Part shown: positions 1 through 64,000 of the stretch, piece by piece | Position numbering within the stretch: the stretch's first letter is position 1 | How the letters are laid out: each line of letters opens with the position of its first letter | NCBI GenBank assembly: GCA_947626075.1 | Contig: CANQQW010000001.1 | Location: 14,213-78,212, forward strand | Direction of reading: 5' to 3' | Origin: an uncultured Clostridia bacterium | GTDB taxonomy: Bacteria; Bacillota; Clostridia; UBA1381 | Length of the DNA: 64,000 bases | Made by a program: the position numbers and the translations under genes | Notes under the pieces: model-generated | The model's database searches: none | What the model was told of the DNA's origin: nothing | The model's input: only the letters and a program-made list of their open reading frames with translations

Positions 1-2
1 AT

Positions 3-3000
3 GTTCCTAATACAGACGAGAGCGACGGTGTTATAAGCTCAGACGCGCCTATCTCCTTTTTCAGCGCGAACGACTTTTTCGATATATCGCTTCTGAGCAC
101 AGGAGTAAACAGTATGATGATTGATAAAGACGGCGATGGCGAAGATGATAGTACTGTATTTTATGGCGATTGTACCGGCGATGGTTCCAGTTATGTAGAA
201 GGTGCACATTATCAAGATGGCGATAAAGTCGAATGGTGGCTTGACAGTGATGGTACATTAACATTTAAAGGTACTGGTTGTATTAAGGACTACGGTAAAC
301 AGAAAAATGCAAGACCGCCGTGGTATGGCGGGATACAGATACCTTATGACGTAAAAAATATTATTATAGGTGAAGGTATAAGATACATCGGAAGTGATGC
401 TTTTTCAGGTTTGGACAAAATAGAAACCGTGACCTATCCTGAAACAAGCTTAATTGATATAGGTTCCAGTGCATTTGAAAATAGCAGTATAAGAGAGTTT
501 AATATTCCCGATACCGTTAAATATATTCAAATGTATGCTTTTAGGGATTGTACAAAATTATTATATGAAGATTACGATGTGCCGGAAGAGAACAGAAAAA
601 CTTTGCATTTGCCAAATTCTTTGGTATCTTTAAGTTCTGGTGCTTTTCAAGGTTCATACTGTATACACAAAGTAGAGTTCCCGGAAGGTTTAACAAAGAT
701 ACCGGATAGTTGCTTTAAAGGTTGTAGCGCTTTAGGGAAACAGTATGATGAAGAAGCATATGTATTTCCTGATACAATAACAACTATAGGAAGTTCTGCG
801 TTCGCAAATACAGGTTTTAAGAATGTTATAATACCGGCAAATACCACTTTAGGAAATGCGATATTTATGGGAAGTGCCTTAAAAAAGGTCGAATTCGAAA
901 ATGGCGTAACAGAAGTGCCTAATTCTATGTTTAAAGAATGTGATGCCTTGGAAAATGTTAAAATGGTGGATAGTATAGAATCTATAGGCTCTGAAGCGTT
1001 TAGAGCTTGTACGAAGCTTCCCTATGTTGAAATACCACAGAACGTAACAGAAATAGGGAATGATGCTTTTTCTTATTGCTATAATCTTGAAGAGTTGAAC
1101 ATTCCGGCGAAAGTTGAATTAATAAAAGGAAATCCTGCCGTGTTCTCTTTTAGATTGAAGAATATCAATGTAGACCCTGAGAACGATTATTACGAGAGTA
1201 ATAATGGTGTATTGTTCACAAAAGGTTTAGAGGATTTAATATATTACCCTATATGGGGGAAAGAAGAAACAGAATATACTATTCCTAACGGTACAAAAAA
1301 TATTTTACAGAGTGCATTTGCAAAAAATACACTTACAGGCTCTGAAAAATATGAAACTCCGCCTGAAACACATCTTACTACTGTGCATTTTCCCGAAACG
1401 GTAAAAACGATAGGGAAAGAGGCGTTTTATGGCTTAGAAAGTTTAACCACTGTTACTTTAAATAATGGCTTGGAGAGTATAGGAGAAAAAGCATTTTCTT
1501 ATACAGGTCTGGAGAGTATAACGATACCGGAGACTGTAAATAAAATGCTTTCGGGAACATTTTTAAATTGTAAGTGTTTGACAACGGCAGAACTATCATC
1601 TAATCTAACAACAATATCGCAAGACACATTCAGCGGCTGCGTTCATTTAGGAGAGGTCATTGTTCCTGAAGGCATCACCTATATTGGTTCATATGCTTTT
1701 GCCAGTTGCGAAGAACTATCGTCAATTGCTTTACCAAGCACACTTGAGACTATAGATGTTTGCGGTTTTATGAACTGTAAAAATTTAAAAACTATAGAAT
1801 TGCCTAAAAGCTTGAAGGAAATATCTGTTAAAGGTTTACCGTTTGGGACTTTGGAAACAATTACGGTTAATGAAGAAAATACCACATATCGCGTAGACAA
1901 TGACGTTGCTCTTATAAATAACGATACAAAGACGTTGGTCGGATATTTGACACAAAATAAACAAACTATATATACTGTACCTGAAGATGTTGAGGTAATA
2001 GGAAAATATGCATTTTACAATGCTTCATATTTACAATCCATAAACCTCAGTAATATTACAGCTATCGAACGAAGTGCTTTTGAGGGGGCGTCCAAAATAC
2101 ATTTTACATTACCTGAAGGACTTAAATCAATCGGTGCATGGGCATTTTACAATATTGGAGTGGTGTCGAACTTAAAAATACCGGCATCTGTTATATCTAT
2201 AGGGCAAAAGGCGTTCGCTCAATCAAGTTCCGGAAAAGGCGTATCAGGAGTTTTAACCTTTGAGTCACAAGAAGAACCTAACGATAGCAGAAAACTTGTA
2301 TTTGAAATAAACCAGTTTTCCGGCACAGATGAATCAATAAGTAAGGCTTTCGATAAAAGCAGCCTCAGATCTATTGATTTTGGGAATAGAATAATTGTAT
2401 TCAATGGCTATGAATTTTCAAATAGTCCTCTTCTGATGTCCGTCGATATGTCCAAAGCAAGTGTAGCAACAATCGCAGTCAGTACATTTGACGGTTGTCC
2501 TTACTTGAACGATGTTCAGTTTTCGCCGTCTATTCAGAATATTTGTAATCGAGCATTCGCCGGTTCCACACAACTTGCTCAGATAACTATACCATGGAGC
2601 ATTCGGGGTATCTCTACAAATGCTTTTCTGGGTACAAGATTGCAGAAAATCGTGATACGTAGATTTAAACTTCCGTATATTGTAGAGAATGGTGATTCAA
2701 ATACAGAAGGAGCGGAAGTTATTTATGCGAACGCATATTATCCCCAAACGGCATATAATTATACAGGCGCAATGCCTAAGCCGACAGTAACTCTCGACGG
2801 TGAAAGCTTAATTGAAAACGTGGACTATACCATTGAATACGGTGAGTTGGACGAAGAAAATCAAATGGAAGCAACCATCCGAGGCGTACCGGGGCGTGTG
2901 GGAGGCTATGCGGTCGCTACGTTTAAATTGATACCTGACAGCATAACAAGAGCTACTTATGATCCGCTGCCCGATGTGACGTATACGGGCGATCCGTTCA

Positions 3001-6000
3001 AGCCAAAACCGGTACTGACGTATAAGTTTTTTGAGAACGGTCCCGGTCAGCTTGTCGAAGGTGAGGACTATACTCTTTCATGGGAGTCGAACGTGAACGC
3101 GGGTACGGGAAAGGTAATTGTTCGCGGCATAAACCGGTTTTCAGGTGAGATGTCAATACCGTTCACTATCAATAAGCGCAGTATAACCGAAGCGAGAATT
3201 ACACAGATACCCGCACAAGACTATACGGGAAATCCCATTACGCCTAACCCGACCTTGACGTATAACGGACATAAGCTGTTACAGTCCGCTGATTATACGC
3301 TAAGCTATTCGGATAATACTACGGATATAGGTACGGTAACCATTACCATAACAGGTATCGGTAACTTCGAGGGCACAGTTAATACAACGTTTGAGATTGA
3401 ACCGTCAGGAATTGAAGGGGTAGCCGTACATCATATACCCGACCAAGAATATAACGGCAAGCCGCAAGAACCTGATTTGACAATCACGTACAAAGGACGA
3501 ACGCTCGAGGAAGATACCGACTATACGTTAGACTACTCGAATAACGTAGATGTGGGTACTGCCACTGTTACCATTACAGGCGTGGAAAACTCGGGCTTTA
3601 CAGGTACAACAGAAGCCAATTTTAATATTATCGCGTGTCCAATATCCCGTGCGGCGATAGAAACACCCGATAATGTGACGTATACAGGTTCTGAGATCAC
3701 ACCCGGTCTGACTATTACATACAACGGCATGACGCTTGAACAGAATGTGGACTACACATTGGGCTACAGCGAGAACGTAAATGCGGGTATGGCAGAGATT
3801 ATTGTGACCGGTATAGGTAACTATTCAGGTACACGCAGCACTAACTTCGGTATAGATCCGTGTGAGATTTCCAAAGCTGATATTTCGGAAATAGACGAGC
3901 AGATGTATACGGGTGAGGTAATCACACCCAAGCCGACGCTCTCGTTCAACGGTAAGACACTGGTACAGGGCGTAGACTATACGCTGTACTATTCCGAAAA
4001 CAGGGATATTGGTACGGCTACTATTACAATAACAGGTAACGGCAACTTTACCGGTGTGACAACTACCACGTTCCAAATCATAGCATCCGATATTAAGGAT
4101 GTCATAGTGCTTAACATACCCGACCAGCTATATACCGGTAAGCAGATAACGCCTGATCCGACAATTATGTTTAACGGGCGACTGCTGGCTAAAGACTACG
4201 ACTATACACTAAGTTATGAAAATAACGTGGACGTAGGCACGGCTACGGTAACGATAACAAGTGTAGAGGAATCGGACTTTGTGGGTACGGCTACCAAGAC
4301 GTTTGAAATTGTTCCAAGACCTATCGCTGACGCGGCTATTACTCTGCCGAAGCATGAGACATATACGGGCGATCCGATAACACCACACCTAACAATTGAG
4401 TTTGAGGGTATGAGCCTTGTAGTAGGCAAGGACTACAATATATCATATGATAGTAACACCAATGTCGGAATGGCAGAAATAGTAATTGAGGGTATCAATA
4501 ATTTTGAAGGTTCACGGCATACGGTGTTTACAATTGTACCCCGCAACATCTTTGAAGCGGACATCACGGAAATACCGCCGCAGCACTATACGGGCGATGC
4601 TCTGACACCTGAACCGACTATCTCGTATCGCGGTAAGCCACTTACAAAGAACGTCGATTATGTATTGATGTACGCGAACAACGTAAGGGAAGGTACGGCT
4701 ACGGTAACGGTAAGGGGTGTTGGTAACTTTACAGACATAGCAACAACGACATTCAAAATCGAGTCGTCAGGTGTTGACGGCGTAGTAGTTTTAGGTATAC
4801 CCGACCAAGTATATACGGGTAAGCCCATAACTCCTGAACCGACTATCTCGTATCGCGGTAAAACACTCACGAAGGACGAAGATTACACCTTGGACTATGA
4901 GAATAACATCAATGTAGGACGTGCAACGGTTAAAATCACGGGCATAGCAGGTTCGGGATTTGACGGAACGACAACTGTTTCGTTCAATATAACGCACAAA
5001 CCGATTGCTGACGCGGCAATTAAGCTGCCTGAGCACCATGTCTATACCGGTGAACCGATACAACCGGAAATGGAAGTCACGTTAGAGGATTTGACGCTTG
5101 TCAAGGACAAAGACTATACGGTAGACTATGATGATAATACGCGTGTTGGTACAGCCGAAGTGGTTATAACGGGCGTAGGCAACTTTGCCGGCACAAGACA
5201 TACGGTATTTGCTATCATGCCTTGCGATATAGAGGATACGGATATAGACGATATACCCGCACAGGACTATACAGGCTATCATATAACGCCTGATCCGCAT
5301 ATATCATATAACGGTCAGGATTTGATATTCGGACGCGATTATACGTTAAAGTATGAAGATAACCTTGAGGTAGGTACTGCTACCGTTACTATCGCCGGAA
5401 ACGGTAATTTTACGGGCACAGTGGACAAGACGTTTGAAATATCGGAAATGGATATTGATTATGTCGATATTGCGCCTATACCGTCACAAACATATACCGG
5501 TTATGAGATAACGCCCGAGATGTCAATCACGTTCCACGGCAGAACGCTTGTTAAGGGCTTGGACTATACGGTTGAGTTTGAGAATAACAAGGACGTAGGT
5601 ACGGCTACGGTAATAATTACAGGTATTCCCGAAGCGGGCGTTAAAGGAACAAAGGAAACAGAGTTTGACATAACTCCCGCACAAATAAGCTCTGCTAAGG
5701 TATCATCGGTACCGAAGCATGAAACATACACGGGCGATCCGTATACACCTGAACCGACGCTTGTGTTCAACGGTATAGAGCTTGTTAAAGATGTCGATTA
5801 CACGTTGGACTACTCGAATAACGTAGACGCGGGTGAGGTTGTAATCACCATTACCGGTATGGGTAATTTTGAGGGTACAATGACCGAAACGTTTGTTATA
5901 GAAGCTGTGCTTATAACCAACGTTGAAGTAACCGCTATCCCGGCAGAAACATATTCGGGTGAGGAAATAACCCCTGAACCGACAGTGACGTATGAAGGTA

Positions 6001-8165
6001 ATGAGCTTACAATGGGCGAAGATTATGTGCTGGAATACGATAATAACCTTAACGCGGGTACAGCTATGGTAATCATACGCGGTATAGGTAACTATACGGG
6101 CACAACCAACAGGGTATTCACGATCAATTCGCAGCTTATAAGCAACACGGATATGTCCATTGAGGACGTAGAATTTACAGGCTATCCTCAGGACGGACAT
6201 CTTGCACTGACATACGGTGACAATACACTTGTTAAAGACAAGGACTATACGGCATCGTTTATCAATAATATCAATGTAGGTACTGCTACCGCAATCATTA
6301 CCGGTGTAGGCAATTTTGCGGGTAATCTTACGTCCGGATTTGATATATTACAACGACTTATTACGTTGAAAAACATCAAAGCTGAACCTATACCCACACA
6401 GGCATATACCGGCTATGAAGTAACACCTAAACCTGTCATATGGTACGGTGATTTCCTGCTTGAGGAAGATAAGGACTATACGCTTGAATACCGTAATAAC
6501 GTTAATGTAGGCACAGCGAGTGTAGATGTGACGTTTATGGGTAACTATACGGGCAAAATAACCTTGGATTTTGAGATACAAAAGTATCGCGTAACGGCAT
6601 CGAATAATGGCGGCTACATTGACGGGGCAAAGACAGAGTATGTAGACGACAACAATATCAATGTTACGCTTCCTGACGGTGTGGTATTCGACTACGACGA
6701 CAGAGTACATGTGACCGTAACAGATATGGACGGCAACCCTGTAGAGGGCGTTACGGTCCATGTAACAGACAGTAACGGTACGGTAGAGCAAGACACTACA
6801 GATGAGCAAGGTGACGCTTCTGTGCCGCCGCAAAAGACCGATACGACCGATAAAAACGGTCAAGGTGAAATTATAATAACAGACGACGACGGCAACGTTA
6901 CGGGCAGGTATACGGTCACTGTGAGCGATGAGAGTGGTCCTGTAAAAGACGCATTTTTGTCATTAACAAACGACGGCAATTTAAGTGTTACAATGCCTGA
7001 CGGCAAGGTCGTAGGCGCGTCTAACAGAGTAACGGTCAGTGTTAAAGACGAGAATGGCGAGGGTGTAGCTGATTTGACAGTAACAGTATCGGATACAGCT
7101 GAAACACCGTCAACGTTCAGTGGTAAGACATCGAACACCGGTTCTGTGACCTTACCGCCTAAATCGTCAGTTTCAAGCGGCGGCGGTGGCGGTGGTTCAT
7201 CAGGTGGTGGCGGCGGTGGTGGTTCGTCAAGTGGCGTACTAACCCCGTCTGCAACAGTAACCGATGATACCAACCAAGAGTTGACCGTTGAAGAAGAGAA
7301 GTCAAAAACCGGCGATTATACCATTACTCTGCCGGAGTCTGAAAACCTTGAAGACGGCAAAGAATATACCGTTACATTGCCGGGCAAGAAAGAGGGCGTA
7401 AAGGTTACTCTAAAGGATAAGTTCGGTAATGAAGTATCAGGTATTACCGATAAAGGTGGAAAGGTTGTTCTTAAGTATAAGAAGACGGCAATAGAACCGA
7501 CAGAGCCGACAGACACGGTAGAGCACAGCGCATACATTTACGGCGATGATTACGGCTTATTCAGACCTGATAATATGATGACACGAGCTGAAGCGGCTAC
7601 TATATTTGCACAAAATATATCGCAGCGTCTTGACGAGGATATTTCCGATAACAATTCACAGTTTGCTGATGTTTTGCCGGGTACATGGTATAATAAATAT
7701 ATCGCATATCTCGAAGGTTATGACATCATAACAGGCTATGAAGACGGTTTATTCTATCCTGAAACACCTATTACGCGTACCGAGTTTGTAACCATGTGCA
7801 AGAAGTATTACGAGCTTTATGATACCGTTGAGGAATTTAACGAGAATATATTCCCCGACGTCCCCGATACACATTGGGGTGTTGCATACATAAAAGACTC
7901 CGTTGGTATGGGCTGGATAAGCGGTTATGAAGACGGCACGTTTAAGCCTGATAACTTTATCACGCGTTCAGAGGTAGTGGCTATCATTAATAGAGTACTC
8001 GGACGTTCCACTGACAGGGAGTATATAAACAGCAACATTGAAGCAGTGGCACAGTTCACTGATGTACCGACTACACATTGGGCATACTACGACATACTCG
8101 AAGCTTGTAATTCACATACCTGCTCCAATGAGTCAACCGGTGAGGTTTGGGTAAAGGTTCAATAA
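3..8165 (+). CDS. Giant surface protein (5'-partial): BspA-type LRR region, 17 Ig-like repeats, further beta-sandwich repeats, Gly/Ser linker, three C-terminal SLH domains
   Basis: Frame is open from base 3 (VPNTDES...) to the ATG at 114, so the true start is upstream. LRR_5-like IGxxAFxxCxxL repeats, YTG..ITP..DYT..Y.NN..VGTATVTITG.GNF repeats, and SLH motifs (FRPDNMMTRAEAA, FYPETPITRTEF, FKPDNFITRSEV). Confidence 0.9.
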   Translation, partial: VPNTDESDGVISSDAPISFFSANDFFDISLLSTGVNSMMIDKDGDGEDDSTVFYGDCTGDGSSYVEGAHYQDGDKVEWWLDSDGTLTFKGTGCIKDYGKQKNARPPWYGGIQIPYDVKNIIIGEGIRYIGSDAFSGLDKIETVTYPETSLIDIGSSAFENSSIREFNIPDTVKYIQMYAFRDCTKLLYEDYDVPEENRKTLHLPNSLVSLSSGAFQGSYCIHKVEFPEGLTKIPDSCFKGCSALGKQYDEEAYVFPDTITTIGSSAFANTGFKNVIIPANTTLGNAIFMGSALKKVEFENGVTEVPNSMFKECDALENVKMVDSIESIGSEAFRACTKLPYVEIPQNVTEIGNDAFSYCYNLEELNIPAKVELIKGNPAVFSFRLKNINVDPENDYYESNNGVLFTKGLEDLIYYPIWGKEETEYTIPNGTKNILQSAFAKNTLTGSEKYETPPETHLTTVHFPETVKTIGKEAFYGLESLTTVTLNNGLESIGEKAFSYTGLESITIPETVNKMLSGTFLNCKCLTTAELSSNLTTISQDTFSGCVHLGEVIVPEGITYIGSYAFASCEELSSIALPSTLETIDVCGFMNCKNLKTIELPKSLKEISVKGLPFGTLETITVNEENTTYRVDNDVALINNDTKTLVGYLTQNKQTIYTVPEDVEVIGKYAFYNASYLQSINLSNITAIERSAFEGASKIHFTLPEGLKSIGAWAFYNIGVVSNLKIPASVISIGQKAFAQSSSGKGVSGVLTFESQEEPNDSRKLVFEINQFSGTDESISKAFDKSSLRSIDFGNRIIVFNGYEFSNSPLLMSVDMSKASVATIAVSTFDGCPYLNDVQFSPSIQNICNRAFAGSTQLAQITIPWSIRGISTNAFLGTRLQKIVIRRFKLPYIVENGDSNTEGAEVIYANAYYPQTAYNYTGAMPKPTVTLDGESLIENVDYTIEYGELDEENQMEATIRGVPGRVGGYAVATFKLIPDSITRATYDPLPDVTYTGDPFKPKPVLTYKFFENGPGQLVEGEDYTLSWESNVNAGTGKVIVRGINRFSGEMSIPFTINKRSITEARITQIPAQDYTGNPITPNPTLTYNGHKLLQSADYTLSYSDNTTDIGTVTITITGIGNFEGTVNTTFEIEPSGIEGVAVHHIPDQEYNGKPQEPDLTITYKGRTLEEDTDYTLDYSNNVDVGTATVTITGVENSGFTGTTEANFNIIACPISRAAIETPDNVTYTGSEITPGLTITYNGMTLEQNVDYTLGYSENVNAGMAEIIVTGIGNYSGTRSTNFGIDPCEISKADISEIDEQMYTGEVITPKPTLSFNGKTLVQGVDYTLYYSENRDIGTATITITGNGNFTGVTTTTFQIIASDIKDVIVLNIPDQLYTGKQITPDPTIMFNGRLLAKDYDYTLSYENNVDVGTATVTITSVEESDFVGTATKTFEIVPRPIADAAITLPKHETYTGDPITPHLTIEFEGMSLVVGKDYNISYDSNTNVGMAEIVIEGINNFEGSRHTVFTIVPRNIFEADITEIPPQHYTGDALTPEPTISYRGKPLTKNVDYVLMYANNVREGTATVTVRGVGNFTDIATTTFKIESSGVDGVVVLGIPDQVYTGKPITPEPTISYRGKTLTKDEDYTLDYENNINVGRATVKITGIAGSGFDGTTTVSFNITHKPIADAAIKLPEHHVYTGEPIQPEMEVTLEDLTLVKDKDYTVDYDDNTRVGTAEVVITGVGNFAGTRHTVFAIMPCDIEDTDIDDIPAQDYTGYHITPDPHISYNGQDLIFGRDYTLKYEDNLEVGTATVTIAGNGNFTGTVDKTFEISEMDIDYVDIAPIPSQTYTGYEITPEMSITFHGRTLVKGLDYTVEFENNKDVGTATVIITGIPEAGVKGTKETEFDITPAQISSAKVSSVPKHETYTGDPYTPEPTLVFNGIELVKDVDYTLDYSNNVDAGEVVITITGMGNFEGTMTETFVIEAVLITNVEVTAIPAETYSGEEITPEPTVTYEGNELTMGEDYVLEYDNNLNAGTAMVIIRGIGNYTGTTNRVFTINSQLISNTDMSIEDVEFTGYPQDGHLALTYGDNTLVKDKDYTASFINNINVGTATAIITGVGNFAGNLTSGFDILQRLITLKNIKAEPIPTQAYTGYEVTPKPVIWYGDFLLEEDKDYTLEYRNNVNVGTASVDVTFMGNYTGKITLDFEIQKYRVTASNNGGYIDGAKTEYVDDNNINVTLPDGVVFDYDDRVHVTVTDMDGNPVEGVTVHVTDSNGTVEQDTTDEQGDASVPPQKTDTTDKNGQGEIIITDDDGNVTGRYTVTVSDESGPVKDAFLSLTNDGNLSVTMPDGKVVGASNRVTVSVKDENGEGVADLTVTVSDTAETPSTFSGKTSNTGSVTLPPKSSVSSGGGGGGSSGGGGGGGSSSGVLTPSATVTDDTNQELTVEEEKSKTGDYTITLPESENLEDGKEYTVTLPGKKEGVKVTLKDKFGNEVSGITDKGGKVVLKYKKTAIEPTEPTDTVEHSAYIYGDDYGLFRPDNMMTRAEAATIFAQNISQRLDEDISDNNSQFADVLPGTWYNKYIAYLEGYDIITGYEDGLFYPETPITRTEFVTMCKKYYELYDTVEEFNENIFPDVPDTHWGVAYIKDSVGMGWISGYEDGTFKPDNFITRSEVVAIINRVLGRSTDREYINSNIEAVAQFTDVPTTHWAYYDILEACNSHTCSNESTGEVWVKVQ
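2750..6590 (+). repeat. 17 tandem ~80-aa Ig-like coding repeats
   Basis: Counted 17 Y[TNS]G/FTG-initiated units in the translation; boundaries approximate. Confidence 0.85.
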
Positions 8166-8173
8166 ATAATACG

Positions 8174-8203
8174 AAAGAAGGGCTTTGAAGCCCTTCTTTT
8201 TTT
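8174..8203 (+). terminator. Intrinsic terminator
   Basis: AAAGAAGGGCTT-TG-AAGCCCTTCTTT followed by T run. Confidence 0.9.
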
Positions 8204-8238
8204 ACTAATTTTTTTATTAAATTTTTCTAATTAAACGC

Positions 8239-8267
8239 TTGACATGAAATTTCCACTATGATATAAT
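8239..8267 (+). promoter_or_regulatory. Consensus sigma-A promoter with extended -10
   Basis: TTGACA (8239-8244), 17 bp, TG-n-TATAAT (8262-8267). Confidence 0.85.
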
Positions 8268-8273
8268 ACAGAT

Positions 8274-8502
8274 AAGTTATATGAAGTATTATGGAACGGA
8301 ACCACTATGTGATTTTGTTTCAACACTATTAAAAGTGACCGTTGGCGGGATTTTTGTACCATTTTTTATGAAGTAGTATAAAAATCCCTTTTGTTTATTT
8401 ACATCATTAGCAGAACGCAAAAAGACAAGTCGGTTACTTAAAAAATCAAGTTAAAAAAGAGAACGAAGATAATTATATTTTCGTTCTCTTTTTCTTTTTT
8501 TT
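8274..8502 (+). ncRNA. Candidate structured sRNA or attenuator leader
   Basis: Lies between a consensus promoter and a strong terminator. Nested helices AAGTGACCG/CGGTTACTT (8333-8341/8431-8439) and GGGATTTTTGTAC/GTATAAAAATCCC (8347-8359/8376-8388). No known family recognised. Confidence 0.4.
8454..8502. terminator. Strong, possibly bidirectional intrinsic terminator
   Basis: 14-bp stem AAAAAGAGAACGAA / TTCGTTCTCTTTTT with long T tail. Confidence 0.85.
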
Positions 8503-8586
8503 CTCAAGATGCTTATGTAATCATGTGTTCTCAAGGAGTTGTGTGCATATTTCCTTCTTGTTCCCGTAAAGAAAGGAATAAAGATT

Positions 8587-9105
8587 ATGGAAAAAACTCA
8601 AGAAGATTTAATATTGGACAATATAGATACCGCAAAGAATCTGGTACAAAGTATTTCCCAACGCCTACATTTAAGACCATCCACGCGCGAAGAATGTGAA
8701 GATATAGCCTTTTTTCAATTATGTAAGTGTGCATCCCAGTACGATGCAACGAAAGGCAAGTTTAAGACATATTTTGAAAAAAACGCAAGGTTCAAGATTT
8801 GGACATCCCTAAAAAAGGAGTTTCTGCATGGTATGTCGTATAGCAATAATTTAAATCTGCAAAACACACGGCAAATAGATTTAGATTTGAGCGAAATAGA
8901 AGCTACGAACGATGACATTACCGAAGCTGAAATAATCTTAGACATTAATAATATCCTTACGAAAAAACAACGCGATGCGTTTACTTATCTCCGTCAGGGA
9001 TTTGACAATCATAAAATTGCAGCAATTATAGGGATTTCAGATCGTGCTGCTCGCGCGTTAGTGCAACGTGTCAAAGATAAAATTTATATTGTTATCACTT
9101 CTTAA
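8587..9105 (+). CDS. Sigma-70-family (ECF/group 4-like) sigma factor
   Basis: Region-2-like EDIAFFQLCKCASQYDATKGKFKTY and region-4 HTH LTKKQRDAFTYLRQGFDNHKIAAIIGIS. ATG 8587 chosen from RBS AAAGGA. Confidence 0.7.
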   Translation: MEKTQEDLILDNIDTAKNLVQSISQRLHLRPSTREECEDIAFFQLCKCASQYDATKGKFKTYFEKNARFKIWTSLKKEFLHGMSYSNNLNLQNTRQIDLDLSEIEATNDDITEAEIILDINNILTKKQRDAFTYLRQGFDNHKIAAIIGISDRAARALVQRVKDKIYIVITS

Positions 9106-9173
9106 GTGAGGATAGATAGCAGAGAAACATGATTTATATAATATTTAACAACATGGAATAAGAAAGGAAACTT

Positions 9174-9206
9174 GGGAATGAGAGGTAATAATATATTCTC
9201 ATTCCC
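9174..9206. other. Inverted repeat / hairpin
   Basis: GGGAATGAGA (9174-9183) / TCTCATTCCC (9197-9206); no T tail. Confidence 0.55.
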
Positions 9207-9298
9207 CCACAATTCCATCTAATTTAATAAATAATTAACGCTTTGTAAGAAAGCTATTAACATATATGTGTATCATTTAAGTGAGGAGTGAATAGTAT

Positions 9299-10756
9299 AT
9301 GGCAAAATATGATGACACTATGCCAATCGGCAAAAAAAGAAATCAGTCAATGCAGAACAACACAGAAGATGTAAAAGAGCCAATGTCACCGGAATCGCAT
9401 GACAGCGAACAGAAATTGCCTAATATGCCTGAACAGAAAGAACACGAAAAGCCTGAAACGACCGAAAATAACTCGGATGAACCGACAGAAAAGAAGTTGT
9501 CCGAAGAAGAAATATTAAGTTTACCGATACGTAAGGTAAAGAGCGGCGATCGTGTATTTTACGGACATTATGACGAGGAACGGCTAATAGTTTATCTAAT
9601 TGACGAGAACGGTAAACTGACGGGCAAATGCGGAAGATTGCATAAACCTTTACCGCCCAAACACCCACAGCCTGTTTCAGAGGATAGTTCTGATACGAAA
9701 CAAAACAATGCGCTGATGAATATTAAGGAGAGAAAGTTTAAAATCGGCTTCAATAAGGTTGATGATGAAAGAACATCCTCTTCGCCGCTTAAACGGTATA
9801 AAAAGGTTATTATTTTCGCTGCTGTTGCCTTAGCGGCAATTATTGGTATAGCGTCTTATCGAAGCGTCATGAACTCTGTATTTTCACCTAACGGGGACGA
9901 TAGCCCCGAACCGCAAGAAACGATTGCCCCGTCAGACGGGGAAATGTTGGTTATAGAAATAAACACTGACGTGATTGCAGGAGACGAAATAACAGAGGAT
10001 ATGCTGCAACCGGCTACCATAGACGGGCAAATGTATAACCAGATAGCAATTAATGGTAACGACTTGTATCGTTGGGATCAGCGCGAAAATATTATAGGTA
10101 TGTATGCCACGGAATATATCTCGCAAGGTCATTATATTACGACCAATTCGCTTTCAAAGATTGTTCGAGATGCTGAAAATCCGTGGATAATAAACAGCTC
10201 ACAGACAGCGTATGCGGATATACCTATTCAGTCTACAGAACTTGACGCATCAAGCATATTGATAGGAGACAAGCTTAAACTGGATTTTGAGGTCCAAGTA
10301 AGCGAGCAGGGCGTAAATAATACAGACGATACGGACGTTTCATCAGGGCAGAAAACTGTAACTATCAATTCGTATTCTATCAATAATGCCGTTATAGCGG
10401 ATATGTTCACAGCAAGCGACAAGAGTATATTCAATATATATACTGCGTTGTTATCTGTACCGGAAGGTAATCAGGAGTATTATCTAAAGAATATGTGCAA
10501 TAAAAATCCCAATTACTTAGACGGCATAAAACCTGTTAAGATACGTGTTTATTTTGATAAACAGTATGCGGATGCACTTTCGACTGCAATAGCAAGTCAG
10601 GAGAACATTCAAGTTACTTTGGGTGATGGCTCGGATATATCAACAACAGAGAAGAAACAGTTCTACGACGGGGAACGGGCATTACAAACAAGTTTTTCCA
10701 ATCTTGCAGCGGATAGCGACAGTATCAGTGTAGTGAAAGGGGACGATGAAAAATGA
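9299..10756 (+). CDS. Membrane-anchored SAF-domain (CpaB/RcpC-like) protein
   Basis: Charged low-complexity N-terminus, one TM (VIIFAAVALAAIIGIASY), SAF-like segment LVIEINTDVIAGDEITEDML...IIGMYATEYISQGHYIT. Confidence 0.6.
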   Translation: MAKYDDTMPIGKKRNQSMQNNTEDVKEPMSPESHDSEQKLPNMPEQKEHEKPETTENNSDEPTEKKLSEEEILSLPIRKVKSGDRVFYGHYDEERLIVYLIDENGKLTGKCGRLHKPLPPKHPQPVSEDSSDTKQNNALMNIKERKFKIGFNKVDDERTSSSPLKRYKKVIIFAAVALAAIIGIASYRSVMNSVFSPNGDDSPEPQETIAPSDGEMLVIEINTDVIAGDEITEDMLQPATIDGQMYNQIAINGNDLYRWDQRENIIGMYATEYISQGHYITTNSLSKIVRDAENPWIINSSQTAYADIPIQSTELDASSILIGDKLKLDFEVQVSEQGVNNTDDTDVSSGQKTVTINSYSINNAVIADMFTASDKSIFNIYTALLSVPEGNQEYYLKNMCNKNPNYLDGIKPVKIRVYFDKQYADALSTAIASQENIQVTLGDGSDISTTEKKQFYDGERALQTSFSNLAADSDSISVVKGDDEK

Positions 10757-11187
10757 TGTTAAATATATCAGAAAAGCTAAAAAAAATATGGCAACAGTTA
10801 AAAGAAACACAAGTTCCACCTGCATTAAGGACTATGCAAATCAAACGGTCACTGTTTGCAATAATGGTATTTGCTGTAACGATACTGTCAGCGATACTGA
10901 CGAAGAATGTAGGATTTTTGGTCGGCGCGATTATAGGTTTGTACTTGCTGTATTTAGTCGTTGCGATTAAGTACGACTATGCAAACGGGAAAATAGCCGA
11001 GTATACATTAACTTGTTTGTACATAAAAACGCAACCAAACCGATTAGCGATCGTATTCGCCGATGATGAAGATAACAGAGACGTGTTTTTCACGTTAAAC
11101 AAGAAAGATAATTTTATTGAAGATATAAAATACACAATCTACTGTAAGAATGAAAGCAAGGTTATTATTGCGTATGAGCAATCATGA
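10753..11187 (+). CDS. Hypothetical membrane protein (2 TM)
   Basis: ATGA overlap with the upstream gene; two hydrophobic segments. Confidence 0.75.
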   Translation: MMLNISEKLKKIWQQLKETQVPPALRTMQIKRSLFAIMVFAVTILSAILTKNVGFLVGAIIGLYLLYLVVAIKYDYANGKIAEYTLTCLYIKTQPNRLAIVFADDEDNRDVFFTLNKKDNFIEDIKYTIYCKNESKVIIAYEQS

Positions 11188-11192
11188 TAAGG

Positions 11193-11228
11193 AGTCGCTG
11201 CAATTTTAGTAGATTGCAACGACTTTTT
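11193..11228 (+). terminator. Intrinsic terminator
   Basis: AGTCG-C-TGCAAT ... ATTGCA-A-CGACT followed by T run. Confidence 0.7.
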
Positions 11229-11366
11229 TACATATTAAGCAAGCGAGAAAGGCAATATGGAAGAAATTAAAAAAATTTATAACCAATATACCGTTTTCGT
11301 GATTTTGAGATATGTAATAAATGAGGGGCAAAGAAAGAAAACTTTTTGAAAGTAGGTGGTTCATTA

Positions 11367-11546
11367 TCTCGTCGCTCTTACGTCAACAGGGCAGAAAAAA
11401 GAAGACAAAGCACGTCGCCGGTCTTTTAAAGGGAGTCGTAATATAAAAGCTGATAGGTATTTTTTTCGAGTGATTTTCTCACTTGTTCCTTTCTTCTTAT
11501 CAGCATAAAAGAACGGTAGGGCTCCCTTCAAAAGGCGGGCGACAGA
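11367..11546 (+). ncRNA. Candidate ~180-nt structured RNA upstream of the S1-like gene
   Basis: Five nested helices, including GTCGCTC/GGGCGAC, AAGGGAG/CTCCCTT and GCTGATAG/TTATCAGC. No known family recognised; strand assumed from gene orientation. Confidence 0.4.
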
Positions 11547-11588
11547 AAAATAAATTGTATACAAGGCGTAAATAAAGGAGTGATTATA

Positions 11589-12764
11589 ATGCCGAGAGCG
11601 AAGAAAAACACTGTTGTTGAAGAAACAGTAAAGGATAACACAATTCAGGAAGAAGTAACACAGGAAGACCGCGAGCAAGAGGAAATCCTTGAACAAGCCG
11701 AAACGGAACATTCAAAGGATAAAGCGGCTTCTAAGCCTAAGACGAGGAAGAAAACAAAAATTATGGAAGATGACGTTTCCCAAGCCCCTGCACGGACGCG
11801 TAAAGACGTTATTAACGAAATGGTTACAAACGAAAGAACGCGAGCGGCAAGAAACGATAAGCGTGAGACTACGCTGATGAGTTGGGAACAGTTACGCGGC
11901 GCACACAAAGACGGCAGAATTGTAACAGGAAGTATATTCTCAATTGAGACACTGGACAACAAGCACGTCGTTGCTGTGGTTGATATGACAGGGTTCAGGG
12001 TCATTATCCCTATCGAGGAGATGTACAAGAATCCACCCTTGGACTACTCGACTGTAGTCAATGAAGCACAGCGCATACACCGTGAACGTCAAATGCTGTC
12101 CAAACTGTTAGGTGGCGAGATACAGTTTATTATAACCAACATTGACGGCTCACCATCAGACAATGAAGACGGATACCTGATTGTAGGTTCGCGTCGTCAG
12201 GCACTGGCACGTATAGAGGAACGCAATTACATACGTCATAGCCGTAACGGTATGCCCGCTATAACTGAGGGTAGTGTTGCTGAAGCTACGGTTGTATCAG
12301 TAGGTCAGCATGCCGTATTTGCAAATGTAGGCGGCGTAGACACTTCAATTTCCACATATCAGCTAACATATAGATATGTAGACAATGCCACAAATATGTA
12401 CACGCTTGGGGACAAATTCAATGTTGTCGTTAAGAGTATTGAGTTTGACGAGGACGGCAGCGTTAAAAATCTTGTCGTATCGGGCAAGGAAGCTGAGATT
12501 GAAGAATATCAGTCCCGCATTGATAAGATTAAGCCTAACACACTGACATTGGGTGTTATTACGTCTGTGAGAGCGTCAAAGAAGACACCCGGCAAGACAA
12601 TAATAACGCTGTTTATCGACGCATACAAGATGCCGGCTATGGCATCCTATGTCAAGATAGACACTATGGCAGAACCGCCCAAAACAGGCGACAGGGTTGT
12701 ATTCTCGACCTACATGGTAACGGATAGGGGATTCGTGATGGGACAGATCTTGCGTAAGGCATAA
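11589..12764 (+). CDS. Multi-S1 (OB-fold) RNA-binding protein resembling ribosomal protein S1 repeats
   Basis: S1-like units such as EGSVAEATVVSVGQHAVFANVGGVDTSISTYQLTYRYVDNATNMYTLGDKFNVVVKSIE; RBS AAGGAG before ATG 11589. Confidence 0.75.
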   Translation: MPRAKKNTVVEETVKDNTIQEEVTQEDREQEEILEQAETEHSKDKAASKPKTRKKTKIMEDDVSQAPARTRKDVINEMVTNERTRAARNDKRETTLMSWEQLRGAHKDGRIVTGSIFSIETLDNKHVVAVVDMTGFRVIIPIEEMYKNPPLDYSTVVNEAQRIHRERQMLSKLLGGEIQFIITNIDGSPSDNEDGYLIVGSRRQALARIEERNYIRHSRNGMPAITEGSVAEATVVSVGQHAVFANVGGVDTSISTYQLTYRYVDNATNMYTLGDKFNVVVKSIEFDEDGSVKNLVVSGKEAEIEEYQSRIDKIKPNTLTLGVITSVRASKKTPGKTIITLFIDAYKMPAMASYVKIDTMAEPPKTGDRVVFSTYMVTDRGFVMGQILRKA

Positions 12765-12798
12765 TTATTACATCAAAATTCTATACGAGGAGGTTTGA

Positions 12799-13671
12799 AT
12801 GATGGCAAAGAATGAGGGTGTGGACATATATGTTATCCCCGAGAACTTTATCGAAGGTGGAAGAATATTAAATGGTATGTTCAAAACACGGAATTTCGTT
12901 GAAGCTGTCGCGTTAGCATTAGCTGTAGGTATTCCGCTGTGGTTCATACCGTACCCTTCGGTTGCCATGAAAATGAGTGTCCTAATATCCGTTGTATTGC
13001 CTGTTTTCATAATGGGTGTCATCGGCATAAACGATAGCTCGTTGTTGGAGTTTCTGCAACAGTTCTTAAAGTGGCGAAAGAACAAGCGGATAATGATATA
13101 CAACACAAACACGCGCTCACGAGATGTAAGACCGGTTGAGGTTGTGCTATCACAGGAGCTGCCTAAAGATAAAATCGTAAAAACTATTGATACATGGCGT
13201 GAAAACAAGCGTCATAAGTCAACCGGCGAGACATTTATCGAGGGCAGAGACTTTGTATTTGACGAAGAAGTCAACACGTCATATACCGCCGCTGAAAACA
13301 AGCTCTTGTCACAGGACGATACGGACGAAACAGCAGAGAAGAAACCTAAGAAAGAGCGCAAACATAAGGGTAAAAAGGCAAAGGACGGCGAAAACACCGA
13401 AACCGCTGAAGAAACCGTTAGCACATCCGATACGGAAGAAGTTGATAATACCGAAGCAGAAACAGCGCAGGAAGCCGATACAGAGCCTACAGAAACCGAA
13501 AACGAGCCGCATGAGGTAAGTGATAGGGCAGAAGAAAACAGTGCGCAAGAAGGTAAAAGACCCGCCAAAAATGATGTACAAAAGCAAGAGGATGAGTTTG
13601 ACAAGTTTATCGACGTGGAAGCTGTGACGGACGAAACCGATGATGTGTTCGATATTATAACAGGGGAGTGA
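12799..13671 (+). CDS. prgI: PrgI-family (VirB3-like) T4SS membrane protein with long acidic tail
   Basis: YVIPENFIEGGRILNG..TRNFVEA motif, two TMs, EFL..FLKWRK; located immediately before VirB4. Confidence 0.7.
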   Translation: MMAKNEGVDIYVIPENFIEGGRILNGMFKTRNFVEAVALALAVGIPLWFIPYPSVAMKMSVLISVVLPVFIMGVIGINDSSLLEFLQQFLKWRKNKRIMIYNTNTRSRDVRPVEVVLSQELPKDKIVKTIDTWRENKRHKSTGETFIEGRDFVFDEEVNTSYTAAENKLLSQDDTDETAEKKPKKERKHKGKKAKDGENTETAEETVSTSDTEEVDNTEAETAQEADTEPTETENEPHEVSDRAEENSAQEGKRPAKNDVQKQEDEFDKFIDVEAVTDETDDVFDIITGE

Positions 13672-13677
13672 TAGAGA

Positions 13678-16203
13678 ATGGCAAAAGAACAAAAAGCGGC
13701 TAAAAAAGCCGGTCAAACCAAGAAAAAGCAAAAAAGCTTGATGAAAATCCAAAGCACACAAGCATTTCTCCCTATTCGCGATATATCTGACGGAATTATT
13801 ATAACGACCGACAGGAGGTTTATAAAAATCCTCGAAGTAACGCCTATAAATTTTTTGCTCAGGTCGCCATCTGAACAGAGCGCAATAGTACAGTCATTTG
13901 CCGGCGTTTTAAAGCAAATGCCGATCAAAGTACAGTTCAAGATTATATCTCGTCGAGCGGATGTGTCGAATTATATTGATAAGATATACACCAATATGGA
14001 GACAGAGGAAAACGATAAGTGTTTGCAGCTACAGGAAGAACAGATAAATCTTATTTCCACTGTTGGCGAGAGAGAGGGCATATCACGCCGGTTCTATATT
14101 ATTTTTGAATATGAAGAACCGACAGGCTTGCAGAAGTCCGCGACGTTCTCGGAGATCAAGTCGTCGTTAAACACTTATGCTATGCGTATTCAGAATATGC
14201 TCTTGCCTTGCGGAAACGAGGTACATCCACTTACAGACGATAAGGATATATTGAATGTATTCTATCAAATCCTGTGCAAAAACGAGAGCGATAATAAGGC
14301 GTTCGATATACGAATGTATGAGACCATTTCACGATACATAGCAGATACGAATTACAATCCCGAAAAGGACTCATACATACCGCTAACCGACTTTATATCG
14401 CCTAAGACAATAGATACGCGGCAATCGCCTAAATATATTGTTGTTGATGGGACATATTACGCATTTGCATACATTCCATCCAAGTCGTATAACACTACTT
14501 CAATAGCGGGTTGGCTGTCGTATCTTATAAACCTTGGCGAGGGCATAGATGTTGACCTATATATAAAGAAGGAAAACATAGCTTCCACACAACAGAAATT
14601 GGCATATGCACTGAGATTTAACAAGGTAAAGGCAAGGAGTATGGATGATACATCTGCCGACTATGACGATGTACGAGATGCCATATCTTCCGGGTACTAC
14701 CTGCGACAAGGCATATCAAACGGTGAGGACTTTTGCTATATGTCCATTTTACTCACGGTTATGGCAGATAGCTATGAGGAGCTTGAGTGGAAAATGCGCG
14801 AGGTGAAAGCATACCTAATTACACAGGATATACGCGTAAAATCGTGCCTGTTCCGTCAAGAGGAAGCGTTTTTAATGGCACTGCCGTTATGCTATATGGA
14901 CAATTTTATCTATCGCCGAGCGCGCAGAAATGTTTTAACGCATGATTGCGCGTCTGCTTATCCGTTCATATCGTTCGAGATTACTGATGAGAACGGCATT
15001 ATGCTTGGGCTTAATAAGAACAACAATTCACTGGTGTTCTTGGATCCGTTCGATACGAAAAAATATAAAAATGCCAATATGGCTATTATAGGAACGCCGG
15101 GTGCGGGAAAGACATATACACTACAATGTTTGGCTATGCGTATGCGTCAGCAAAAGAAGCAGGTATTCATTATCGCCCCTGATAAGGGATATGAGTTTAT
15201 ACGAGCTTGTGAGGAAATAGGCGGTGAGTATATCAATATCAGTGCCGGTTCAAAGCAGAATATAAACATCATGGAAATACGCAAAATGGATACTGAAACG
15301 TCGGAAATACTGGACGGTAGAAACGCTGTCAGCGCGTCTATTATGTCGCGCAAAATTCAACAGCTTCATATTTTTTTCACACTGTTAATACCTGATATAT
15401 CTTATGAGGAAAAGCAGTTGTTGGACGAAGCATTGGTTAATACATATGCAAAGTTTGGCATAACAGCTGATAATAAATCTCTTATCAATACTGACGATCC
15501 GACGAGGTATAAGCCAATGCCGATATTGGGTGACTTGCATAAAGAATTAAAGAAAATGGGTGAAAAAACAAACCGCCTATACAGCATATTGCTACGATAT
15601 ATTACAGGTTCGGCATCGTCTTTCAACGCTCAAACAAACGTCAACTTGGATAATAAATATATTATCTTGGACGTATCGGAGCTGACAAAAGAAATGATAC
15701 CTATGGGAATGTTTATTGTTCTTGACTATGTATGGGACAAAATCAAAGAGGATAGAACAAAGCGTAAAGTCATTTTTATAGACGAGGTATGGGAGTTAAT
15801 CGGTGCAAAAGCGTCTGAGGAAACGGCAGAATTTGTTCTTGAAATCTTTAAACTGATTCGTAGCTATGGCGGTAGCGCGGTGGCTTCAACGCAGGACCTA
15901 AACGACTTTTTCTCCCGTGACGACGGTCGATACGGTAAGGGTGTTGTAAACAGTGCAAAGATAAAGATTATCATGCAGCTTGAACAGCAAGAGGCAGAGT
16001 TCGTACAGGATGCGTTTAACCTGTCCGACACAGAACGACAGCAAGTAGCGCAGTTCCAAAAGGGTGAGGGATTGCTGTGTGCTAACAATAATCATGTGAT
16101 GATAAAGGTAACAGCATCCAAGACAGAGGACGAATTGATTACAACCGACTCAAATCAATTGCGCGAAATCGCGACACACAAACGCGAGGAAAGATATATT
16201 TAA
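13678..16203 (+). CDS. virB4: VirB4-like conjugative T4SS ATPase
   Basis: Walker A GTPGAGKT, Walker B VIFIDEVW, IRSYGG..VASTQ motif, 841 aa. Confidence 0.9.
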   Translation: MAKEQKAAKKAGQTKKKQKSLMKIQSTQAFLPIRDISDGIIITTDRRFIKILEVTPINFLLRSPSEQSAIVQSFAGVLKQMPIKVQFKIISRRADVSNYIDKIYTNMETEENDKCLQLQEEQINLISTVGEREGISRRFYIIFEYEEPTGLQKSATFSEIKSSLNTYAMRIQNMLLPCGNEVHPLTDDKDILNVFYQILCKNESDNKAFDIRMYETISRYIADTNYNPEKDSYIPLTDFISPKTIDTRQSPKYIVVDGTYYAFAYIPSKSYNTTSIAGWLSYLINLGEGIDVDLYIKKENIASTQQKLAYALRFNKVKARSMDDTSADYDDVRDAISSGYYLRQGISNGEDFCYMSILLTVMADSYEELEWKMREVKAYLITQDIRVKSCLFRQEEAFLMALPLCYMDNFIYRRARRNVLTHDCASAYPFISFEITDENGIMLGLNKNNNSLVFLDPFDTKKYKNANMAIIGTPGAGKTYTLQCLAMRMRQQKKQVFIIAPDKGYEFIRACEEIGGEYINISAGSKQNINIMEIRKMDTETSEILDGRNAVSASIMSRKIQQLHIFFTLLIPDISYEEKQLLDEALVNTYAKFGITADNKSLINTDDPTRYKPMPILGDLHKELKKMGEKTNRLYSILLRYITGSASSFNAQTNVNLDNKYIILDVSELTKEMIPMGMFIVLDYVWDKIKEDRTKRKVIFIDEVWELIGAKASEETAEFVLEIFKLIRSYGGSAVASTQDLNDFFSRDDGRYGKGVVNSAKIKIIMQLEQQEAEFVQDAFNLSDTERQQVAQFQKGEGLLCANNNHVMIKVTASKTEDELITTDSNQLREIATHKREERYI

Positions 16204-16206
16204 ACA

Positions 16207-16244
16207 TTTCATCCCACCGTTTTCAATATGGCGGTGGGATGAAA
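16207..16244. terminator. Terminator-like hairpin after virB4
   Basis: 13-bp stem TTTCATCCCACCG / CGGTGGGATGAAA; the A run after it would make it a better terminator on the minus strand. Confidence 0.65.
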
Positions 16245-16257
16245 AAACACTTTACAG

Positions 16258-16360
16258 AACGTTTATTAAACGTGTTAAAAGCGTGTTAAAAACGTTTGTT
16301 GGTAGTCAAAACGTTTATTAAAGCGTATATAAAGCGTTTATTAAACGTTTTATATACGTT
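16258..16360. repeat. Array of nine degenerate 11-bp-phased repeats (consensus ~AAACGTTTATT)
   Basis: CGT cores at 16260, 16271, 16282, 16293, 16312, 16324, 16335, 16346 and 16357. Confidence 0.8.
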
Positions 16361-16378
16361 AAGAAAGGACAAATAGCT

Positions 16379-16936
16379 ATGATTTCAACGATTTTAGTAA
16401 ATAACATTCTTGAGTTCGTGAACCGTATTGGGGTGGTAGAGGAAAATCAGCTCTTCACTATGTTCGGTATGACGCACGACATAGATACCATTGACTGGTG
16501 TTTACGACATCTTAGCCGAACCAATCAAATCAATATGGACAGGGAACGAGGAATAATTACACGTCGGCAATGGGTGAACGAGTCTGATTTCGGGCAGAAG
16601 CTAATGACGACGGCAACATGGGTTTTAGCTCACATGGGTGAAACGCGCGTACGGGACTTTTTTCCCGTTTCTTATCCGTCCCAACTACTGATTATAGGTG
16701 AGGACAACAACGTCTATGATGTGACGGTGTATACATGGCAAACACTCGACGCAATAAATATGTCGATTATCCCGAAGCGTAATCAGATCGTCCCGCCGGG
16801 TGAGGTTGATATGACTATACATATCGCGCTGCTTCCCGATGAGGAAATGGCAAGTAAGGTAAAGGCGTTCGGGTTCGATAATTACTGTATTCTCGACGAG
16901 AATGGTAAGCCTAAATACTACGAGTGGGAGGACTAA
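16379..16936 (+). CDS. Hypothetical protein, possible N-terminal winged helix
   Basis: RBS AGAAAGGA; ILEFVNRIGVVEENQL...CLRHLSRTNQI looks wHTH-like. Family not established. Confidence 0.65.
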   Translation: MISTILVNNILEFVNRIGVVEENQLFTMFGMTHDIDTIDWCLRHLSRTNQINMDRERGIITRRQWVNESDFGQKLMTTATWVLAHMGETRVRDFFPVSYPSQLLIIGEDNNVYDVTVYTWQTLDAINMSIIPKRNQIVPPGEVDMTIHIALLPDEEMASKVKAFGFDNYCILDENGKPKYYEWED

Positions 16937-16939
16937 ACC

Positions 16940-17668
16940 ATGACAAAGGATTTTGTGCAGAATATGGCTGATGTGGATATAATCGACATGGTTAATACCT
17001 ATAAGGCAACCGGCAAGACAGCTGAACAGCTACAGAACGAAATAAACAAGTCATTGCCCACGCTTGAATCATTTGCGAGCACATACAGATTTATGCTGCC
17101 AAAGGAACGGCATAAGACCGCCAAAGATATACAGAAGCTTATAACTCGCGATTATATACGGTTTCTGCTGCTGTATCAGCAGTTATATAACGATTACAGC
17201 AACATATTCTACGCTGTGTACGATGCACATTTGAAGAATACGGTAACAGTTGAGTGCGACAGTTCGTTCATATCGGCATTTGCCACAGATGATATGCTCG
17301 CAGTGAAACTACCACATCTGCCGGTCAAAGCTCGTATTCGCTCCTCGGTGTTCCAAGACCTGCTACGTGATAAGCTTTCGGTCGTCAATGTGCCGCTTAT
17401 CCGTGACAAGCTGATACACATCGTACATATATATCCCACAGCGATGAGTGAGCTTAGAGTCCCCGACAATGACAATTATGACATAAAACGATTGATTGAT
17501 GTCATATCCGACTATATGGGCTATGGGGATAGCGGAGTACACTGTTCGCTGTTCATGGAGACGCTTCTGACAGACGATGTACCCGAAGGTAGCTATGTTA
17601 TAGTTACACCTAAGAGTAGTGGAGTAAAATCCGATTCCGAAACCTTAGAAATTCTTCAAAATTTCTGA
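16940..17668 (+). CDS. RusA-like nuclease/resolvase candidate
   Basis: C-terminal PDNDNYDIKRLIDVI...GD resembles the RusA DxDNxxKxxxD...DD catalytic motif. Confidence 0.5.
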   Translation: MTKDFVQNMADVDIIDMVNTYKATGKTAEQLQNEINKSLPTLESFASTYRFMLPKERHKTAKDIQKLITRDYIRFLLLYQQLYNDYSNIFYAVYDAHLKNTVTVECDSSFISAFATDDMLAVKLPHLPVKARIRSSVFQDLLRDKLSVVNVPLIRDKLIHIVHIYPTAMSELRVPDNDNYDIKRLIDVISDYMGYGDSGVHCSLFMETLLTDDVPEGSYVIVTPKSSGVKSDSETLEILQNF

Positions 17669-17688
17669 TTTTCAACCTTTAAAAACTC

Positions 17689-17726
17689 GTGAAATTTATG
17701 TAATTTTTCGACTACATAAATTTCAC
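17689..17726. other. 14-bp perfect inverted repeat (oriT/operator candidate)
   Basis: GTGAAATTTATGTA-N10-TACATAAATTTCAC, no T tail, upstream of the Rep/relaxase candidate. Confidence 0.5.
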
Positions 17727-17856
17727 AAGGTTCGGGAGCGGATTTATATAGGTTTTTACTAAGGATTTTTAAGGCATAAGACCGAAAATCTATTGAAGAT
17801 AGATTAGCTTGATAGATTTTAGATCATACAACGGCAAAAAGAAAGGGGCAAAAGGA

Positions 17857-19062
17857 ATGTCTAAATCACACATAAAGTACAACATTTTAATGTGTCTTAT
17901 GGACAACGGTATAGCACTTTCTCAAACCATAAAAGCGGTATTGGGTGGCACTTCACAGGTCGGTAATTACATATCCATATTAACACGTCAAGGGTATATA
18001 AAACGTAAAGACTTACCTGTACGGTCAAACAACCGTAAATATACCATTCAATACATATCAATCACACGTCAAGGGGTTCAGTGGCTTGTAGATAACTATC
18101 CAAACGATAGCTACATTCCATTCTTACCAAATCCTGTGCCGAGATTTCGCATAACGGACATAACCAATAACGATACAATACAGAAATATCTTAAAAGCAT
18201 ATCAGCGTCATTGATATTCAAGTCAATCGGCATAGAAACGGCAGACCAAGACAATAAAAAGGCAACAGACACACTGTACTTTATAGACATGATAGAAAAG
18301 GCGAAAAGACAGTACAGTATAGCCCAAGATAAGCCCATAAACAGTACCCAAATAGCAAATGCACTCAACACAGTGACAAGATATTATCATTCAAGAACTA
18401 TACACGACAACTTCACGCTCAATCAAGACGAGGTAGCACAGTACAAATTCTCAACACACATCGGTCTATTGCTTAACTGTTCAATACCTTATATCATCTA
18501 CGCGTCAAATCCGAACGGGACAGTATTCCAAGCAAAAGCAGTAGAGAGAGCACAGTTATCAGTCAGTACCATGCTGCGTATGCAAGGTATAGGCGTAAGC
18601 AACGAACTAAGCAACGGTATAGTATTTTGCAAGAACGGCAGAGAGTTTGGGAAAGTATTTAATAGTCTTAAAGACCGTATGGGGCAAGACCAAGAACAGT
18701 TTATGGATAGACGATTAGCGCGGATATTTAAGCACCTGTACGCTGTACCTATCCAGTCCGCAAACCTACCAATACTTAAAGAGATACTTACCTACGAGGA
18801 TAACTATCGTGTAAAGATACGGGACAAACTACTTAGCATTGACAGTTCATTTCAGAGCACATTCTCACCTATTACGGAGCTTGACTATGACGGTACACCT
18901 GCGTATATAGGTACTGACATGGACTTGTGCCGTATCCAGTATTTGTATCGCAACCTAAGCTATCAAAAATCTGTTAATGTGGTTATCATCTGCTACCCGC
19001 ACCAACGGGACTATTACGAGCGTGTCATGCCGAAGGACAGAGTGAGTTATTACCTCATATAA
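17857..19062 (+). CDS. Winged-helix protein, replication-relaxation (Rep/relaxase) candidate
   Basis: N-terminal ILMCL...YISILTRQGYIKR...YISITRQGVQWL pattern typical of wHTH/Replic_Relax-like proteins. ATG 17857 after AAAGGA; no canonical MOB HUH motif seen. Confidence 0.45.
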   Translation: MSKSHIKYNILMCLMDNGIALSQTIKAVLGGTSQVGNYISILTRQGYIKRKDLPVRSNNRKYTIQYISITRQGVQWLVDNYPNDSYIPFLPNPVPRFRITDITNNDTIQKYLKSISASLIFKSIGIETADQDNKKATDTLYFIDMIEKAKRQYSIAQDKPINSTQIANALNTVTRYYHSRTIHDNFTLNQDEVAQYKFSTHIGLLLNCSIPYIIYASNPNGTVFQAKAVERAQLSVSTMLRMQGIGVSNELSNGIVFCKNGREFGKVFNSLKDRMGQDQEQFMDRRLARIFKHLYAVPIQSANLPILKEILTYEDNYRVKIRDKLLSIDSSFQSTFSPITELDYDGTPAYIGTDMDLCRIQYLYRNLSYQKSVNVVIICYPHQRDYYERVMPKDRVSYYLI

Positions 19063-19235
19063 ATAGAAAATAAAAAATAAAATTTAAAAAAATAAAAAAT
19101 AAAATAAAAAAATATTTTTATTTTCCCTACCTGTGCGGAGCGAAGCAAAGCATAAGCAGAACAGAGCAAAGCCGGTACATGACGGTTCGGTACAGAATAG
19201 GGACAGTAAGAATACGGACAGAAAGGGGACAGTAA
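19063..19235. other. A-tract plus short repeats; candidate origin
   Basis: ~55-bp A/T tract, GCGAAGC at 19140-19146, GGACAG x3 (19201, 19216, 19227), CGGTACA x2, AGCAAAGC x2. Confidence 0.4.
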
Positions 19236-19466
19236 ATGATGAGTAAAGTAGAGATAGGTAATCGGTTTGGTTGTTTAGAGGTAAAGAAAGACTTAGGTGC
19301 GGATAAGCATCGGCATCATAAGTATAGGTGTGTATGCTTAAGTTGTGGCAGAGAGCAGGACGTAGACGTTCGTATGCTGAGAGGGCAAGTACACGAGTGT
19401 AAGTGTTGCAAGAGCAAATCGGGCGATGTGAAACTCCCGAAAGCTTTTGTTGAGCAGATGATATAA
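19236..19466 (+). CDS. Small Cys-rich (zinc-ribbon) phage-like protein
   Basis: IGNRFGCLEV...YRCVCLSCG...HECKCC, similar to the Cys-rich N-terminal module of phage HNH/AP2-associated proteins. Confidence 0.6.
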   Translation: MMSKVEIGNRFGCLEVKKDLGADKHRHHKYRCVCLSCGREQDVDVRMLRGQVHECKCCKSKSGDVKLPKAFVEQMI

Positions 19467-19483
19467 ACGGAAAGGGGCGAGTT

Positions 19484-20482
19484 ATGATGATAAGAGTAGA
19501 AAGGGCAATATTGCACATATGCGAGATGAACGCGGGGACAATGATATGGTCTGATAAGGAACTGGACATAACCGACACGAACATATACCTATACATCACA
19601 GCGCAGGTAACGAAGGTGATAAACAGTTCCAATAAGAAACGAGCCGAGTTCATGAGCAACAGCGGCTGCAAGGTCGCACTGACAGATTACAAGAAGGACG
19701 AGATTGGATTTATAGCGTTGTCCTGTCAAATAGCGAAGCGGATATATGACGGCATGGCAGGGTACGAGAAAGCGGGCGGTATGGACGTGGTTATAGCCGA
19801 GGTAGAGATACAGGGCGGTAAGTACATAGTCGTTCTGAACCTTGACCGCAAGACGGGGTATGTGCATAACGTAATAGATAACGGCAATACCATATCAATC
19901 AATACGGCGTTACTGCCGAATAATCAGACCGTGAAAGAGTTTGCCATTATAAACGAGGACGACTTTGGCATAGAGTATGCGAGCAAGACATACCCGATAG
20001 ACGGCGAGCGAGTAGATGTCATGTCGGAACTGGTTCTCGAATGTGAGAATGTGAGCGTATCGAGCAAACAAGCCGATACGAGCATAAAGAAACTGATACG
20101 CAAGGTATCTACGGACGCGCTCAGAAGTAACGTCAAGCTGAAAGACACCATGCAGAACATAATAACGGCGCAATCGGGGAGTAAGGATAAGACGTATAGC
20201 CTTGACACAATATCCGCGAATATCTTTGAGAGCTACGGCGAGAAGAAAGAGTTTGTGGACATGGCAATAGGCACAGGACTTGTTACGGACGGTGACGATA
20301 AGCTCCCCATTGACGACTATACGGTTAAAAAGGCGAACGAGAAAGTCAAGGTAACGACGGATAACGGGTTTGAGATAAAATTCCCGCACGGTCTGTATGC
20401 GGACTGTTTTGAAATGGAGCGCGACAGTGACGGAGCGATACGGATCGTGCTAAAGGGTATAAGCTCACTGGACGTGAAGTAG
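19484..20482 (+). CDS. NdpA/YejK-like nucleoid-associated protein
   Basis: 332 aa; N-terminal IRVERAILHI...SDKELD and overall pattern typical of the 37-kDa NAP family. Confidence 0.65.
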   Translation: MMIRVERAILHICEMNAGTMIWSDKELDITDTNIYLYITAQVTKVINSSNKKRAEFMSNSGCKVALTDYKKDEIGFIALSCQIAKRIYDGMAGYEKAGGMDVVIAEVEIQGGKYIVVLNLDRKTGYVHNVIDNGNTISINTALLPNNQTVKEFAIINEDDFGIEYASKTYPIDGERVDVMSELVLECENVSVSSKQADTSIKKLIRKVSTDALRSNVKLKDTMQNIITAQSGSKDKTYSLDTISANIFESYGEKKEFVDMAIGTGLVTDGDDKLPIDDYTVKKANEKVKVTTDNGFEIKFPHGLYADCFEMERDSDGAIRIVLKGISSLDVK

Positions 20483-20504
20483 GCAATGGGGGGAGGAAAG
20501 CGAC

Positions 20505-20810
20505 ATGACTACGACACAAAAGCGTATATACTCGTCGTCCACGTTCAACCTTGACAATACATCTGTGATAGAGTCGATGGGTAGTTATGAGCGATTAGCG
20601 TATGCGATAATAATTCAGGCGGTAAAGGACTACCGTCGTGCGAAACGTACAGAGAATTTGGGCGTATTAAAGGAATGTGAGCGTTTTTTCGGTGGGAGCT
20701 GGTTTGAAGTCTTAACGGACATACCCGGCAAGCTCATAATCGAGAAATTACGTCAAGAGAACGTATCAAGGCGAAAGCGCAGGAAGAAAGCGGGTGTGCA
20801 AGGTGGATAA
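20505..20810 (+). CDS. Conserved phage/ICE hypothetical protein
   Basis: YERLAYAIIIQAVKDYRRA...ECERFFGGSWFEVLTD pattern common in clostridial mobile elements. Confidence 0.65.
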   Translation: MTTTQKRIYSSSTFNLDNTSVIESMGSYERLAYAIIIQAVKDYRRAKRTENLGVLKECERFFGGSWFEVLTDIPGKLIIEKLRQENVSRRKRRKKAGVQGG

Positions 20811-20982
20811 CGAGTATATGACACGCCAAGAAACAGCGGAATATTTAAAGATCAGCATACGCAGCGTGGACAGGCTAATACACAACAAGCATTTTGACGG
20901 TATACAGTACATTGGCAGAAATGTACGGGTGCATAAGCCCACGCTGGACAGATACCTTGAACAACGACGAGGAAGTAAGTAA
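20794..20982 (+). CDS. xis: Excisionase-like HTH protein
   Basis: YMTRQETAEYLKISIRSVDRLI...IGRNVRV (MerR/HTH_17 type) directly upstream of the integrase; the start may be 20803 or 20818. Confidence 0.75.
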   Translation: MCKVDNEYMTRQETAEYLKISIRSVDRLIHNKHFDGIQYIGRNVRVHKPTLDRYLEQRRGSK

Positions 20983-21014
20983 GGTTATATAACAAAAGGC
21001 AAGACCTGACGTTA

Positions 21015-21043
21015 TTGACAGAAGGAGTAGTATATGATAAGAT
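21015..21043 (+). promoter_or_regulatory. Sigma-A promoter for the integrase
   Basis: TTGACA, 17 bp, TG-n-TAAGAT. Confidence 0.65.
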
Positions 21044-21106
21044 ATAAGATAACAAAAAAATCAATAATAGGCGGGTTTTGCTTTTTAATCAGAAGGAGGA
21101 ATTAAA

Positions 21107-22285
21107 ATGGCAAAACGAGCCAACGGTGAAGGAACGATACGCAAACGAGTATCGGGGAAGAAAGGTAACATTAGGTGGGAAGGGAGGTATTACGATCCAT
21201 ACCTAAAGAAGCAAAAGAGTGTGTATGGGGACACTAAAGAGGAAGTCCGAAAGATGTTGTCACAGATTGCCGTAAAGAAAGACACGGGCAATTTTGTATC
21301 GCAAAACAACATAACGCTCGACGAATGGCGAGAAACGTACTTAAGCCTATACGTTGAAGGAGTATTAAAACCGCAAACGATCAGTGCAAAACAGAAAATG
21401 TATACGCTGCACATACAGCCAATGATTGGCAGTAAATGTGTACAGAACATAACAGATATGGATGTAAAAACACTGTTAAACCGGCTACAGGCGTTGCATT
21501 ATGCTACCAGTACCATATCCAACATACGCAACGAGCTATCTACCATGTTAAAAAGGGCAGTAGAGCATAAGCTCATAAGCAGCAATCCGGTAAGCAATAT
21601 CAAAGCGGTCAACGGTACAGACAGCAAAGAACGACGAGAACTGACAGACTATGAGCTAAAATGGTTTTTTCGAGGTTTAGAGGAGAGAAGACCACAAGAC
21701 CTGCTATTTTTCCTGATAATGGCAACCACAGGCGCAAGATGCGGTGAAGTTATAGGGTTACAGTGGTGCAACTTTTCAGACGACTATTCGAGTATGAGCA
21801 TAAACAAAACATATACTCAATACCAAACCGAGCAAGGAGTTATACGAGGGTTTAGCAAACCAAAGACGAAAACATCCGTTCGTACCATACCTATCATACC
21901 GAAAGTCAGTGAAGAATTACGGAAAAAATATGAGGAAAACAAAGAGATTATGTCTTCATTGAATCAAACAATATCCGATAATGACTTTATTTTTATGGAT
22001 TTTAGACGTGATAGGGTTAATAATCACAGTTATTATCGCAACGTCATAAAAGGTGTTTTAGATTATCTAAAGAGGTGTTACAACATAGAAATAGAGATGT
22101 TTTCAACACACTATTTTAGACATACGTTCACAAGCCGAGCATTGCGTAGTAATGTATCACTGGAAACATTAAAGCGATTGTTGGGACACAAGAGCTATAA
22201 TATGATCGAACAGGTTTATGCCCATGTATCTCAAAGCGACAAAGTTAATGCGGTAATGGCTATGTTCAGCGAAGCCAACAATTAG
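21107..22285 (+). CDS. int: Tyrosine integrase (Tn916-like N-terminal arm-binding domain)
   Basis: MAKRANGEGTIRKR..WEGRY N-terminus; catalytic TGARCGE, PKTKTS, HYFRH, LGH and VYAH. Confidence 0.95.
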   Translation: MAKRANGEGTIRKRVSGKKGNIRWEGRYYDPYLKKQKSVYGDTKEEVRKMLSQIAVKKDTGNFVSQNNITLDEWRETYLSLYVEGVLKPQTISAKQKMYTLHIQPMIGSKCVQNITDMDVKTLLNRLQALHYATSTISNIRNELSTMLKRAVEHKLISSNPVSNIKAVNGTDSKERRELTDYELKWFFRGLEERRPQDLLFFLIMATTGARCGEVIGLQWCNFSDDYSSMSINKTYTQYQTEQGVIRGFSKPKTKTSVRTIPIIPKVSEELRKKYEENKEIMSSLNQTISDNDFIFMDFRRDRVNNHSYYRNVIKGVLDYLKRCYNIEIEMFSTHYFRHTFTSRALRSNVSLETLKRLLGHKSYNMIEQVYAHVSQSDKVNAVMAMFSEANN

Positions 22286-22339
22286 GGTAAAAGTAGGGTA
22301 GATTTGAGAAAATTAAGTGAATAAGGTACAGTCAAATCT
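22283..22339. repeat. Putative integrase arm-type sites near attR
   Basis: TAGGGTA twice, 11 bp apart (22283, 22294); AGATTTGA/TCAAATCT inverted pair (22300-22307, 22332-22339). Confidence 0.5.
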
Positions 22340-22441
22340 CAAATAATGCCGTACAAACCACGGTTTTATGCGTATATCCAAGTCATTACAACGAAGAGGG
22401 AACGAATTTATTAATAAATTATGAAAATTTGTATTAACTTC

Positions 22442-22470
22442 TTGACAATTAAGTATAATAGTGGTATCTT
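22442..22470 (+). promoter_or_regulatory. hrcA operon promoter
   Basis: TTGACA, 17 bp, TG-n-TATCTT. Confidence 0.7.
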
Positions 22471-22477
22471 ATACTTG

Positions 22478-22504
22478 TTAGCACTCAATTGGCGCGAGTG
22501 CTAA
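22478..22504. promoter_or_regulatory. CIRCE operator
   Basis: Perfect TTAGCACTC-N9-GAGTGCTAA. Confidence 0.98.
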
Positions 22505-22532
22505 TAAAATGCTGAAAAAAGGAGTGATTGCC

Positions 22533-23570
22533 ATGGATTTGAACGACAGAAAAAGAAAAATTCTTCAGGCAATCATTGACGAATACATCGGTACGGCGGA
22601 ACCTGTCGGCTCGCGCGCAATTTCAAAAAAAGAAAATCTCGGACTTTCAAGCGCCACCATACGCAACGAAATGGCTGACCTGGAGGAAATGGGCTATCTC
22701 ATTCAGCCTCACACCTCGGCGGGCAGAATACCGTCGGACGCGGGCTACCGCTTCTACGTAAACTCGCTTATGAGTAATTATAAAATAGGTATGGAAGCCG
22801 TGTCGCAGCTTCGGAATCTTCTTGAAACGCGGGTAAGCCAACTTGAAAAGCTGATAAAGTACGCGGCGGCTATCGCTTCCAGTCTTACCGATTACGCGAC
22901 CGTGGCGGCGGCGCCGAAAGAAAACAACTCGGAAATAAGAAAAATCGACCTTGTACCTGTATCGAACCATACCGTTATGCTGATAGTCGTGACGCGCAAC
23001 GTGCGCAGCCGCGCCATAAATACGGATATTGACGGCGAAAGCTGCGAAAAGCTGTCAAAGCTGTTAAACGCAAGACTTTCGGGACTTAAAGCGGACGATA
23101 TAGATTTTGCTAAAATACAGGAAATCCAAAGAGAAACGGAAAATAAGCTTTCAATAAATCCAAAGGTGCTTATAGATATACTTCATTTTCTATACGACAC
23201 CGTAACCGCCGACGCGGAAACGGAGATATATGTGAATAACGCGAAATCAATACTCCGTTATCCCGAATATAAAAATGTTGAGAAAGCGGAAAAGATACTG
23301 TCCTTTTTGGAGGATAAGGAGAATCTGAAAAAGCTTGTCGAGACTGACGGCAAGGACGGCATAGAAGCCAAGATAGGAAAGGAAAATGATTTTGAAATAT
23401 TGCAGGACTGCTCGCTTGTGAGCGTAAATTATTCGCTGGGCGATAAGGCGTCGGGTAAGCTCGCCGTCATAGGACCCAAACGCATGAATTACGCGAAAGT
23501 TTTCGCAAGTCTCGACCTTATTTCAAATGAAATAGATAAAATACTCGGTTACTATATGAATGACGGCTGA
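22533..23570 (+). CDS. hrcA: Heat-inducible transcription repressor HrcA
   Basis: LNDRKRKILQAIIDEYI..EPVGSR, SSATIRNEMADLE, HTSAGRIPS; CIRCE upstream; start from RBS AAGGAG. Confidence 0.97.
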   Translation: MDLNDRKRKILQAIIDEYIGTAEPVGSRAISKKENLGLSSATIRNEMADLEEMGYLIQPHTSAGRIPSDAGYRFYVNSLMSNYKIGMEAVSQLRNLLETRVSQLEKLIKYAAAIASSLTDYATVAAAPKENNSEIRKIDLVPVSNHTVMLIVVTRNVRSRAINTDIDGESCEKLSKLLNARLSGLKADDIDFAKIQEIQRETENKLSINPKVLIDILHFLYDTVTADAETEIYVNNAKSILRYPEYKNVEKAEKILSFLEDKENLKKLVETDGKDGIEAKIGKENDFEILQDCSLVSVNYSLGDKASGKLAVIGPKRMNYAKVFASLDLISNEIDKILGYYMNDG

Positions 23571-23586
23571 GGAAAGGGGTAATCTG

Positions 23587-24120
23587 ATGGAAATTAATGA
23601 AGAAAAAAATACCGCGGAAGAGGAAACCGCCGCGGAGGAAACGCAGAACCGGGAAGAGGCGGAGGAGAGGTCAAACGAGGAAATCCTTGAGGAAAAGCTT
23701 AAGGAACAGACTGATAAATACGTGCGTCTTTACGCCGAGTTTGACAACTTTCAAAAACGCACGCAGCGCGAAAAGGATATGCGCTACGGCGACGCGGTGA
23801 TAGACGCGGCTGCGGCGATACTTCCGATAGGCGATAACTTAGAGCGCGCGCTTAAAATCGAGGTTAAATCCGAGGACGCGGTAAAGCTTAAAGAGGGCGT
23901 AGAGATGGTTTTAAAGCAGTTTGCCGACACGCTTGACAAGCTCGGCGTAAAGCCGATAAAAGCCGAGGGCGAGCAGTTTGACCCGAATCTCCATAACGCC
24001 GTGATGCATATCGAGGACGATACGATAGACGATAACACCGTTGTTGAAGAGCTTATGAAAGGCTACATATACAAGGACAACCGCGTTGTTCGTCACAGTA
24101 TGGTAAAGGTAGCAAATTAA
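23587..24120 (+). CDS. grpE: Nucleotide exchange factor GrpE
   Basis: RLYAEFDNFQKR, FDPNLHNAV, RHSMVKVA; synteny. Confidence 0.97.
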   Translation: MEINEEKNTAEEETAAEETQNREEAEERSNEEILEEKLKEQTDKYVRLYAEFDNFQKRTQREKDMRYGDAVIDAAAAILPIGDNLERALKIEVKSEDAVKLKEGVEMVLKQFADTLDKLGVKPIKAEGEQFDPNLHNAVMHIEDDTIDDNTVVEELMKGYIYKDNRVVRHSMVKVAN

Positions 24121-24152
24121 ATTTTGATTTTTATTAAGGAGGACAATATATC

Positions 24153-25985
24153 ATGGGAAAAATAATAGGAATTGACCTGGGAACAACAAACAGCTGCGTG
24201 GCAGTTATGGAGGGCGGAAACCCGAACGTTATCACTAACAGTGAGGGCGCGAGAACCACTCCGTCCGTTGTCGCTTTCCAAAAGGACGGCGAGAGAATAG
24301 TCGGACAGGTGGCGAAGCGTCAGGCTGTCACCAATGCGGACAGAACTATAATGTCCATAAAGAGAAAAATGGGTACTACGGAAAAGGTTACGATAGACGG
24401 TAAGGCGTACACGCCGCAGGAAATTTCGGCAATGATTTTGTCGAAGCTAAAGCAGGACGCGGAAAGCTACCTCGGAGAAACGGTAACGCAGGCGGTCATT
24501 ACTGTTCCCGCTTACTTTAACGACTCACAGCGTCAGGCGACGAAAGACGCGGGTAAGATTGCGGGTCTTGAGGTAATGAGAATAGTAAACGAGCCTACGG
24601 CTGCGGCGCTTGCTTACGGCGTGGGCGAGAAAGATCAGAAGATAATGGTATACGACCTCGGCGGCGGTACGTTCGATGTGTCTATACTTGACATTTCGGA
24701 CGGCGTGTTCGAGGTGCTTTCGACAAACGGCGACACGCATTTGGGCGGCGACGATTTTGACCAAAGAATTATCGATTTCCTTGTATCGGAATTTAAGAAG
24801 AGCGACGGCGTAGACCTTTCGGGCGACAAAATGGCTATGCAGCGTCTTAAGGAAGCGGCGGAAAAGTCGAAGATAGAACTTTCGACAACTACTACCTCAA
24901 ACATCAACCTGCCGTTTATAACAGCCGACGCGTCAGGCCCCAAGCATATGGACATCACGCTTACAAAGGCTAAGTTTGACGAGCTTACGGCTGACCTTGT
25001 TGACAGAACGTTGACGTGTATCCGTAACGCTATGAGAGACGCGTCGCTCAGCGCGTCTCAGATCGACGAAGTTCTTCTTGTCGGCGGCTCGTCGAGAATA
25101 CCGGCTGTACAGGAAGCCGTTAAAAAGGAAATGGGCAAAGAGCCGAACAAGGGAATTAACCCCGACGAGTGCGTTGCCGTGGGCGCCGCAAGACAGGCGG
25201 GCGTTCTTTCGGGCGATAACTCGCAGGATATACTTCTTCTTGACGTAACGCCGCTGTCTCTCGGTATCGAAACTATGGGCGGCGTGTTCACGAAACTTAT
25301 CGAAAGAAACACTACAATACCAACCTCAAAGTCGCAGATATTCTCAACGGCGGCGGACGGTCAAACGTCGGTTGAGGTTCACGTTCTCCAGGGCGAGAGA
25401 GAAATGGCTCAGTACAATAAGACGCTCGGACGCTTTAACCTTACCGGCATAGCTCCCGCGCCGCGCGGCGTGCCGCAGATTGAGGTAACGTTTGACATTG
25501 ACGCGAACGGTATCGTAAACGTAAGCGCAAAGGATTTGGGAACGGGCAACGAGCAGAAAATTACGATTACAGCTTCTTCAAACCTTTCGGACGAAGATAT
25601 AGATAAAGCGGTGAAAGAAGCCGAAAAGTATGCGGAGGAGGACAAGAAGCGCAAAGAGGAAGTTGAGATTAGAAACAACGCCGAATCGCTTGTATACCAG
25701 TGTGAGAAAGCCGTTAAGGACGCTGGCGACAAGATTGACGACGCGACAATGGTAGAGACCGAGGTAAACAAGGTTAAGGAAGCGCTTAAGGGTACGGACA
25801 GCGCGGCTATAAAGGCGGCGACAGACGAGCTTCAGGAAAAGTTTTACACCGTAGCGCAGCAGATGTACGCACAGGCTAACCCGCAGGGCGCGGACCCGAA
25901 CGCGGGCGCGGATTCAAACGCGGCGCCGGGCGGAGATAATGTTTACGAAGCTGACTATAAGGAAGTAGACAACGATAACAAATAA
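24153..25985 (+). CDS. dnaK: Chaperone DnaK
   Basis: [32 protein letters not shown]. Confidence 0.99.
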
Positions 25986-25994
25986 AACAGACGC

Positions 25995-26023
25995 GGGGCT
26001 GTCTTAACCGACAGCCCCTGTTT
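25995..26023 (+). terminator. Intrinsic terminator after dnaK
   Basis: GGGGCTGTC-N6-GACAGCCCC followed by TGTTT. Confidence 0.75.
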
Positions 26024-26030
26024 GCGGTAG

Positions 26031-26124
26031 ATTATGATTTAGCGATGTATTTGCGGTGTGGACGTAGGGGCGGTCATTGGCCGCCCGTTCCCGACGTCCC
26101 GCATTTACACCGTCAAATCATAAT
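26031..26124. repeat. REP-containing miniature element, copy 1
   Basis: Terminal IR ATTATGATTT/AAATCATAAT enclosing GTAGGGGCGGTCATTGGCCGCCCG; first ~58 bp identical to copy 2. Confidence 0.8.
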
Positions 26125-26146
26125 TTACATACATTCAAAATACCCC

Positions 26147-26175
26147 TTTACAAACCAAACCAAATTTAGTATAAT
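26147..26175 (+). promoter_or_regulatory. Putative sigma-A promoter for dnaJ
   Basis: TTTACA, 17 bp, TATAAT. Confidence 0.6.
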
Positions 26176-26190
26176 ACCCATATTAGGCAG

Positions 26191-27315
26191 GTGAAAAAAT
26201 TGGCGGACAAGAGAGATTACTACGAGGTCCTGGGTGTCCAAAAGGGCGCGTCGGACGATGAAATAAAGAAAGCGTTCCGCAAGCAGAGCAAACAGTACCA
26301 CCCCGACCTCCACCCGGGCGACAAGGAAGCCGAGGAAAAGTTTAAGGAGGTAAACGAAGCGTATCAGGTACTTTCCGACCCGGAGAAAAAAGCCAACTAC
26401 GACCGATTCGGTCACGCGGGCGTAGACCCGAACTTCGGCGCGGGCGGCGGCTTTAACGGCGCAGGATTCGACTTTGGCGATATATTTGATATGTTTGGCG
26501 GTTTTGGCGGCTTCGGCGGCGGACGCAGGAACGGACCGAAACGCGGAGCGGATATACGTCAGACTGTAGATGTAAGCTTCGAGGAAGCGGCATTCGGCTG
26601 TAAGAGAAAACTGAACATCATGACGCAGGAAAAATGCGAAAGCTGCGGCGGCACGGGCGCGAAAAGAGGTACTCCCATAACTACTTGCACAAACTGCCGA
26701 GGCACGGGACGCGTACAGACTCAGCAGCGCACCATTTTAGGTTATATGACTACGGAAACCGTATGTCCGCAATGCCGAGGCGAGGGTAAAATTATAAAAG
26801 AACCGTGCCGCGACTGCCGAGGAACGGGCAGCGTCAGAAAAAACAAAACGATAGAGGTTCAAATCCCCGCCGGAATTGACAACGGACAAACCATACAACT
26901 CTCCGGCAAAGGCGAAGCGGGAGCAAAGGGCGGACCGAACGGCGATTTGCTCATTACCGTAAGAGTCCGTCCGCACGAGGTATTTCGCCGTGAGGGAAAC
27001 AATGTACTTATTGATATGCCGATAACCTTTGTACAGGCGGCATTGGGCGCTACGGTCAAGGTACCGACGCTCGACGGACCCGTGGAACTGACCATTCCCG
27101 AGGGAACGCAAACCTCATCGCGTTTCCGCATGAAAGGGAAAGGTATTCCGTATCTAAAAAGCAAATCGCGAGGCGACCAGTATGTAACGGTAAACGTTGA
27201 AGTACCGAGGAACCTGACCGCGAAGCAGAAAGAAATTCTGCGCAATTTTGACGAGGATAATAATTATAAACAGAAGAAAAGCTTTTACGATAAAATGAAA
27301 GATTTTCTTAAATAA
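26191..27315 (+). CDS. dnaJ: Chaperone DnaJ
   Basis: J domain with HPD, G/F region, four CxxCxGxG motifs; the start may be the TTG at 26200. Confidence 0.98.
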
Positions 27316-27338
27316 ACAAAAAACGTGGGAGGAAAACA

Positions 27339-28637
27339 ATGACACCGAATATTTATAAACTGTCCGATATGACAAAGGACCGTTACGACTTTATAATGAA
27401 GCGCGCCGAGCTTGACATAACGGAGCAAATGAAAGTTGCGCGCGAGGTTTCGGACGACGTAAGGGATCGCGGCGACGCTGCCGTTCTCGAATACACCGCG
27501 AAGTTTGACCATGTTGAGCTTACAGCCGACCAAATGAAAGTAAAGCCCGAGGAAATCGAAGCGGGCTACAACCGTCTTGACAAGGAAACACGCGAGGCTA
27601 TAGAGTACGCGTACAAGAACATTTACGACTTCCACGAGAAACAGCTTCCCGAGGAAATGTGGTTCACAATGGTTGACGACGGTCTTATGGTCGGCGAGAA
27701 AACAACGCCGATAGTCGACGTGTGCCTGTACGTGCCGCACGGCAAAGGCTCATTCCCGTCGGTACTGTGTATGCTCGGTATTCCGGCGGTCGTTGCGAAA
27801 GTACCGAAAATCGTCGTTGTAACGCCCCCGAACGAAAAGGGCGAGGTTGACGACGCAATCTTAGCGGCTGCGAAAATTATCGGTATCACCGAAATATACA
27901 AGGTCGGCGGCATACAGGCGATAGCGGCTGTCGCGTACGGCACGGAAACGATCCCGAAGTGCCACAAGGTCATAGGACCCGGCAACAGCTACGCAACCGC
28001 GGCAAAACGCGTACTCGCCAACCATATCGACGCGGGACTTCCCGCGGGACCGAGCGAGATAATCGTTTTAGCCGACGAAAAAGCCGACCCCGAAAAGGTC
28101 GCGCTCGACTGGATGATAGAAGCCGAGCACGGACCCGACAGCGCGGCGCTTCTCGTGACGCACTCAAAGGAATTAGTTGACGCGGTTATCCCAATCGTGA
28201 ACCGCCAGCTTGAAAAAATATCGCCGAAGCGCAAGGAGTTTATCGAAACGAACCTCACCACCTACGGCGGCGTCATTTTGACAAACTCGCTCGACGAATC
28301 TATCGCGTTCGTAAACGACTACGCGCCCGAGCATATGGAGGTAATGACGGAAAAACCGTTTGACACGCTCCCGAAAATCAAAAACGCGGGCGAGATACTT
28401 TTGGGCGACTACACGCCGGTAACGCTCTGCAACTTCGTTTTGGGACCCAACGCAATACTTCCGACGGGCGGCTTTGCGAAAACGTACTCGTCGGTAAGCG
28501 TGCAGGATTTCTTAAAGCGCTCGTCCGTCGGCTACGCGTCGAAGGACGGATTTGAAAAGGTAAGAGACTACGCGTACAGATTTGCGAAAGTCGAGGGATT
28601 TGATACGCACGGCTTAGCCGTAAAAGAAAGGAAATAA
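27339..28637 (+). CDS. Histidinol dehydrogenase homologue with non-canonical Zn/substrate motifs
   Basis: HisD fold motifs (GPGN, AGPSE, APEH) but IEAEHG, LCNF and PNAILPT replace SQAEHD, GDY and PNHVLPT. Confidence 0.85.
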   Translation: MTPNIYKLSDMTKDRYDFIMKRAELDITEQMKVAREVSDDVRDRGDAAVLEYTAKFDHVELTADQMKVKPEEIEAGYNRLDKETREAIEYAYKNIYDFHEKQLPEEMWFTMVDDGLMVGEKTTPIVDVCLYVPHGKGSFPSVLCMLGIPAVVAKVPKIVVVTPPNEKGEVDDAILAAAKIIGITEIYKVGGIQAIAAVAYGTETIPKCHKVIGPGNSYATAAKRVLANHIDAGLPAGPSEIIVLADEKADPEKVALDWMIEAEHGPDSAALLVTHSKELVDAVIPIVNRQLEKISPKRKEFIETNLTTYGGVILTNSLDESIAFVNDYAPEHMEVMTEKPFDTLPKIKNAGEILLGDYTPVTLCNFVLGPNAILPTGGFAKTYSSVSVQDFLKRSSVGYASKDGFEKVRDYAYRFAKVEGFDTHGLAVKERK

Positions 28638-28639
28638 TT

Positions 28640-29257
28640 ATGGAAAAGGTACAGGTTACGCGCAAAACCACGGAATCGGAAATGAAAGTCGTGTTCGACT
28701 TTTCACCGATCAAGCCCGATTACAGAAAGAATATAAAGACTCCGCTTCCGTTTCTAAGTCACATGATTGAGCATATCGCGTGGCGCGGCGGATTTAATAT
28801 CGAAACCGACATTAAGCTTGACGAGTTCACTTTGACGCACGTAATATGCGAGGATCTCGGTATGGCTATGGGCAAGGCGGCGCGCGAGTACGTGCAGAAA
28901 ACCGACGGCGCGGCGGGCTTTGGCGACGCTGTGGGCATTATCGACGAGGCGAAAGCGGAATGTGCCGTAAGCTTTGAGGACAGAGTGTACATAGACGTCG
29001 ACTACCACGGCAACGCGCCGGCGGCGAAAGTCGAGGGTATGGACAGCGAGGATTTGGAAACGTTTCTCGAAGGCTTTGTTCAGGGCGCGATGTGTACGAT
29101 GCACATAGATTTGCAAAAAGGTCATAACGGTCATCACATCTGGGAAGCGATTTACAGAAGCGTCGGCTCGGCGCTGAGCCGCGCATTCACGGTAAGCGAG
29201 GCGCGCAAGGGCATGACCAGCGGCGTTGCCGGTAAAATTGAGTGGACAGTGGAATAA
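28640..29257 (+). CDS. Imidazoleglycerol-phosphate dehydratase (HisB) homologue, divergent
   Basis: RKTTE, FLSHMI, DEA and NGHHIWEA retained; first HH motif is THVICED; C-terminal STKG is absent. Confidence 0.8.
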   Translation: MEKVQVTRKTTESEMKVVFDFSPIKPDYRKNIKTPLPFLSHMIEHIAWRGGFNIETDIKLDEFTLTHVICEDLGMAMGKAAREYVQKTDGAAGFGDAVGIIDEAKAECAVSFEDRVYIDVDYHGNAPAAKVEGMDSEDLETFLEGFVQGAMCTMHIDLQKGHNGHHIWEAIYRSVGSALSRAFTVSEARKGMTSGVAGKIEWTVE

Positions 29258-29393
29258 ATTATGATTTAGCGATGTATTTGCGGTGTGGACGTAGGGGCGG
29301 TCATTGGCCGCCCGTCCCCGACAACCCGATGTCAACAGGATTTTGTAGGGGCGACCCTTGCGGTCGCCCGCATTTACGCACATAAATCATAAT
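29258..29393. repeat. REP-containing miniature element, copy 2
   Basis: Same terminal IR; two GTAG palindromes (29291-29314 and GTAGGGGCGACCCTTGCGGTCGCCCG at 29345-29370). Confidence 0.8.
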
Positions 29394-29453
29394 CTATAAC
29401 CGTACCAAACCAAAGGGACACATCGTGTCCCTGTTTTAACAGGAGGCAAAACA

Positions 29454-30005
29454 ATGGAAAAGAAAATAACCACGCCGTTCACTAAGGATAAAATCCGCGC
29501 TTTAAAAGCGGGCGACAGCGTGCTTATAACGGGAGTTATATACACGGCTCGCGACGCGGCGCACGAGCGCATGACGGCTAACTTCAAAAAAGACGGCGCA
29601 TTCCCGATTGACCTTACCGACGGCGCGATTTATTACGCCGGTCCGTGTCCCGCCAAACCGGGCGAGGTTATAGGCTCATGCGGACCCACCACCGCGGGCA
29701 GAATGGACGCTTACACGCCGCTTTTGCTCGACTGCGGTTTGGGATGCATGATAGGCAAAGGCGCGCGGAATAAAGACGTTGTGGACGCGATGAAGCGCAA
29801 CACCGCCGTGTACCTCGGCGCGATAGGCGGCGCGGGCGCACTTATAGCAAAGTCCATAAAGAAAGCGGAGGTTGTGGCGTATGACGACCTCGGCACGGAA
29901 GCGATACGCCGCCTTGAAGTGGAGGACTTTCCGGCGGTTGTGCTTATCGACTGCGAGGGTAACGACCTGTACGAAATAGGGCAGGCAAAATATAGGGAAA
30001 TTTAA
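29454..30005 (+). CDS. Fe-S hydro-lyase (class I fumarase/tartrate dehydratase) beta subunit
   Basis: LKAGDSVLITGVIYTARDAAH, GPTTAGRMD, MIGKG, DCEGNDLY. Confidence 0.92.
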   Translation: MEKKITTPFTKDKIRALKAGDSVLITGVIYTARDAAHERMTANFKKDGAFPIDLTDGAIYYAGPCPAKPGEVIGSCGPTTAGRMDAYTPLLLDCGLGCMIGKGARNKDVVDAMKRNTAVYLGAIGGAGALIAKSIKKAEVVAYDDLGTEAIRRLEVEDFPAVVLIDCEGNDLYEIGQAKYREI

Positions 30006-30008
30006 AAA

Positions 30009-31352
30009 ATGAGTACACTTGAAAATTCATTATCAATGGAAATCTCGTTTGGAAGGCTTATCAAATTCACTATCCCCACAATCATAATGATGATTTTCAC
30101 TTCGATGTATACAATAGTGGACGGCATTTTTGTGTCGCGGCTTGTGAATACTGACGCGCTTTCGGCGGTAAACATCGTGTTCCCGATTTTGGGACTTGCG
30201 ACGGGCATAGGCACGATGTTCGGTACGGGCATGTCCGCTGTTGTTTCGATTAAGAACGGGGCGGGCAGAAATCTTGAAGCGAACCGAGACTTTACATATA
30301 TTTACATAGTTTTAGCCGCGCTTGCCATAGCGTCAATGGCGTTGGTTTTTATATTCATAAAACCGATAATTATTTTTCTCGGTGCGAATGAGGCAATTTA
30401 CGATTACTGCTACGATTACGCGCGCGTATCGGCGTTTTTCATACCGTTTTCGATAATGCAGATGTATGTGCATGGCGCTATTTTAGCCGACGGCAAGCCG
30501 AAGCTGATGCTTGCGCTCTCACTCACCGGCGGCATAGCGAATATCGTGCTCGACTACGTGTTCATAAAGCCGTGCGGCATGGGAATATCGGGCGCCGCTT
30601 TGGCTACGGGAATAGGGTATATGATTCAAACGACAGCCGCGACCGTTTACTTTGCGCGCAATAAAAACGGACTTGTGCATTTTGTAAATCCTCGCCGCGA
30701 CAGACGCGCGCTCGTATCGACCGTTACAAACGGTTCGTCGGAAATGGTTAATAACCTCGCCATGAGCATTACCACGCTTTTATTCAATCTCGCGATGATG
30801 CGCTTTGCGGGGCAGGACGGAGTAGCCGCGATTACGATAGTACTCTATATTGATTTTTTCCTTGCCGCTGTAAGCATAGGATATTCAATGGGAGCCGCGC
30901 CCGTGATAAGCTATAATTACGGCGCGGAAGAAAAGGAGAAGCTTGGTAAAATTTTCCGAATAAGCCTGATTTTTTTAGGCATCTTCTCCATAGCCGTTAC
31001 GGCGCTTACCGTTATATTCAGAGGACCGCTTGTGCTGACGTTTGCAAAGTCGGGTACGGGGGTATTTGAAATCGCAAAGCGCGGAATGTTGCTATTCGCG
31101 TCGGGGTATCTGTTCAAAGGTTATAATATATTTGCCTCGTCGCTTTTTACTGCGTACTCAAACGGCAAAATTTCGGCGGTTATTTCATTTATCAGAACGC
31201 TCGGACTAACATCGCTGTTTATAATAGGCTTCGCGGCGCTTTTCGGCGTGGACGGAATATGGTTTGCTATACCGGCAGCGGAATTTCTGACGCTCATTTT
31301 GGCGGCGTATTTCGTTTGGAAATACAAAGACAAATATTATCTGCTGCGCTAA
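30009..31352 (+). CDS. MATE-family efflux transporter
   Basis: SMYTIVDGIFV, DGKPK, ANIVLDYVFI..MGISGAALAT, GVDGIWFA. Confidence 0.92.
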   Translation: MSTLENSLSMEISFGRLIKFTIPTIIMMIFTSMYTIVDGIFVSRLVNTDALSAVNIVFPILGLATGIGTMFGTGMSAVVSIKNGAGRNLEANRDFTYIYIVLAALAIASMALVFIFIKPIIIFLGANEAIYDYCYDYARVSAFFIPFSIMQMYVHGAILADGKPKLMLALSLTGGIANIVLDYVFIKPCGMGISGAALATGIGYMIQTTAATVYFARNKNGLVHFVNPRRDRRALVSTVTNGSSEMVNNLAMSITTLLFNLAMMRFAGQDGVAAITIVLYIDFFLAAVSIGYSMGAAPVISYNYGAEEKEKLGKIFRISLIFLGIFSIAVTALTVIFRGPLVLTFAKSGTGVFEIAKRGMLLFASGYLFKGYNIFASSLFTAYSNGKISAVISFIRTLGLTSLFIIGFAALFGVDGIWFAIPAAEFLTLILAAYFVWKYKDKYYLLR

Positions 31353-31366
31353 CAACCGCATTGTGC

Positions 31367-31401
31367 AAAAACCGCTCAGACAAAAGCCTGAGCGGTTTTT
31401 T
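31367..31401. terminator. Bidirectional terminator between convergent genes
   Basis: AAAAACCGCTCAG-N8-CTGAGCGGTTTTT. Confidence 0.85.
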
Positions 31402-31444
31402 GTAACTCATTATACCATCGGCGCACATTTTCAAAATTACGAAA

Positions 31445-31460
31445 GTAGGGGACGGCGCCC
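31445..31460 (+). repeat. Truncated GTAG REP-like half site
   Basis: GTAGGGGACGGCGCCC abutting the stop codon of the convergent gene. Confidence 0.4.
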
Positions 31461-33170
31461 TTAATCTTTCCATACCACCGTAAGCCCGAGCGCTTCGGCG
31501 GCAAAACGCACCGGGATAAATATTCTGTCCTCTTTCATAATCACTTCGGTGTCCATTTCTACGGCATCACCGCCGACAAGCATTATATTGCTTCCGAGCG
31601 TCAAAGATACCGTCTTGCCGTTCTTTTCTATAGCTGCGGTATGCGTTTCCTGCGACCAATCCACTTTAGCGTCAAGCATTTCCGATAACGCGCGAACAGG
31701 TACCTGCGTTCTGCCGTTACCGTCTATAAACGGCTTCGCGTCGGGGAAGTCGACCGTTTCTCCGTCAACCTTTATCACTGGTGTTTCGCCGTTTTCAACG
31801 TACAGCTTCCTAGGCTCCGCCGACGGCGTGGGAGCTGCGGTAGGAGCTAAGGTAGGAGCTGCGGTAGGTTCCGCGCTCGGCTCGGGTGCGGCTGTTTCTT
31901 CGGGCAGCTTTGTCGGGACAGGAGTTGAAGCGTTTTCGACAACAGTTCCGTTTTCCGCTAATTGATTATAAAAAGAATCCATATTGTTTTCCACACCGAT
32001 AAAGTCATAGAAGTCTTTTGACAGCTTTATTGATTTGTCTTTGATTATTACGTTTTCCTTTGTCAGCAATCCACTCTCATGAAACGCGTTCCCGACCTCG
32101 GGCGCTCCCTCAAAGGTAACCTTTTCAATCAGCGGACATTCCCTGAACGCGCCGTCATTTATTACCTTTACATTTTTAGGTATGGTTACTTCTTTGAGTG
32201 TAGTGTATGCGAACGCGCTGCTGTCAATGCTTTCCAACGTCGTGGGGAATGTAACCGTATCAATATCACGGTACGCGAACGCATATTCGGTAATTGATTT
32301 TATACCCTCCGGGATTATCGGATTTTTTTCGTTTGAAATATACTTTAGAACAGTATTTTCCACAACTGCATAATCCTCATAATTGCCGGTGCTTTTATCT
32401 GTTTTACCTTTCAGATATTTATCGTTGCACCAGCTTGAATCTCTGACGGCTTTAAAGATTTTAACCGTCATATCGGAATTAAAGGTAATCTCTTGGGCGG
32501 ACAGTACGGGCGGATTGTCAAGCAGCGCGTCGGGAATGTTAATTTCCTTTATTTCTGTTCCCGCAAACCATGTGCTTTTCGGAACATTTGTAATATTGTC
32601 TGACAAATGCACCTTGTCAAGCGAGCCGCAGTCACTAAACGCGCTATCTCCGACATATGTAACGGTATCGGGCATAATAATATCACCCGACGGCGACGTG
32701 CCGTAAAAAGCGTATTCGCCGATTGACTGCAAGCCGTCAGACCATTCAATTGTTTTCAGTCTCTTGCAATTCATAAATGCTCGGTCGCCGATTTTCGTCA
32801 AGCTTGACGGCAATGTGACCTTTTCAAGAGCTTCACAGTCCTCAAAATACCTGTAATCAACCTCCGTCACACCCTCCTTAAATTCTGCTTCCTTTAGAGT
32901 TGTCTGCGCGGAAGCGGGGAGAGGAGAGAGCTTAACGCCCTTGTTTACAATAAGCTTTTTAATTGGATTTCCTTTCAGACTGTTCACCTCTGCATCTTCC
33001 GGGATTTCACATATTCCGTTATCGCCTGTATACGATGTTATTTTTCCGGCTTCATTATATACAAAATCGTCTTTTTGCATACTATCCGCAAATGCATTAT
33101 GCGGTGATGTACTTGCCGCACAGCTTGCGAAAAGTATACCTGCTATTATTGTTGAAATAATTTTTTTCAT
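31461..33170 (-). CDS. Secreted BspA-type LRR protein with C-terminal copper-amine-oxidase-N (stalk) domain
   Basis: Signal peptide MKKIISTIIAGILFASCAAS, LRR_5 repeats, Pro/Thr/Ala linker, DAKPFIDGNGRTQVPVRALSE...DRIFIPVRFAAEALG. Confidence 0.88.
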   Translation of the reverse strand: MKKIISTIIAGILFASCAASTSPHNAFADSMQKDDFVYNEAGKITSYTGDNGICEIPEDAEVNSLKGNPIKKLIVNKGVKLSPLPASAQTTLKEAEFKEGVTEVDYRYFEDCEALEKVTLPSSLTKIGDRAFMNCKRLKTIEWSDGLQSIGEYAFYGTSPSGDIIMPDTVTYVGDSAFSDCGSLDKVHLSDNITNVPKSTWFAGTEIKEINIPDALLDNPPVLSAQEITFNSDMTVKIFKAVRDSSWCNDKYLKGKTDKSTGNYEDYAVVENTVLKYISNEKNPIIPEGIKSITEYAFAYRDIDTVTFPTTLESIDSSAFAYTTLKEVTIPKNVKVINDGAFRECPLIEKVTFEGAPEVGNAFHESGLLTKENVIIKDKSIKLSKDFYDFIGVENNMDSFYNQLAENGTVVENASTPVPTKLPEETAAPEPSAEPTAAPTLAPTAAPTPSAEPRKLYVENGETPVIKVDGETVDFPDAKPFIDGNGRTQVPVRALSEMLDAKVDWSQETHTAAIEKNGKTVSLTLGSNIMLVGGDAVEMDTEVIMKEDRIFIPVRFAAEALGLTVVWKD

Positions 33171-33197
33171 TAAAATACACACTCCTTATATATATTT

Positions 33198-34847
33198 CTA
33201 TTTAACCATTTTATATGATAACTGATAGTTATTAGCTGTATTAGTTCCTGTCGAAACAGATTGTATCGTGATAGCATTATCCGACCAATTATACGGATAA
33301 CAGTATATGGTCATGTCTGTATTCTTGGGTACAGTATATACATTATTTGTATACCATCGTGTCATCTCATATTTATTATTAATTGTCCAAATAGATAAAG
33401 TCTTATCCGGGGAACCTTTTGCGTATACACCGCTGTCCATCTTCGCTTGATCTTCTAAACTTCTGTTTTTAATTTCAACCTTGTATTCTACATCGGTTGT
33501 ACCCCAATAATCTATACAAAAAGCGTCAATATCCCATGAATCCGTCAGTGTAAATTCTGTATTGTTAAGTTCACGATATGAACTGTCGCCATTATATGCA
33601 TTGTATACAGAACCCGTAACATCGTCTTCATATCCGCTAATTGCTTCAACATTTAGCATAGCATAGCCGTCTGTTGCACTTGGGAAATATATTAAAACAT
33701 AGAATGATATAAACTGAGCTGTATTCTTATAGTCCTCTGTGTATACGTCCATATAAGTAGTATTAGTGTTATTATTCGAGGTATATGTTCTTAGGAGCTG
33801 AGGAGTAACACTATTTTTTAAATCACTCCAAACCTTCATTGATATTTTATTTGTTCCCTGAACAGATATTCTGAATTGGGCATCTTTAGCACTTGAACCT
33901 ACTAACGATTGCGGTAAATAAACCGAATAAGCTGCATAATCACCTTGTTTGGAAGTGTCTTTAAGTCTAAAACTGGCGTCTGTTACTCTTATTTCCTCAG
34001 CCTCACTCATTACATCATCTATTGTAAGTGTAGGAGTGGTTAAAGGCTCAATATTATAAATGTCTTCCCAATCATAAGCATCAATTGTTAAATCATATAT
34101 TTCGTTTCCATGTGCTTTGGAGAAAAATCCGCCACATTGTCTATTGCCATCTGACGCAAAAACTCTGTATGTTTTATCTTCCGATAAAGAATTACAATAA
34201 TTCCAAAAATCTTTTGCACATACCTTGTTATATTTCGCAACAGAAGTGTCTACAATAATTTGACCGTCTTCTCCTGTTGTTTGACCTGCACGTAATGTAT
34301 CAACATCTGCAATTAGAATTTGAGCATTTTCGTCTTGTGCGGGATTGCTTACAAACTCGGGCATTTGAGCCGGTGTCTTGTTTACAAACACAACTTTTGT
34401 GTAATCCGTAATTTTATCTTCAATTGCTTCTGTTAGTTTTACTTCATACTGACCATTCACTTCTAAAATAGGGGAATAAAAGCTCTGTTCAGTAATCTCG
34501 TTGTCATAAACGATCGTATCATCTAAAAGATTTGTAATTGTTAAATGTACAGAGTTCATCTCATTGATATTTTTCATATACACACAATCTAATGACAATT
34601 CTGCAAAATCATTTGTAAAACCTGTCATACTCATAGGGAAATTTTCATAGATAATAGGTGCGGTATCACCTAATGCGTCCTTATCCCAATGACCTGCGTC
34701 AAGGTCTGCCTGTGTGATATTTTCTTCCTGCCCATCCTGTATGTAGGTATACACCACTTCATTTCCGTTATCTGCCGCAAGAGCGCCCATTGACGACGCT
34801 GCCATAATATAGGCAAGTGTCATTGCTATTAACTTTTTGATTTTCAT
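33198..34847 (-). CDS. Secreted hypothetical protein
   Basis: 549-aa ORF with signal peptide MKIKKLIAMTLAYIMAASSMGALA and RBS AAAGGAAAG; AT-rich. Confidence 0.8.
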   Translation of the reverse strand: MKIKKLIAMTLAYIMAASSMGALAADNGNEVVYTYIQDGQEENITQADLDAGHWDKDALGDTAPIIYENFPMSMTGFTNDFAELSLDCVYMKNINEMNSVHLTITNLLDDTIVYDNEITEQSFYSPILEVNGQYEVKLTEAIEDKITDYTKVVFVNKTPAQMPEFVSNPAQDENAQILIADVDTLRAGQTTGEDGQIIVDTSVAKYNKVCAKDFWNYCNSLSEDKTYRVFASDGNRQCGGFFSKAHGNEIYDLTIDAYDWEDIYNIEPLTTPTLTIDDVMSEAEEIRVTDASFRLKDTSKQGDYAAYSVYLPQSLVGSSAKDAQFRISVQGTNKISMKVWSDLKNSVTPQLLRTYTSNNNTNTTYMDVYTEDYKNTAQFISFYVLIYFPSATDGYAMLNVEAISGYEDDVTGSVYNAYNGDSSYRELNNTEFTLTDSWDIDAFCIDYWGTTDVEYKVEIKNRSLEDQAKMDSGVYAKGSPDKTLSIWTINNKYEMTRWYTNNVYTVPKNTDMTIYCYPYNWSDNAITIQSVSTGTNTANNYQLSYKMVK

Positions 34848-34915
34848 TATTTCTCTTTCCTTTCATATAAAACTTTAATTTTTCACACACTGCGCGCAAA
34901 TTCGGTTATACTTAA

Positions 34916-34943
34916 ATTATACTACCAATAAATCTAATGTCAA
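34916..34943 (-). promoter_or_regulatory. Sigma-A promoter for the secreted-protein pair
   Basis: Minus-strand TTGACA, 16 bp, TATAAT. Confidence 0.6.
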
Positions 34944-34963
34944 TATATATAATTCTAAACTCC

Positions 34964-34996
34964 TTAATAATCATGCCAAAAAAATGCTTTTTTCAT
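34964..34996 (-). CDS. Candidate 10-aa micro-peptide MKKAFFWHDY
   Basis: Strong RBS GGAGGAGG 7 nt before the ATG in an otherwise AT-rich intergenic region. Confidence 0.3.
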   Translation of the reverse strand: MKKAFFWHDY

Positions 34997-35030
34997 AATT
35001 ATCCCTCCTCCGCTGTATTAATCTTACCGA

Positions 35031-35046
35031 CATTGTGCGCACAATG
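35031..35046. promoter_or_regulatory. Perfect 16-bp palindrome, putative operator
   Basis: CATTGTGCGCACAATG; related TTTGCGCAAA at 35079-35088. Confidence 0.45.
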
Positions 35047-35220
35047 AGTTATACTAAGACATGCTTTTGCGCCCTAATTTTGCGCAAACTTACCCTTTTT
35101 GTCTTTCATATTATGGAACTGCCGCGCAAGTCATTAACTGCAACCATTTTTATAAAAAAATATATTTTTGTAAACCTTGCACAATTTTTACAGCACGCTT
35201 TCGGTAAAAATGCCAATACA

Positions 35221-35252
35221 AAAAGCCGCTCAGACTTTTGTCTGAACGGCTT
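35221..35252 (-). terminator. glnA terminator
   Basis: Minus-strand AAGCCGTTCAGACAAAAGTCTGAGCGGCTTTT. Confidence 0.8.
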
Positions 35253-35270
35253 ATGTAGTTTATTATACGA

Positions 35271-37346
35271 TTATACGAGATAGAGTAAATCCGTGTATGT
35301 CGGGAACGGCCAGTATTCCTTTGAAACCATTGTTTCAAGAGTATCCGCCGTTTCACGCAGCGCCGCCATAGCGGGAAGCACCTTTTCTTTGTAGTACATA
35401 CCCACCGCGTACGCGTCAACATCGGGAATATCCGTAGCCGCGTCGAGAGCGTCGATTTTTGCCATAAGCTCCTCCGTAAGCGCGGTCAGCGTCTTAACTC
35501 TTTCAAGCTCATTCGGCGCGTCGATACCGAGCGCTTTCTTTGAAGCGTAATCTTCGGCGACAAAATTCGTGTACTTGAGACATGCGGGAAGAATTTCCTG
35601 CTTTGCCATTTCAAGCATTGTAAGCATCTCGAAATGAACCGTGTTGTTGTAATCCTCCATCATAATCTCGCCGCGCGTCTTAACCTCGACCTCTGTAAAC
35701 ACGCCCTGCTTAGTGAACAGGTCAATCGACTTCTGCGCCACGAAATGGGGGAGAGCGTCCGGAGTAGTTTTGAGGTTATAAAGACCTCTTCTTTCAGCCT
35801 CTTCGATCCACTCGTCGCTGTAACCGTTACCGTTGAATATGATTCTGTCATGCTCGGAGAAAATCTTAACCGCAAGCTCGAACGCGTCCTTTTGAATATT
35901 TTTGCTGCCTTCAAGCTCATCTGCGATTTCCGTAAGCGTCTCCGCGACGATTGTATTGATAACGATGTTGATACCCGCGATTGATTGTCTCGAACCGGGC
36001 GCGCGGAACTCGAAACGGTTACCCGTAAACGCGAACGGAGACGTTCTGTTTCTGTCAGTGGTATCTCTTTCGATGTCGGGGAGAGCGTCAACGCCTGTTT
36101 CAATTAAATCACCCGACGCACTCTTAACATCCTTATGCTTTTTCAGACGGTCAACGACAGCCGCGAGCTGATCGCCCAGATACATAGATATAATAGCGGG
36201 CGGCGCTTCGTTCGCACCGAGACGGTGATCGTTACCCGCCGTTGCGACCGACGCCCTTAAAATATCCGCGTAATCATCAATAGCCTTAATAACAGCCGCA
36301 AGGAACAACAGGAACTGTACATTTTCCTCGGGCTTTTTACCCGGTCTTAACAAAAGTTCCCCGTCCGACGTACCGATTGACCAGTTGTTGTGCTTACCGC
36401 TTCCGTTTATACCCTCATACGGCTTTTCATGGAGCAGACAGTACAGACCGTGATGGTCGGCGACCTTTTTAAGAATTTCCATTGTAAGCTGGTTATGGTC
36501 GGTAGAGATATTTGTCGTTGAGAATACAGGCGCGATTTCATGCTGAGCGGGAGCCACCTCGTTGTGTTTCGTCTTTGCGAACACACCGAGCTTCCATAAC
36601 TCCTCGTCAACCTCTTTCATGAAGTTTGCGACTCTTTCCTTGATTTGACCGAAATAATGGTCGTCCATTTCCTGACCCTTTGCGGGCTTCGCGCCGAAGA
36701 GCGTTCTGCCTGTAAGGAGTAAGTCCTTACGCTTATTTCTGAGCTTCTTATCTACCAGGAAGTACTCCTGCTCGGGACCTACGTAAGCGACGACCCTCTT
36801 GGGATACTTACCGAACAGCGCGAGCACCTTTTTAGCCGCTTTATCTATTGCCGCTTCCGAGCGCAGGAGCGGAGTTTTCTTGTCAAGCACCTCACCGCTG
36901 TAGGAAACGAATGACGTGGGAATGTACAATGAATTATCCTTGATGAACGCGAACGAAGTCGGATCCCACGCCGTGTAGCCTCTCGCCTCGAATGTGGCTC
37001 TCAGTCCGCCCGAGGGGAAAGAGGATGCGTCAGGTTCACCCATAACAAGCTCCTTGCCGGAGAATTCCATAATAACCGTTCTGTCGTCCGTCGGCTGAAT
37101 GAAAGAATCGTGCTTTTCCGCCGTAAGACCCGTCATCGGCTGGAACCAGTGGGTGTAGTGGGTGCAGCCGTTTTCGATTGCCCAGTCTTTCATTGCGTGA
37201 GCGACTACCTCCGCAACCGAAATATCAAGCTTTGTGCCGTCATTGATTGTCTTTACAAGTGACTTGTACGTTTCCTTAGGAAGACGTTCCTTCATGGTCG
37301 GCAGATTAAATACCTTACTGCCGAAGATTTGTGCAACATTACTCAT
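35271..37346 (-). CDS. glnA: Glutamine synthetase type III
   Basis: THYTHWFQPMTGLTAEKHDSF, EPDASSFPSGG, HEKPYEGINGSGKHNNWS, DRNRTSPFAFTGNRFEFR. Confidence 0.96.
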   Translation of the reverse strand: MSNVAQIFGSKVFNLPTMKERLPKETYKSLVKTINDGTKLDISVAEVVAHAMKDWAIENGCTHYTHWFQPMTGLTAEKHDSFIQPTDDRTVIMEFSGKELVMGEPDASSFPSGGLRATFEARGYTAWDPTSFAFIKDNSLYIPTSFVSYSGEVLDKKTPLLRSEAAIDKAAKKVLALFGKYPKRVVAYVGPEQEYFLVDKKLRNKRKDLLLTGRTLFGAKPAKGQEMDDHYFGQIKERVANFMKEVDEELWKLGVFAKTKHNEVAPAQHEIAPVFSTTNISTDHNQLTMEILKKVADHHGLYCLLHEKPYEGINGSGKHNNWSIGTSDGELLLRPGKKPEENVQFLLFLAAVIKAIDDYADILRASVATAGNDHRLGANEAPPAIISMYLGDQLAAVVDRLKKHKDVKSASGDLIETGVDALPDIERDTTDRNRTSPFAFTGNRFEFRAPGSRQSIAGINIVINTIVAETLTEIADELEGSKNIQKDAFELAVKIFSEHDRIIFNGNGYSDEWIEEAERRGLYNLKTTPDALPHFVAQKSIDLFTKQGVFTEVEVKTRGEIMMEDYNNTVHFEMLTMLEMAKQEILPACLKYTNFVAEDYASKKALGIDAPNELERVKTLTALTEELMAKIDALDAATDIPDVDAYAVGMYYKEKVLPAMAALRETADTLETMVSKEYWPFPTYTDLLYLV

Positions 37347-37491
37347 TGTAATACCTCCCAATAATGTTAGATTAAGCTAATTTTTTAATATTTATGAAAA
37401 AAAGGTGAATTATATTTTTTGAGCAATATAAAACACCTTTGTCTTATCGAAAAATCAGCTATTAAATTGTTATTAGCAATTTACATGATTA

Positions 37492-37519
37492 ATTATACCA
37501 CTAATAAAACTTTTGTCAA
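37492..37519 (-). promoter_or_regulatory. glnA promoter
   Basis: Minus-strand TTGACA, 16 bp, TG-n-TATAAT. Confidence 0.65.
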
Positions 37520-37653
37520 TATGCAACTTGCAAAATTTGATGATGTAATAATAAATATTAATTATGCAAAATGTCAGTCATATGTGCGGGGAACGATAAA
37601 AAAAGAAGTCCCCGCATTGCGGGAACCTCGTGATATTGCCGCTTGTTTCGGCA

Positions 37654-37744
37654 TGGAGGAGAGGATGGGATTCGAACCCACGAACGAGTTACCCCCGTTA
37701 CAGCATTTCCAATGCTGCGCCTTCGACCACTCGGCCACCTCTCC
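37654..37744 (-). tRNA. tRNA-Ser(GGA)
   Basis: Acceptor GGAGAGG/CCTCTCC, anticodon arm CAGCA-TTGGAAA-TGCTG, long variable arm, GTTCGAATC T loop, encoded CCA. Confidence 0.97.
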
Positions 37745-37789
37745 GCGGCAATGGGCGTATCGAGCGATACGCCCGTTTTGCATATTCAA

Positions 37790-38710
37790 TTACTTATTTT
37801 TCTTATTCGACTTTCTCTCCTGAGCCGCCGCTGCTTTAGCCTTCATATTAGACTCTCTCCACGCCGCCCAGAACGTGCTCGCGATAAAGATTGACGTGTA
37901 CGCACCCGCGATTATACCTATAATAAGCGGAAGCGCAAAATCCTTGATTGTCGATACGCCAAGGAAGTAGATAAGAACGATCGTTATAAGCGTTGTAATC
38001 GTAGAATTGATTGTACGTCCCAGCGTCTCGTTGATACTCCTGTCAGTCATATCGGCTATTGTCTCATTCTTCTTACGAAGCTTTTGATTTTCGCGTATTC
38101 TGTCGAATATGACGATGGTATTATTGATTGAGTAACCTATAACCGTCAGCATAGCCGCGATAAACGTTGTGTTGATCGGGATATTGGTTATGGCGTATAC
38201 CGCCGCCATGACAAGCACGTTTATAGCCAGCGCGAATACAGCCATAATGGCGCTTCTCCACTCAAAACGTATAGCGATGTAAATCAAAATACATATAATC
38301 GCGAGAAGCGTGTACATAAGCGCTTTTCTCTGGACCTCAAGACCGAAGCTTGCCGACGCGGACGATACGGAGATAAGATCCTCGTCCGCGAGCGAGTACT
38401 TGTCCTTGAGGGCGTTAAAGATTTCGTCCTTAACGGAATCGTCGACCGGCGGAGTTTTAATAACGGCTATCTCGTTTGTCGTGCCTTTCTGAACCGTTGC
38501 CGAAACCGTGTCCTTGGTATTCTGCTGAACAAGATCCGCAATTTCGCCGTTGTCAAAATCCGTGTGCAGATTTACCTGCATTCTCACACCGCCCAGGAAC
38601 TCAACGTCAAAGTTAAATCCGCCGTGTACGATGTATAACACAACGCCTGCGAGAACTATAAGTGCGGGTATAATAAGGAATTTCCATCTGTTTTTGGTTA
38701 AGTCTTTCAT
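37790..38710 (-). CDS. secF: Protein translocase subunit SecF
   Basis: FNFDVEFLGG, IGYSINNTIVIFDRIRE, RTINSTITT. Confidence 0.95.
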   Translation of the reverse strand: MKDLTKNRWKFLIIPALIVLAGVVLYIVHGGFNFDVEFLGGVRMQVNLHTDFDNGEIADLVQQNTKDTVSATVQKGTTNEIAVIKTPPVDDSVKDEIFNALKDKYSLADEDLISVSSASASFGLEVQRKALMYTLLAIICILIYIAIRFEWRSAIMAVFALAINVLVMAAVYAITNIPINTTFIAAMLTVIGYSINNTIVIFDRIRENQKLRKKNETIADMTDRSINETLGRTINSTITTLITIVLIYFLGVSTIKDFALPLIIGIIAGAYTSIFIASTFWAAWRESNMKAKAAAAQERKSNKKNK

Positions 38711-40017
38711 TACGCTTCCGCACCTCCCTTGTTAGCCTTTGTATTGTAGAACATACTTCTGTTTTCGATACCGATACCGATAAGCTGCTTCAATAGGAAC
38801 TTAGTGATAACGATAGCCGTGAACATACTCAGTATAACGCCGATACCAAGCGTCGTGGCAAAGCCGGTAACCGTGCCTATGCCTGAGATATAAAGAACGA
38901 CGCAGGTGATGATTGTTGTTATGTTTGAATCGAGAATAGCGGAGAAGGCCTTGTCAAAGCCGGACGTAATCGACGCCCGTATTGTCTTGCCGAGCCGAAG
39001 CTCCTCTTTCATTCTTTCAAATATAATACAGTCCGCGTCGACCGCCATACCTATGGATAGGACAATACCAGCGATACCCGAAAGGCTGAGGTTTACATGG
39101 AACACACCCATAGCAAGTCCTATAAGACCCACGTATATGAGCAGCGATATATCCGCTATAAGTCCCGGTATCCTGTACATGATAACCATGAATATCATTA
39201 TCAGAAGAATACCTATCGCCGCCGCCAAAAGGCTTGAACGAAGCGCCTCGGGACCAAGCTCAGCGCCTACGGTGTCCTTTGAAACGACCGTGAGGTCGAA
39301 CGGAAGCTGACCCGACTTGATCTGATTGGCAAGCATCTCAGCCGTTTCCGGAGTGAAGCTTCCCGAGATAACACATGATTCCGAGTTGATTTCCTCTCTA
39401 ACCGACGGTCTTGAGATTTCCTCGCCGTCCATCTCGATTGAGATGTAGTTGGTGCCGTCAGACGTGCGCGCCGCCGCAGCGCCGGTCGCGTTTGCGAACT
39501 TCTCTCTCGCCTCGGTGTTGAACTCTACCTTTACGTAAGGTATCGACGGACCGTTCTGCTCCACCTGACCGAACTGGTATGACGCGTCCTTAATATCGGT
39601 CGCGCCGTCGAGAACAACGTTGCCGTCAGCGTCGTTAAACGTCAGCTTTGCGACGTTTCCGAGGAGGTCTGCCGCCTCGTCGGTGTTTGTAACCGAGGGT
39701 ATCTCGACTGTGATTTTTCCGCCCTCGCTCTGCGATATGCGCGCCTCGGTATATCCGGCGTTTGTCATACGAGTTTGGAAAATTGATTCAACGACTTGCA
39801 TTTGGTCGTCTGTGGGCGAATCTGTCGCCGCCTGGAAGGTGATAACCGAACCTCCGGCGAGGTCGATGCCCTTTTTGATACCCTTTTCTCCGAAAGCGCC
39901 GTCATACGAATATCCCGCTATATTGAAGCCTATGAAGGCAACATAGTTAAGGATAAGCGCAAGAGCCACAACGAAGCAAAGAGTAACAATACTCTTTTTT
40001 TTCATTAGCGTATCCAT
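38710..40017 (-). CDS. secD: Protein translocase subunit SecD
   Basis: KKGIDLAGG, QIKSGQLP, IGMAVDADCIIFERMKEE. Confidence 0.95.
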   Translation of the reverse strand: MDTLMKKKSIVTLCFVVALALILNYVAFIGFNIAGYSYDGAFGEKGIKKGIDLAGGSVITFQAATDSPTDDQMQVVESIFQTRMTNAGYTEARISQSEGGKITVEIPSVTNTDEAADLLGNVAKLTFNDADGNVVLDGATDIKDASYQFGQVEQNGPSIPYVKVEFNTEAREKFANATGAAAARTSDGTNYISIEMDGEEISRPSVREEINSESCVISGSFTPETAEMLANQIKSGQLPFDLTVVSKDTVGAELGPEALRSSLLAAAIGILLIMIFMVIMYRIPGLIADISLLIYVGLIGLAMGVFHVNLSLSGIAGIVLSIGMAVDADCIIFERMKEELRLGKTIRASITSGFDKAFSAILDSNITTIITCVVLYISGIGTVTGFATTLGIGVILSMFTAIVITKFLLKQLIGIGIENRSMFYNTKANKGGAEA

Positions 40018-40087
40018 TCCTTTCTTTACCGGATTGTTTCATAAATTTATTTCATAAAAAACCCAGTTTATAAAATAGCATAAGGCT

Positions 40088-40116
40088 ATTATAACTCCAT
40101 ATTCCGAGTTCGTCAA
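40088..40116 (-). promoter_or_regulatory. secDF promoter
   Basis: Minus-strand TTGACG, 17 bp, TATAAT. Confidence 0.65.
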
Positions 40117-40302
40117 CAATCTTTATATTACTATTATGTGACAAAAAGATTACAATTCTGATTATTTGCGGATTTTCTACATAAAATACATATATAAATT
40201 AAAAAAGATTGTGTCATATGCGGAAAAGAGAAGTCAAAATTAGTCTTGACATATGATTTGTTTAAGATAAAATATTGGTAAACGAAAAAATAGGAGAAAC
40301 AT

Positions 40303-42579
40303 ATGGACAGAAAAGAAAGAATACTTGCGTTTATAAACTCGGAGGAATATGTCCCGCTGAAAGTGAAAGAGCTTATGACCGTGCTTGACGTGCCGGGCGC
40401 GGACAGAGAGGAATTGGAGGATATACTCGACGCGCTTTGCAGAGAGGGCAAAATATATCAGAGCAAAAAGGGCAGATACGTTTCCGTGGACGCGGAGGCG
40501 CTTTGTATCGCCGGCAGGCTGAGCTGCAGCGCGAACGGCTGCTTCGGCTTCCTCGTGTGCGGCGCGGGCGAGGAGGACGTTTTCGTAAAGGGCTGCGATA
40601 TGCTTACCGCGCTCGACGGTGATAAAGTGCTTGTGCGCGTCGATAAGGACGAAAGAGGCGGACGTCATCGGCGTGGACGCGTCATTAAGGTGCTCGAACG
40701 CGCCAATAAAACTGTGGTCGGCGTTATATATAAGATGAAAGACGGATATTTCTGCCTGCGTCCCGATAACAGACAGATATACGCGAAAATATATATCGCC
40801 GATAAGGACGCGATGACCGCGCGCGTGGGCGACAGGGCGGCTGTGACCGTGACGGGGTACGGCGCGGACGGTAAGGTTTTCGGCGAGATATCGAGCGTTT
40901 TGGGCGACGGAAATTCCCTCAAAAGCTGTATCGAGGGCATAATAGTAGACGGCGGAATAAAGCAGGAATTTGACCGTGAAACGCTTCGCGAGGCGGAAAA
41001 AATTGCACCCGAGGTAAGCGCGGATATGATAAAGGGCAGGGAAGATTTGCGCGATGCGCTTATATTCACGATAGACGGAGACGACGCGCGCGACTTTGAC
41101 GATGCCGTGTCGCTCACTATAGCCGAAAACGGTAATTATATGCTCGGCGTGCATATAGCGGACGTGTCCGAGTATGTGAGGGAAGGCGGCGCTCTCGACA
41201 GCGAGGCATACGAGCGCGGCACGAGCGTATACCTTGCCGACAGGGTAATACCGATGCTGCCCGAGGCGCTGTCAAACGGCATATGCAGTCTTAATCCGAA
41301 CGAGGACAGGCTCACACTGTCGGTATTTATGGAAATATCGGGCAGCGGAAAGATACTCTCCCACAGGCTTTCGGAGACTGTCATACGCTCAAAGGCGAGA
41401 ATGACATATAATAATGTAAATAAGATCCTTGAAGAAAACGATGCGGCGCTTTGCGAGAGATACGCTTACATGGTACCGACGCTGCGCCTTATGGAGGAGC
41501 TTGCCAAGGTCCTTAACAAAAAACGCGCGTTAAGGGGCGCGATTGAGTTTGACTTCCCCGAAAGCTGCGTGACGGTAGACGAAAACGGCGAGCCGACCGG
41601 CGTTGAAACTAAAACGCGCGGAGTGTCGAACAAAATGATAGAGGAATTTATGCTCGCCGCGAACGAAACGGTGGCGGAGCGGGCGTTCCGCGCGGAGCTT
41701 CCCTTTGTTTACCGTAATCACGAAGCGCCGACCGTGGAAAAGATAAAGGATTTTAATAATTTTATACGTCCCTACGGCTTAGCCGTGCAGGGTAAAATAG
41801 ACCGTGACAGTCCGATAAATCCAAAATCGCTGCGGTACATTATCGACGCGGTAAAAGGAGCGCCGAACGAAAGAATTGTTTCGATTACGATGCTGAGGTC
41901 TTTAATGAAAGCGAGGTACAGCGAGGAAAATCTGGGTCATTTTGGGCTTGCGGCAAAATTTTACTGCCATTTCACGTCGCCGATACGGCGTTATCCCGAC
42001 CTTGCGGTTCACAGAATTTTAAAGGACTGCCTCGCGTCGCGCCTTACGGAGGGAAGAATAAAATACCTTAAAGGCTATACCGCCGCCGTATCGCTGCAGT
42101 CTACCGACCGCGAGATAGACGCTGAGGCAACGGAAAGAAATGTGGACGACTTAATTAAGACGGCTTATATGAGCCGCTTTGTCGGAGAGGAATTTGAAGC
42201 GACCGTATCGAGCATAACAAGCTTCGGTATGTTTGTCGAGCTTGATAATTCGATAGAGGGGCTTATCCGCATCGAGAACATGACCGATGATTATTACGAG
42301 TATGATGAAAGCGCCGCCGAGCTTGTCGGCAAGCGTAAAAAACGCGTTTACAAAATCGGCGGGCGAGTAAACGTCGTGCTTGCGAAGGCGGATATTTCTC
42401 TGCGCCGAATTGATTTCGTACTCGCCCAAGACGCGTTTGGGAAGATTTTGAACAAAAAGGGGTGCGAACACGAAAAGGTTACGGGCGCGAAGCGCAAAAA
42501 AGATATGAAAAGAGCGAGAAAAGGCGGTAAAAATAAGGCAAATAACGGCAAAAAGAATCGAAAACGAACGATAAAATAA
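40303..42579 (+). CDS. rnr: Ribonuclease R
   Basis: TIDGDDARDFDDAV, HIADVS, IEEFMLAAN, HFTSPIRRYPDL, S1 domain, Lys-rich tail. Confidence 0.96.
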   Translation: MDRKERILAFINSEEYVPLKVKELMTVLDVPGADREELEDILDALCREGKIYQSKKGRYVSVDAEALCIAGRLSCSANGCFGFLVCGAGEEDVFVKGCDMLTALDGDKVLVRVDKDERGGRHRRGRVIKVLERANKTVVGVIYKMKDGYFCLRPDNRQIYAKIYIADKDAMTARVGDRAAVTVTGYGADGKVFGEISSVLGDGNSLKSCIEGIIVDGGIKQEFDRETLREAEKIAPEVSADMIKGREDLRDALIFTIDGDDARDFDDAVSLTIAENGNYMLGVHIADVSEYVREGGALDSEAYERGTSVYLADRVIPMLPEALSNGICSLNPNEDRLTLSVFMEISGSGKILSHRLSETVIRSKARMTYNNVNKILEENDAALCERYAYMVPTLRLMEELAKVLNKKRALRGAIEFDFPESCVTVDENGEPTGVETKTRGVSNKMIEEFMLAANETVAERAFRAELPFVYRNHEAPTVEKIKDFNNFIRPYGLAVQGKIDRDSPINPKSLRYIIDAVKGAPNERIVSITMLRSLMKARYSEENLGHFGLAAKFYCHFTSPIRRYPDLAVHRILKDCLASRLTEGRIKYLKGYTAAVSLQSTDREIDAEATERNVDDLIKTAYMSRFVGEEFEATVSSITSFGMFVELDNSIEGLIRIENMTDDYYEYDESAAELVGKRKKRVYKIGGRVNVVLAKADISLRRIDFVLAQDAFGKILNKKGCEHEKVTGAKRKKDMKRARKGGKNKANNGKKNRKRTIK

Positions 42580-42700
42580 GCCAATAAACGGCATAACCGT
42601 GCGAAAAAGACAGGCAAAACAAGCCAATAAACGGCATAACCGTGCGAAAAGACAGACGAAAACAAGCCAATAAACGACACAATCATGCGAAAAGGCGGGC
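42573..42700. repeat. ~43-bp tandem repeat x3, with degenerate copies on both sides
   Basis: Units start at 42573, 42616 and 42659; core AAGCCAATAAACGGCATAACCGTGCGAAAA. Confidence 0.85.
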
Positions 42701-42788
42701 AAACCAACCCAAACAGCGGCAAAAATGTGCAAAAAAGAACCGCGAATAAACCAAACAGCAAAAAAAGCGGCATTGGCGCTATACCGCT

Positions 42789-43385
42789 TTACATAATCTG
42801 CCGCCCTTCAAGCGCTTTTATAAGGGTAATTTTGTCGGCGTATTCAAGGTCGCTGCCGATAGGTATACCGTGCGCGATACGCGTCACCTTAACGCCGAAC
42901 GGCGACAGCAGCTTTGAGATATACACTGCGGTAGCGGTGCCGTTTACGGTAGGATTGGTAGCCATAATCACTTCCTTTACACTACCGTCGCCAAGCCTCA
43001 AAAGCAGCTCGTTTATTTTTATATCGTCGGGCGTTATCCCGTCCATCGGCGATAGCGCGCCGTGCAGAACATGGTAAAGCCCGTTAAATTCGTTTGTAGC
43101 CTCAATGGCGGAAACATCCTCCGGGCTTTCAACAACGCATATAACCGACGGATCGCGCTTTTGCGACGCGCATATTTTGCACGGCGAAGAGTCTGTGAGA
43201 TTTTGACACACAGGACAGAGAAGAATTTTTTCTTTCGCCTCATTAAGACACGCCGCCATAGACGCAACATCGTCCTTCGACATGCGTTCAAGTATATGAA
43301 ACGCGATACGCTCCGCGCTTTTTCTGCCTATACCGGGCAGCTGCTCAAATTTTTCTATCAGTGTTTCTATTATTGTAGCGTGCAT
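42789..43385 (-). CDS. recR: Recombination protein RecR
   Basis: LPGIGRKSAER, C4 zinc finger, YHVLHGALSP, Toprim. Confidence 0.97.
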   Translation of the reverse strand: MHATIIETLIEKFEQLPGIGRKSAERIAFHILERMSKDDVASMAACLNEAKEKILLCPVCQNLTDSSPCKICASQKRDPSVICVVESPEDVSAIEATNEFNGLYHVLHGALSPMDGITPDDIKINELLLRLGDGSVKEVIMATNPTVNGTATAVYISKLLSPFGVKVTRIAHGIPIGSDLEYADKITLIKALEGRQIM

Positions 43386-43390
43386 GGCAA

Positions 43391-43744
43391 TTAAAATAGT
43401 CCGGGAATATTGATTCCGCCGGTAACCGCGCTCATACCTTCCGCCATCATCTCGTCGGCTTTTTTAATAGCGTCGTTTACCGCTACCGTAACAAGATCCT
43501 CCAAGGTTTCCACATCGTCCGGGTCTACCGCTTCGGGAGATATTTTCAGAGAAACGATCTCTTTCTTACCGTTTACCGTAACGCTTACCGCGCCGCCGCC
43601 GGAGCTTGCCTCAACCGTCTTGTCCTCAAGCTCCTCCTGAACCTTTTCCATTTCCTCCTGCATCTTTTGCGCCTGTTTGATTACGTTGCTCACATTCTTG
43701 TTAGTGTTCATGCCTGCGCCTGCAAATCCTTTGTATTTTCCCAT
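43391..43744 (-). CDS. ybaB: YbaB/EbfC nucleoid-associated protein
   Basis: [25 protein letters not shown]; dnaX-ybaB-recR synteny. Confidence 0.95.
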
Positions 43745-43764
43745 TTTAATATACCTCTTTCTTT

Positions 43765-45603
43765 TTAAATATTTTCGTTCTCTTGGGAGATTTCATTTTC
43801 CTCAAGAAATTCCTCTCTGTCGCTGTCCTCATCGAACGACGACTGCGAGAAGTTATCCTGTGAGGAATCATATTCAATAAATTCACTTTCATCCGCGTCC
43901 TCGACAATCTCACCAAAGTTTTCGATAAGATTTTCAAGCGGGTCGGCGGACACAGCCGAATTATTACTGTCATTGTCGTTATCCGCGTTTGACGCGGGAA
44001 GCGCCCAAAAGTCAACAAGGTCGTCTTGTATTTCATCCTCATAGGCGATTTTCAGAACATATTCCGTGCCTGACGCGCGCTTAAACGTTTGCTGAAGCCT
44101 TTCCTTGAAATTCACGCCTATATCGTGTGCTCCCTTTTCCTCACGCTTAAACAGCAGGATAATACCGTCCGCATCAATCGTGATAGCCCTGTTTATAAGA
44201 CACGGCTTTAAATATGCCGCGTTGTTAGCCATGGTGCGCGATATATTGTTCCAGTTTTTGGCGGTCTTTACGATAGGATTATCAGCCGTAAGCTCGTACT
44301 CGGGTATTGGACGGTAAAGCCTTACGGGGGCTTTTTTCTCCGCCTTGTGCTGTTCATTTTTTGCCGGAGATTCGCTTACCTTGATACCGTTTTTAATTTT
44401 ATCCTCGATTTTTTTAATCCTGTCCGTGAGAGATGACGTATCCGCTACCGCGCCGTTCGCCACTTTCTTTTCAAGCGATGTGATTCGGTCGAAAAGGGCG
44501 GCGGGGGAGTCGTCGAACTCAGGCTTTGATATTTTTATCAGTGCAAGCTCGTATATTATCCGCGGCGATTTTACCCATTTTGTATCCGCCTGCGCGTCGG
44601 AGAGTATCGCCGCCGCGTGTGATATTTTTTCAAACGTCATTTTATCCGCGAGCGATTTTAATTTTACCATATCCTCCGCCGTATAGTCAAGTATGGAATC
44701 GGGATTGTCCGACACCTTGCATATAAGCATATCGCGGAAATTCTTTATAAGCGCGTCCATGAACACGCGTATATCCTTACCGTCGGACAGTATTGTGTCA
44801 AGCAGCGATATTATACCGTCTATATCCCCGTTGATTATTGAGCCGGTAATCGCGAAAACGGAGTCTGCCGACGATATTCCCAATGTGTCTGTTATATCCT
44901 TAGACGTTACGCTGCTGCCGCAAGCGGACACTACTCTTTCAAGAATACTCAAACCGTCGCGCATGGAACCGTCGGCAAGACGTGCGAGCATATCGTAAGC
45001 ATCGTCCGAGATGGTAAGATTGTCACCGTGGGCGATTTCTTTCATACGAAGTATTATGTCGGAGGGCTTTATACGCTTGAAGTCAAAGCGCTGACAGCGC
45101 GACAATATAGTCTGCGGTACCTTGTGCGCCTCCGTTGTGGCGAGTATGAATATAACATATTCGGGCGGCTCCTCCAGTGTTTTCAAAAGCGCGTTAAAGG
45201 CTCCGGCGGAGAGCATATGCACCTCGTCTATTATATACACGGTGTATTTCGCGTTTGTTGACACGTACCGTACATCGTCTCGGATTTCGCGGATATTGTC
45301 AACGCCGTTATTTGAAGCGGCGTCGATTTCTTTGACGTCCATGATACTTCCGTCTATGATACCCCTGCAAACCTCGCATTCGTTGCAAGGACTGCCGTCC
45401 TTGGGATTAAGACAGTTGACGGCGCGCGAAAACACTTTCGCACAGGTGGTTTTGCCCGTGCCGCGGGTACCGCAAAACAGGTATGCATGACCTATTTTAC
45501 CGCTTAGAATTTGGTTTTTCAGCGTCTTGGTAATATGTTCCTGCCCAACGATGTCCTCAAAGACCATAGGACGCCACTTCCTGTATATAGCCTGATGCGC
45601 CAT
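43765..45603 (-). CDS. dnaX: DNA polymerase III gamma/tau
   Basis: [39 protein letters not shown]. Confidence 0.98.
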
Positions 45604-45644
45604 GAGAAATGCCCGTACCTTTCTTTAGATTTTACATATACACG

Positions 45645-45666
45645 AAAAAACGCCGTAAAAGGCGTT
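45645..45666 (-). terminator. Terminator after SRP RNA
   Basis: AACGCC/GGCGTT hairpin followed by a T run on the minus strand. Confidence 0.6.
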
Positions 45667-45679
45667 ACGTTTATAAAAA

Positions 45680-45790
45680 GGCTCAGACCGAGTTTTCCGC
45701 AACACACCGCCCACACCGCTTATTGCTGCTTGGTTCCCCATCTGACAAGGTTCACGGGGCGCGGTCGCGCGGGCTCGGTCATCATCGCCG
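45680..45790 (-). ncRNA. ffs: Small bacterial SRP RNA (4.5S type)
   Basis: Minus-strand GTGAACCTTGTCAGATGGGGAACCAAGCAGCAATAAGCG (domain IV), closing GACCGAG/CTCGGTC stem, conserved position upstream of dnaX; ends approximate. Confidence 0.9.
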
Positions 45791-45795
45791 AAATT

Positions 45796-45824
45796 ATTAT
45801 AATATATTTTTTACAAAACTTCAA
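45796..45824 (-). promoter_or_regulatory. SRP RNA promoter
   Basis: Minus-strand TTGAAG, 17 bp, TATAAT. Confidence 0.7.
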
Positions 45825-45983
45825 TACTTTAATTCAAACTTTGTGTAAAATAATTTTTATTACGCAGTATATAATTTTATTTTTATAGGTATTTTCTATT
45901 GTTTTATTCGTTATTTTCAGATTATAATACATATATGATAAAATGTCAATATCATACTATAAAACAAACGGGACGGATAAAAT

Positions 45984-47126
45984 ATGGTTATAAAAAATAT
46001 TGCGGGCAAGATATTTGATTTTGTGAAGAACGAAACGGTTTTGTGCGCAGCATCTGTGCTTGCGGTAATATCGTCGTTTATTGTAAAGCCGGACGCAAAT
46101 TACTTGTCTTACATAGATTTTAGAACACTGGCGCTTTTGTTCTGTCTTATGTCGGTCATGGCGGGACTTCAAAAGACCGGCGTGTTTAGCGCGCTCGCGA
46201 AAATAATGTTAAAACGCGTACGAAGTACATCCGCGCTTACGTTTATACTTGTAATGCTTTGCTTTTTCTTCAGTATGCTCATAACTAACGACGTGGCGCT
46301 GATAACGTTTGTGCCGTTTGCGTTTACGGCGCTCGATATGCTTGATAAAGACGTGAGGGACAGACTTATTATACCCGTTGTGGCTATGCAGACCATAGCT
46401 GCCAATCTGGGCAGTATGCTTACTCCGATAGGAAATCCGCAGAACCTTTACCTGCACGGCGCTTCGGGAATGGGATTGTGTGAGTTTATAATGCTTATGC
46501 TGCCGTACGTAGCCGCATCGTTTGCGCTTCTCGCGATATGGATTTTATGCCGCCGCACGGGAAGAGCCTGCATACAAATACGCTTTTTGGGCGGCACTCG
46601 GGTGAGTGAGAAAAAGAAAATAATGGTTTACATTATCGCGTTTGTTATCTGTTTGCTTACCGTAGCGCGCGTTGTTGACTATCGTATTACGCTCGTTGCC
46701 GTGACAGCGCTTATTGCGGCGGCTGACTGCCGCATTTTTTCAAAAGTGGACTACACGCTTCTTCTGACGTTTGTCGCGTTTTTTGTTTTTATAGGGAACA
46801 TGGGACGCATACCCGTTTTTGAAAATTATATAAAGAACGTCATAGACGGACGGGAATGTATAAGGGGAGTTTTGGCAAGTCAGGTTATAAGCAACGTGCC
46901 TGCGGCGCTGCTGCTTTCCGGCTTTACCGACAATTTCAGACCGCTCATTGTGGGAGTAAATATAGGAGGACTGGGAACGCTGATAGCGTCTATGGCAAGC
47001 CTCATATCGTTTAAGCTTTTGGGACGCTGCGATAAAAAACTGTGCGGGAAATATATGGTATATTTTACCGTGTCCAATATACTTTTCCTTGCCGTTCTTC
47101 TCGCGCTGTATTATATTTTGATGTAA
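45984..47126 (+). CDS. ArsB/NhaD/citrate-type (SLC13-like) permease
   Basis: MLITNDVALITFVP, AANLGSMLTPIGNPQNLY, SNVPAALLL. Confidence 0.85.
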   Translation: MVIKNIAGKIFDFVKNETVLCAASVLAVISSFIVKPDANYLSYIDFRTLALLFCLMSVMAGLQKTGVFSALAKIMLKRVRSTSALTFILVMLCFFFSMLITNDVALITFVPFAFTALDMLDKDVRDRLIIPVVAMQTIAANLGSMLTPIGNPQNLYLHGASGMGLCEFIMLMLPYVAASFALLAIWILCRRTGRACIQIRFLGGTRVSEKKKIMVYIIAFVICLLTVARVVDYRITLVAVTALIAAADCRIFSKVDYTLLLTFVAFFVFIGNMGRIPVFENYIKNVIDGRECIRGVLASQVISNVPAALLLSGFTDNFRPLIVGVNIGGLGTLIASMASLISFKLLGRCDKKLCGKYMVYFTVSNILFLAVLLALYYILM

Positions 47127-47219
47127 AAGACGGTTTAAGAGGAATATATCGGAAATTTTTCTCATATAATGTTTGGTGGTTCAAAATCGGGATTTATACA
47201 ACAAGGAGGTATAATAGGT

Positions 47220-47543
47220 ATGGACGGTGAGGTTTTGTACGAGAGAATACAGACTGAGGAACGCCCGCTTATATTTCTTGACTACTACATTATAACCGAA
47301 AACATCTCGGCTGATTACTGTGATTTGAAATGCTACGGTATAAAAATACAGAAAACCGTAATATACGAAGGCGGCGGAAAAATTGTGGAAAGCAAACAGA
47401 TCAATAACGTATTCTACCGTTACAACGACGTGTTGGAATTTGTGAAGAAAATCATAGTCCGTTCGACGGAGCCGGCGAGGCTGAGGGACGCGGTGGAAAA
47501 TTATATTGCGGAGAGTATTGACAGAGCCAAAGAAAGCGCATAA
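47220..47543 (+). CDS. Conserved clostridial hypothetical protein
   Basis: RBS AAGGAGG before ATG 47220; YGIKI...P..L...VENY pattern. Confidence 0.7.
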   Translation: MDGEVLYERIQTEERPLIFLDYYIITENISADYCDLKCYGIKIQKTVIYEGGGKIVESKQINNVFYRYNDVLEFVKKIIVRSTEPARLRDAVENYIAESIDRAKESA

Positions 47544-47578
47544 AATATTGCCAAGGAAAAGAAAAGGATAAACGAACT

Positions 47579-48181
47579 ATGTACAAGGTTAAGGAAACGA
47601 TAGTAGTAGAGGGTATATACGACAAAATAAAGTTGTCGAGTTTTTTGGACGCGGTTATAATCGTTACGAACGGTTTCGGTGTATTCACGGACGGACGCAT
47701 AATAGACAGTATAAAGAAAATGGCGGACGAGACGGGCGTTGTAATTCTTACGGACTCCGACAGCGCGGGCTTTCGTATACGCGCGTACATAAAACAGTCG
47801 ATACCTAAAGGTAAGGTAAAGCACGCCTATATTCCTGAAACGCACGGTAAGGAAAAAAGAAAGAGAGAGGCGGGCAGGGAAGGACTTATAGGCGTTGAGG
47901 GCATAAAGGACGAAATTATACTTGACGCCCTGCGAAACGCCGGCTGCGTCATAGACGGCAGCGCTGCCGCCCCGAAAGAGGGACGCGCGATAACAAAAAC
48001 CGATTTATATAAGACGGGAATGTCGGGAGGAGAGAGAAGCCGAGAGAGGCGGCGTATACTTGCCGATTCTCTCGGTATTCCCATGAAAATATCGGCTAAT
48101 ATGCTGCTCGACATACTAAACCGCCTGCTTACATATGAGGAATTTTGTGAAATTGTACAAAACATAAACGAGCAAATTTGA
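47579..48181 (+). CDS. rnmV: Ribonuclease M5-like Toprim protein
   Basis: IVVEGIYDK, ILTDSDSAGFRIR, EGLIGVEG. Confidence 0.8.
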   Translation: MYKVKETIVVEGIYDKIKLSSFLDAVIIVTNGFGVFTDGRIIDSIKKMADETGVVILTDSDSAGFRIRAYIKQSIPKGKVKHAYIPETHGKEKRKREAGREGLIGVEGIKDEIILDALRNAGCVIDGSAAAPKEGRAITKTDLYKTGMSGGERSRERRRILADSLGIPMKISANMLLDILNRLLTYEEFCEIVQNINEQI

Positions 48182-48201
48182 TAAATTTGATAAAAAATAT
48201 A

Positions 48202-48230
48202 TTGACAAAGCTCATTAAATCAGGTAAACT
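48202..48230 (+). promoter_or_regulatory. ylxM-ffh promoter
   Basis: TTGACA, 17 bp, TAAACT. Confidence 0.65.
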
Positions 48231-48268
48231 ATTAGCTGTAAAATAAAAATGCTTTACAGGTGATGTAA

Positions 48269-48601
48269 GTGGCAAAAGATTTGAATGTGACGGTTTTGCT
48301 GGACGTGTACGGGCAGCTTCTCACGGAAAAGCAACGCTTCGCGATTGATATGTACTATAATGAGGATTTGTCGCTCGCGGAAATCGCGGAAGAAGCGGAT
48401 ATAAGCCGTCAGGGAGTAAGGGACTCAATAAAGCAGGGCGAAAAGCACCTTGCGGAGTTTGAGGAACAGTTGGGAATTGTGAAGCGTTTTCATAATATAA
48501 ATTCTCACATCGCCAAGCTTACCGAAATTTTGGACAAGTATGAATTTCAGGGTAAGGAAGAAGCGACGGAAATTATCGCTAAAATCTCAAGCGAATTATA
48601 A
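48269..48601 (+). CDS. ylxM: YlxM SRP-associated protein
   Basis: LLDVYGQLLTEKQ..YYNEDLSLAEIAE..ISRQGV; upstream of ffh. Confidence 0.93.
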   Translation: MAKDLNVTVLLDVYGQLLTEKQRFAIDMYYNEDLSLAEIAEEADISRQGVRDSIKQGEKHLAEFEEQLGIVKRFHNINSHIAKLTEILDKYEFQGKEEATEIIAKISSEL

Positions 48602-48630
48602 ATCGAATTTTATGAAAGGGGTCGGGCGTT

Positions 48631-49974
48631 ATGGCGTTTGAAAGTCTGGGCGATAAGCTTCAGGGCGTATTTAAAAAGCTCAGAGGCAAGGGCAAACTTA
48701 ACGAAAAAGACATAAAAGACGCAATGCGCGAGATAAAACTGGCTCTTTTGGAGGCTGACGTTAATTTCAAGGTTGTAAAGGAATTTGTAAGCACGGTGTC
48801 CGAGAAAGCGCTCGGACAGGAGATAATGGAGTCTTTGACTCCGGCGCAGCAGCTTGTAAAAATAGTAAACGACGAGCTTACCGAGATGATAGGCGGAGAA
48901 ACCGCTCGATTGGAATTCGCGTCCAAACCGCCGACTGTAATTATGATGTGCGGCTTGCAGGGCGCGGGTAAAACCACGGCTACGGGTAAGCTTGCGCTTA
49001 ACCTTTCAAAGCAGATGGGGAAACGCCCGCTCATGGTTGCGTGCGACGTGTACCGTCCCGCCGCGATAAAGCAGCTGGAGGTTCTCGGAAAACAGGTACA
49101 GATACCTGTATTTTCGATGGGTGACAGTGTAAGCCCGGTAAAAATAGCAAAGGAAGCGGTAGCTTACGCGGTAAAACACGGAAACGACCCGATTATACTT
49201 GATACTGCGGGACGGCTCCATATAGACGAGGAGCTTATGGACGAGCTTGCGGATATAAAGGCGGAGGTAAACCCTACCGAAATATTGCTTGTTGTTGACG
49301 CTATGACAGGTCAGGACGCGGTAAATGTGGCTAAAACCTTTAACGAGCAGCTTGACATTACGGGCGTTATACTGTCAAAGCTTGACGGCGACACGCGCGG
49401 CGGCGCGGCGCTGTCGGTAAAGCAGGTGACGGGCAAGCCGATAAAGTATGCGTCGGTGGGTGAAAAGCTTTCGGACTTGGAGCAGTTCCACCCTGACAGA
49501 ATGGCGTCGCGTATTCTCGGTATGGGCGATGTTCTGACGCTTATAGACAAGGCGCAGGAGGCTATAGACGAGAAAAAGGCGCAGGAGCTTGAAGCGAAGA
49601 TACGCAAACAGCAGTTTGACCTCGACGATTTCCTCGAACAGTTTCGTCAGATAAAGAAGATGGGCTCATTTTCGCAAATACTCGGTATGATGCCGGGTAT
49701 AGACAAGAAAATGCTTGAAGCTGTTGACACGGAGGAAAACGAAAAGAGAATGCTCCATATTGAGGCGATAATCCAGTCAATGACGGAGGAAGAACGCAGA
49801 AAACCGAATATTATCGGCGCGAGCCGTAAGGTGCGTATAGCCAAAGGCAGCGGCACGAGAGTACAGGATGTAAACCAGCTTTTGAAGCAGTTTGGCGAGA
49901 TGCAGAAAATGATGAAGCAGTTCACGAGCGGTAAGCAGTCAAGAATGTTGAAGAGATTGAGAAAAATGAGATAA
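48631..49974 (+). CDS. ffh: Signal recognition particle protein Ffh
   Basis: GLQGAGKTT, DTAGRL, KLDGD, RMASRILGMGD, M domain. Confidence 0.98.
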   Translation: MAFESLGDKLQGVFKKLRGKGKLNEKDIKDAMREIKLALLEADVNFKVVKEFVSTVSEKALGQEIMESLTPAQQLVKIVNDELTEMIGGETARLEFASKPPTVIMMCGLQGAGKTTATGKLALNLSKQMGKRPLMVACDVYRPAAIKQLEVLGKQVQIPVFSMGDSVSPVKIAKEAVAYAVKHGNDPIILDTAGRLHIDEELMDELADIKAEVNPTEILLVVDAMTGQDAVNVAKTFNEQLDITGVILSKLDGDTRGGAALSVKQVTGKPIKYASVGEKLSDLEQFHPDRMASRILGMGDVLTLIDKAQEAIDEKKAQELEAKIRKQQFDLDDFLEQFRQIKKMGSFSQILGMMPGIDKKMLEAVDTEENEKRMLHIEAIIQSMTEEERRKPNIIGASRKVRIAKGSGTRVQDVNQLLKQFGEMQKMMKQFTSGKQSRMLKRLRKMR

Positions 49975-49980
49975 TGCAGG

Positions 49981-50036
49981 GTAGGGTAATTAACTGCCCA
50001 AAAAGCATATCTTAGGGGGGCGAACCGCGTTCGCCC
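49981..50036 (+). repeat. Two REP-like GTAG palindromes
   Basis: GTAGGGTAATTAACTGCCC (49981-49999) and TAGGGGGCGAACCGCGTTCGCCCG (50013-50036). Confidence 0.5.
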
Positions 50037-50104
50037 GAGGCAAAGTTAATAAGGTATATTATATACTTTATATAAACCATAATCATGTATGGGAGGTGAA
50101 TAAC

Positions 50105-50347
50105 ATGGCGGTTAAAATCAGATTAAGAAGAATGGGCGCGAAGAAAACTCCTTTTTACAGAGTAGTTGTTGCGGATTCCAGATATCCGAGAAACGGAAGA
50201 TTTATTGAGGAAGTAGGCACATACAATCCTCTTACCGACCCCGCGACTGTTAATATTGACGCGGAAGCTGTAAAGAAGTGGATTTCTAACGGCGCTCAGC
50301 CGACGGATACTGTTAAGGCGCTTTTAAAGAAGTCTAACATTATCTAA
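50105..50347 (+). CDS. rpsP: 30S ribosomal protein S16
   Basis: [26 protein letters not shown]; RBS GGAGG. Confidence 0.98.
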
Positions 50348-50363
50348 TTAGGAGGGTAGGCTA

Positions 50364-50597
50364 ATGAAAGACGTATTGGAGATAATAGCCAAATCACTTG
50401 TTGACTATCCCGACGAGGTTGACGTTAAGGAGATACTGAACGACGACAATACGGTTACGCTTGAACTGAGAGTAGCCGAGAGCGATATGGGTAAGGTGAT
50501 TGGCAAGCAGGGCAGAATTGCGAAGGCGATAAGAACCGTTGTCAAGGCTGCCGCAAGCCGCGAAAATAAAAAAGCAGCGGTTGAAATCTTACAATAG
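50364..50597 (+). CDS. khpA: KH-domain RNA-binding protein KhpA/YlqC
   Basis: DMGKVIGKQGRIAKAIR; synteny. Confidence 0.95.
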   Translation: MKDVLEIIAKSLVDYPDEVDVKEILNDDNTVTLELRVAESDMGKVIGKQGRIAKAIRTVVKAAASRENKKAAVEILQ

Positions 50598-50658
50598 GAT
50601 AGGAGGGGCTTGCGTTTGTAAGCCCTTTTTGCGTATCCTTTAAAAGAAAGGAATAAAT

Positions 50659-51168
50659 ATGGATTTACTTGAAGTAGGTAAAATTGTTAATACGCACGGA
50701 TTGCGCGGCGAGGTCAAGGCTGTACCATGGACCGATTACCCGGAGGTCTTTGAGGATATAGAATACGTGTATGTCAAACGCGGCGGGGATGAAAAAAAGC
50801 TTACAATAGTGAATGTCAGATACCAAAAGAACAATCTGATATTGAAGATAGACGGCGTAGAGGATATAGATGAGGCTCAGAAATACAAAAATCTTATAAT
50901 GTACACGCCGCGTGAAATGCTTGGACCTCTTCCCGAGGGCGTACATTATATTGCCGACTTGATAGGTCTTGAAGTGGTCACCGAGGACGGCAGAAGCATC
51001 GGCACGATAGCCGACGTTTTCAATACCGGCAGTAATGATATATACGAGGTAAAACGCGAGGGAAAAAAGAATATGCTGCTTCCGGTCATAGACGAGGTGG
51101 TGCTTGACGTGGATACAGATTTGAGAAAGGTTACCGTCCGCATGATAGACGGTTTGGAGGATTTATAA
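50659..51168 (+). CDS. rimM: 16S rRNA processing protein RimM
   Basis: VGKIVNTHGLRGEVK, YIADLIGLEV, GSNDIY. Confidence 0.96.
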   Translation: MDLLEVGKIVNTHGLRGEVKAVPWTDYPEVFEDIEYVYVKRGGDEKKLTIVNVRYQKNNLILKIDGVEDIDEAQKYKNLIMYTPREMLGPLPEGVHYIADLIGLEVVTEDGRSIGTIADVFNTGSNDIYEVKREGKKNMLLPVIDEVVLDVDTDLRKVTVRMIDGLEDL

Positions 51169-51914
51169 TGAAGTTTGATGTGCTGACGTTGTTCCCCGCG
51201 ATGTTCGACGCGGTTTTGGGCGACAGTATTATAGGGCGCGCCCGTGAAAACGGACTGATTGAAATGAGCTTTACCGATATACGCGGCTTTTCCAAAAATA
51301 AGCACAGAAAGACCGACGATTACCCATATAGCGGCGGAGGCGGAATGTTGATGACACCGCAGCCGGTATACGATGCGTATATGTCTGTCGCGGACGGGCT
51401 TGACTATAAGCCGTTTACGGTATATATGTCGCCTCAGGGCAGGATATTCAATCAGTCCATAGCGGCACAGCTTGCAAAAAAGGAGCATATAGTGCTTTTG
51501 TGCGGTCATTACGAGGGCGTTGACCAAAGAGTAATTGACGAAATCTCGGATATGGAGCTGTCAATGGGTGATTTTGTGCTGACAGGCGGCGAAATACCGG
51601 CGATGGCTGTGATAGACGCGGTATCAAGACTGATTCCCGGTGTGCTTGCGTCCGAGGGGTCGTACAAAAACGAGTCGCATTACAGCGGACTGTTGGAGTA
51701 CCCGCAGTATACGCGTCCCGCCGAGTGGCACGGAATGAAAATACCCGATGTGCTTATATCGGGACACCATGCGAACATAGAAAAGTGGAAGCGCGAGCAA
51801 TCGCTTATCAACACGCTTTTAAAACGTCCCGATATGCTTGAGAAAGCCGCGCTTACCAAGGAAGATATTGAGTTTTTGGAAAAATACAAAAAGGAAAACG
51901 CAGCTATTCTTTAA
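51168..51914 (+). CDS. trmD: tRNA (m1G37) methyltransferase
   Basis: DDYPYSGGGGM, CGHYEGVDQR, SMGDFVLTGGE, YPQYTRP. Confidence 0.98.
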   Translation: MKFDVLTLFPAMFDAVLGDSIIGRARENGLIEMSFTDIRGFSKNKHRKTDDYPYSGGGGMLMTPQPVYDAYMSVADGLDYKPFTVYMSPQGRIFNQSIAAQLAKKEHIVLLCGHYEGVDQRVIDEISDMELSMGDFVLTGGEIPAMAVIDAVSRLIPGVLASEGSYKNESHYSGLLEYPQYTRPAEWHGMKIPDVLISGHHANIEKWKREQSLINTLLKRPDMLEKAALTKEDIEFLEKYKKENAAIL

Positions 51915-52587
51915 GCTCTTTCGCAAGACGTTCAAGACATTTTTTTTCTATCCTGCTGACGTAGCTGCGGCTTATACCGAGTATGTCGGCAATTTCCTTT
52001 TGCGTTTTTTTCTTCTGATTACCGAGTCCGTAGCGCCAGCAGATTATGTTTATCTCGTTGGGGCTGAGCGTTTTTTTCATAGCAGCGTACAGCTTCTGCG
52101 CTTCAAGCTTGCCGGAGATAATATCCGATATGTCGGCGTTGTCCGTTGTAAGCACATCTGAAAAGGTCATATTATTACCCTCACGGTCGGTGCCGATGCT
52201 TTCATCTATCGACACCTCATTTGAAAGCTTTCGCGAGCTGCGCATAAACATAAGCACTTCGTTTTCGATGCAGCGCGATATATAAGTGGAAAGCTTGCTG
52301 TTCTTTTTCGGATTAAATGTGTTTATACCCTTTATAAGACCGATTGTGCCGATTGAAATTAAATCTTCGAGATTTTTTTCGTCGGCGTATTTTTTTGCTA
52401 TATGCGCCACAAGACGCAGATTATGCTCGATAAGTATATTCTTGGCATTCTCGTTGCCAAGCGCGTACTCATCTATATATTTTTGCTCTTCCTCGGCTGT
52501 CAGCGGCTTAGGAAACGCCGCGTTGCCGCTGACGTATCCTGCCAGTATCAATACTGTTTGTACCCATTCAAACAATATGCCAAACAT
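51904..52587 (-). CDS. sigK: Sporulation sigma factor, SigK-like, uninterrupted
   Basis: Short pro-sequence, YVSGNAAFPKPLT, HNLRLVAHIAKKY, TQKEIADILGISRSYVSRIEKK; start from RBS AGGAGG. Confidence 0.85.
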   Translation of the reverse strand: MFGILFEWVQTVLILAGYVSGNAAFPKPLTAEEEQKYIDEYALGNENAKNILIEHNLRLVAHIAKKYADEKNLEDLISIGTIGLIKGINTFNPKKNSKLSTYISRCIENEVLMFMRSSRKLSNEVSIDESIGTDREGNNMTFSDVLTTDNADISDIISGKLEAQKLYAAMKKTLSPNEINIICWRYGLGNQKKKTQKEIADILGISRSYVSRIEKKCLERLAKELKE

Positions 52588-52841
52588 ACCAAAAACCTCC
52601 TTTTTACACATAATATGCCCTACAAGACGTACAATTTGCATACAAAAGTGTCCTTATTTTAGGCTTAATGAGATAAAAATACGGTTATAAAAGGAATTTC
52701 ATGGGTAAAATAAAAAGCATAATGACGCAAATTGTCTTTTTATTGTAATAGATATATAACGCGCCTGATATTGATTTGAAATGCAGAAGCATATATAATA
52801 TTCGTGTATAGGAAGAAAAAAATAATCGGAGGGTAAAATAT

Positions 52842-54092
52842 ATGATATGTAAAGAATGCGGCGCGCAAATTCCCGATAATGCAACCGAATGTGAATTTTG
52901 CGGCGCAAAAATAAAAGCCGACACAAACGATACATCTGTCAGCGCGGAAGATAATAGAAATAACGAGTTTACCGCTGACAGCGTGAGAAATACAGATGGA
53001 AGGCCTGAAGAAATTTTTGACGATAACGAAAAAAGACGGCGCGAGCAGATGCGGAGGATGATGGAGAATAAAAAGCAGCAGCTTTCCGAAATAGAGAAGC
53101 GCCGCGTGGAAAAAAGGCAGAGACAAAAGCGCAATCGTATTATGCTGGTGGGCGCGATATGCGCGGCGGCTGTCGCAGCCGCGGGAATAGGAACGTACTA
53201 TGTGGCGGAGAATGTAGGAGAAAAGGCGATTGTGGACGAAAGCCCCGTACCTACGGCAACAGCCGCGTCCACACCGGCGGCGTTTACTCCGGCGCCCTCG
53301 CCAACTGCGGCGCCTTCACCGCAGATATTCACCTCGCCCGCGCCCAACGATGCTTCGTCGGGTAGTCAGTCAACGCACTCATGGACTGCTTCCGGCTCAT
53401 CATCGAACGGCTCATCGTCGGGCGGCTCGTCAAACGCTTCAGCATCGGGCAAAAGCTCGTCAAACGGTTCTTCAAACGCTTCAGCATCGGGCAAAAGCTC
53501 ATCGGGAGGTTCGTCAAACGGCTCATCGAACAGCAAAGGCTCATCTTCCGGCGGCTCGTCATCACAGACCGTAAAGCCGAGCGGCAAATCATCAAATGCC
53601 ATCGCGTCTCAGCTTGCCACGGGCGGCGAGGTTCTGTACGATAATTCTACAGGTAAATACCTTATGACCTTTACGGTCGGCAGCACGAGATACTACGCGA
53701 ATGTGTCGCCGGGAAGCACAACGGAGCAGATACAGAACAAGCCGTACACCGTTACGGCGCAGCCGACTTCGCAGACATACGACGGAAACACGGTATACGA
53801 GATTACAGACCTTACGAACTATGAGGGCGACTATATTCTCGCTAATTCCGGCACAAAGCTGCTCACAAACAGTGATATAAAAGGTATGTCAAAGTACGAC
53901 CTTGCCCTTGCGCGTAACGAGATATACGCTCGTCACGGACGCAAGTTCCAAACTGCGGAGTACAACACATACTTCAGCGGCAAGTCATGGTACAAACTCA
54001 ACCCGAATTATAATTACAGCGACGATAACAGCAATCTGAACGAAACGGAAAGAAAGAATGTTCAGTTTATTTTGGACGCGGAAAGAAGATAA
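52842..54092 (+). CDS. Zinc-ribbon/TM/YARHG-domain membrane protein
   Basis: CKECG..CEFCG, one TM, Ser/Gly linker with a 42-bp internal duplication, LARNEIYARHGRKF. Confidence 0.88.
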   Translation: MICKECGAQIPDNATECEFCGAKIKADTNDTSVSAEDNRNNEFTADSVRNTDGRPEEIFDDNEKRRREQMRRMMENKKQQLSEIEKRRVEKRQRQKRNRIMLVGAICAAAVAAAGIGTYYVAENVGEKAIVDESPVPTATAASTPAAFTPAPSPTAAPSPQIFTSPAPNDASSGSQSTHSWTASGSSSNGSSSGGSSNASASGKSSSNGSSNASASGKSSSGGSSNGSSNSKGSSSGGSSSQTVKPSGKSSNAIASQLATGGEVLYDNSTGKYLMTFTVGSTRYYANVSPGSTTEQIQNKPYTVTAQPTSQTYDGNTVYEITDLTNYEGDYILANSGTKLLTNSDIKGMSKYDLALARNEIYARHGRKFQTAEYNTYFSGKSWYKLNPNYNYSDDNSNLNETERKNVQFILDAERR

Positions 54093-54099
54093 AATTACG

Positions 54100-54137
54100 G
54101 CGGCAGTCTTACCGATACGGCAAGGCTGCCGCTTTTT
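54100..54137 (+). terminator. Intrinsic terminator
   Basis: GCGGCAGTCTT / AAGGCTGCCGC followed by T5. Confidence 0.75.
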
Positions 54138-54202
54138 GCGAATAATATTGGCGCGCGATATTTACAATACTTAAAATTTATGCTAAAATAGGAATAGTAT
54201 GT

Positions 54203-56458
54203 ATGAAAGAGCAGGTGAGTATATTGAAAAAAGGAGCCAATATCCTTTTATCACTTATGCAGCTTAATATAGGCGGCGCGGAAACTCATGTGGTGGAGCT
54301 TGCCAAGGAGCTTAAAAGAAAGGGCTTTAACGTCATAGTGACGTCCAACGGCGGCGTTTACGTGAAAGAACTTGAAGAAAGCGGAATTAAGCACTACAGA
54401 GTACCGCTCCAGAATAAAAATCCGTTTAATATGATACGCGCGGCGCGTCTTTTGAAGAAAATTATTCAAGACGAGAACATAGACATAGTACACTCCCACG
54501 CGCGAATACCGTCGTTTATACTGGGTAAGCTTCATAAAAAAATGAAGTTTCCGTTCGTCACGACGGCGCACTGGGTATTTAATCTCGGCTACGGTCTTAA
54601 ATATATAACCGACTGGGGCGAAAAGACCGTGGCGGTATCCGAGGATATAAAAGAGTATCTTATGGACAACTACCATGTACCCGAGGGTGATATTAACGTT
54701 ACTATAAACGGTATAGACACGGATAAGTTTTCGCCGGATACCGATGCCGATGCGGTTATGCGCGAGCTTGGCATAAACGACAAGGACACAGTAATAACGT
54801 ATGTCAGCCGCCTTGACGATTCGAGAAGCCTTGTGGCGAAACAGCTTATATCAGTTGTGCCGGAGCTTGACAAAAAGATAAATAACCTGAAAGTTATAAT
54901 GGTAGGCGCGGGCAATGATTTTAACAACGTAAAAGCAATGGCAAAAAAGGCGAACGACACGCTCGGAAGAGAGGCGGTAATACTTACCGGCGCGAGAACG
55001 GATATAAATAAGCTGATAGCTCCATGCTCGCTGTTTGTGGGCGTAAGCCGCGCCGTGTTGGAGGCTATGGCGGCGCAAAAAAGCGTTATAATAGCCGGTA
55101 ACGAGGGATATATAGGACTGTTTGACGAAAGTAAATTACAGGTGGGTATAGACACCAATTTCTGCTGCCGCGGCTGTGAGATGCCGACGGAGGAAAGATT
55201 AAAAAACGATATACTGAAATTCTTTTCCCTTGACCAGTCGCAGCAATATAATCTCGGCGCTTACGGACGTGAGCTTATAAAGAAAGAATATTCGGTAAGC
55301 CGCATGGCGGACGACAGTATTAAGGTATATGACTGGGTGACGGAAAAACACAGAGAAATACTTATTTCCGGTTACTACGGCTTTAGGAACAGCGGTGACG
55401 ATGCGCTTCTGAAAGCAATTATCGAGGATTTGAAAATGCACAAGGAAAGCCCCAACATAGTGGTGTTGAGCGCCAATCCGCGAGAGACAATGAAAATCTA
55501 TCGAGTTAAGTCGATAAACCGAATAAACATACCGTCTGTAATGCGTCATATGAAAAATTCCGAAATGCTTATTTCGGGCGGCGGCACACTTATACAGGAC
55601 AGGACAAGCACCAAATCGCTGTGGTACTATCTTATGATAATATCAATAGCGCTAAGGAAGAATTTAAGAGTAATGCTGTATTCAAACGGTATAGGACCGC
55701 TTGAGAAAAAAATGAATATTAAAAAGACGCGGAAGATACTGAATAAGGTTGATTTGATAACGCTGCGAGACGAGCGCTCGTATAAAACGCTTCGTGAAAT
55801 AGGCGTGGACAATAAGAACGTCGCAATAACGGCGGATCCGGCGCTGGAGCTTGATATAGCCGACGAACAGCGCGGACGCGGTATACTAAACGGCGAGGGC
55901 GTACCCCAAGGTCAAAAGCTCCTCGGAGTGTCGATAAGACGCTGGCAGACTTTGGGCGCGGGCTTTGAGGACGCTGTTGCGGCGCTGTGCGACTACGCTT
56001 ATGAAAAGTACGGATACCATACGGTACTTATGCCGATGCAGTCAAGCCGCGATACGGCGATTTTACAGAATATAAAATACAGAATGAAGCACGGCGCGTC
56101 GATAATCGAAAAGCGTTACAGCGTAGAGGATACAATGTCGGTAATGAAGTGCTTTGACCTGTGCCTCGGTATGCGTCTGCATACGCTTATCTACGCGGTT
56201 ATAAACTCCGTACCGCTTATCGGTATAGCGTATGACCCGAAGATTTCAAGCTTTATGGAATACACTCACCAGACGCACTGCATAGACGTTGAGAATATGT
56301 CGTTTGAAAACCTGAGGGAGCTTTTTGAGGAGTGCGTTGAGCATTACGATGAAATTAAAAAGGATCTTGCGGAAAATTACGCCGCCCTTAAAGAGCAAGC
56401 ACGCCTCAACGGTAAATACGCGATTGAGCTTTACGAAAAAGGGAGTGTTAAACTGTGA
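54203..56458 (+). CDS. csaB: Fused GT4 glycosyltransferase and CsaB polysaccharide pyruvyltransferase
   Basis: N-half GGAETHV..VHSHAR..LEAMA; C-half ISGYYGFRNSGDDAL, ISGGGTLIQDRTS, GMRLHTLIYA. Confidence 0.88.
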   Translation: MKEQVSILKKGANILLSLMQLNIGGAETHVVELAKELKRKGFNVIVTSNGGVYVKELEESGIKHYRVPLQNKNPFNMIRAARLLKKIIQDENIDIVHSHARIPSFILGKLHKKMKFPFVTTAHWVFNLGYGLKYITDWGEKTVAVSEDIKEYLMDNYHVPEGDINVTINGIDTDKFSPDTDADAVMRELGINDKDTVITYVSRLDDSRSLVAKQLISVVPELDKKINNLKVIMVGAGNDFNNVKAMAKKANDTLGREAVILTGARTDINKLIAPCSLFVGVSRAVLEAMAAQKSVIIAGNEGYIGLFDESKLQVGIDTNFCCRGCEMPTEERLKNDILKFFSLDQSQQYNLGAYGRELIKKEYSVSRMADDSIKVYDWVTEKHREILISGYYGFRNSGDDALLKAIIEDLKMHKESPNIVVLSANPRETMKIYRVKSINRINIPSVMRHMKNSEMLISGGGTLIQDRTSTKSLWYYLMIISIALRKNLRVMLYSNGIGPLEKKMNIKKTRKILNKVDLITLRDERSYKTLREIGVDNKNVAITADPALELDIADEQRGRGILNGEGVPQGQKLLGVSIRRWQTLGAGFEDAVAALCDYAYEKYGYHTVLMPMQSSRDTAILQNIKYRMKHGASIIEKRYSVEDTMSVMKCFDLCLGMRLHTLIYAVINSVPLIGIAYDPKISSFMEYTHQTHCIDVENMSFENLRELFEECVEHYDEIKKDLAENYAALKEQARLNGKYAIELYEKGSVKL

Positions 56459-57987
56459 ACAAGAAAAACGGCGGAATACTCCTGACAGCCGGATTTATGG
56501 CTGCGGTGACGCTGCTTTCCAAGGCGCTCGGACTTGTGCGCGATTCCATGCTTACAGCGTACTTCGGTTCGGGGCTTGTGTCCGACGCGTTTCTTACCGC
56601 TTCTACCATACCTACCACGTTTTTCGACGTGATAATAGGCGGAGTTATTTCCGCGACTTTCATACCTGTATTTAATGATATAATGTCTAAGCGGGGCAAG
56701 GACGACGCGATGAAATTTGTTAATAAGTTTGTCACGCTTATTGTGTCGATAACGCTTGTGATTGTCGCGGCGGGAATAATTTTCCGCGGAGCGCTTGTCA
56801 GTCTGCAAACGAATTACACGGGAGAAAAGGCGGAGCTTACGGCGACGCTTACGGCGATAATGTTCCCGATGATTATTTTTACGGGACTTGCGTTTTCGTT
56901 TGTCGGACTTTTGCAGTCGTTCGGCGAATATAAAATACCCTCTCTTATAAGCCTTGTTTCAAACGCGGCTATAATACTGTACTACCTGCTGTTCGGCTCA
57001 AAATTCGGAGTGTACGGACTGTCCGTAACAATGGTAATAGCGTGGAGCCTGCAGTTCCTGATACTTGTACCGTGGATAAGAAAATTCGGCGTAAAATACC
57101 GACCCGATTTCCGATTTAAAGATGATGATATAAAACAAACATTGCTTTTGGCGGGACCGATGCTTATATCCACATGGGTGCAGCCGCTTTACACAATAGT
57201 AAATCAGCGGTTCGCGTCAAATATAGAGTCGGCGGTTACGTACATTCAGCAGTCGAACAGACTGTATATAATAATCGTGGGTGTGTTCAGCTTTGTGGTT
57301 ACCAATCTCATCTTCCCGAAGCTTGCAAAGGCTGTGGCGGACGGCGACATGACCGAGGCGAAGCAGCTTACGGTAGGCTCTATGCGCGCGATAGTACTCG
57401 TAATAGCGCCGCTTATGGCGATTTTTATGACGCTTTCGTACCCGATTGCGTCCGTGGTGTACGGCTACGGTAAAATGGGCGCGGAGGGCGTGGCGGCGAT
57501 AAGCGCTCTTTTAAAATACTATTCCGTCGGCATGATAGGACTGGGACTTAACGAAATACTTTCCAAAGCGTTTTTCTCGCTTCATGACAGTAAAACACCC
57601 ATGCGCAATTCCATAATAAGCATGGTTGTGAATATAGCGTTCGCGTTTATATTCTACAACATAATGTCAACTAACGGACTTGCCCTTGCGGCGGCGCTCG
57701 GTTCAATAGTGAACGCGGCGCTCAACTGGTTCTGTATAGCAAGGAAGTACCCGGATATGATTAAAGGCTCCGACGTGCTCAATATGATAAAGGCTGTGAT
57801 TTCGGCGGCTGTAATGTTTGCGGTGATGTACGCGATTTACAATCTTTTGGCAGGACGCTTCGACGGACTTATAGGAAATATTGTAATCTGCGTTCTTTGC
57901 TCGGCTGCGGGACTTGTATCTTACGCATTGCTGCTTCTTGTTACGGGCGAGCAGGATATAAAAAATATTTTAAGAAAGAGAGGGTGA
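56455..57987 (+). CDS. murJ: MurJ/MviN flippase
   Basis: SKALGLVRD..AYFG...SDAF, ATFIPVF, FFSLHDSKTPM. Confidence 0.92.
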   Translation: MNKKNGGILLTAGFMAAVTLLSKALGLVRDSMLTAYFGSGLVSDAFLTASTIPTTFFDVIIGGVISATFIPVFNDIMSKRGKDDAMKFVNKFVTLIVSITLVIVAAGIIFRGALVSLQTNYTGEKAELTATLTAIMFPMIIFTGLAFSFVGLLQSFGEYKIPSLISLVSNAAIILYYLLFGSKFGVYGLSVTMVIAWSLQFLILVPWIRKFGVKYRPDFRFKDDDIKQTLLLAGPMLISTWVQPLYTIVNQRFASNIESAVTYIQQSNRLYIIIVGVFSFVVTNLIFPKLAKAVADGDMTEAKQLTVGSMRAIVLVIAPLMAIFMTLSYPIASVVYGYGKMGAEGVAAISALLKYYSVGMIGLGLNEILSKAFFSLHDSKTPMRNSIISMVVNIAFAFIFYNIMSTNGLALAAALGSIVNAALNWFCIARKYPDMIKGSDVLNMIKAVISAAVMFAVMYAIYNLLAGRFDGLIGNIVICVLCSAAGLVSYALLLLVTGEQDIKNILRKRG

Positions 57988-57991
57988 TGAA

Positions 57992-59869
57992 ATGAACAGT
58001 GTTATTTTATCTTCGCTGGCGTCATTTTTCGGGACGCTCGGCGCGTGGTTTAAAAACAGCGCCTTGTACGCGCTATTTATGAAAATCTATACAGCCGTAA
58101 GCAATTCATGGAAAAACAGCGCCGTTATGACTTGGATACGCTCCGCGAAAAGCGACGGCGCATCGGTCAAAAGCGCGTCGGCTAAGGTTCTTTTCAGTCC
58201 GTTTGCGCTGCTTGACGTTCTGCGCGGTAAGGCGGGCGAGTTTTTGGATAAAAACATATCGCAAAGCTTTATATGCGTGTGGGCTAAAACGTATATGCAA
58301 AACTTCATGGCGGTGAACACAAGATTTTTCGGTATTATGCTTATAGCCATGGCGTTTTCGTACTGCGCGGCTTCGCGCCATATTTCAAAAATAGCGCTTA
58401 TTGCGGGCGCTGTCGGCGCGGTATTATGTATCGTAAACTACAATCTTATGTCATTTCTCAATCCGAGCAAATTCGTCGGTATAGTAAAGAGTATGGCGGG
58501 ATTTAAGGACCTTGACTTTGAATTTTTTGACGAAACAAAAACGCACGGCATACTGCGCCTCGTACTCGCTTTGGCTGCGGGACTTATAACCGGCGCGGCT
58601 GTGAGCTTCAACGCGCTTTACGGCGCGGTCATACCGTTTGCCGTATTCGGACTTGTGCTTGTGATGTATGCTCCTATTACGGGTGTGTACGCGGCTGTCT
58701 TTGCGGCGCCGTTTGTACCCACAATGATACTTGCCGGCTTGTGCCTTTGGACAACGCTTTCGCTTATTATAAAATCCGTAAGCAAGAGCGATTTCAAATG
58801 GCGATTTGACGGGGTGGGTATGTGCCTGATACTGTTCCTGCTTGTACTGTTAATGTCATCGGTTATGTCGTTTGCGAAAGTGGACAGTCTAAAGGTATGG
58901 GCGATGTACTTCGTCTTTGTAATATTCTATTTTACGGTCATAAATTCCGTTAAGACAAAGGAACAGCTTTACGGAGTTTATAAGCTGCTTGCCATATCGG
59001 GCGCGCTTGTCGCACTGTACGGAATAATGCAGTATATTTTCGGCTGGACGACAAGCAATTCATGGATTGACGAGGAAATGTTTGAGGACTCCGCTATGCG
59101 CGTATACTCGACGCTCGGCAACCCGAATGTGCTCGGTGAATATTTGCTGCTTGTCCTGCCGGTAGCGGCTGTGTTTATGTTAAAGGACAGATGGAAAGAG
59201 CTTTCCAAATGGACGTACGGCGCTATGTTCCTTGTACTCGCGCTGTGCCTTGTGCTTACGCAGTCACGCGGATGCTGGATAGGTTTTATGGTAAGCGTTG
59301 CGATTTTCGTTACGTTTTATGAGGGTAAATGGTGGGGACTTATTCCTGTTGTGATATGTATATTGCCGTTCGTCGTGCCGCAGACGGTAGTTGACCGTAT
59401 AATGAGTGTCGGCAATATGGAAGATACGTCCACATCGTACAGAGTATATATATGGCTCGGGACACTCGGCATGATGCGCCATTACTGGTTCGGCGGAATA
59501 GGAATGGGCGAGGCGGCGTTCGCGCACGTCTATCCGTTCTTTTCGTATAACGCTATACTTGCCCCGCACTCGCACAACACGTTTTTACAGCTTCTTGTTG
59601 AGGCGGGTATAGGAGGCTTGGGAATATTCGTTGTAACGCAGGGCGTGTTCCTAAAAAAGATGTCGCTCGTCTACAGAAACGGCAACAAAAAGAGCACAGA
59701 TTCAATGCTCGCGCTGGCGGCGGCGAGCGGTGTTGCCGGATTTCTCGTACAGAGTATGTTTGACTATACGTTCTATAATTACAGAGTAATGGCAATGTTC
59801 TTTATGATTATGGGGCTTGGCATGGCGCTTCGTCACATAGCCGTTCCGTATAGGAGGACTAACGAATGA
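57992..59869 (+). CDS. O-antigen-ligase-like (WaaL/Wzy_C) membrane protein
   Basis: RVYSTLGNPN, LTQSRG, SYRVYIW, GGIGMG, HSHNTFLQ. Confidence 0.88.
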   Translation: MNSVILSSLASFFGTLGAWFKNSALYALFMKIYTAVSNSWKNSAVMTWIRSAKSDGASVKSASAKVLFSPFALLDVLRGKAGEFLDKNISQSFICVWAKTYMQNFMAVNTRFFGIMLIAMAFSYCAASRHISKIALIAGAVGAVLCIVNYNLMSFLNPSKFVGIVKSMAGFKDLDFEFFDETKTHGILRLVLALAAGLITGAAVSFNALYGAVIPFAVFGLVLVMYAPITGVYAAVFAAPFVPTMILAGLCLWTTLSLIIKSVSKSDFKWRFDGVGMCLILFLLVLLMSSVMSFAKVDSLKVWAMYFVFVIFYFTVINSVKTKEQLYGVYKLLAISGALVALYGIMQYIFGWTTSNSWIDEEMFEDSAMRVYSTLGNPNVLGEYLLLVLPVAAVFMLKDRWKELSKWTYGAMFLVLALCLVLTQSRGCWIGFMVSVAIFVTFYEGKWWGLIPVVICILPFVVPQTVVDRIMSVGNMEDTSTSYRVYIWLGTLGMMRHYWFGGIGMGEAAFAHVYPFFSYNAILAPHSHNTFLQLLVEAGIGGLGIFVVTQGVFLKKMSLVYRNGNKKSTDSMLALAAASGVAGFLVQSMFDYTFYNYRVMAMFFMIMGLGMALRHIAVPYRRTNE

Positions 59870-60990
59870 AGATAAAGGTCATAGAGGTATCTTCAGATAC
59901 GAATATAGGCGGAGCGGGGAAGTGCCTGATTACGCTGCTCGAAAATTTTAATTATGATAAGTTTGACATAAGCGTGATACTGCCAAAAAACAGTCTGTTA
60001 AAACCTCGTATAGAAGAAATGGGGATAAAGGTAACCGAGGCGGACGGTATAGCAGACAAGTCGCTTGATATGTCGGCGGTCAGAGAGCTTATGCGCATAT
60101 TCAAACGCGAAAAGCCGGATATAGTTCATACCCACGCGAGTATGTCGGCAAGAATAGCGGCAAGATTTGCGGGCGCAAAGGTGGTTTATACGCGCCACAG
60201 CGTATTCCCGCCGCCTCCGCGCATATCGAAAGGTATAGGCAAGGCTGTAAACGGCGCGATAAACAATTACTTTGCGGACAAGATAATCGCGGTTGCTCAG
60301 GCGGCTAAGGAAAATCTTACCGATACTGGTGTTGACGAGAGTAAAATTAAGGTCATTTTAAACGGTGTGGACGGACTTTCACCCGTGTCCGAGGACGAAC
60401 GGCGCATAATTAAGGAACGCTTTAACCTGCCCGATACATGCAAGGCAGTGTCGATAGTGGCGCGGTTGGAGGACATCAAAGGACACGAGTATTTTATAGA
60501 CGCGGCCGATAAGCTTTTGCGCAAAGGCTGCAAATTAAGATTTTATATCGCCGGCACAGGTTCTTACGAGCAGTATTTAAAAGAAAAGGTAAAGAACCTT
60601 AACCGTCGGGAGCAAATAATATTCACCGGCTTTATTACCGACGTGGACAAGCTGATGTCGGTTACCGATATACAGGTAAACGCGTCTTACGGGACGGAGG
60701 CAACGTCGCTGGCGTTGCTTGAGGGCATGAGCTTGGGTATTCCTGCCGTGGTATCGGATTTCGGAGGTAATCCCGGAGTTATTCGGGACGGAGTAAACGG
60801 ATTTGTGGTACCGAAACGAAATGCGCAGGCGCTCGCAGACGGTATAGAAAAGCTGTTAAATGACGACGGGCTTTACGCGCGTATGTCGGAAAACTCAAAA
60901 AATATATTCGCAAAAACCTTTACCGCCGAGGCTATGACGCGGCAAACAGAGGACGTGTACAGTAGTTTAATAAATAAGGAGGGCGTTTAA
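59866..60990 (+). CDS. GT4 glycosyltransferase
   Basis: IGGAG, PDIVHTH, ARLEDIKGH, EATSLALLEGMSLGIPAV. Confidence 0.92.
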   Translation: MKIKVIEVSSDTNIGGAGKCLITLLENFNYDKFDISVILPKNSLLKPRIEEMGIKVTEADGIADKSLDMSAVRELMRIFKREKPDIVHTHASMSARIAARFAGAKVVYTRHSVFPPPPRISKGIGKAVNGAINNYFADKIIAVAQAAKENLTDTGVDESKIKVILNGVDGLSPVSEDERRIIKERFNLPDTCKAVSIVARLEDIKGHEYFIDAADKLLRKGCKLRFYIAGTGSYEQYLKEKVKNLNRREQIIFTGFITDVDKLMSVTDIQVNASYGTEATSLALLEGMSLGIPAVVSDFGGNPGVIRDGVNGFVVPKRNAQALADGIEKLLNDDGLYARMSENSKNIFAKTFTAEAMTRQTEDVYSSLINKEGV

Positions 60991-61458
60991 ATGTCAGAGA
61001 AGAAAGCAAGATTTACAGTGGTAGACGCTGTAATAATAGTGGTTGTTTTGGCAGCTGTGGTAATCGGCGCGATAAAGCTTTTACCGTCGCTTATAAATAC
61101 TGCCGAAACGGAAAAGGTAGACTTTACGGTACTTATACAGAATGAGGACGAAAGCTTTGCCGATGCGGTAACCGTAGGCGACAGAGTAACGATAAGCCTT
61201 ACCGAAAAGGACGGCGGCATTGTTAAGGACGTAAGGACGGAGCCGGCAAAAACTCTCGCGTATAACAGTATCGACGGCACATATGCGAACGAAGTAATAG
61301 ACGGTAAATACGACGTGTACGTAACCGTGGAGGCGGATATGGAGATTAACGACCTCGCCTTGAAGGCGGGCGGAACTCCCGTCAAGGTGGGCGCGGAAAT
61401 CCCCGTGCGCGGCAAGGGCTACGCCTCAATGGGCTACGTAATAGAAATCAACGATTAA
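60991..61458 (+). CDS. Membrane-anchored hypothetical protein (DUF4330-like)
   Basis: RFTVVDAVIIVVVL N-terminal TM; paralogous to the next gene. Confidence 0.75.
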   Translation: MSEKKARFTVVDAVIIVVVLAAVVIGAIKLLPSLINTAETEKVDFTVLIQNEDESFADAVTVGDRVTISLTEKDGGIVKDVRTEPAKTLAYNSIDGTYANEVIDGKYDVYVTVEADMEINDLALKAGGTPVKVGAEIPVRGKGYASMGYVIEIND

Positions 61459-61472
61459 GGAGGAGATAGAAC

Positions 61473-61958
61473 ATGGATAAGAACGGAAAAATAAAGGGTA
61501 AAGTAAGCATTATAGACATTCTTGTTATTCTTCTTATCGTCGTTGTGATAGCGGGCATAGGCGCGCGCTACGGAAGCCGCATAACGTCGGCGGTAAAATC
61601 GGATAAGGAATTTGAATATGTGCTTAGAGTGGAGAATGTAAGAGAATATACGGTAAACGCCCTGCAGCGAAAGGGAAAAATCACGGATAAAAAGTCGGAA
61701 AAGGACTTGGGTGAAATCACGGATGTGCGCGTTGAGAACGCGGTGCAGCAGTCCGTAACCGCGTCGGGAGAGGTGAAGTTCAGCGAGCTTCCCGACCGCT
61801 ACACCTGCTTTGTGACGATCATAGGCAAGGGTAAGGAATCGGATGACAATTACATTTTAAACGATACCACGGAGCTGTCGGTGGGCAGAAATATCGACCT
61901 CTACTCAAAGTATGTAAAAACATCGGGAGATATAGAGAGCGTAAAGGTAGTTGAGTAA
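61473..61958 (+). CDS. Membrane-anchored hypothetical protein (DUF4330-like)
   Basis: MDKNGKIKGKVSIIDILVILL N-terminus. Confidence 0.78.
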   Translation: MDKNGKIKGKVSIIDILVILLIVVVIAGIGARYGSRITSAVKSDKEFEYVLRVENVREYTVNALQRKGKITDKKSEKDLGEITDVRVENAVQQSVTASGEVKFSELPDRYTCFVTIIGKGKESDDNYILNDTTELSVGRNIDLYSKYVKTSGDIESVKVVE

Positions 61959-61962
61959 ATCA

Positions 61963-62005
61963 AAAAATAAGGGTACGCACCTCACTCATGCGTACCCTTA
62001 TTTTT
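61963..62005. terminator. Intrinsic terminator
   Basis: 17-bp stem AAAAATAAGGGTACGCA / TGCGTACCCTTATTTTT. Confidence 0.85.
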
Positions 62006-62095
62006 ATGCGCGTAAAGGGACATACTCATTTTTACCCTGCGTGGAATATACTGAAATAGGTAACATAATATATTTAAGAGAGGATAGGTGCGGAT

Positions 62096-62320
62096 ATGAA
62101 TAAGCTTGAAAAAATATTAAAGGACTTTGATGAGAACCAGTTAAGAGAAATAAACAAATTTTTAAATTCCGCTGACGGCAGAAGACTAAAGAATCAGATA
62201 AATTCCTGCGACAAGGAACGGCTTATGAACGAATTTTCAAAGCTTGACCGGAATGAGGTCAAAAGAAGAATATCAGGCTTAAGCACGGCGGAGTTAATGA
62301 AAATAATGAAGAATTTATAA
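62096..62320 (+). CDS. Small hypothetical protein
   Basis: 74-aa helical ORF with RBS-like AGGTG. Confidence 0.7.
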   Translation: MNKLEKILKDFDENQLREINKFLNSADGRRLKNQINSCDKERLMNEFSKLDRNEVKRRISGLSTAELMKIMKNL

Positions 62321-62350
62321 TTCCTGAAGTTATTGTAAGAGGTGACAAAA

Positions 62351-62659
62351 ATGGCTGACGCAATGGATACTTTAAAAAATATTTTGGGTGATGACGCCGA
62401 AGATAAAATTAAAAGCGTAATGAGCTCTATTTCTTCGACAGGCAATGAGGGAAACGGTGGATACGGCAGCGCGGAAAGTCTTAATCAGATTATGCAGATG
62501 AAAGATTTAATGCAAAATCTGACGATGAACAGAAACGACCCGCGCACCAATCTGCTTCTGTCCTTAAAGCCGTATATGCGCAGCGGCAGACAGCGCTCGA
62601 TAGATTCGGCGGTACGGCTTATAGGTCTCACGAGCGTCGCGAGGCTTTTAAGGCAGTAA
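62351..62659 (+). CDS. Small hypothetical protein (possibly spore-associated)
   Basis: DPRTNLLLSLKPYM..RQ..ID motif common in clostridial small proteins. Confidence 0.7.
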   Translation: MADAMDTLKNILGDDAEDKIKSVMSSISSTGNEGNGGYGSAESLNQIMQMKDLMQNLTMNRNDPRTNLLLSLKPYMRSGRQRSIDSAVRLIGLTSVARLLRQ

Positions 62660-62678
62660 TATTTCCGTTGGGGGTGGT

Positions 62679-62975
62679 GTGATGTACAGAACTTACAGCT
62701 ATAACGATATGCCGCAGCCGGTACATAAACGCAGGGAGGAAAAACGCGATGAGGGAAAGGAGGAGAAACGGCAAATAGCTTCTCCGCCGCCACCGCCGCA
62801 GCATCCGAAACGGTGCGAGGAGAAAAGAGAGGGACTTTTGGGCGGTATTTTAGACGGATTGGAAACGGATGACATAATACTGATAGTTATAGTTGCTGCG
62901 CTGCTTATGGACGACTGCGATGACAAGCTGCTTCTTATCGCACTGGCGTTTATCTTCTTTTCCGAGTGGTTTTAA
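62679..62975 (+). CDS. Small hypothetical protein (possibly spore-associated)
   Basis: Pro-rich middle; DDIILIVIVAALLMDDCDDKLLLIALAFIF C-terminus. Confidence 0.7.
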   Translation: MMYRTYSYNDMPQPVHKRREEKRDEGKEEKRQIASPPPPPQHPKRCEEKREGLLGGILDGLETDDIILIVIVAALLMDDCDDKLLLIALAFIFFSEWF

Positions 62976-63093
62976 CGCAGGTTTTACATATAAAAAACAA
63001 AAAAACGTATAAATTTCACCAAAACAGGAAAATAATATACCTGACAGAATAAAAAGAAATGCGGATATAAAGCATTTCACGGAGGTATGGTTA

Positions 63094-63480
63094 TTGGTAT
63101 ACGAGCCTAAATTTTATAAATGCGGCGAATGCGGCTCAATACTTGAGGCGATAACGCCGCAGTGCTGTGATGAATTAAACTGCTGCGGAAAATCTATGGC
63201 GCTTTTACGCGCAAACGAGATGAGCGCGCTTGAGGAAAAGCATATACCTGTGATAAAAAGGGAAGGCAGAAATCTTACGGTTTGCGTCGGACGTGTGCTG
63301 CACCCGATGAGCGGTGAACATAGTATTTTGTGGGTGGAGGTAAAGAGCAAGTATCGTGAGCAGCGCGTCACGCTCAAAAAGGGTGACGACCCGATAGCGA
63401 TATTTGAGATTCCCGAAAATGAGAAAGTCACGGTATATTCGTACTGCAATTTGCACGGACTTTGGAAAATGTCGGCATGA
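63094..63480 (+). CDS. Desulfoferrodoxin / superoxide reductase
   Basis: YKCGECG..CCG, EKHIP, HPM..EH.I.W, YCNLHGLW. Confidence 0.93.
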   Translation: MVYEPKFYKCGECGSILEAITPQCCDELNCCGKSMALLRANEMSALEEKHIPVIKREGRNLTVCVGRVLHPMSGEHSILWVEVKSKYREQRVTLKKGDDPIAIFEIPENEKVTVYSYCNLHGLWKMSA

Positions 63481-63488
63481 TTTGTTTC

Positions 63489-63530
63489 GTAAGCGTTACA
63501 AACAAAATATGTAACGCTTACATTTTTTTT
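63489..63530 (+). terminator. Intrinsic terminator
   Basis: GTAAGCGTTACA-N9-TGTAACGCTTAC followed by T8. Confidence 0.85.
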
Positions 63531-63608
63531 ACATCGTGTAATTTTGTTGATTTATCCAAAAATCTGTTATATAATTCAGACATAGGATAAAAGGGAATTT
63601 AAAAGTAA

Positions 63609-63646
63609 AAAAGCTGACAGAAGGCACTGCGCCGCTGTCAGCTTTT
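63609..63646. terminator. Bidirectional terminator hairpin
   Basis: AAAAGCTGACAG / CTGTCAGCTTTT just past the stop of the minus-strand gene. Confidence 0.8.
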
Positions 63647-63659
63647 CCCTTATCATAAG

Positions 63660-63998
63660 TTATTTAAATATCATTTCTAGCTTTTCAGGCTCTATTGACT
63701 GCGCCGGACTGAACGCGTCTGATGACACGTATTTAAAAATACTGTTTTTGAGCGCCGCGGTGGATTTATCCTTTGCATCAAGGTCTATACCGCAAAAGAG
63801 CAAACTCGCATTTTTGACTTTGGCTTCAAAGAGCGGAGAACGGCGCACATTATAGAAGAAGTTCGGCACCGGCTCTATAAGGTATTTGAATTCTTTGCCG
63901 AGCGCCGACACATCCGCGGCTACCGAATTGTCCATCGGATGCTTCCATTGGAAATTCGCGTGACGCTCGGTGGGGAAAAGGTCAAACAGCGGATGTTC
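63660..63998 (-). CDS. C-terminal part of a probable glycoside hydrolase (GH2-like); 5'-partial
   Basis: Frame open to the window end (EHPLFDLFPTERHANFQW...); motif resembles C-termini of large GH2-type sugar hydrolases. Confidence 0.55.
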   Translation of the reverse strand, partial: EHPLFDLFPTERHANFQWKHPMDNSVAADVSALGKEFKYLIEPVPNFFYNVRRSPLFEAKVKNASLLFCGIDLDAKDKSTAALKNSIFKYVSSDAFSPAQSIEPEKLEMIFK

Positions 63999-64000
63999 GC

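What the first reader, a model, noticed from the sequence alone, without database searches (positions are those of the whole stretch)
1..22420. Integrative element with an atypical gene set: sigma factor, CpaB-like, S1-like, PrgI-VirB4, wHTH, RusA-like, Rep/relaxase candidate, NdpA, Xis, Int
Seen: one co-directional block bounded by int and the hrcA promoter. Known: PrgI+VirB4 and Xis+Tyr-integrase mark Gram-positive ICEs. Inference: in this part a canonical MOB relaxase, VirD4, VirB6 and wall hydrolase are absent, and transcription, RNA-binding and junction-processing genes sit around the T4SS core. This could be a poorly described ICE family.
Basis: partly seen in the sequence, partly recalled or inferred. 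Interest (0 to 1): 0.7.

Follow-up and report, generated by a model that had tools for sequence, protein, structure and literature searches.

The report
Integrative element with coupling-protein-less VirB4 module
A mobile island in a rabbit-gut Clostridia genome carries a conserved, selected 11-gene cluster built around a conjugation ATPase (VirB4) that lacks the coupling protein, relaxase, channel protein and wall hydrolase every described conjugative element has, so how it transfers is open.

Summary
The right end of the element is real. A rabbit-gut MAG shares window 2656-22373 at about 90-92% nucleotide identity, and the similarity stops 88 bp after the integrase stop codon. There that MAG has radical-SAM/asnS/gatBA genes instead of hrcA.

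The left end is not in the window. The 8-kb LRR/SLH surface-protein gene is open at base 1 and travels with the element.

The core is sigma-like, CpaB/RcpC-like, a 2-TM protein, an S1/OB protein, PrgI(VirB3), VirB4, DUF5697, DUF6100, a wHTH 400-aa protein, a Zn-ribbon protein and NdpA. It is syntenic in six lineages (VirB4 61-95% identical). dN/dS is 0.03-0.27 for all 14 genes. The integration modules differ between lineages (Tyr integrase+Xis, or a large Ser recombinase).

No member shows VirD4, a VirB6-like polytopic protein, a wall hydrolase, a pilin or a Pfam-detectable relaxase within up to 10 kb on either side. More distant relatives (VirB4 47-58%) do carry pilin, hydrolase and VirD4 around the same PrgI-VirB4-DUF5697-DUF6100-wHTH-S1 set.

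This is a distinct, undescribed, VirD4-less branch of a Clostridial T4SS clade on integrative elements. Calling it a self-transmissible ICE is unproven.

The parts
1..8165 (+). Giant surface protein gene, cut at its 5' end by the window edge. It has 7 LRR_5/BspA stretches, about 75-aa tandem Ig-like repeats and C-terminal SLH cell-wall anchors. Probable adhesin cargo of the element.
   Evidence: Pfam LRR_5 6e-127 and SLH 8e-27. Tandem repeats. No in-frame stop in 3-113. Positions 2656-8165 are 92% nt identical to L003, but the N-terminal LRR part (114-2656, GC 36-38%) is only 50% aa identical. SLH giants also lie upstream of the sigma gene in L011 and L023.
8239..8500 (+). Perfect sigma-70-type promoter (TTGACA-17-TATAAT with extended TG). 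It is followed by a roughly 230-nt leader that ends in an 18-bp-stem terminator (8454-8493), just upstream of the sigma-like gene.
   Evidence: A similar promoter/leader/terminator lies upstream of the 1853-aa SLH gene in L003. No Rfam match.
8584..9105 (+). Sigma-70-like regulator (regions 2 and 4).
   Evidence: Orthologues at the same position in L004, L011, L007, L014, L023, L025/27.
9299..10756 (+). Bitopic membrane protein. It has a conserved cytoplasmic beta domain, 1 TM segment (169-187) and an ectodomain like CpaB/RcpC (SAF plus beta domains).
   Evidence: AF2 pLDDT 71.5 overall, above 85 in the ectodomain. Foldseek hit to 9gzr RcpC at E 1e-6. 15 homologue clusters only. TM prediction.
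10753..11187 (+). Small 2-TM protein; its start overlaps the end of the previous gene.
11580..12764 (+). S1/OB-fold protein with an acidic N-terminal tail. Candidate single-strand nucleic-acid binder of the transfer module.
   Evidence: PF00575 above cut-off. Matches rpsA models over residues 175-326. 31% identical to the S1 protein next to VirD4 in Vescimonas pMM35_02.
12799..13671 (+). PrgI/VirB3-like membrane protein with a long acidic tail.
13678..16203 (+). VirB4-family T4SS ATPase.
16210..16360 (+). VirB4 terminator hairpin, then an array of about 8 copies of A(A/T)AA(A/G)CGTNT on an 11-bp period, ending at the DUF5697 ribosome-binding site. Candidate operator or oriT.
   Evidence: (D12, I22). 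It is the only such cluster in each of six loci and always sits in this spacer. The canonical relative L001 has a different 11-bp-period repeat at the same place.
16379..16936 (+). DUF5697 protein (probable N-terminal wHTH).
   Evidence: PF18954 2e-18. Alignment.
16940..17668 (+). DUF6100 protein. The C-terminal domain has an invariant D-x-D-N-x3-K-x3-D-x9-D motif. Candidate RusA-like metal-dependent nuclease.
   Evidence: PF19595. Invariant residues. 271 representative clusters. hhalign aligns it to the RusA catalytic block at E 0.003 but only 10% probability.
17857..19062 (+). wHTH protein of about 401 aa with a new C-terminal alpha/beta part. Positional orthologue of the roughly 360-aa protein found in VirD4-bearing clusters.
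19236..19466 (+). Cys-rich Zn-ribbon protein (133-139 aa in relatives).
19484..20482 (+). NdpA/YejK-type nucleoid-associated protein.
   Evidence: PF04245 2e-19. Also present in L014, L023, L027.
20505..20810 (+). Small conserved protein of unknown function (PHROG 7024).
20818..20982 (+). HTH_17 excisionase.
   Evidence: The orthologue L004 12997-13194 carries PF12728. Alignment.
21107..22285 (+). Tyrosine integrase.
   Evidence: PF00589, PF14659, PF22022.
22286..22373 (+). Right arm and end of the element. Similarity to the copy in the other MAG stops at about 22373.
   Evidence: An X1 contig spans the int-hrcA junction.

Best explanation
Window 1 to about 22373 is the right-hand 22 kb or more of an integrated mobile element of an uncultured rabbit-gut Clostridia bacterium.

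Shown:
- The element inserts and excises with a tyrosine integrase plus an HTH_17 excisionase at its right end. It occupies different chromosomal sites in different genomes.
- It carries an 11-gene module that is conserved and under purifying selection.
- That module descends from the PrgI-VirB4-DUF5697-DUF6100-wHTH-VirD4-S1 type IV secretion clusters of Oscillospiraceae plasmids.
- In this branch, a sigma-like regulator, a CpaB/RcpC-like bitopic envelope protein and a 2-TM protein sit where relatives have the pilin, polytopic membrane protein, wall hydrolase and VirD4 coupling protein.

Inferred:
- The module still serves cell-to-cell transfer of the excised element.
- The SLH-anchored giant LRR protein provides cell contact.
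- VirB3/VirB4 with the CpaB-like and 2-TM proteins form the envelope apparatus.
- DUF5697, the wHTH-400 protein, the RusA-like DUF6100, the S1/OB protein and NdpA bind and process the DNA. The 11-bp-period repeat array between virB4 and DUF5697 is their likely binding site (operator or oriT).
- The coupling and relaxase functions are either carried out by these uncharacterised proteins or encoded outside the DNA seen (further left in the element, or on a co-resident element). I cannot tell which.
For: Mobility:
- Window 7837-22381 aligns with L004 at 90%, and window 2656-11235 with L003 at 92%.
- Identity ends at about 22373, and the flanks differ: hrcA here, radical SAM/rhaM/asnS/gatBA there.
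- Relatives end with Tyr Int+Xis next to other genes (L023). One ends next to what reads as the 3' end of a tRNA gene by eye, not run through a tRNA finder (L006). One ends with a large Ser recombinase (L027).

Conservation and selection:
- Identical gene order in six lineages.
- dN/dS 0.03-0.27 for all 14 genes, with dS ranging from 0.07 to 0.64 along the element.

Descent from a T4SS:
- VirB4 matches full-length VirB4 models.
- It is 47% identical to the PrgI-VirB4 fusions of Vescimonas pMM35_02 and a Subdoligranulum plasmid. Their neighbours are DUF5697, DUF6100, a ~360-aa protein, VirD4 and S1.
- Intermediates L036 and L026 (VirB4 54-58%) have pilin, M23 peptidase, VirD4, S1, PrgI, VirB4, DUF5697, DUF6100 and a 417-like protein.
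- The 417-aa and ~360-aa families are homologous.

DNA-handling set:
- wHTH.
- Invariant nuclease-like motif in DUF6100.
- S1 and NdpA.
- Conserved repeat array.

Envelope set: RcpC-like fold and TM predictions.
Against: - No T4CP (VirD4 or TcpA/FtsK type), no Pfam/NCBIfam-detectable relaxase, no VirB6-like polytopic protein and no peptidoglycan hydrolase. This holds in the window and in any of the six lineages within up to 10 kb each side.
- According to PMC12102498, all conjugative T4SSs have a T4CP. The few T4SSs without one secrete proteins.
- No att direct repeat was found, and the left end is unseen.
- No excised circle or empty site could be shown. Only assembled contigs were available.
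- No experimental datum exists for any member.
- The RusA link is below significance.
Confidence: 0.45

Rival explanations
1. Exapted T4SS. The VirB3/VirB4 + CpaB-like + 2-TM module no longer moves the element. It has another role, such as export or display of a protein, assembly of a surface structure together with the SLH adhesins, or DNA uptake or release. It rides as cargo on an integrative island that spreads by other means.
For: - T4CP and relaxase are absent in six lineages.
- T4SSs without a T4CP are protein secretors. Relaxase-less monoderm-type T4SSs of Patescibacteria are thought to be co-opted for other functions (PMC12102498).
- Giant SLH surface proteins are linked to the module in four lineages.
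- A CpaB/RcpC-like protein is otherwise a pilus-assembly component.
Against: - The genes kept from the ancestral cluster are mostly the predicted nucleic-acid-binding ones: two wHTH proteins, a nuclease-like DUF6100 and S1/OB, with NdpA added.
- These stay in strict synteny with a conserved repeat array. That is hard to explain for a protein exporter.
- The module is always found with an integration module and at varied sites.
Confidence: 0.25
2. Ordinary ICE seen incompletely. A standard relaxase, T4CP, VirB6 and hydrolase module lies in the unseen left part of the element, beyond the surface-protein genes.
For: - The left end is outside the window, and the LRR gene is open at base 1.
- T4CP genes can lie far from virB4, next to the relaxase (PMC12102498).
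- A look-up result suggests the window's contig is about 82.8 kb, so more sequence exists.
Against: - In relatives, 5-15 kb upstream of the sigma gene is visible and holds none of these genes.
- L003 has two SLH giants and a divergent gene.
- L011 has a multi-HTH protein, a 496-aa protein, an SLH giant and a putative metallopeptidase.
- L007 has MmeI, two XRE repressors, HTH proteins and an MBL-fold protein.
- L027 has an 804-aa protein of unknown function.
- VirD4-bearing relatives keep VirD4 within 5 kb of VirB4.
Confidence: 0.2
3. Decaying remnant of an ICE that has lost VirD4, hydrolase and channel genes and is no longer functional.
For: Key conjugation genes are missing.
Against: - All 14 genes are intact, with dN/dS 0.03-0.27.
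- The same reduced gene set occurs in six lineages down to 61% VirB4 identity, with different recombinases.
- The element is at different sites in two closely related copies.
Confidence: 0.04
4. Prophage or phage satellite. The closest GenBank 'phage' records are labelled Bacteriophage sp.
For: VirB4 hits at 46-48% identity to MT836123 and similar records from human faecal virome assemblies.
Against: - Those records carry a pilin, a C39 peptidase, PrgI-VirB4, DUF5697, DUF6100 and VirD4, and no identified capsid, portal or terminase.
- PHROGs finds only sigma, NdpA-like and small-protein matches in the window genes.
- No relative was found in IMG/VR.
Confidence: 0.02

Closest known systems
PrgI-VirB4 / DUF5697 / DUF6100 / ~360-aa / VirD4 / S1 clusters of Oscillospiraceae plasmids. 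Examples: Vescimonas fastidiosa pMM35_02 (NZ_AP023417.1), Subdoligranulum variabile plasmid OY725878.1, and GenBank 'Bacteriophage sp.' contigs such as MT836123. These are annotated but not described in any paper I could find.
   Same: PrgI and VirB4 (47% aa), DUF5697, DUF6100, the wHTH ~360/417-aa family and the S1 protein are homologous. They keep the order VirB4-DUF5697-DUF6100-wHTH. A repeat array sits in the VirB4-DUF5697 spacer. No Pfam relaxase is found, and PLSDB types both plasmids as non-mobilizable.
   Different: Those clusters have a VirB2-like pilin, a 5-6-TM protein, a C39_2 (or M23) peptidase and VirD4, and PrgI is fused to VirB4. The window's branch lacks all four, has PrgI as a separate gene, and adds sigma-like, CpaB-like, 2-TM, Zn-ribbon and NdpA genes plus an integration module.
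Gram-positive ICEs of the Tn916 / ICEBs1 / ICESt3 type (MPF-FA/FATA). Comparison from my own knowledge of these families.
   Same: Integrase and excisionase at one end, a co-directional transfer operon, a VirB3-like plus VirB4 pair, and a sigma-like or HTH regulator.
   Different: Those elements have a MOBT (Rep_trans) or MOBP relaxase, an FtsK/TcpA- or VirD4-type coupling protein, a VirB6-like polytopic protein, a VirB8-like protein and a CHAP/NlpC-P60 or lytic transglycosylase hydrolase. None of these was found here.
T4SSs without T4CP or relaxase: Bordetella Ptl, Brucella VirB and the Patescibacteria monoderm-type T4SS (PMC12102498).
   Same: A VirB4-centred apparatus that lacks the DNA-coupling components.
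   Different: Those are chromosomal and non-mobile, and their neighbours are not DNA-binding proteins. Here the module sits on an integrative element together with predicted nucleic-acid-binding proteins.
Tad/Flp pilus alignment protein RcpC/CpaB (PDB 9gzr).
   Same: The fold of the 485-aa protein's ectodomain (SAF plus beta domains) and an N-terminal membrane anchor.
   Different: No CpaF/TadA ATPase, TadB/C, Flp pilin or prepilin peptidase in the locus. The protein also has an extra conserved cytoplasmic domain.

Membership tests
ICE (self-transmissible integrative conjugative element, as scored by CONJscan/ICEscreen-type rules) | VirB4-family ATPase | tested here: met
   Full-length VirB4 matches. 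47% identical to the PrgI-VirB4 of plasmid T4SS clusters.
ICE (self-transmissible integrative conjugative element, as scored by CONJscan/ICEscreen-type rules) | Type IV coupling protein (VirD4 or TcpA/FtsK type) | tested here: not met
   No T4SS-DNA_transf, TraG-D_C, TrwB or FtsK hit in any element gene. tblastn of three VirD4s against the 64-kb window found nothing. Also absent in five other lineages. The unseen left part is not excluded.
ICE (self-transmissible integrative conjugative element, as scored by CONJscan/ICEscreen-type rules) | Relaxase (any MOB class) | tested here: not met
   No relaxase or Rep_trans family in Pfam or NCBIfam. The model of the 417-aa candidate matches no solved relaxase fold. 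MOBscan/CONJscan profiles themselves were not available.
ICE (self-transmissible integrative conjugative element, as scored by CONJscan/ICEscreen-type rules) | Integrase (with excisionase) and defined ends | tested here: inconclusive
   Tyr integrase and HTH_17 Xis are present. The right end is set at about 22373 by comparison. The left end and att repeats were not found.
ICE (self-transmissible integrative conjugative element, as scored by CONJscan/ICEscreen-type rules) | Excision and transfer observed | not testable with these tools
   Only Logan contigs of rabbit-gut metagenomes hold it. No raw reads were available to look for circle junctions.
Monoderm T4SS (MPF-FA/FATA) | VirB3-like PrgI next to VirB4 | tested here: met
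   PF12666 26.0 bits against a cut-off of 27. 39% identical to the PrgI part of a PrgI-VirB4 fusion. 2-3 TM segments.
Monoderm T4SS (MPF-FA/FATA) | VirB6-like polytopic protein, VirB8-like protein, peptidoglycan hydrolase | tested here: not met
   No element protein has more than 3 predicted TM segments. No hydrolase domain. Relatives do have a 5-6-TM protein and C39_2 or M23 peptidases. VirB8-like folds were not specifically searched.
Monoderm T4SS (MPF-FA/FATA) | VirB4 nests in the FATA/FA clade | not tested
   No tree was built. The best NCBIfam models are the Mycoplasma-ICE and CD1110 VirB4 families, both below cut-off.
Oscillospiraceae PrgI-VirB4/DUF5697/DUF6100/wHTH/VirD4/S1 cluster | Synteny of PrgI, VirB4, DUF5697, DUF6100 and the wHTH ~360-aa protein, with S1 | tested here: met
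Oscillospiraceae PrgI-VirB4/DUF5697/DUF6100/wHTH/VirD4/S1 cluster | VirD4, pilin, polytopic protein, peptidase | tested here: not met
Tad/Flp pilus system | CpaB/RcpC-like protein | tested here: met
   Foldseek hit to 9gzr at E 1e-6, probability 1.0.
Tad/Flp pilus system | CpaF/TadA ATPase, TadB/C platform, Flp pilin | tested here: not met
   None among the element genes.
RusA Holliday-junction resolvase (for DUF6100) | Catalytic Asp/Asp/Lys/Asp block | tested here: inconclusive
   Invariant D176, D178, N179, K183, D187 and D197 align to the RusA block. However, hhalign gives E 0.003 and 10% probability. The Pfam RusA model does not hit.
Integrative mobilizable element (IME) | Own relaxase/oriT without a mating-pair apparatus | tested here: not met
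   The situation is the reverse: a VirB4 apparatus is present and no relaxase is found.

The most novel reading that the evidence does not exclude
The module is a self-sufficient DNA-transfer machine of a new type. It would move the excised element between monoderm cells without a VirD4/FtsK-type coupling protein or an HUH/Rep_trans/Tyr-type relaxase. VirB3/VirB4 with a CpaB-like envelope scaffold would form the apparatus. A RusA-like nuclease (DUF6100) with wHTH and OB-fold partners would act on the 11-bp-period repeat array as the DNA-processing system. The same unrecognised processing proteins would then also be the missing relaxosome of the abundant VirD4-bearing Oscillospiraceae T4SS clusters.
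Probability: 0.2. Interest if true: 0.85.

Novelty: new variant of a known kind. Interest (0 to 1): 0.62.

Why it matters
Automatic detection of conjugative elements requires a relaxase, a coupling protein and VirB4. Elements like this one are therefore invisible to such rules or are scored as debris.

This case shows a reduced gene set that is conserved, selected and mobile across several gut Clostridia lineages. Its larger sister clade, which still has VirD4, is very common in gut Oscillospiraceae. Its ~360-aa protein alone forms more than 400 clusters, some with thousands of members. That clade also has no recognisable relaxase.

Finding the DNA-processing enzyme of this clade would fill a gap in mobility predictions for a major group of gut bacteria. 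The candidates here are DUF6100, DUF5697 and the wHTH-400 family. It would also test whether a T4SS can move DNA without a coupling protein.

Tried and rejected
- **Extending the contig to the left.** Exact look-ups of four window proteins found nothing on record. The one genome-contig scan returned a related MAG and not the source genome.
- **att repeats.** Searches within the window and against L003 found nothing of 12 nt or more.
- **Empty site.** X4 and X5 contigs leave the window sequence at 22404, which is 30 bp right of the element end. Their loose-end sequence is not in the window. This is strain variation upstream of hrcA and not a clean attB.
- **One read-laying run was lost** to a sequence filter.
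- **Collection scans.** IMG/VR scans with VirB4 and with the 485-aa profile found nothing. The first metagenome scan with the 485-aa profile also found nothing.
- **Rfam.** No family in 1-24000.
- **RusA link for DUF6100.** PDB profile search, Pfam at E up to 10, PHROGs and hhalign against 1 and 7 RusA sequences gave no significant result.
- **The 417-aa protein as Rep or relaxase.** The PDB sequence profile finds only wHTH proteins. Foldseek against PDB and BFVD finds nothing at E <= 0.001 beyond the wHTH.
- **Leader upstream of the sigma gene.** It does not align across distant lineages.
- **Literature.** No paper mentions DUF5697 or DUF6100. The 'Hodor' megaplasmid preprint (PMC12934698) describes a different system with VirD4 and a MOBH-like HD nuclease.
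- **Prophage and decaying-remnant readings** were rejected (see rivals).

Full report
**What is there**

The interval is one co-directional (+) gene block. Bases 1-8165 are a single gene for a giant surface protein. It has seven LRR_5/BspA stretches (E 6e-127), a long run of roughly 225-nt tandem repeats and C-terminal SLH anchors. Its reading frame has no stop between bases 3 and 113, so the gene begins left of the window. Coordinate 1 is only the window edge.

The remaining genes follow in this order:

| Coordinates | Gene | Evidence |
|---|---|---|
| 8584-9105 | sigma-like regulator | r2 and r4 below Pfam cut-offs; TIGR02937 4e-8; PHROG sigma factor 1e-7 |
| 9299-10756 | 485-aa bitopic protein | |
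| 10753-11187 | 144-aa 2-TM protein | |
| 11580-12764 | S1-domain protein | |
| 12799-13671 | PrgI/VirB3-like | |
| 13678-16203 | VirB4 | NF045975 8e-84, NF045971 2e-81 |
| 16379-16936 | DUF5697 | |
| 16940-17668 | DUF6100 | |
| 17857-19062 | protein of about 401 aa, no Pfam family | start taken from orthologues |
| 19236-19466 | Cys-rich 76-aa protein | |
| 19484-20482 | NdpA/NA37 | |
| 20505-20810 | 101-aa protein | |
| 20818-20982 | HTH_17 excisionase | |
| 21107-22285 | tyrosine integrase | |

hrcA, with its CIRCE operator, follows at 22478-23570.

**It is a mobile element, and its right end is exact**

A rabbit ('Lapin') Clostridia MAG, GCA_947585795.1, holds the same element on contig CANPXG010000010.1 (loci L003 and L004).

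- Window 2656-11235 aligns at 91.6%, and window 7837-22381 at 90%.
- Identity is nearly perfect for the 88 bp after the integrase stop codon. It collapses at window position about 22373.
- Beyond that point the MAG has a radical-SAM/SPASM gene, rhaM, asnS, gatB and gatA instead of hrcA-grpE-dnaK.
- A rabbit-gut metagenome contig (X1) spans the int-hrcA junction as in the window.
- More distant relatives end with a Tyr integrase+Xis beside other genes (L023). One ends beside what reads as the 3' end of a tRNA gene, judged by eye and not run through a tRNA finder (L006). One ends with a large serine recombinase (L027).

The surface-protein gene is shared with the MAG although the right flank is not. 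SLH giants also precede the sigma gene in L011 and L023. The adhesin gene therefore belongs to the element, and the element continues left of the window. No att repeat of 12 nt or more was found, so the left end remains unknown.

**The module is conserved and selected**

The order sigma-like, CpaB-like, 2-TM, S1, PrgI, VirB4, DUF5697, DUF6100, wHTH-400, Zn-ribbon, (NdpA) recurs in six lineages:

| Lineage | VirB4 identity to the window |
|---|---|
| window / L004 | 95% |
| L011 | 77% |
| L014 | 67% |
| L023 | 66% |
| L007-L010 | 66% |
| L025 / L027 | 61% |

Between the window and L004, all 14 genes have dN/dS of 0.03-0.27. dS varies from 0.07 to 0.64 along the element, which is a recombination mosaic. 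A decaying remnant is therefore excluded.

The family is rare. The 417-aa and 485-aa proteins have 6 and 15 homologue clusters among 5.8 billion sequences. There are none in IMG/VR.

**What is missing, and where the module comes from**

Neither the window nor any of these loci, with up to 10 kb visible on each side, shows any of the following:

- a VirD4 or FtsK-type coupling protein;
- a relaxase detectable with Pfam or NCBIfam;
- a polytopic VirB6-like protein;
- a wall hydrolase;
- a VirB2-like pilin.

The nearest annotated relatives have VirB4 47% identical. They are Vescimonas fastidiosa pMM35_02, a Subdoligranulum variabile plasmid, and GenBank 'Bacteriophage sp.' contigs from faecal viromes. 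They encode a VirB2-like pilin, a 5-6-TM protein, a roughly 370-aa protein, a C39_2 peptidase, a PrgI-VirB4 fusion, DUF5697, DUF6100, a roughly 360-aa protein, VirD4 and an S1 protein.

Intermediates with VirB4 54-58% identical (L036, L026) have pilin, M23 peptidase, VirD4, S1, PrgI, VirB4, DUF5697, DUF6100 and a 417-like protein.

The window's branch is thus a derivative of a VirD4-bearing clade. Sigma-like, CpaB-like and 2-TM genes now occupy the place of pilin, hydrolase and VirD4.

Notably, no Pfam relaxase was seen near the VirD4-bearing clusters either. PLSDB types both plasmids as non-mobilizable.

**The unknown proteins**

*The ~400-aa protein.* It is homologous to the ~360-aa protein of the VirD4-bearing clusters. 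hhalign gives E 7e-5 over almost the full length. A joint profile retrieves 423 clusters, some with thousands of members and none with a Pfam domain. Its AlphaFold model is confident (pLDDT 85.7, pTM 0.86). The model has an N-terminal winged helix and an alpha/beta remainder with no match at E <= 0.001 in PDB or BFVD. Nothing supports a Rep or relaxase fold. No Tyr or His is invariant across the two families; the invariant residues include S179, G203 and Y215.

*The 485-aa protein.* It has a conserved cytoplasmic beta domain, one TM segment, and an ectodomain that matches the Tad pilus protein RcpC/CpaB (9gzr, E 1e-6) and SAF domains. However, no other Tad component is present.

*DUF6100.* Its C-terminal domain has an invariant D-x-D-N-x3-K-x3-D-x9-D block. 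Profile-profile comparison places this block on the catalytic block of RusA, but only at E 0.003 and 10% probability. Pfam's RusA model does not hit. 'RusA-like nuclease' is a reasonable hypothesis and not yet a finding.

**A conserved cis element**

The virB4-DUF5697 spacer carries a terminator hairpin followed by about eight copies of A(A/T)AA(A/G)CGTNT on an 11-bp period (window 16250-16360). The same array is the only such cluster in each of the six loci. It always sits at this place, although the rest of the spacer is not conserved. The VirD4-bearing relative L001 has a different 11-bp-period repeat in the same spacer. A phased binding array that co-varies with the adjacent DNA-binding genes fits an operator or an origin of transfer.

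**Most likely mechanism**

*Shown:*
- The element integrates through a tyrosine recombinase with an excisionase and moves between sites.
- It carries a selected module derived from a T4SS.

*Inferred (confidence about 0.45):*
- The module still mediates transfer of the excised element.
- The SLH-anchored LRR adhesin provides contact.
- VirB3/VirB4 with the CpaB-like and 2-TM proteins form the envelope apparatus.
- The wHTH proteins, DUF6100, S1/OB protein and NdpA handle DNA at the repeat array.

Whether coupling and nicking are done by these proteins, by genes further left, or by a co-resident element cannot be decided here.

*Main rival (0.25):* the apparatus has been exapted for a non-conjugative role. 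This is proposed for relaxase-less T4SSs of Patescibacteria and is known for the T4CP-less Ptl and Brucella VirB systems (PMC12102498).

*Second rival (0.2):* an ordinary relaxase/T4CP module hides in the unseen left part. The 5-15 kb visible upstream of the sigma gene in L003, L007, L011 and L027 weakens this reading.

**Comparison and novelty**

The element works like a Gram-positive ICE in its integration module and its VirB3/VirB4 pair. It fails the membership test for a self-transmissible ICE on two defining features, T4CP and relaxase. It also fails the test for a monoderm T4SS on VirB6 and hydrolase. It is a member, minus four genes, of an Oscillospiraceae T4SS clade that is annotated in databases, but I found no paper describing it.

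I rate it a new variant of a known kind, with interest 0.62. It is not categorically new, because every step of its descent from a T4SS cluster is visible. A specialist would still not expect a T4CP-less, relaxase-less VirB4 module to be conserved and mobile across lineages.

Noticed in passing
window 16250-16360; same spacer in L004, L011, L007, L014, L023; L001 14455-14542: About 8 copies of A(A/T)AA(A/G)CGTNT on an 11-bp period between virB4 and DUF5697. It is the only such cluster in each locus. The VirD4-bearing relative has a different 11-bp-period repeat (ATACG[CG]A) at the same spot.
   Followed up: partly
window 114-2656 versus 2656-8165: The N-terminal LRR part of the giant surface protein (GC 36-38%) is only 50% aa identical to the copy in the related MAG, while the rest of the gene is about 95% identical. 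This looks like a swapped variable binding domain on a conserved stalk and anchor.
   Followed up: partly
window 8239-8500; L003 230-545: A perfect sigma-70 promoter, a roughly 230-nt leader and a strong terminator lie just before the sigma-like gene. A look-alike, with shared boxes TATGAAGTATTA and TTAGCAGAAC and a GAACGAAG hairpin, precedes the 1853-aa SLH gene in L003. No Rfam family matches. It does not align in more distant lineages. Possibly an attenuator.
   Followed up: partly
window 8584-22285 versus L004: Synonymous divergence is mosaic: about 0.5-0.64 for most of sigma to VirB4 (PrgI 0.33), 0.30 for DUF5697, 0.07-0.12 from DUF6100 to Xis, 0.45 for the integrase and 0.18 for the surface protein. 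This suggests recombination between element copies.
   Followed up: no
window 22374-22456: The site just right of the element end varies between strains. X1 has an 18-nt insert after 22404. X4 and X5 contigs leave the window sequence at 22404 and 22456 for unrelated sequence. X4 and X5 also lack coverage of 21549-22331 (the integrase 3' half).
   Followed up: partly
L006 2577-4849 and 6900-6947: One relative has a Phage_rep_O-like wHTH protein and a Toprim-DnaB primase-helicase where the window has NdpA. Its integrase abuts what looks like the 3' end of a tRNA gene.
   Followed up: no
proteins P0024-P0138: The ~360-aa wHTH family of the VirD4-bearing clusters has more than 400 clusters at 90% identity, some with 1000-7000 member sequences, and no Pfam domain. 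A confident model shows no known fold beyond the wHTH. It is a candidate for a new protein family entry.
   Followed up: partly
GenBank MT835683-MT839438: Several records labelled 'Bacteriophage sp.' from human faecal viromes encode a complete T4SS cluster (pilin, C39 peptidase, PrgI-VirB4, VirD4). In the one I annotated (MT836123), no virion gene was identified. They are probably plasmid or ICE fragments.
   Followed up: partly
proteins P0023, P0032, P0034, P0035: Some database proteins join part of the ~360-aa family to DUF6100, a YqaJ-like exonuclease or a membrane protein, or carry an internal duplication. They look like assembly chimeras or recombinants.
   Followed up: no
window 31000-37400: A minus-strand block with a GC dip to 0.34 at 33-35 kb, next to tRNA-Ser(GGA) at 37654-37744. 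It was not examined.
   Followed up: no

Follow-up and report, generated by a model that had tools for sequence, protein, structure and literature searches.

The DNA ahead of a sigma-70-family gene in a conjugative element of an uncultured Clostridia bacterium appears, from sequence comparisons, to be one member of a repeated operon-leader cassette found in gut Clostridia phages and conjugative elements. The cassette consists of a consensus sigma-A promoter, a short invariant motif termed Box A, a small hairpin and terminators; this anatomy is conserved in diverged lineages, is used in multiple copies and offers no alternative in cis to passing the terminators. The best explanation, to which we assign a probability of about one half, is that the cassette is a terminator gate, and that antitermination set up by Box A and the hairpin would open it in a nut-like or put-like manner. 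The transcription start, in vivo termination, its bypass by read-through and any factor responsible are inferred from the sequence. The window is the whole stretch of 64,000 nucleotides that was analysed, and its features around the sigma gene are as follows.

8174–8199, no strand assigned: hairpin with A-run and T-run flanks at the end of the upstream LRR/SLH gene
8239–8267, + strand: consensus sigma-A promoter, TTGACA-17-TGaTATAAT
8279–8287, + strand: Box A, ATATGAAGT
8292–8322, + strand: hairpin HP1
8347–8398, + strand: terminator T1 (stem-loop 8347–8388 and U-tract UUUUGUUUAU)
8399–8453, + strand: T1–T2 spacer
8454–8502, + strand: terminator T2 (hairpin 8454–8493 and T-run to 8502)
8533–8545, + strand: Shine-Dalgarno (SD)-like AAGGAG(TTGTGTG) box, not the SD of sigma
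8550–8578, + strand: UUUCCUU (8550–8556), complementary to the sigma SD AAAGGAA (8572–8578)
8587–9105, + strand: sigma-70-family gene, 172 aa

Promoter and upstream boundary

The promoter at 8239–8267 (P8239) matches the consensus at 12 of 12 positions and carries the TG of an extended -10 element, in full agreement with the TTGACA-17-TGnTATAAT promoter of the preliminary description. The window contains only two such perfect matches, and the other one lies on the same strand about 140 bp upstream of the SRP RNA gene, so that the consensus promoter appears to be used for abundant RNAs in the host genome. P8239 is the only + strand promoter above 10/12 within positions 8000–22500, which make up the element. 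The transcription start site is probably near 8274, about 7 nt past the -10 element. No sigma-A-like site of at least 10/12 is present on either strand between 8268 and 8586, and so the earlier statement that there is no obvious second promoter stands. Promoters after T2 that depend on sigma itself or are otherwise of a non-sigma-A type may nevertheless exist, as the sequence alone leaves room for them. The motif AAGGAGTTGTGTG was considered as a repeated promoter-like element, but it occurs once in the window.

The gene upstream of the cassette encodes a 2683-aa surface protein with LRR_5 and SLH matches in Pfam. The hairpin at its end (8174–8199) is a terminator-like site listed on the - strand, and a T-run follows it on the + strand too. 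This hairpin is predicted to insulate the cassette against transcription from upstream.

Anatomy of the leader RNA

Box A starts a few nucleotides past the predicted transcription start and is unpaired in the minimum free energy (MFE) fold of the terminated RNA. It is the same in all cassettes, 10–17 nt past the -10 element. The preliminary description did not include Box A, the key conserved element of the leader. HP1 follows 5 nt past Box A; in its MFE structure the 5' arm is rich in purines and G-U pairs are frequent. By itself the hairpin is weak, as the Box A–hairpin segment has a z-score of -0.8 relative to shuffled sequence. The stem-loop of T1 is GC-closed and consists of 13 bp plus a 5-bp apical stem (-17.9 kcal/mol; z -7.0), and its U-tract is broken in the window. 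T2 has an 18-bp stem, a 4-nt loop and a U-run (z -6.6). Judged from their positions, a stop at T1 would yield an RNA of about 120 nt and a stop at T2 one of about 228 nt. The 55-nt spacer between the two terminators is unstructured (z +1.1), and the 84-nt segment from T2 to the sigma ATG has a z-score of -0.5 relative to shuffles. Thus, among the separately folded segments, only T1 and T2 beat shuffled sequence, and the z-score of -6.5 for the whole RNA is because of these terminators. The leader RNA is therefore two tandem terminators rather than one folded domain.

This view differs in detail from the earlier one of a single structured RNA of about 230 nt built of nested helices. The proposed 13-bp inner helix is terminator T1 itself, closed by GC pairs and followed by its U-tract. 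The proposed 9-bp outer helix is unsupported because its 3' strand sits in the fast-evolving T1–T2 spacer, which is 73% identical to the nearest relative, L001, as are the neutral flanks, and which has an indel there. The strong terminator at 8454–8502 was correctly recognised, but its stem is counted by the folding tool as 18 bp, not 14; the sigma gene starts at 8587 instead of 8588, and 84 nt rather than 85 bp separate it from the end of T2. No Rfam family matches the RNA at the gathering threshold or at E ≤ 10, and the highest-scoring hits below threshold reflect generic hairpins that match T2 (28 bits compared with a threshold of 55.8), in line with the earlier remark that no known riboswitch motif was recognised.

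The SD-like box past the terminators has counterparts in other lineages. The motif AAGGAGTTG is common to the window, L002 (4370) and L034 (531), and AAGGAGG or GAGGAGG is found at the equivalent position in L036, L043, L047 and L049 and about 100 nt past T2 in L048. Most lineages thus carry an AAGGAG(G/T) box past the terminators, and in the sigma leaders it is not the SD of sigma; its frame relative to sigma varies between relatives. Since the box is kept past the terminators, read-through transcripts are likely to be under selection. An N-terminal extension of sigma from TTG 8539 was rejected, because L002 does not preserve its frame with respect to the motif. In the MFE fold UUUCCUU pairs with the sigma SD, and it is possible that the SD is masked in this way; the triad of elements involved is common only to the window, L002B and L034. 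The MFE fold of the full leader of the window pairs the 5' end with the post-T2 segment; such pairing is significant only in L002B (z -3.3) and at chance level elsewhere.

Conservation in the nearest relative

The nearest relative of the window, L001/L003, comes from a rabbit-gut Clostridia metagenome-assembled genome (MAG), and its sigma is 84% identical to that of the window. Between the window and L001, identity is 93% in the promoter, 96% in Box A plus HP1, 100% in the linker and 98% in T2. It is 86% in both the T1 segment and the post-T2 leader, 79% at third codon positions of sigma, 73% at the end of the upstream gene, 74% in the intergenic spacer and 73% in the T1–T2 spacer. The stretch from the promoter through the T1 stem, and T2, are thus 93–100% identical, compared with 73% for neutral flanks. 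The differences in the T1 segment include the length of the U-tract and one base of the apical loop; the stem is kept in L001, where the U-run is longer. Both of the substitutions in HP1 retain pairing (C-G to U-G and A-U to G-U). The sequencing runs that match the region are all rabbit-gut DNA runs, with no RNA run among them.

The sigma gene and its element

The single-sequence Pfam scores of the 172-aa protein for Sigma70_r2 and Sigma70_r4_2 are slightly under the cut-offs. The family profile, however, matches the structures of SigH (3mzy, residues 47–170), region 2 of FliA and WhiG, and SigA, and because these matches extend over both domains, ORF 8587–9105 is best regarded as a true two-domain member of the sigma-70 family (regions 2 and 4). 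The family is rare, with 29 representatives at E ≤ 1e-3 among 1.8 billion protein cluster representatives. Distant relatives of the sigma (P0037, P0038 and P0041) are found in phage replication modules, without the cassette.

Gene order behind sigma is conserved: sigma is followed by a gene for 440–485 aa, one for about 142 aa and, in loci long enough to include it, an S1-like gene. In the window these genes, all on the + strand, encode a 485-aa membrane protein with a single transmembrane (TM) segment, a 144-aa membrane protein with two TM segments and the S1-like protein; the two genes directly after sigma have no Pfam matches. Genes for PrgI-like, VirB4-like, DUF5697, DUF6100 and NA37 proteins lie further downstream on the + strand, and a tyrosine integrase gene (21107–22285, +) is followed by the host genes hrcA-grpE-dnaK-dnaJ. 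The label of an ICE sigma gene used in the preliminary description is fair.

The cassette across lineages

Relatives were gathered as sigma homologues with their contigs, together with relatives of VirB4. The same architecture of promoter, Box A, hairpin and terminators recurs in at least 10 diverged lineages. The cassette lies directly upstream of sigma in 8 lineages, between which the sigmas are 25–36% identical; sigma-associated cassettes are those of window/L001, L002B, L034, L036–41, L043–46, L048 and L049–51. In L047 the cassette precedes a gene for 179 aa, and sigma comes next. The cassette is absent from ICE loci in which a related VirB4 (27–68% identity) is present and no sigma of this family lies upstream. 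Nucleotide and protein queries against annotated plasmids and phages found no relatives, and P0031 searches of genome and metagenome collections gave nothing useful.

The leaders are unalignable save for the promoter hexamers and Box A. The hexamers are kept in all cassettes, and the spacers between them diverge. Box A can be written as ATATGAAG(T/C). Of 12 independent cassettes, at least 10 have ATATGAAG, and all have TATGAAG, usually followed by T. A small hairpin is found 5–10 nt past Box A in every cassette, and in some of them this hairpin is the first terminator itself. One or two strong terminators follow the hairpin, with energies of -12.7 to -22 kcal/mol in the listed set. Both T1 and T2 are present in tandem in window/L001, L036, L043, L048, L049 and the phage cassettes. 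Alignment-wide covariation could not be drawn from leaders so diverged, and RNAalifold regained only parts of HP1, T1 and T2; leader variants within a single lineage differ in T-run length alone. In both L002B and L034, a segment before T2 pairs over a long distance with Box A and so sequesters it, in an 11-bp helix that includes one compensatory change.

Copies ahead of other genes and in phages

The cassette is also used ahead of genes other than sigma. The MAG that holds L002 contains a second full copy in front of a 344-aa cargo gene with an HEFGH zinc-protease motif, and its contig L078 has three copies, ahead of genes for a membrane protein, PDDEXK_2 and TnpB. In the copies of this MAG, Box A and the hairpin GAGGAAAAG-loop-CUUUUCCUC are kept and the promoter spacers differ. 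A contig of another MAG (L158) has two copies. A pattern scan of IMG/VR identified two phage-like contigs, one with at least five copies (L185 plus L211) and one with three (L180). All copies on a phage contig are on one strand, spaced by 2.6–3.4 kb in L185, where the five copies printed in full all read promoter, Box A, T1, T2 (with a T3 once), SD and ORFs. Minimal copies have only Box A and a terminator. Each of the cassettes described points in the same direction as a downstream gene that lies within about 400 nt and has no other sigma-A promoter. Among the matches listed in the genome-wide pattern scan, nearly all are due to chance, and the ATG of the pattern is often a real gene start.

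A proposed terminator gate opened by antitermination

These observations lead to a model in which a very strong sigma-A promoter would fire and transcription would by default halt at one of the terminators, releasing an RNA of about 120 nt at T1 or of about 228 nt at T2, so that no sigma would be made. Sigma would be expressed solely when RNA polymerase becomes terminator-resistant. The signal for this would be Box A (AUAUGAAGU, at about +6 to +14) plus the following hairpin, which may act in the manner of a nut site, where the linear box is conserved and the hairpin, specific to each element, loads a protein factor, or in that of a cis-acting RNA of the put type. As the same cassette heads other operons, it would serve as a regulon-wide switch rather than a sigma-specific device.

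The folding of the nascent RNA was examined by an alternative-fold test, in which the best nascent fold is compared with the best fold whose terminator 3' arm is barred from pairing. Across 9 leaders, each of the 15 terminators beats the alternative, by 10.4–20.9 kcal/mol. In the window the margin amounts to 15.4 kcal/mol for T1 and to 19.3 kcal/mol for T2, and none of the 17 nucleotides of the T2 5' arm is paired in the alternative fold. Since the terminator fold wins throughout, read-through needs something besides RNA refolding. No second + strand sigma-A promoter of at least 10/12 is present inside any leader, and since P8239 is the only sigma-A promoter available, sigma would have to be reached through T1 and T2. 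The promoter and the two terminators are much too good to be chance matches, and the presence of two tandem terminators in most lineages fits processive rather than local control. The hairpin is kept within one genome and the promoter spacers vary, which by analogy would be the boxA/boxB pattern.

The preliminary description had left a choice between a stand-alone small RNA (sRNA) and a leader that gates sigma by attenuation or antitermination. A leader with antitermination is favoured because the cassette precedes sigma in 8 lineages, there is no other sigma-A promoter and the cassette is reused; classical attenuation is unsupported, given the gap of 10–21 kcal/mol. Several points count against the gate: no antitermination protein was identified among the element genes of the window, which show no NusG, N or Q-like domain, and Box A is sometimes buried, as in L002B and L034. 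Further points are the presumed dissimilarity of Box A to known boxA and ops sequences, the cassettes whose hairpin is itself the first terminator, and the room left by the sequence for a non-sigma-A promoter past T2.

A further, tentative and by itself rather doubtful proposal is that Box A and the hairpin form the recruitment site of an undescribed processive antitermination system of gut Clostridia phages and conjugative elements. Such a system would be a Gram-positive counterpart of nut or ops that gates many operons per element, including the master sigma of the ICE family, with Box A read by a host factor or RNA polymerase and the variable hairpin by an element-specific protein.

Alternative explanations

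It is conceivable, if unlikely, that the cassettes are a multicopy family of small RNAs. They would then produce abundant RNAs of 55–230 nt whose 5' AUAUGAAGU acts as a trans-acting seed or a protein-binding tag, the terminators would serve to complete the sRNA and to shield the gene behind it, and sigma would have its own non-sigma-A promoter. The location of the other perfect promoter of the window just upstream of the gene for the abundant SRP RNA is consistent with this, as are the invariance of Box A and its 5'-proximal, unpaired position in the window RNA, the several copies per element, which are typical of multicopy sRNA families, and the minimal copies of Box A plus terminator only. 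However, no conserved site complementary to Box A (CUUCAUA) is found at any gene start of the elements, the body of the RNA has no conserved sequence or structure, and in L002B and L034 a helix buries Box A. It would be unusual for an sRNA gene to end in two or three tandem terminators, and an SD-like box is conserved past them. The cassettes are also co-oriented with a nearby downstream gene, which is weak evidence because gene orientation in the elements is largely one-stranded. A passive arrangement, which we consider distinctly unlikely, would combine the strong promoter with two imperfect terminators into a leaky attenuator and insulator that lets through a low, constant trickle of sigma. 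Control would then be post-translational, through the downstream membrane proteins as candidate anti-sigma factors, and Box A would have a part in promoter escape, stability or pausing but none in switching. In agreement with this, genes for the 485-aa single-TM and 144-aa two-TM proteins lie behind sigma in conserved synteny, the U-tract of T1 is broken, and neither a cis switch nor a factor was found. This arrangement nevertheless leaves unexplained why an exact box of 8–9 nt is invariant where every other base of the leader has diverged and why the same gate stands before many operons of phage contigs, and the constant firing of a consensus promoter into terminators would be wasteful.

Two other explanations are highly improbable. 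One of them is that the AUG of Box A opens a short ORF (31 aa in the window, 8281–8376, ending inside T1) whose translation controls T1. AUG-AAG followed by a short ORF is indeed present in every cassette, and the stop codon of the window ORF lies inside the T1 hairpin. But no SD precedes the AUG in any lineage, the ORFs of 12 cassettes are 2, 2, 3, 4, 4, 5, 12, 15, 16, 31, 38 and more than 40 aa long with only MK conserved, and most of them end before T1. Moreover, the window and L001 differ by two nonsynonymous changes and one synonymous change, and T2 is beyond the reach of translation. The other explanation, held to be just as improbable, is a zipper-type or classical structural attenuator, or one driven by antisense RNA, as in pLS20 cATT, pCF10 and pAD1. 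The position of the terminators immediately ahead of the first regulatory gene in a Gram-positive conjugation block, with T2 ending 84 nt before the sigma ATG, is in keeping with such an attenuator, and the nested helices described earlier superficially resemble ext-SL-3 (PMC13401043). Because the terminator folds win by 10–21 kcal/mol, classical or zipper attenuation is unsupported; in the window the gap is 15–19 kcal/mol, the T2 5' arm has no upstream partner and the outer helix is unconserved. An antisense device finds no promoter in any lineage: none of the 10 leaders has a - strand sigma-A-like promoter of at least 10/12, and the weak hits are not conserved in position.

Comparison with known systems

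The order of promoter, linear box, spacer plus hairpin, terminators and genes is the same as in lambda N/nut and HK022 put. Like lambda nut, the cassette has a box that is invariant across elements and an element-specific hairpin that is repeated within an element, and several operons per element carry the site. As expected of a nut site, the box and hairpin lie between promoter and terminators in front of more than one operon per element. Unlike in lambda, no N-like protein was recognised among the genes of the window, the hosts are uncultured gut Clostridia, a contig may have five or more sites and the hairpin sometimes doubles as a terminator. The sequence of Box A is presumably unlike the boxA bound by NusB/NusE and unlike ops.

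The cassette is also similar to lambda PR'-6S RNA-tR' with Q, in which a constitutive near-consensus promoter produces a short abundant RNA and a strong terminator about 200 nt further on gates the late regulon. The conserved element of the initially transcribed region is a further likeness to PR', since TATGAA resembles a -10 element at 4 of 6 positions. Box A, however, lacks what we take to be the -7 T needed for a sigma-dependent pause element. A pause model also does not explain the invariant GAAG of Box A, and there is no conserved Q-binding element in or near the promoter.

Enterococcal plasmids also control conjugation genes after initiation, by prgQ/anti-Q and iad/mD. In pAD1 (iad-t1/t2-traE1) and pCF10 (prgQ-IRS1), an active promoter produces a short RNA that is stopped before the conjugation genes, and in pAD1 two terminators, t1 and t2, lie ahead of the positive regulator traE1. 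The RNAs of both plasmids code for an inhibitor peptide that is conserved, and an antisense RNA transcribed convergently controls them. The cassette has neither a conserved peptide nor an antisense promoter, and so the convergent leader promoter that characterises antisense-RNA attenuation of the pCF10, pAD1 and pIP501 type is absent. The leader-peptide control of Tn916 orf12 also differs, since the cassette has no SD, its ORF is not conserved and alternative structures are lacking.

Conjugation genes of pLS20 are controlled by the zipper-type attenuator cATT and by conAn processive antitermination (PMC13401043, PMC8191782), and Tn916 has canT (PMC11658703). These systems and the cassette have in common a Gram-positive conjugative background, transfer genes punctuated by terminators and post-initiation control from a leader at the start of the block. 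The terminator and antiterminator conformers of cATT have similar free energies (PMC13401043). In cATT a weak upstream stem-loop is complementary to the 5' arm and loop of the terminator and lengthens a long central stem into an antiterminator of similar energy; no such arrangement is found in the window or in 8 other cassettes. conAn and canT are RNAs of about 300–450 nt, conAn acting with a dedicated protein, whereas the cassette has a 9-nt box and a small hairpin in front of sigma as first gene. In the conAn arrangement the ConAn1 gene comes first and is followed by the conAn2 RNA of about 300 nt; in the window the first gene is the sigma-70-family gene and the next two have no Pfam matches.

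The PeSLs of T4-like phages combine near-perfect sigma-70-type promoters with stem-loops, recur many times per phage genome before variable ORFs and have been proposed to move and shuffle genes (PMC4122927). Repetition and a near-consensus promoter are shared with the cassette. In a PeSL, however, the stem-loop terminates the preceding gene and comes immediately before an early promoter, which leads directly into SD and ATG, whereas the one to three terminators of the cassette follow its promoter and Box A and precede its own gene. The cassette thus lacks the defining features of the cATT, antisense, leader-peptide and PeSL systems and has an invariant motif of its own.

Significance

Hardly any work has addressed how conjugative elements of gut Clostridia control their transfer. 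In this element the master regulator, a rare sigma factor encoded by the element, is separated from a consensus promoter by a double terminator. As a portable part that combines a strong promoter with a tight gate, the cassette may be of use in Clostridia genetics. If the cassettes were instead a multicopy small RNA, they would represent an undescribed RNA family of phages and ICEs. If Box A is an antitermination signal, it would be a new and easily searchable regulatory code for this group of mobile elements, and it would point to a factor, of the host or of the mobile element, that decides when these elements switch on.

Element boundaries and promoters

The right end of the element abuts a host operon, and the left part falls outside the window, before its start.
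21107-22285: tyrosine integrase gene, right end of the element
22509-27315: host hrcA-grpE-dnaK-dnaJ operon, immediately after the integrase gene

Besides the cassette promoter, the window contains a sole perfect TTGACA-17-TATAAT, which precedes the SRP RNA gene by about 140 bp.
45921-45949, - strand: perfect TTGACA-17-TATAAT
45683-45781, - strand: SRP RNA gene

RNA elements between the cassette promoter and the sigma gene

In the sub-family represented by the contigs L002 and L034, a single strong terminator is present, not two, and Box A (UAUGAAGCRUU) is paired with a segment 15-20 nt upstream of the terminator in an 11-bp long-range helix, in which the two contigs differ by one compensatory change, G-C to A-U.
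L002, 4131-4142 with 4274-4285: long-range helix
L034, 276-287 with 431-442: long-range helix

The window, L002 (4370-4445) and L034 (531-600) have in common a triad of short motifs with variable spacing, which is absent from the other lineages.
8533-8538: AAGGAG
8550-8556: UUUCCUU
8572-8578: AAAGGAA, the Shine-Dalgarno (SD) sequence of sigma

Since UUUCCUU is able to pair with either of its neighbours, masking and unmasking of the sigma SD is possible. The 8-mer TATGTAAT occurs between genes at three places in the element and is not kept in L002; its recurrence could be due to chance, or the 8-mer could be a piece of a sigma-dependent promoter.
8513-8520: TATGTAAT, after T2
about 11311: TATGTAAT, before the S1-like operon
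about 17687: TATGTAAT, before the 417-aa gene

Genes directly behind sigma

Two membrane protein genes follow sigma, and this synteny is kept in four related loci (L036, L043, L048 and L052).
9299-10756: 485-aa protein, one central transmembrane segment, directly after sigma
10753-11187: 144-aa protein, two transmembrane segments

Neither protein has a Pfam match, and the layout suggests that they are an anti-sigma pair.

Cassette copies in other genomes and ancestry of sigma

One rabbit-gut metagenome-assembled genome (L078 and L002) carries several cassette copies.
L078, 2414, 3838 and 6821, reverse strand: cassette copies
L002, 2661: cassette copy

The genes behind the cassette in this genome encode TnpB (OrfB_IS605 plus a Cas12f-like TNB domain), a PDDEXK_2 transposase-like protein, a membrane protein of 440 aa and a secreted protein with a HEFGH motif, and here the cassette behaves like a mobile regulatory cassette. 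The promoter-Box A-T1-T2 cassette is also repeated on one strand of two phage-like contigs, with at least five copies in IMGVR_UViG_3300014824_000073 (L185 and L211) and at least three in IMGVR_UViG_3300045988_130598 (L180), and their T2 sequences group into types common to both. These contigs contain numerous small ORFs plus a 1079-aa ORF, a putative ribonucleotide reductase judging by the sequence of its N-terminus, and their examined parts contain no sigma-family ORF. The closest relatives of sigma outside the ICE sigma clade, P0037, P0038 and P0041 (L056-L060), are encoded in phage replication modules containing SSB, an ERCC4-like nuclease, a helicase and a methylase; judged from these nearest sequences, the ICE sigma is of apparently phage-like ancestry.

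What the first reader, a model, noticed from the sequence alone, without database searches (positions are those of the whole stretch)
11367..11546. Second structured RNA: ~180-nt nested rod directly upstream of the S1-like gene
Seen: helices 11371-11377/11537-11543, 11402-11406/11421-11425, 11429-11435/11522-11528, 11449-11457/11496-11504 and 11469-11473/11479-11483, with A-rich internal loops. It follows a terminator and ends ~30 nt before the RBS. Inference: an autoregulatory target of the S1 protein, an antiterminator RNA, or a 6S-like rod with central bubble interacting with RNA polymerase. No known family recognised.
Basis: partly seen in the sequence, partly recalled or inferred. Interest (0 to 1): 0.72.

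Follow-up and report, generated by a model that had tools for sequence, protein, structure and literature searches.

The report
Conserved hairpin leading a conjugation operon
A conserved 130-base hairpin lies in the untranslated leader of a DNA-transfer (type IV secretion) operon on a mobile element of an uncultured rabbit-gut Clostridia bacterium; it matches no described RNA family, and what it does was not shown.

Summary
The structure is real. Window 11414-11543 (+) folds into one imperfect hairpin (-57.3 kcal/mol, z = -8 against shuffles). The two outer ones are replaced by a continuous 22-bp lower stem.

That lower stem is the most conserved part of the intergenic region. It is 47/48 nt identical to a relative whose neutral sites are only 67% identical. 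Across the four known copies it has 7 compensatory pairs. All copies fold 7-14 kcal/mol better on the sense strand.

The hairpin lies between the terminator of an upstream sigma-factor operon and the ribosome-binding site of the first gene (S1-domain protein) of an S1-PrgI-VirB4 operon.

It matches no Rfam family. It also fails the defining tests for these known kinds:
- zipper-type attenuator (no terminator follows it)
- conAn antitermination system (no ConAn1)
- 6S RNA
- Frpo single-strand promoter
- ssoA single-strand origin

Best reading: a cis-acting leader RNA element, probably a double-stranded processing or stability determinant. Mechanism and expression are unproven; no RNA data exist. 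Only three loci carry it, all rabbit-gut MAGs. Interest is moderate.

The parts
11194..11229 (+). Intrinsic terminator ending the upstream sigma / 485-aa / 144-aa operon: stem 11194-11204 with 11213-11223, loop of 8, then T6.
   Evidence: Sequence. The stem and T-run are conserved in L001 and L002. The single C.A mismatch (11198/11219) becomes a C-G pair in the A11219G variant carried by contigs of two metagenome runs.
11230..11413 (+). Upstream leader or promoter region with conserved blocks: TTTACATA 11227-11234, TGAGGGGC 11322-11329, SD-like GAAAGTAGGTGG 11348-11359 and ATCTCGTCGCTCTTACGTCAAC 11366-11387. The promoter was not identified.
   Evidence: Blocks are conserved in the window/L001/L002 alignment. 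No sigma-70-type promoter match on the + strand here. Segment 11264-11316 also occurs, with 6 differences, on another contig of the same metagenomes.
11414..11437 (+). 5' arm of the conserved lower stem (6 bp, G.G mismatch, 7 bp, A.C mismatch, 9 bp).
   Evidence: Fold. 24/24 nt identical to L001 and 19/24 to L002. Covariation.
11438..11519 (+). Apical domain: 2 bp 11439-40/11517-18; internal loop of 8 x 12 nt; 9-bp helix 11449-57/11496-504; internal loop of 9 x 10 nt with a pyrimidine-rich 3' side; 7-bp hairpin 11467-73/11479-85 with a 5-nt loop.
   Evidence: Fold. 80% identical to L001, with indels of 3, 2 and 3 nt that rule out coding. Replaced by a different apical hairpin in L002.
11520..11543 (+). 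3' arm of the conserved lower stem.
   Evidence: 23/24 nt identical to L001; the one change turns U-A into U.G. Covariation with the 5' arm.
11544..11588 (+). A-rich spacer, Shine-Dalgarno AAGGAG (11575-11580), and an 8-nt spacer to the ATG.
   Evidence: Sequence. The spacer is poorly conserved: 44% identity to L001.
11589..12764 (+). First gene of the operon: 391-aa protein with several S1 domains and a Lys/Glu-rich N-terminus. It is followed by a PrgI-like gene (12799-13671) and a VirB4/TraC-like ATPase gene (13678-16203).
   Evidence: Pfam S1, PrgI and P-loop_TraG hits. The family profile matches ribosomal protein bS1 over about 200 residues, E = 6e-23.

Best explanation
The hairpin is a cis-acting structured RNA element in the 5' untranslated leader of the mRNA for the S1-PrgI-VirB4 (mating-channel) operon of an integrated conjugative element.

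Shown: the structure; its conservation well beyond neutral expectation; compensatory changes; better folding on the sense strand; and its position between an upstream terminator and the ribosome-binding site.

Inferred: it is transcribed from a promoter lying between 11230 and about 11410, probably one that depends on the element's own ECF-like sigma factor encoded just upstream.

Inferred mechanism: the functional core is the base of the rod, about two helical turns of near-perfect duplex with conserved sequence. It sets the fate of the transcript after initiation. Either a double-strand-specific endonuclease (RNase III type) cleaves it, or it blocks 5'-to-3' decay. Either way it would set how much translatable T4SS mRNA accumulates. 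It does not occlude the Shine-Dalgarno sequence. The tandem second rod in L002 suggests a modular, dose-like element.
For: - Fold z = -5.2 to -8.0; among the top local folds of the window.
- The lower stem is 47/48 nt identical to L001, while four-fold degenerate sites of the adjacent gene are 112/166 (67%) identical. Against L002 it is 37/54 identical, versus 35% at four-fold sites.
- In the alignment of four copies, 20 pairs are 98.8% paired and 7 pairs changed on both sides. 0/500 shuffles reach this, and slid controls give 38-61% paired. RNAalifold finds the same stem independently.
- The sense strand folds 14.3, 10.7, 7.4 and 10.9 kcal/mol better than the antisense strand in the four copies.
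- One-sided changes give G.U far more often than A.C: by my count, about 9 events against 2.
- Position: after terminator 11194-11229, 31 nt before AAGGAG. The flanks are A-rich, as in sense-strand leaders.
- Indels that are not multiples of 3 exclude coding.
- An ECF-type sigma gene lies upstream, and the spacer has no sigma-70 promoter match.
- Long structured leader RNAs are an established feature of Gram-positive conjugation operons (PMC13401043, PMC8191782, PMC11658703).
Against: - No expression data: only DNA metagenome runs hold the sequence. The promoter and transcript 5' end are unknown.
- The RNase III / stability mechanism rests on geometry and analogy, not on any test.
- Only three loci (four copies, three effectively independent) exist, so covariation statistics are thin.
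- G.T wobbles are also tolerated in single-stranded DNA, so a + strand ssDNA role is not excluded.
- The high sequence conservation of the lower stem could equally reflect a sequence-specific protein partner.
Confidence: 0.4

Rival explanations
1. RNA polymerase-directed leader RNA. The rod, perhaps with the conserved upstream blocks, would modify the elongating polymerase (processive antitermination, as with canT of Tn916, conAn2 of pLS20, put of HK022 or EAR). Alternatively it is the long-stem part of an attenuator related to the zipper type.
For: The position is the same as the leader elements of Gram-positive conjugation operons, where a long imperfect stem-loop (ext-SL-3) is essential (PMC13401043). 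canT and conAn2 are large cis-acting RNAs. Conserved single-stranded blocks lie upstream of the rod. The first gene encodes an RNA-binding S1-domain protein; S1 domains also occur in elongation factors such as NusA (own knowledge).
Against: No intrinsic terminator follows or overlaps the 3' arm in the window, L001 or L002. No alternative pairing is conserved. No ConAn1/PF17362 protein is present, and the preceding 144-aa protein has no family hit. The downstream operon shows only one weak sense-strand terminator-like site (16651-16668, 6-bp stem, inside a gene) that would need bypassing.
Confidence: 0.2
2. Single-stranded DNA element of the transferred strand: a single-strand origin or priming site, a hairpin promoter of the Frpo/ssi kind, or an oriT-associated hairpin that works when the + strand is single-stranded during conjugation.
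For: The element is conjugative (PrgI, VirB4, integrase). The + strand also folds better with DNA parameters, by 1.9-4.4 kcal/mol in the four copies. S1 domains are OB folds that could bind ssDNA (own knowledge).
Against: Neither arm carries a -35/-10 pair pointing towards the S1 gene. The only promoter-like match (TCGAAA-18-TATATT, 9/12) is on the - strand pointing away, and a 3-nt deletion in L001 disrupts its -10. The terminal loop has no CS-6 (TAGCGT) motif. No plasmid in the collection shows similarity. No relaxase or oriT was identified nearby. The DNA-fold energy is modest (-24.6 kcal/mol).
Confidence: 0.12
3. Binding platform for the S1-domain protein encoded immediately downstream, giving autoregulation or recruitment, with the A-rich flanks and loops as S1 contact sites.
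For: The rod is adjacent to the gene, and its flanks and internal loops are A-rich. The protein is a genuine multi-S1-domain protein. The lower stem is conserved in sequence beyond what pairing alone requires. There is precedent in rpsA autoregulation (own knowledge).
Against: S1-domain genes of the same family in L008, pMM35_02 and pRSJ17_1 lie mid-operon, next to or one small gene after VirD4, with no leader hairpin. L003 has only a short leader with z = -1.1. S1 domains bind single-stranded nucleic acid rather than duplex (own knowledge).
Confidence: 0.1
4. Minus-strand function: a long-stem intrinsic terminator for antisense transcription, or the body of a cis-antisense RNA (FinP-like) covering the S1 ribosome-binding site.
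For: On the - strand the hairpin is followed by a U-rich tract in all three genomes, for example UUGUUUUUUG in L002. A TATAAT / GATAAT lies on the - strand over the start-codon region. Another long hairpin in the element (17729..17686) also scores as a - strand terminator.
Against: The - strand folds 7-14 kcal/mol worse in all four copies, and wobble changes favour the + strand. There is no acceptable -35 for the - strand TATAAT. No - strand genes are present. The A-rich + strand composition is enough to explain the U-run.
Confidence: 0.06
5. Double-stranded DNA feature: an inverted-repeat operator for a regulator, or the remnant of a miniature inverted-repeat mobile element.
For: The two arms are conserved in sequence. 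L002 carries a tandem second copy.
Against: The half-sites would lie about 90 bp apart. One-sided substitutions are biased to G.U, which has no meaning in duplex DNA. No other copy was found in the window, in the metagenome contigs laid at 80% likeness, or in the genome and viral collections.
Confidence: 0.05

Closest known systems
ext-SL-3 of the zipper-type attenuator cATT of pLS20-family and other Gram-positive conjugative plasmids (PMC13401043)
   Same: A long imperfect stem-loop of roughly 100 nt in the leader directly upstream of the first gene of a Gram-positive conjugation operon. A weak hairpin may lie upstream of it, and the fully zipped long stem is the default fold.
   Different: No intrinsic terminator overlaps or follows the 3' arm, so there is nothing to switch. 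The first gene is an S1-domain protein, not conAn1. No sequence similarity.
Processive antitermination RNAs of conjugative elements: conAn2 (pLS20; PMC8191782) and canT (Tn916; PMC11658703)
   Same: Cis-acting, orientation-specific, structured non-coding RNA regions at the head of conjugation gene clusters in Firmicutes. Their sequences are poorly conserved between elements.
   Different: Those are 260-600 nt with several stem-loops, and conAn2 follows the gene for the ConAn1 protein. Their operons contain multiple internal terminators. Here there is one 130-nt rod, no ConAn1, and no clear internal terminators.
RNase III-processed leader hairpins and 5' stabilisers (lambda N leader, T7 R1.1-type sites, SP82 early mRNA sites in B. 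subtilis). Cited from own knowledge.
   Same: An imperfect hairpin with about two turns of duplex and internal loops, in an untranslated leader upstream of a strong Shine-Dalgarno sequence, on a mobile-element transcript.
   Different: No cleavage or stability data exist here, and there is no sequence relationship.
6S RNA (Rfam RF00013)
   Same: Rod-like overall shape with internal loops.
   Different: No match to any Rfam model. Not a free-standing gene. Much shorter closing and terminal stems. It sits 31 nt from a ribosome-binding site.
Frpo/ssi single-strand promoters of conjugative plasmid leading regions (PMC11541004)
   Same: A long hairpin directly upstream of a gene on a conjugative element.
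   Different: No -35/-10 pair in the stem facing the gene. The better-folding strand is the sense strand, not the template strand. No similarity to plasmid sequences.

Membership tests
Zipper-type conjugation attenuator (cATT, PMC13401043) | Located in the leader upstream of the first gene of a conjugation operon | tested here: met
   Lies between terminator 11194-11229 and the SD of the first gene of the S1-PrgI-VirB4 cluster. The promoter itself was not located.
Zipper-type conjugation attenuator (cATT, PMC13401043) | Long imperfect stem-loop (ext-SL-3) | tested here: met
   130-nt imperfect hairpin, z = -8.
Zipper-type conjugation attenuator (cATT, PMC13401043) | Intrinsic terminator (hairpin plus U-tract) just upstream of the first gene's SD, overlapping the antiterminator | tested here: not met
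   Downstream of the rod there is only an A-rich spacer with no hairpin plus U-run, in the window, L001 and L002.
Zipper-type conjugation attenuator (cATT, PMC13401043) | Upstream weak stem-loop whose 3' strand pairs with the terminator's 5' strand to extend the long stem | tested here: not met
   Upstream GTCGCTC (11371-77) can replace GTCGCC (11414-19) in the window and L001, but L002 has no equivalent. With no terminator there is no alternative state.
conAn bipartite antitermination (PMC8191782) | ConAn1 protein (Pfam PF17362, pXO2-34) encoded immediately upstream of the RNA element | tested here: not met
   The 144-aa upstream protein has no Pfam or NCBIfam hit.
conAn bipartite antitermination (PMC8191782) | Multiple intrinsic terminators within the downstream operon that are read through | tested here: inconclusive
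   The only sense-strand terminator-like site downstream of the rod is 16651-16668, a 6-bp stem inside a gene. The hairpin after VirB4 (16208-16243) is followed by A's, not U's.
6S RNA | Match to the Rfam 6S covariance model | tested here: not met
   No hit at gathering score over the window, nor at E <= 10 over 11150-11650.
6S RNA | Free-standing small RNA gene with its own 3' end | tested here: not met
   No terminator follows the rod on the + strand, and the SD is 31 nt downstream.
Frpo/ssi single-strand DNA promoter (criteria of PMC11541004) | -35 and -10 consensus elements within the hairpin stem, directed at the downstream gene | tested here: not met
   No + directed promoter-like site in 11414-11543. 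The only match is on the - strand pointing away, 9/12, and is not conserved in L001.
Frpo/ssi single-strand DNA promoter (criteria of PMC11541004) | Sequence similarity to known Frpo/ssi | tested here: not met
   blastn of 11230-11590 against 72,556 plasmids found no match.
ssoA-type single-strand origin (own knowledge of the family) | CS-6 (TAGCGT-like) in the terminal loop and an RS-B element in the stem | tested here: not met
   The terminal loop is TTTTC, and the rod contains no TAGCG. Function as an sso is not testable with these tools.
Intrinsic terminator | Stem directly followed by a U-tract on the transcribed strand | tested here: not met
   + strand: AGAAAAAUAAA follows the stem. - strand: a U-rich run follows, but there is no - strand gene or promoter and the fold is weaker.
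S1 (rpsA-like) autoregulatory leader | The structured leader travels with the S1-domain gene across relatives | tested here: not met
   Absent upstream of the homologues in L003, L008, pMM35_02 and pRSJ17_1.
S1 (rpsA-like) autoregulatory leader | Binding of the encoded protein to the leader RNA | not testable with these tools
   Needs a gel-shift or filter-binding assay.

The most novel reading that the evidence does not exclude
The rod and the multi-S1-domain protein encoded right after it form a previously undescribed two-part RNA-protein module at the head of a clostridial conjugation operon. The nascent rod would recruit the S1-domain protein (NusA-like in domain type) or RNA polymerase itself, changing elongation or mRNA protection for the whole T4SS transcript. 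This would be a functional analogue of conAn1/conAn2 built from unrelated parts.
Probability: 0.1. Interest if true: 0.7.

Novelty: new variant of a known kind. Interest (0 to 1): 0.35.

Why it matters
Conjugation operons of Gram-positive bacteria are proving to be controlled after initiation by large leader RNAs: conAn2, canT and the zipper attenuator. All examples so far come from cultured Bacilli and Enterococci.

This hairpin shows that an uncultured gut Clostridia element keeps a strongly selected long-stem leader element at the same place, but without the terminator that gives the zipper attenuator its switch. If it acts on transcript processing or stability, or binds the element's own S1-domain protein, it would add a different control layer for expression of the DNA-transfer machinery in gut anaerobes.

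Its known distribution is very narrow: three rabbit-gut MAG loci. That limits its general importance.

Tried and rejected
1. Rfam, at gathering score over the whole window and at E <= 10 on 11150-11650: nothing on the rod.
2. Widening the family:
- S1 protein and alignment scans of genome and metagenome collections gave only L001 and L002.
- The protein database gave 6 homologues.
- A two-arm DNA pattern in genome contigs gave the L001 contig (as L015) plus 16 other hits; the two Clostridia hits I read, L021 and L022, lie in coding sequence and are chance matches. The same scan did not return the L002 contig, although by my reading its sequence fits the pattern, so the scan is not exhaustive.
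- The viral collection gave nothing, and plasmid blastn gave nothing.
3. An ECF-type promoter idea (GAAAG-N17-CGTC at 11348-11373): the motif occurs no more often than chance and nowhere else in the element. Dropped as unsupported.
4. An anti-SD idea, that the pyrimidine-rich internal loop pairs with the S1 SD: duplex energies are no better than shuffled sequence in all four copies. Rejected.
5. Small ORFs:
- 11258-11353 has no start codon in L001.
- 11356-11508 is broken by a 2-nt indel in L001.
- The ATT/ATC-started frame through the 5' arm is not kept in L002.
All rejected.
6. Zipper attenuator, conAn, 6S, Frpo, ssoA and terminator memberships: each failed a defining test (see the membership table).
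7. A search for the second locus carrying a copy of 11264-11316: no exact match in the genome or metagenome collections.
8. RNA evidence: only DNA runs hold the sequence.
9. Long hairpins at the equivalent position in distant relatives: none in L003 or L008. The leader of the pMM35_02 T4SS operon instead has an ordinary terminator hairpin.

Full report
**Setting**

The window is bacterial chromosome: it holds a small SRP RNA, a tRNA and hrcA-grpE-dnaK-dnaJ. From about 8.2 kb to 22.3 kb it carries the right-hand part of an integrated conjugative-type element. In order, this part contains:
- an ECF-like sigma factor gene (8539-9105)
- a 485-aa and a 144-aa gene
- an intergenic gap of 400 nt
- a 391-aa S1-domain gene (11589-12764)
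- a PrgI-like gene
- a VirB4/TraC-like ATPase gene
- DUF5697 and DUF6100 genes
- a 417-aa gene
- an NA37 nucleoid-protein gene
- a tyrosine integrase gene (21107-22285)

A 2683-aa LRR/SLH surface protein precedes this part.

The closest relatives are two rabbit-gut 'uncultured Clostridia' MAGs. L001/L009 has an S1 protein 92-94% identical, and L002/L010 has one 58-61% identical. Both share the same gene order.

**The observation**

The structure is a single rod, 11414-11543. On its own it gives -57.3 kcal/mol, z = -7.97. From base to tip it consists of:
- 6 bp, a G.G mismatch, 7 bp, an A.C mismatch and 9 bp, which together form the lower stem (11414-37 with 11520-43)
- 2 bp
- an 8 x 12 nt internal loop
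- a 9-bp helix
- a 9 x 10 nt internal loop
- a 7-bp hairpin with a 5-nt loop

The two outer ones (11371-77/11537-43 and 11402-06/11421-25) are competing pairings that neither the energy nor the comparison favours. In a GC-corrected scan of the whole window, the rod is among the six most stable 140-nt segments on either strand.

**Conservation and covariation**

L001 has the same rod (z = -5.8). L002 has an orthologous rod (5729-5841, z = -5.0) followed at once by a second rod (5850-5962, z = -9.1) whose base is a 26-bp uninterrupted stem.

A plain MAFFT alignment of the four copies puts the lower stems in register. Across 20 pairs, 98.8% of cells are paired and 7 pairs changed on both sides. 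No shuffle out of 500 reaches the observed values, and slid controls pair at only 38-61%. RNAalifold finds the same 20 pairs with no input from me.

Between the window and L001, four-fold degenerate sites of the adjacent gene are only 67% identical, yet the lower stem is 47/48 identical. The single change converts U-A to U.G. Against L002, four-fold sites are saturated at 35%, while the 5' arm is 79% identical and the 3' arm 60%. The apical part is much less constrained and is replaced in L002. The core of the element is therefore the two-turn duplex at the base.

**Which strand, and RNA or DNA**

In all four copies the + strand, which is the sense strand of the downstream genes, folds better as RNA by 14.3, 10.7, 7.4 and 10.9 kcal/mol. 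With DNA parameters the advantage is 1.9-4.4 kcal/mol.

One-sided substitutions in stems give G.U on the + strand about nine times and A.C twice. This is my count. That bias is expected for a + strand single-stranded molecule. It is not expected for a duplex-DNA operator or a minus-strand RNA.

Indels of 3, 3, 2 and 3 nt between the window and L001 exclude coding.

No RNA sequencing run holds the locus. The seven runs found are DNA metagenomes. Transcription is therefore inferred, not shown.

**Surroundings of the rod**

The upstream operon ends in a good intrinsic terminator (11194-11229). Its one mismatch is repaired by the A11219G variant seen in two runs.

The next 185 nt hold blocks conserved in all three genomes, but no sigma-70-type promoter. 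An alternative-sigma promoter, plausibly served by the sigma factor encoded just upstream, is therefore a reasonable inference. My candidate ECF-like motif did not survive a chance test.

Segment 11264-11316 recurs, with six differences, on another contig of the same metagenomes. This suggests a shared regulatory sequence. I could not retrieve that locus.

Downstream of the rod there are 31 A-rich, poorly conserved nucleotides and then AAGGAG-N8-ATG. The rod does not sequester the SD. Its pyrimidine-rich loop is no more complementary to the SD than shuffled sequence is.

**Comparison with known systems**

Rfam has nothing on the rod.

The literature on Gram-positive conjugation operons offers three leader-RNA systems:

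1. The zipper-type attenuator of pLS20-family and other plasmids. It has a long imperfect stem-loop, ext-SL-3, flanked by a weak upstream hairpin and a downstream intrinsic terminator whose strands can extend the long stem (PMC13401043). The rod resembles ext-SL-3 in place and shape. However, no terminator follows it in any of the three genomes, and the alternative pairing is not conserved, so a defining feature is not met.
2. conAn. This requires a ConAn1 (PF17362) gene immediately upstream of the RNA (PMC8191782). The 144-aa protein here has no family hit in Pfam or NCBIfam.
3. canT, a 340-450-nt multi-hairpin RNA that overrides defined terminators (PMC11658703). Here the operon downstream of the rod shows only one weak sense-strand terminator-like site.

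The other candidate families also fail their tests:
- Frpo-type single-strand promoters need -35/-10 boxes in the stem facing the gene (PMC11541004). None is present.
- ssoA-type origins have a CS-6 loop motif (own knowledge). The loop here is TTTTC.
- As a terminator, the rod lacks a U-tract on the + strand. On the - strand a U-rich run follows it in all three genomes. But that strand folds worse, has no credible promoter, and serves no gene.

**The S1-domain gene**

Its family profile matches ribosomal protein bS1 across about 200 residues (E = 6e-23).

In relatives the gene sits inside the operon. It directly follows a CD1115-family VirD4 coupling-protein gene in L008 and Vescimonas pMM35_02. 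In Clostridium argentinense pRSJ17_1 one small gene lies between them. None of these has a hairpin in front of the S1 gene. In L003 the gene has a sigma-70 promoter and a short leader whose fold is unremarkable. The rod therefore belongs to the head of the operon in one clade rather than to the S1 gene as such. This weakens, but does not exclude, the autoregulation idea.

**Verdict**

This is a real, selected, sense-strand hairpin in the leader of a T4SS operon. I rate 'cis-acting leader RNA element' as likely, at about two in three.

Within that reading, I think the most probable mechanism is a double-stranded processing or stability determinant at the conserved two-turn base. My overall confidence in the full statement is 0.4.

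The rivals, in order:
- polymerase-directed antitermination or attenuation, 0.2
- a single-stranded DNA role during transfer, 0.12
- a binding site for the S1-domain protein, 0.1
- a minus-strand function, 0.06
- a duplex-DNA repeat, 0.05

The rod is a new variant of the leader-RNA controls known for Gram-positive conjugation operons. Its distribution is very narrow and no expression data exist.

Noticed in passing
window 8239-8538; L002 2407-2700: A perfect sigma-70 promoter (TTGACA-17-TATAAT with TG, 8239-8267) is followed by a ~190-nt leader. Then comes an 18-bp-stem hairpin flanked by an A-run and a T-run (8454-8493), just upstream of the element's sigma-factor gene. L002 has the same layout: promoter TTGACT...TATAAT near 2407-2440 and a long-stem terminator near 2630-2668.
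   Followed up: partly
window 16250-16360; L002 10905-11000: The intergenic region between the VirB4-like and DUF5697 genes is filled with repeated, partly inverted AAACGT / AAGCGT-TTA(TT)AAA units. They are conserved in kind in L002. They look like iteron-type protein-binding sites, either an internal promoter/operator or an oriT candidate.
   Followed up: partly
window 16208-16243; L002 10869-10900: A GC-rich 12-bp hairpin lies right after the VirB4-like gene. It is followed by a run of A's rather than T's in both genomes, so it is not a canonical sense-strand terminator.
   Followed up: no
window 17683-17732: A 20-nt inverted repeat, 90% complementary with a 10-nt spacer, lies between the DUF6100 gene and the 417-aa gene. 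Its T-run is on the minus strand, and it scores as a long-stem minus-strand terminator inside a plus-strand gene cluster.
   Followed up: no
window 11219: Contigs of two rabbit-gut metagenome runs carry G instead of A here. This turns the only mismatch of the terminator stem (C11198 / A11219) into a C-G pair.
   Followed up: yes
window 11264-11316: This 53-nt stretch of the leader/promoter region also lies, with 6 differences, on a different contig at higher depth in all three runs examined. There it continues as TATATGAGAGGGGATAATTAAAAGTCTGTT. This points to a second locus sharing the regulatory sequence. That locus could not be retrieved from the genome or metagenome collections.
   Followed up: partly
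L002 5850-5962: A second rod lies in tandem with the orthologous one. It has a 26-bp uninterrupted basal stem with 4 G.U pairs (by my own pair-by-pair reading of the fold), z = -9.1. It aligns with the first rod's lower stem with many compensatory changes, which points to duplication and divergence of the element.
   Followed up: yes
window 11589-12764; L008, L028 (pMM35_02), L029 (pRSJ17_1): Multi-S1-domain proteins (bS1-like over about 200 aa) recur as companions of CD1115-family VirD4 coupling proteins. They occur in clostridial T4SS clusters with DUF5697/DUF6100, including a 140-kb Clostridium argentinense plasmid. No role in conjugation appears to have been described, and no paper mentions these DUFs.
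   Followed up: partly
window 25981-26120: This is the most stable local fold of the whole window (-66.6 kcal/mol, GC-corrected z = -4.75). It lies in the dnaK-dnaJ intergenic region and is strong on both strands.
   Followed up: no
window 35221-35360: A strong + strand local fold (z = -3.85) lies at the 3' end of the minus-strand type III glutamine synthetase gene. No Rfam hit.
   Followed up: no
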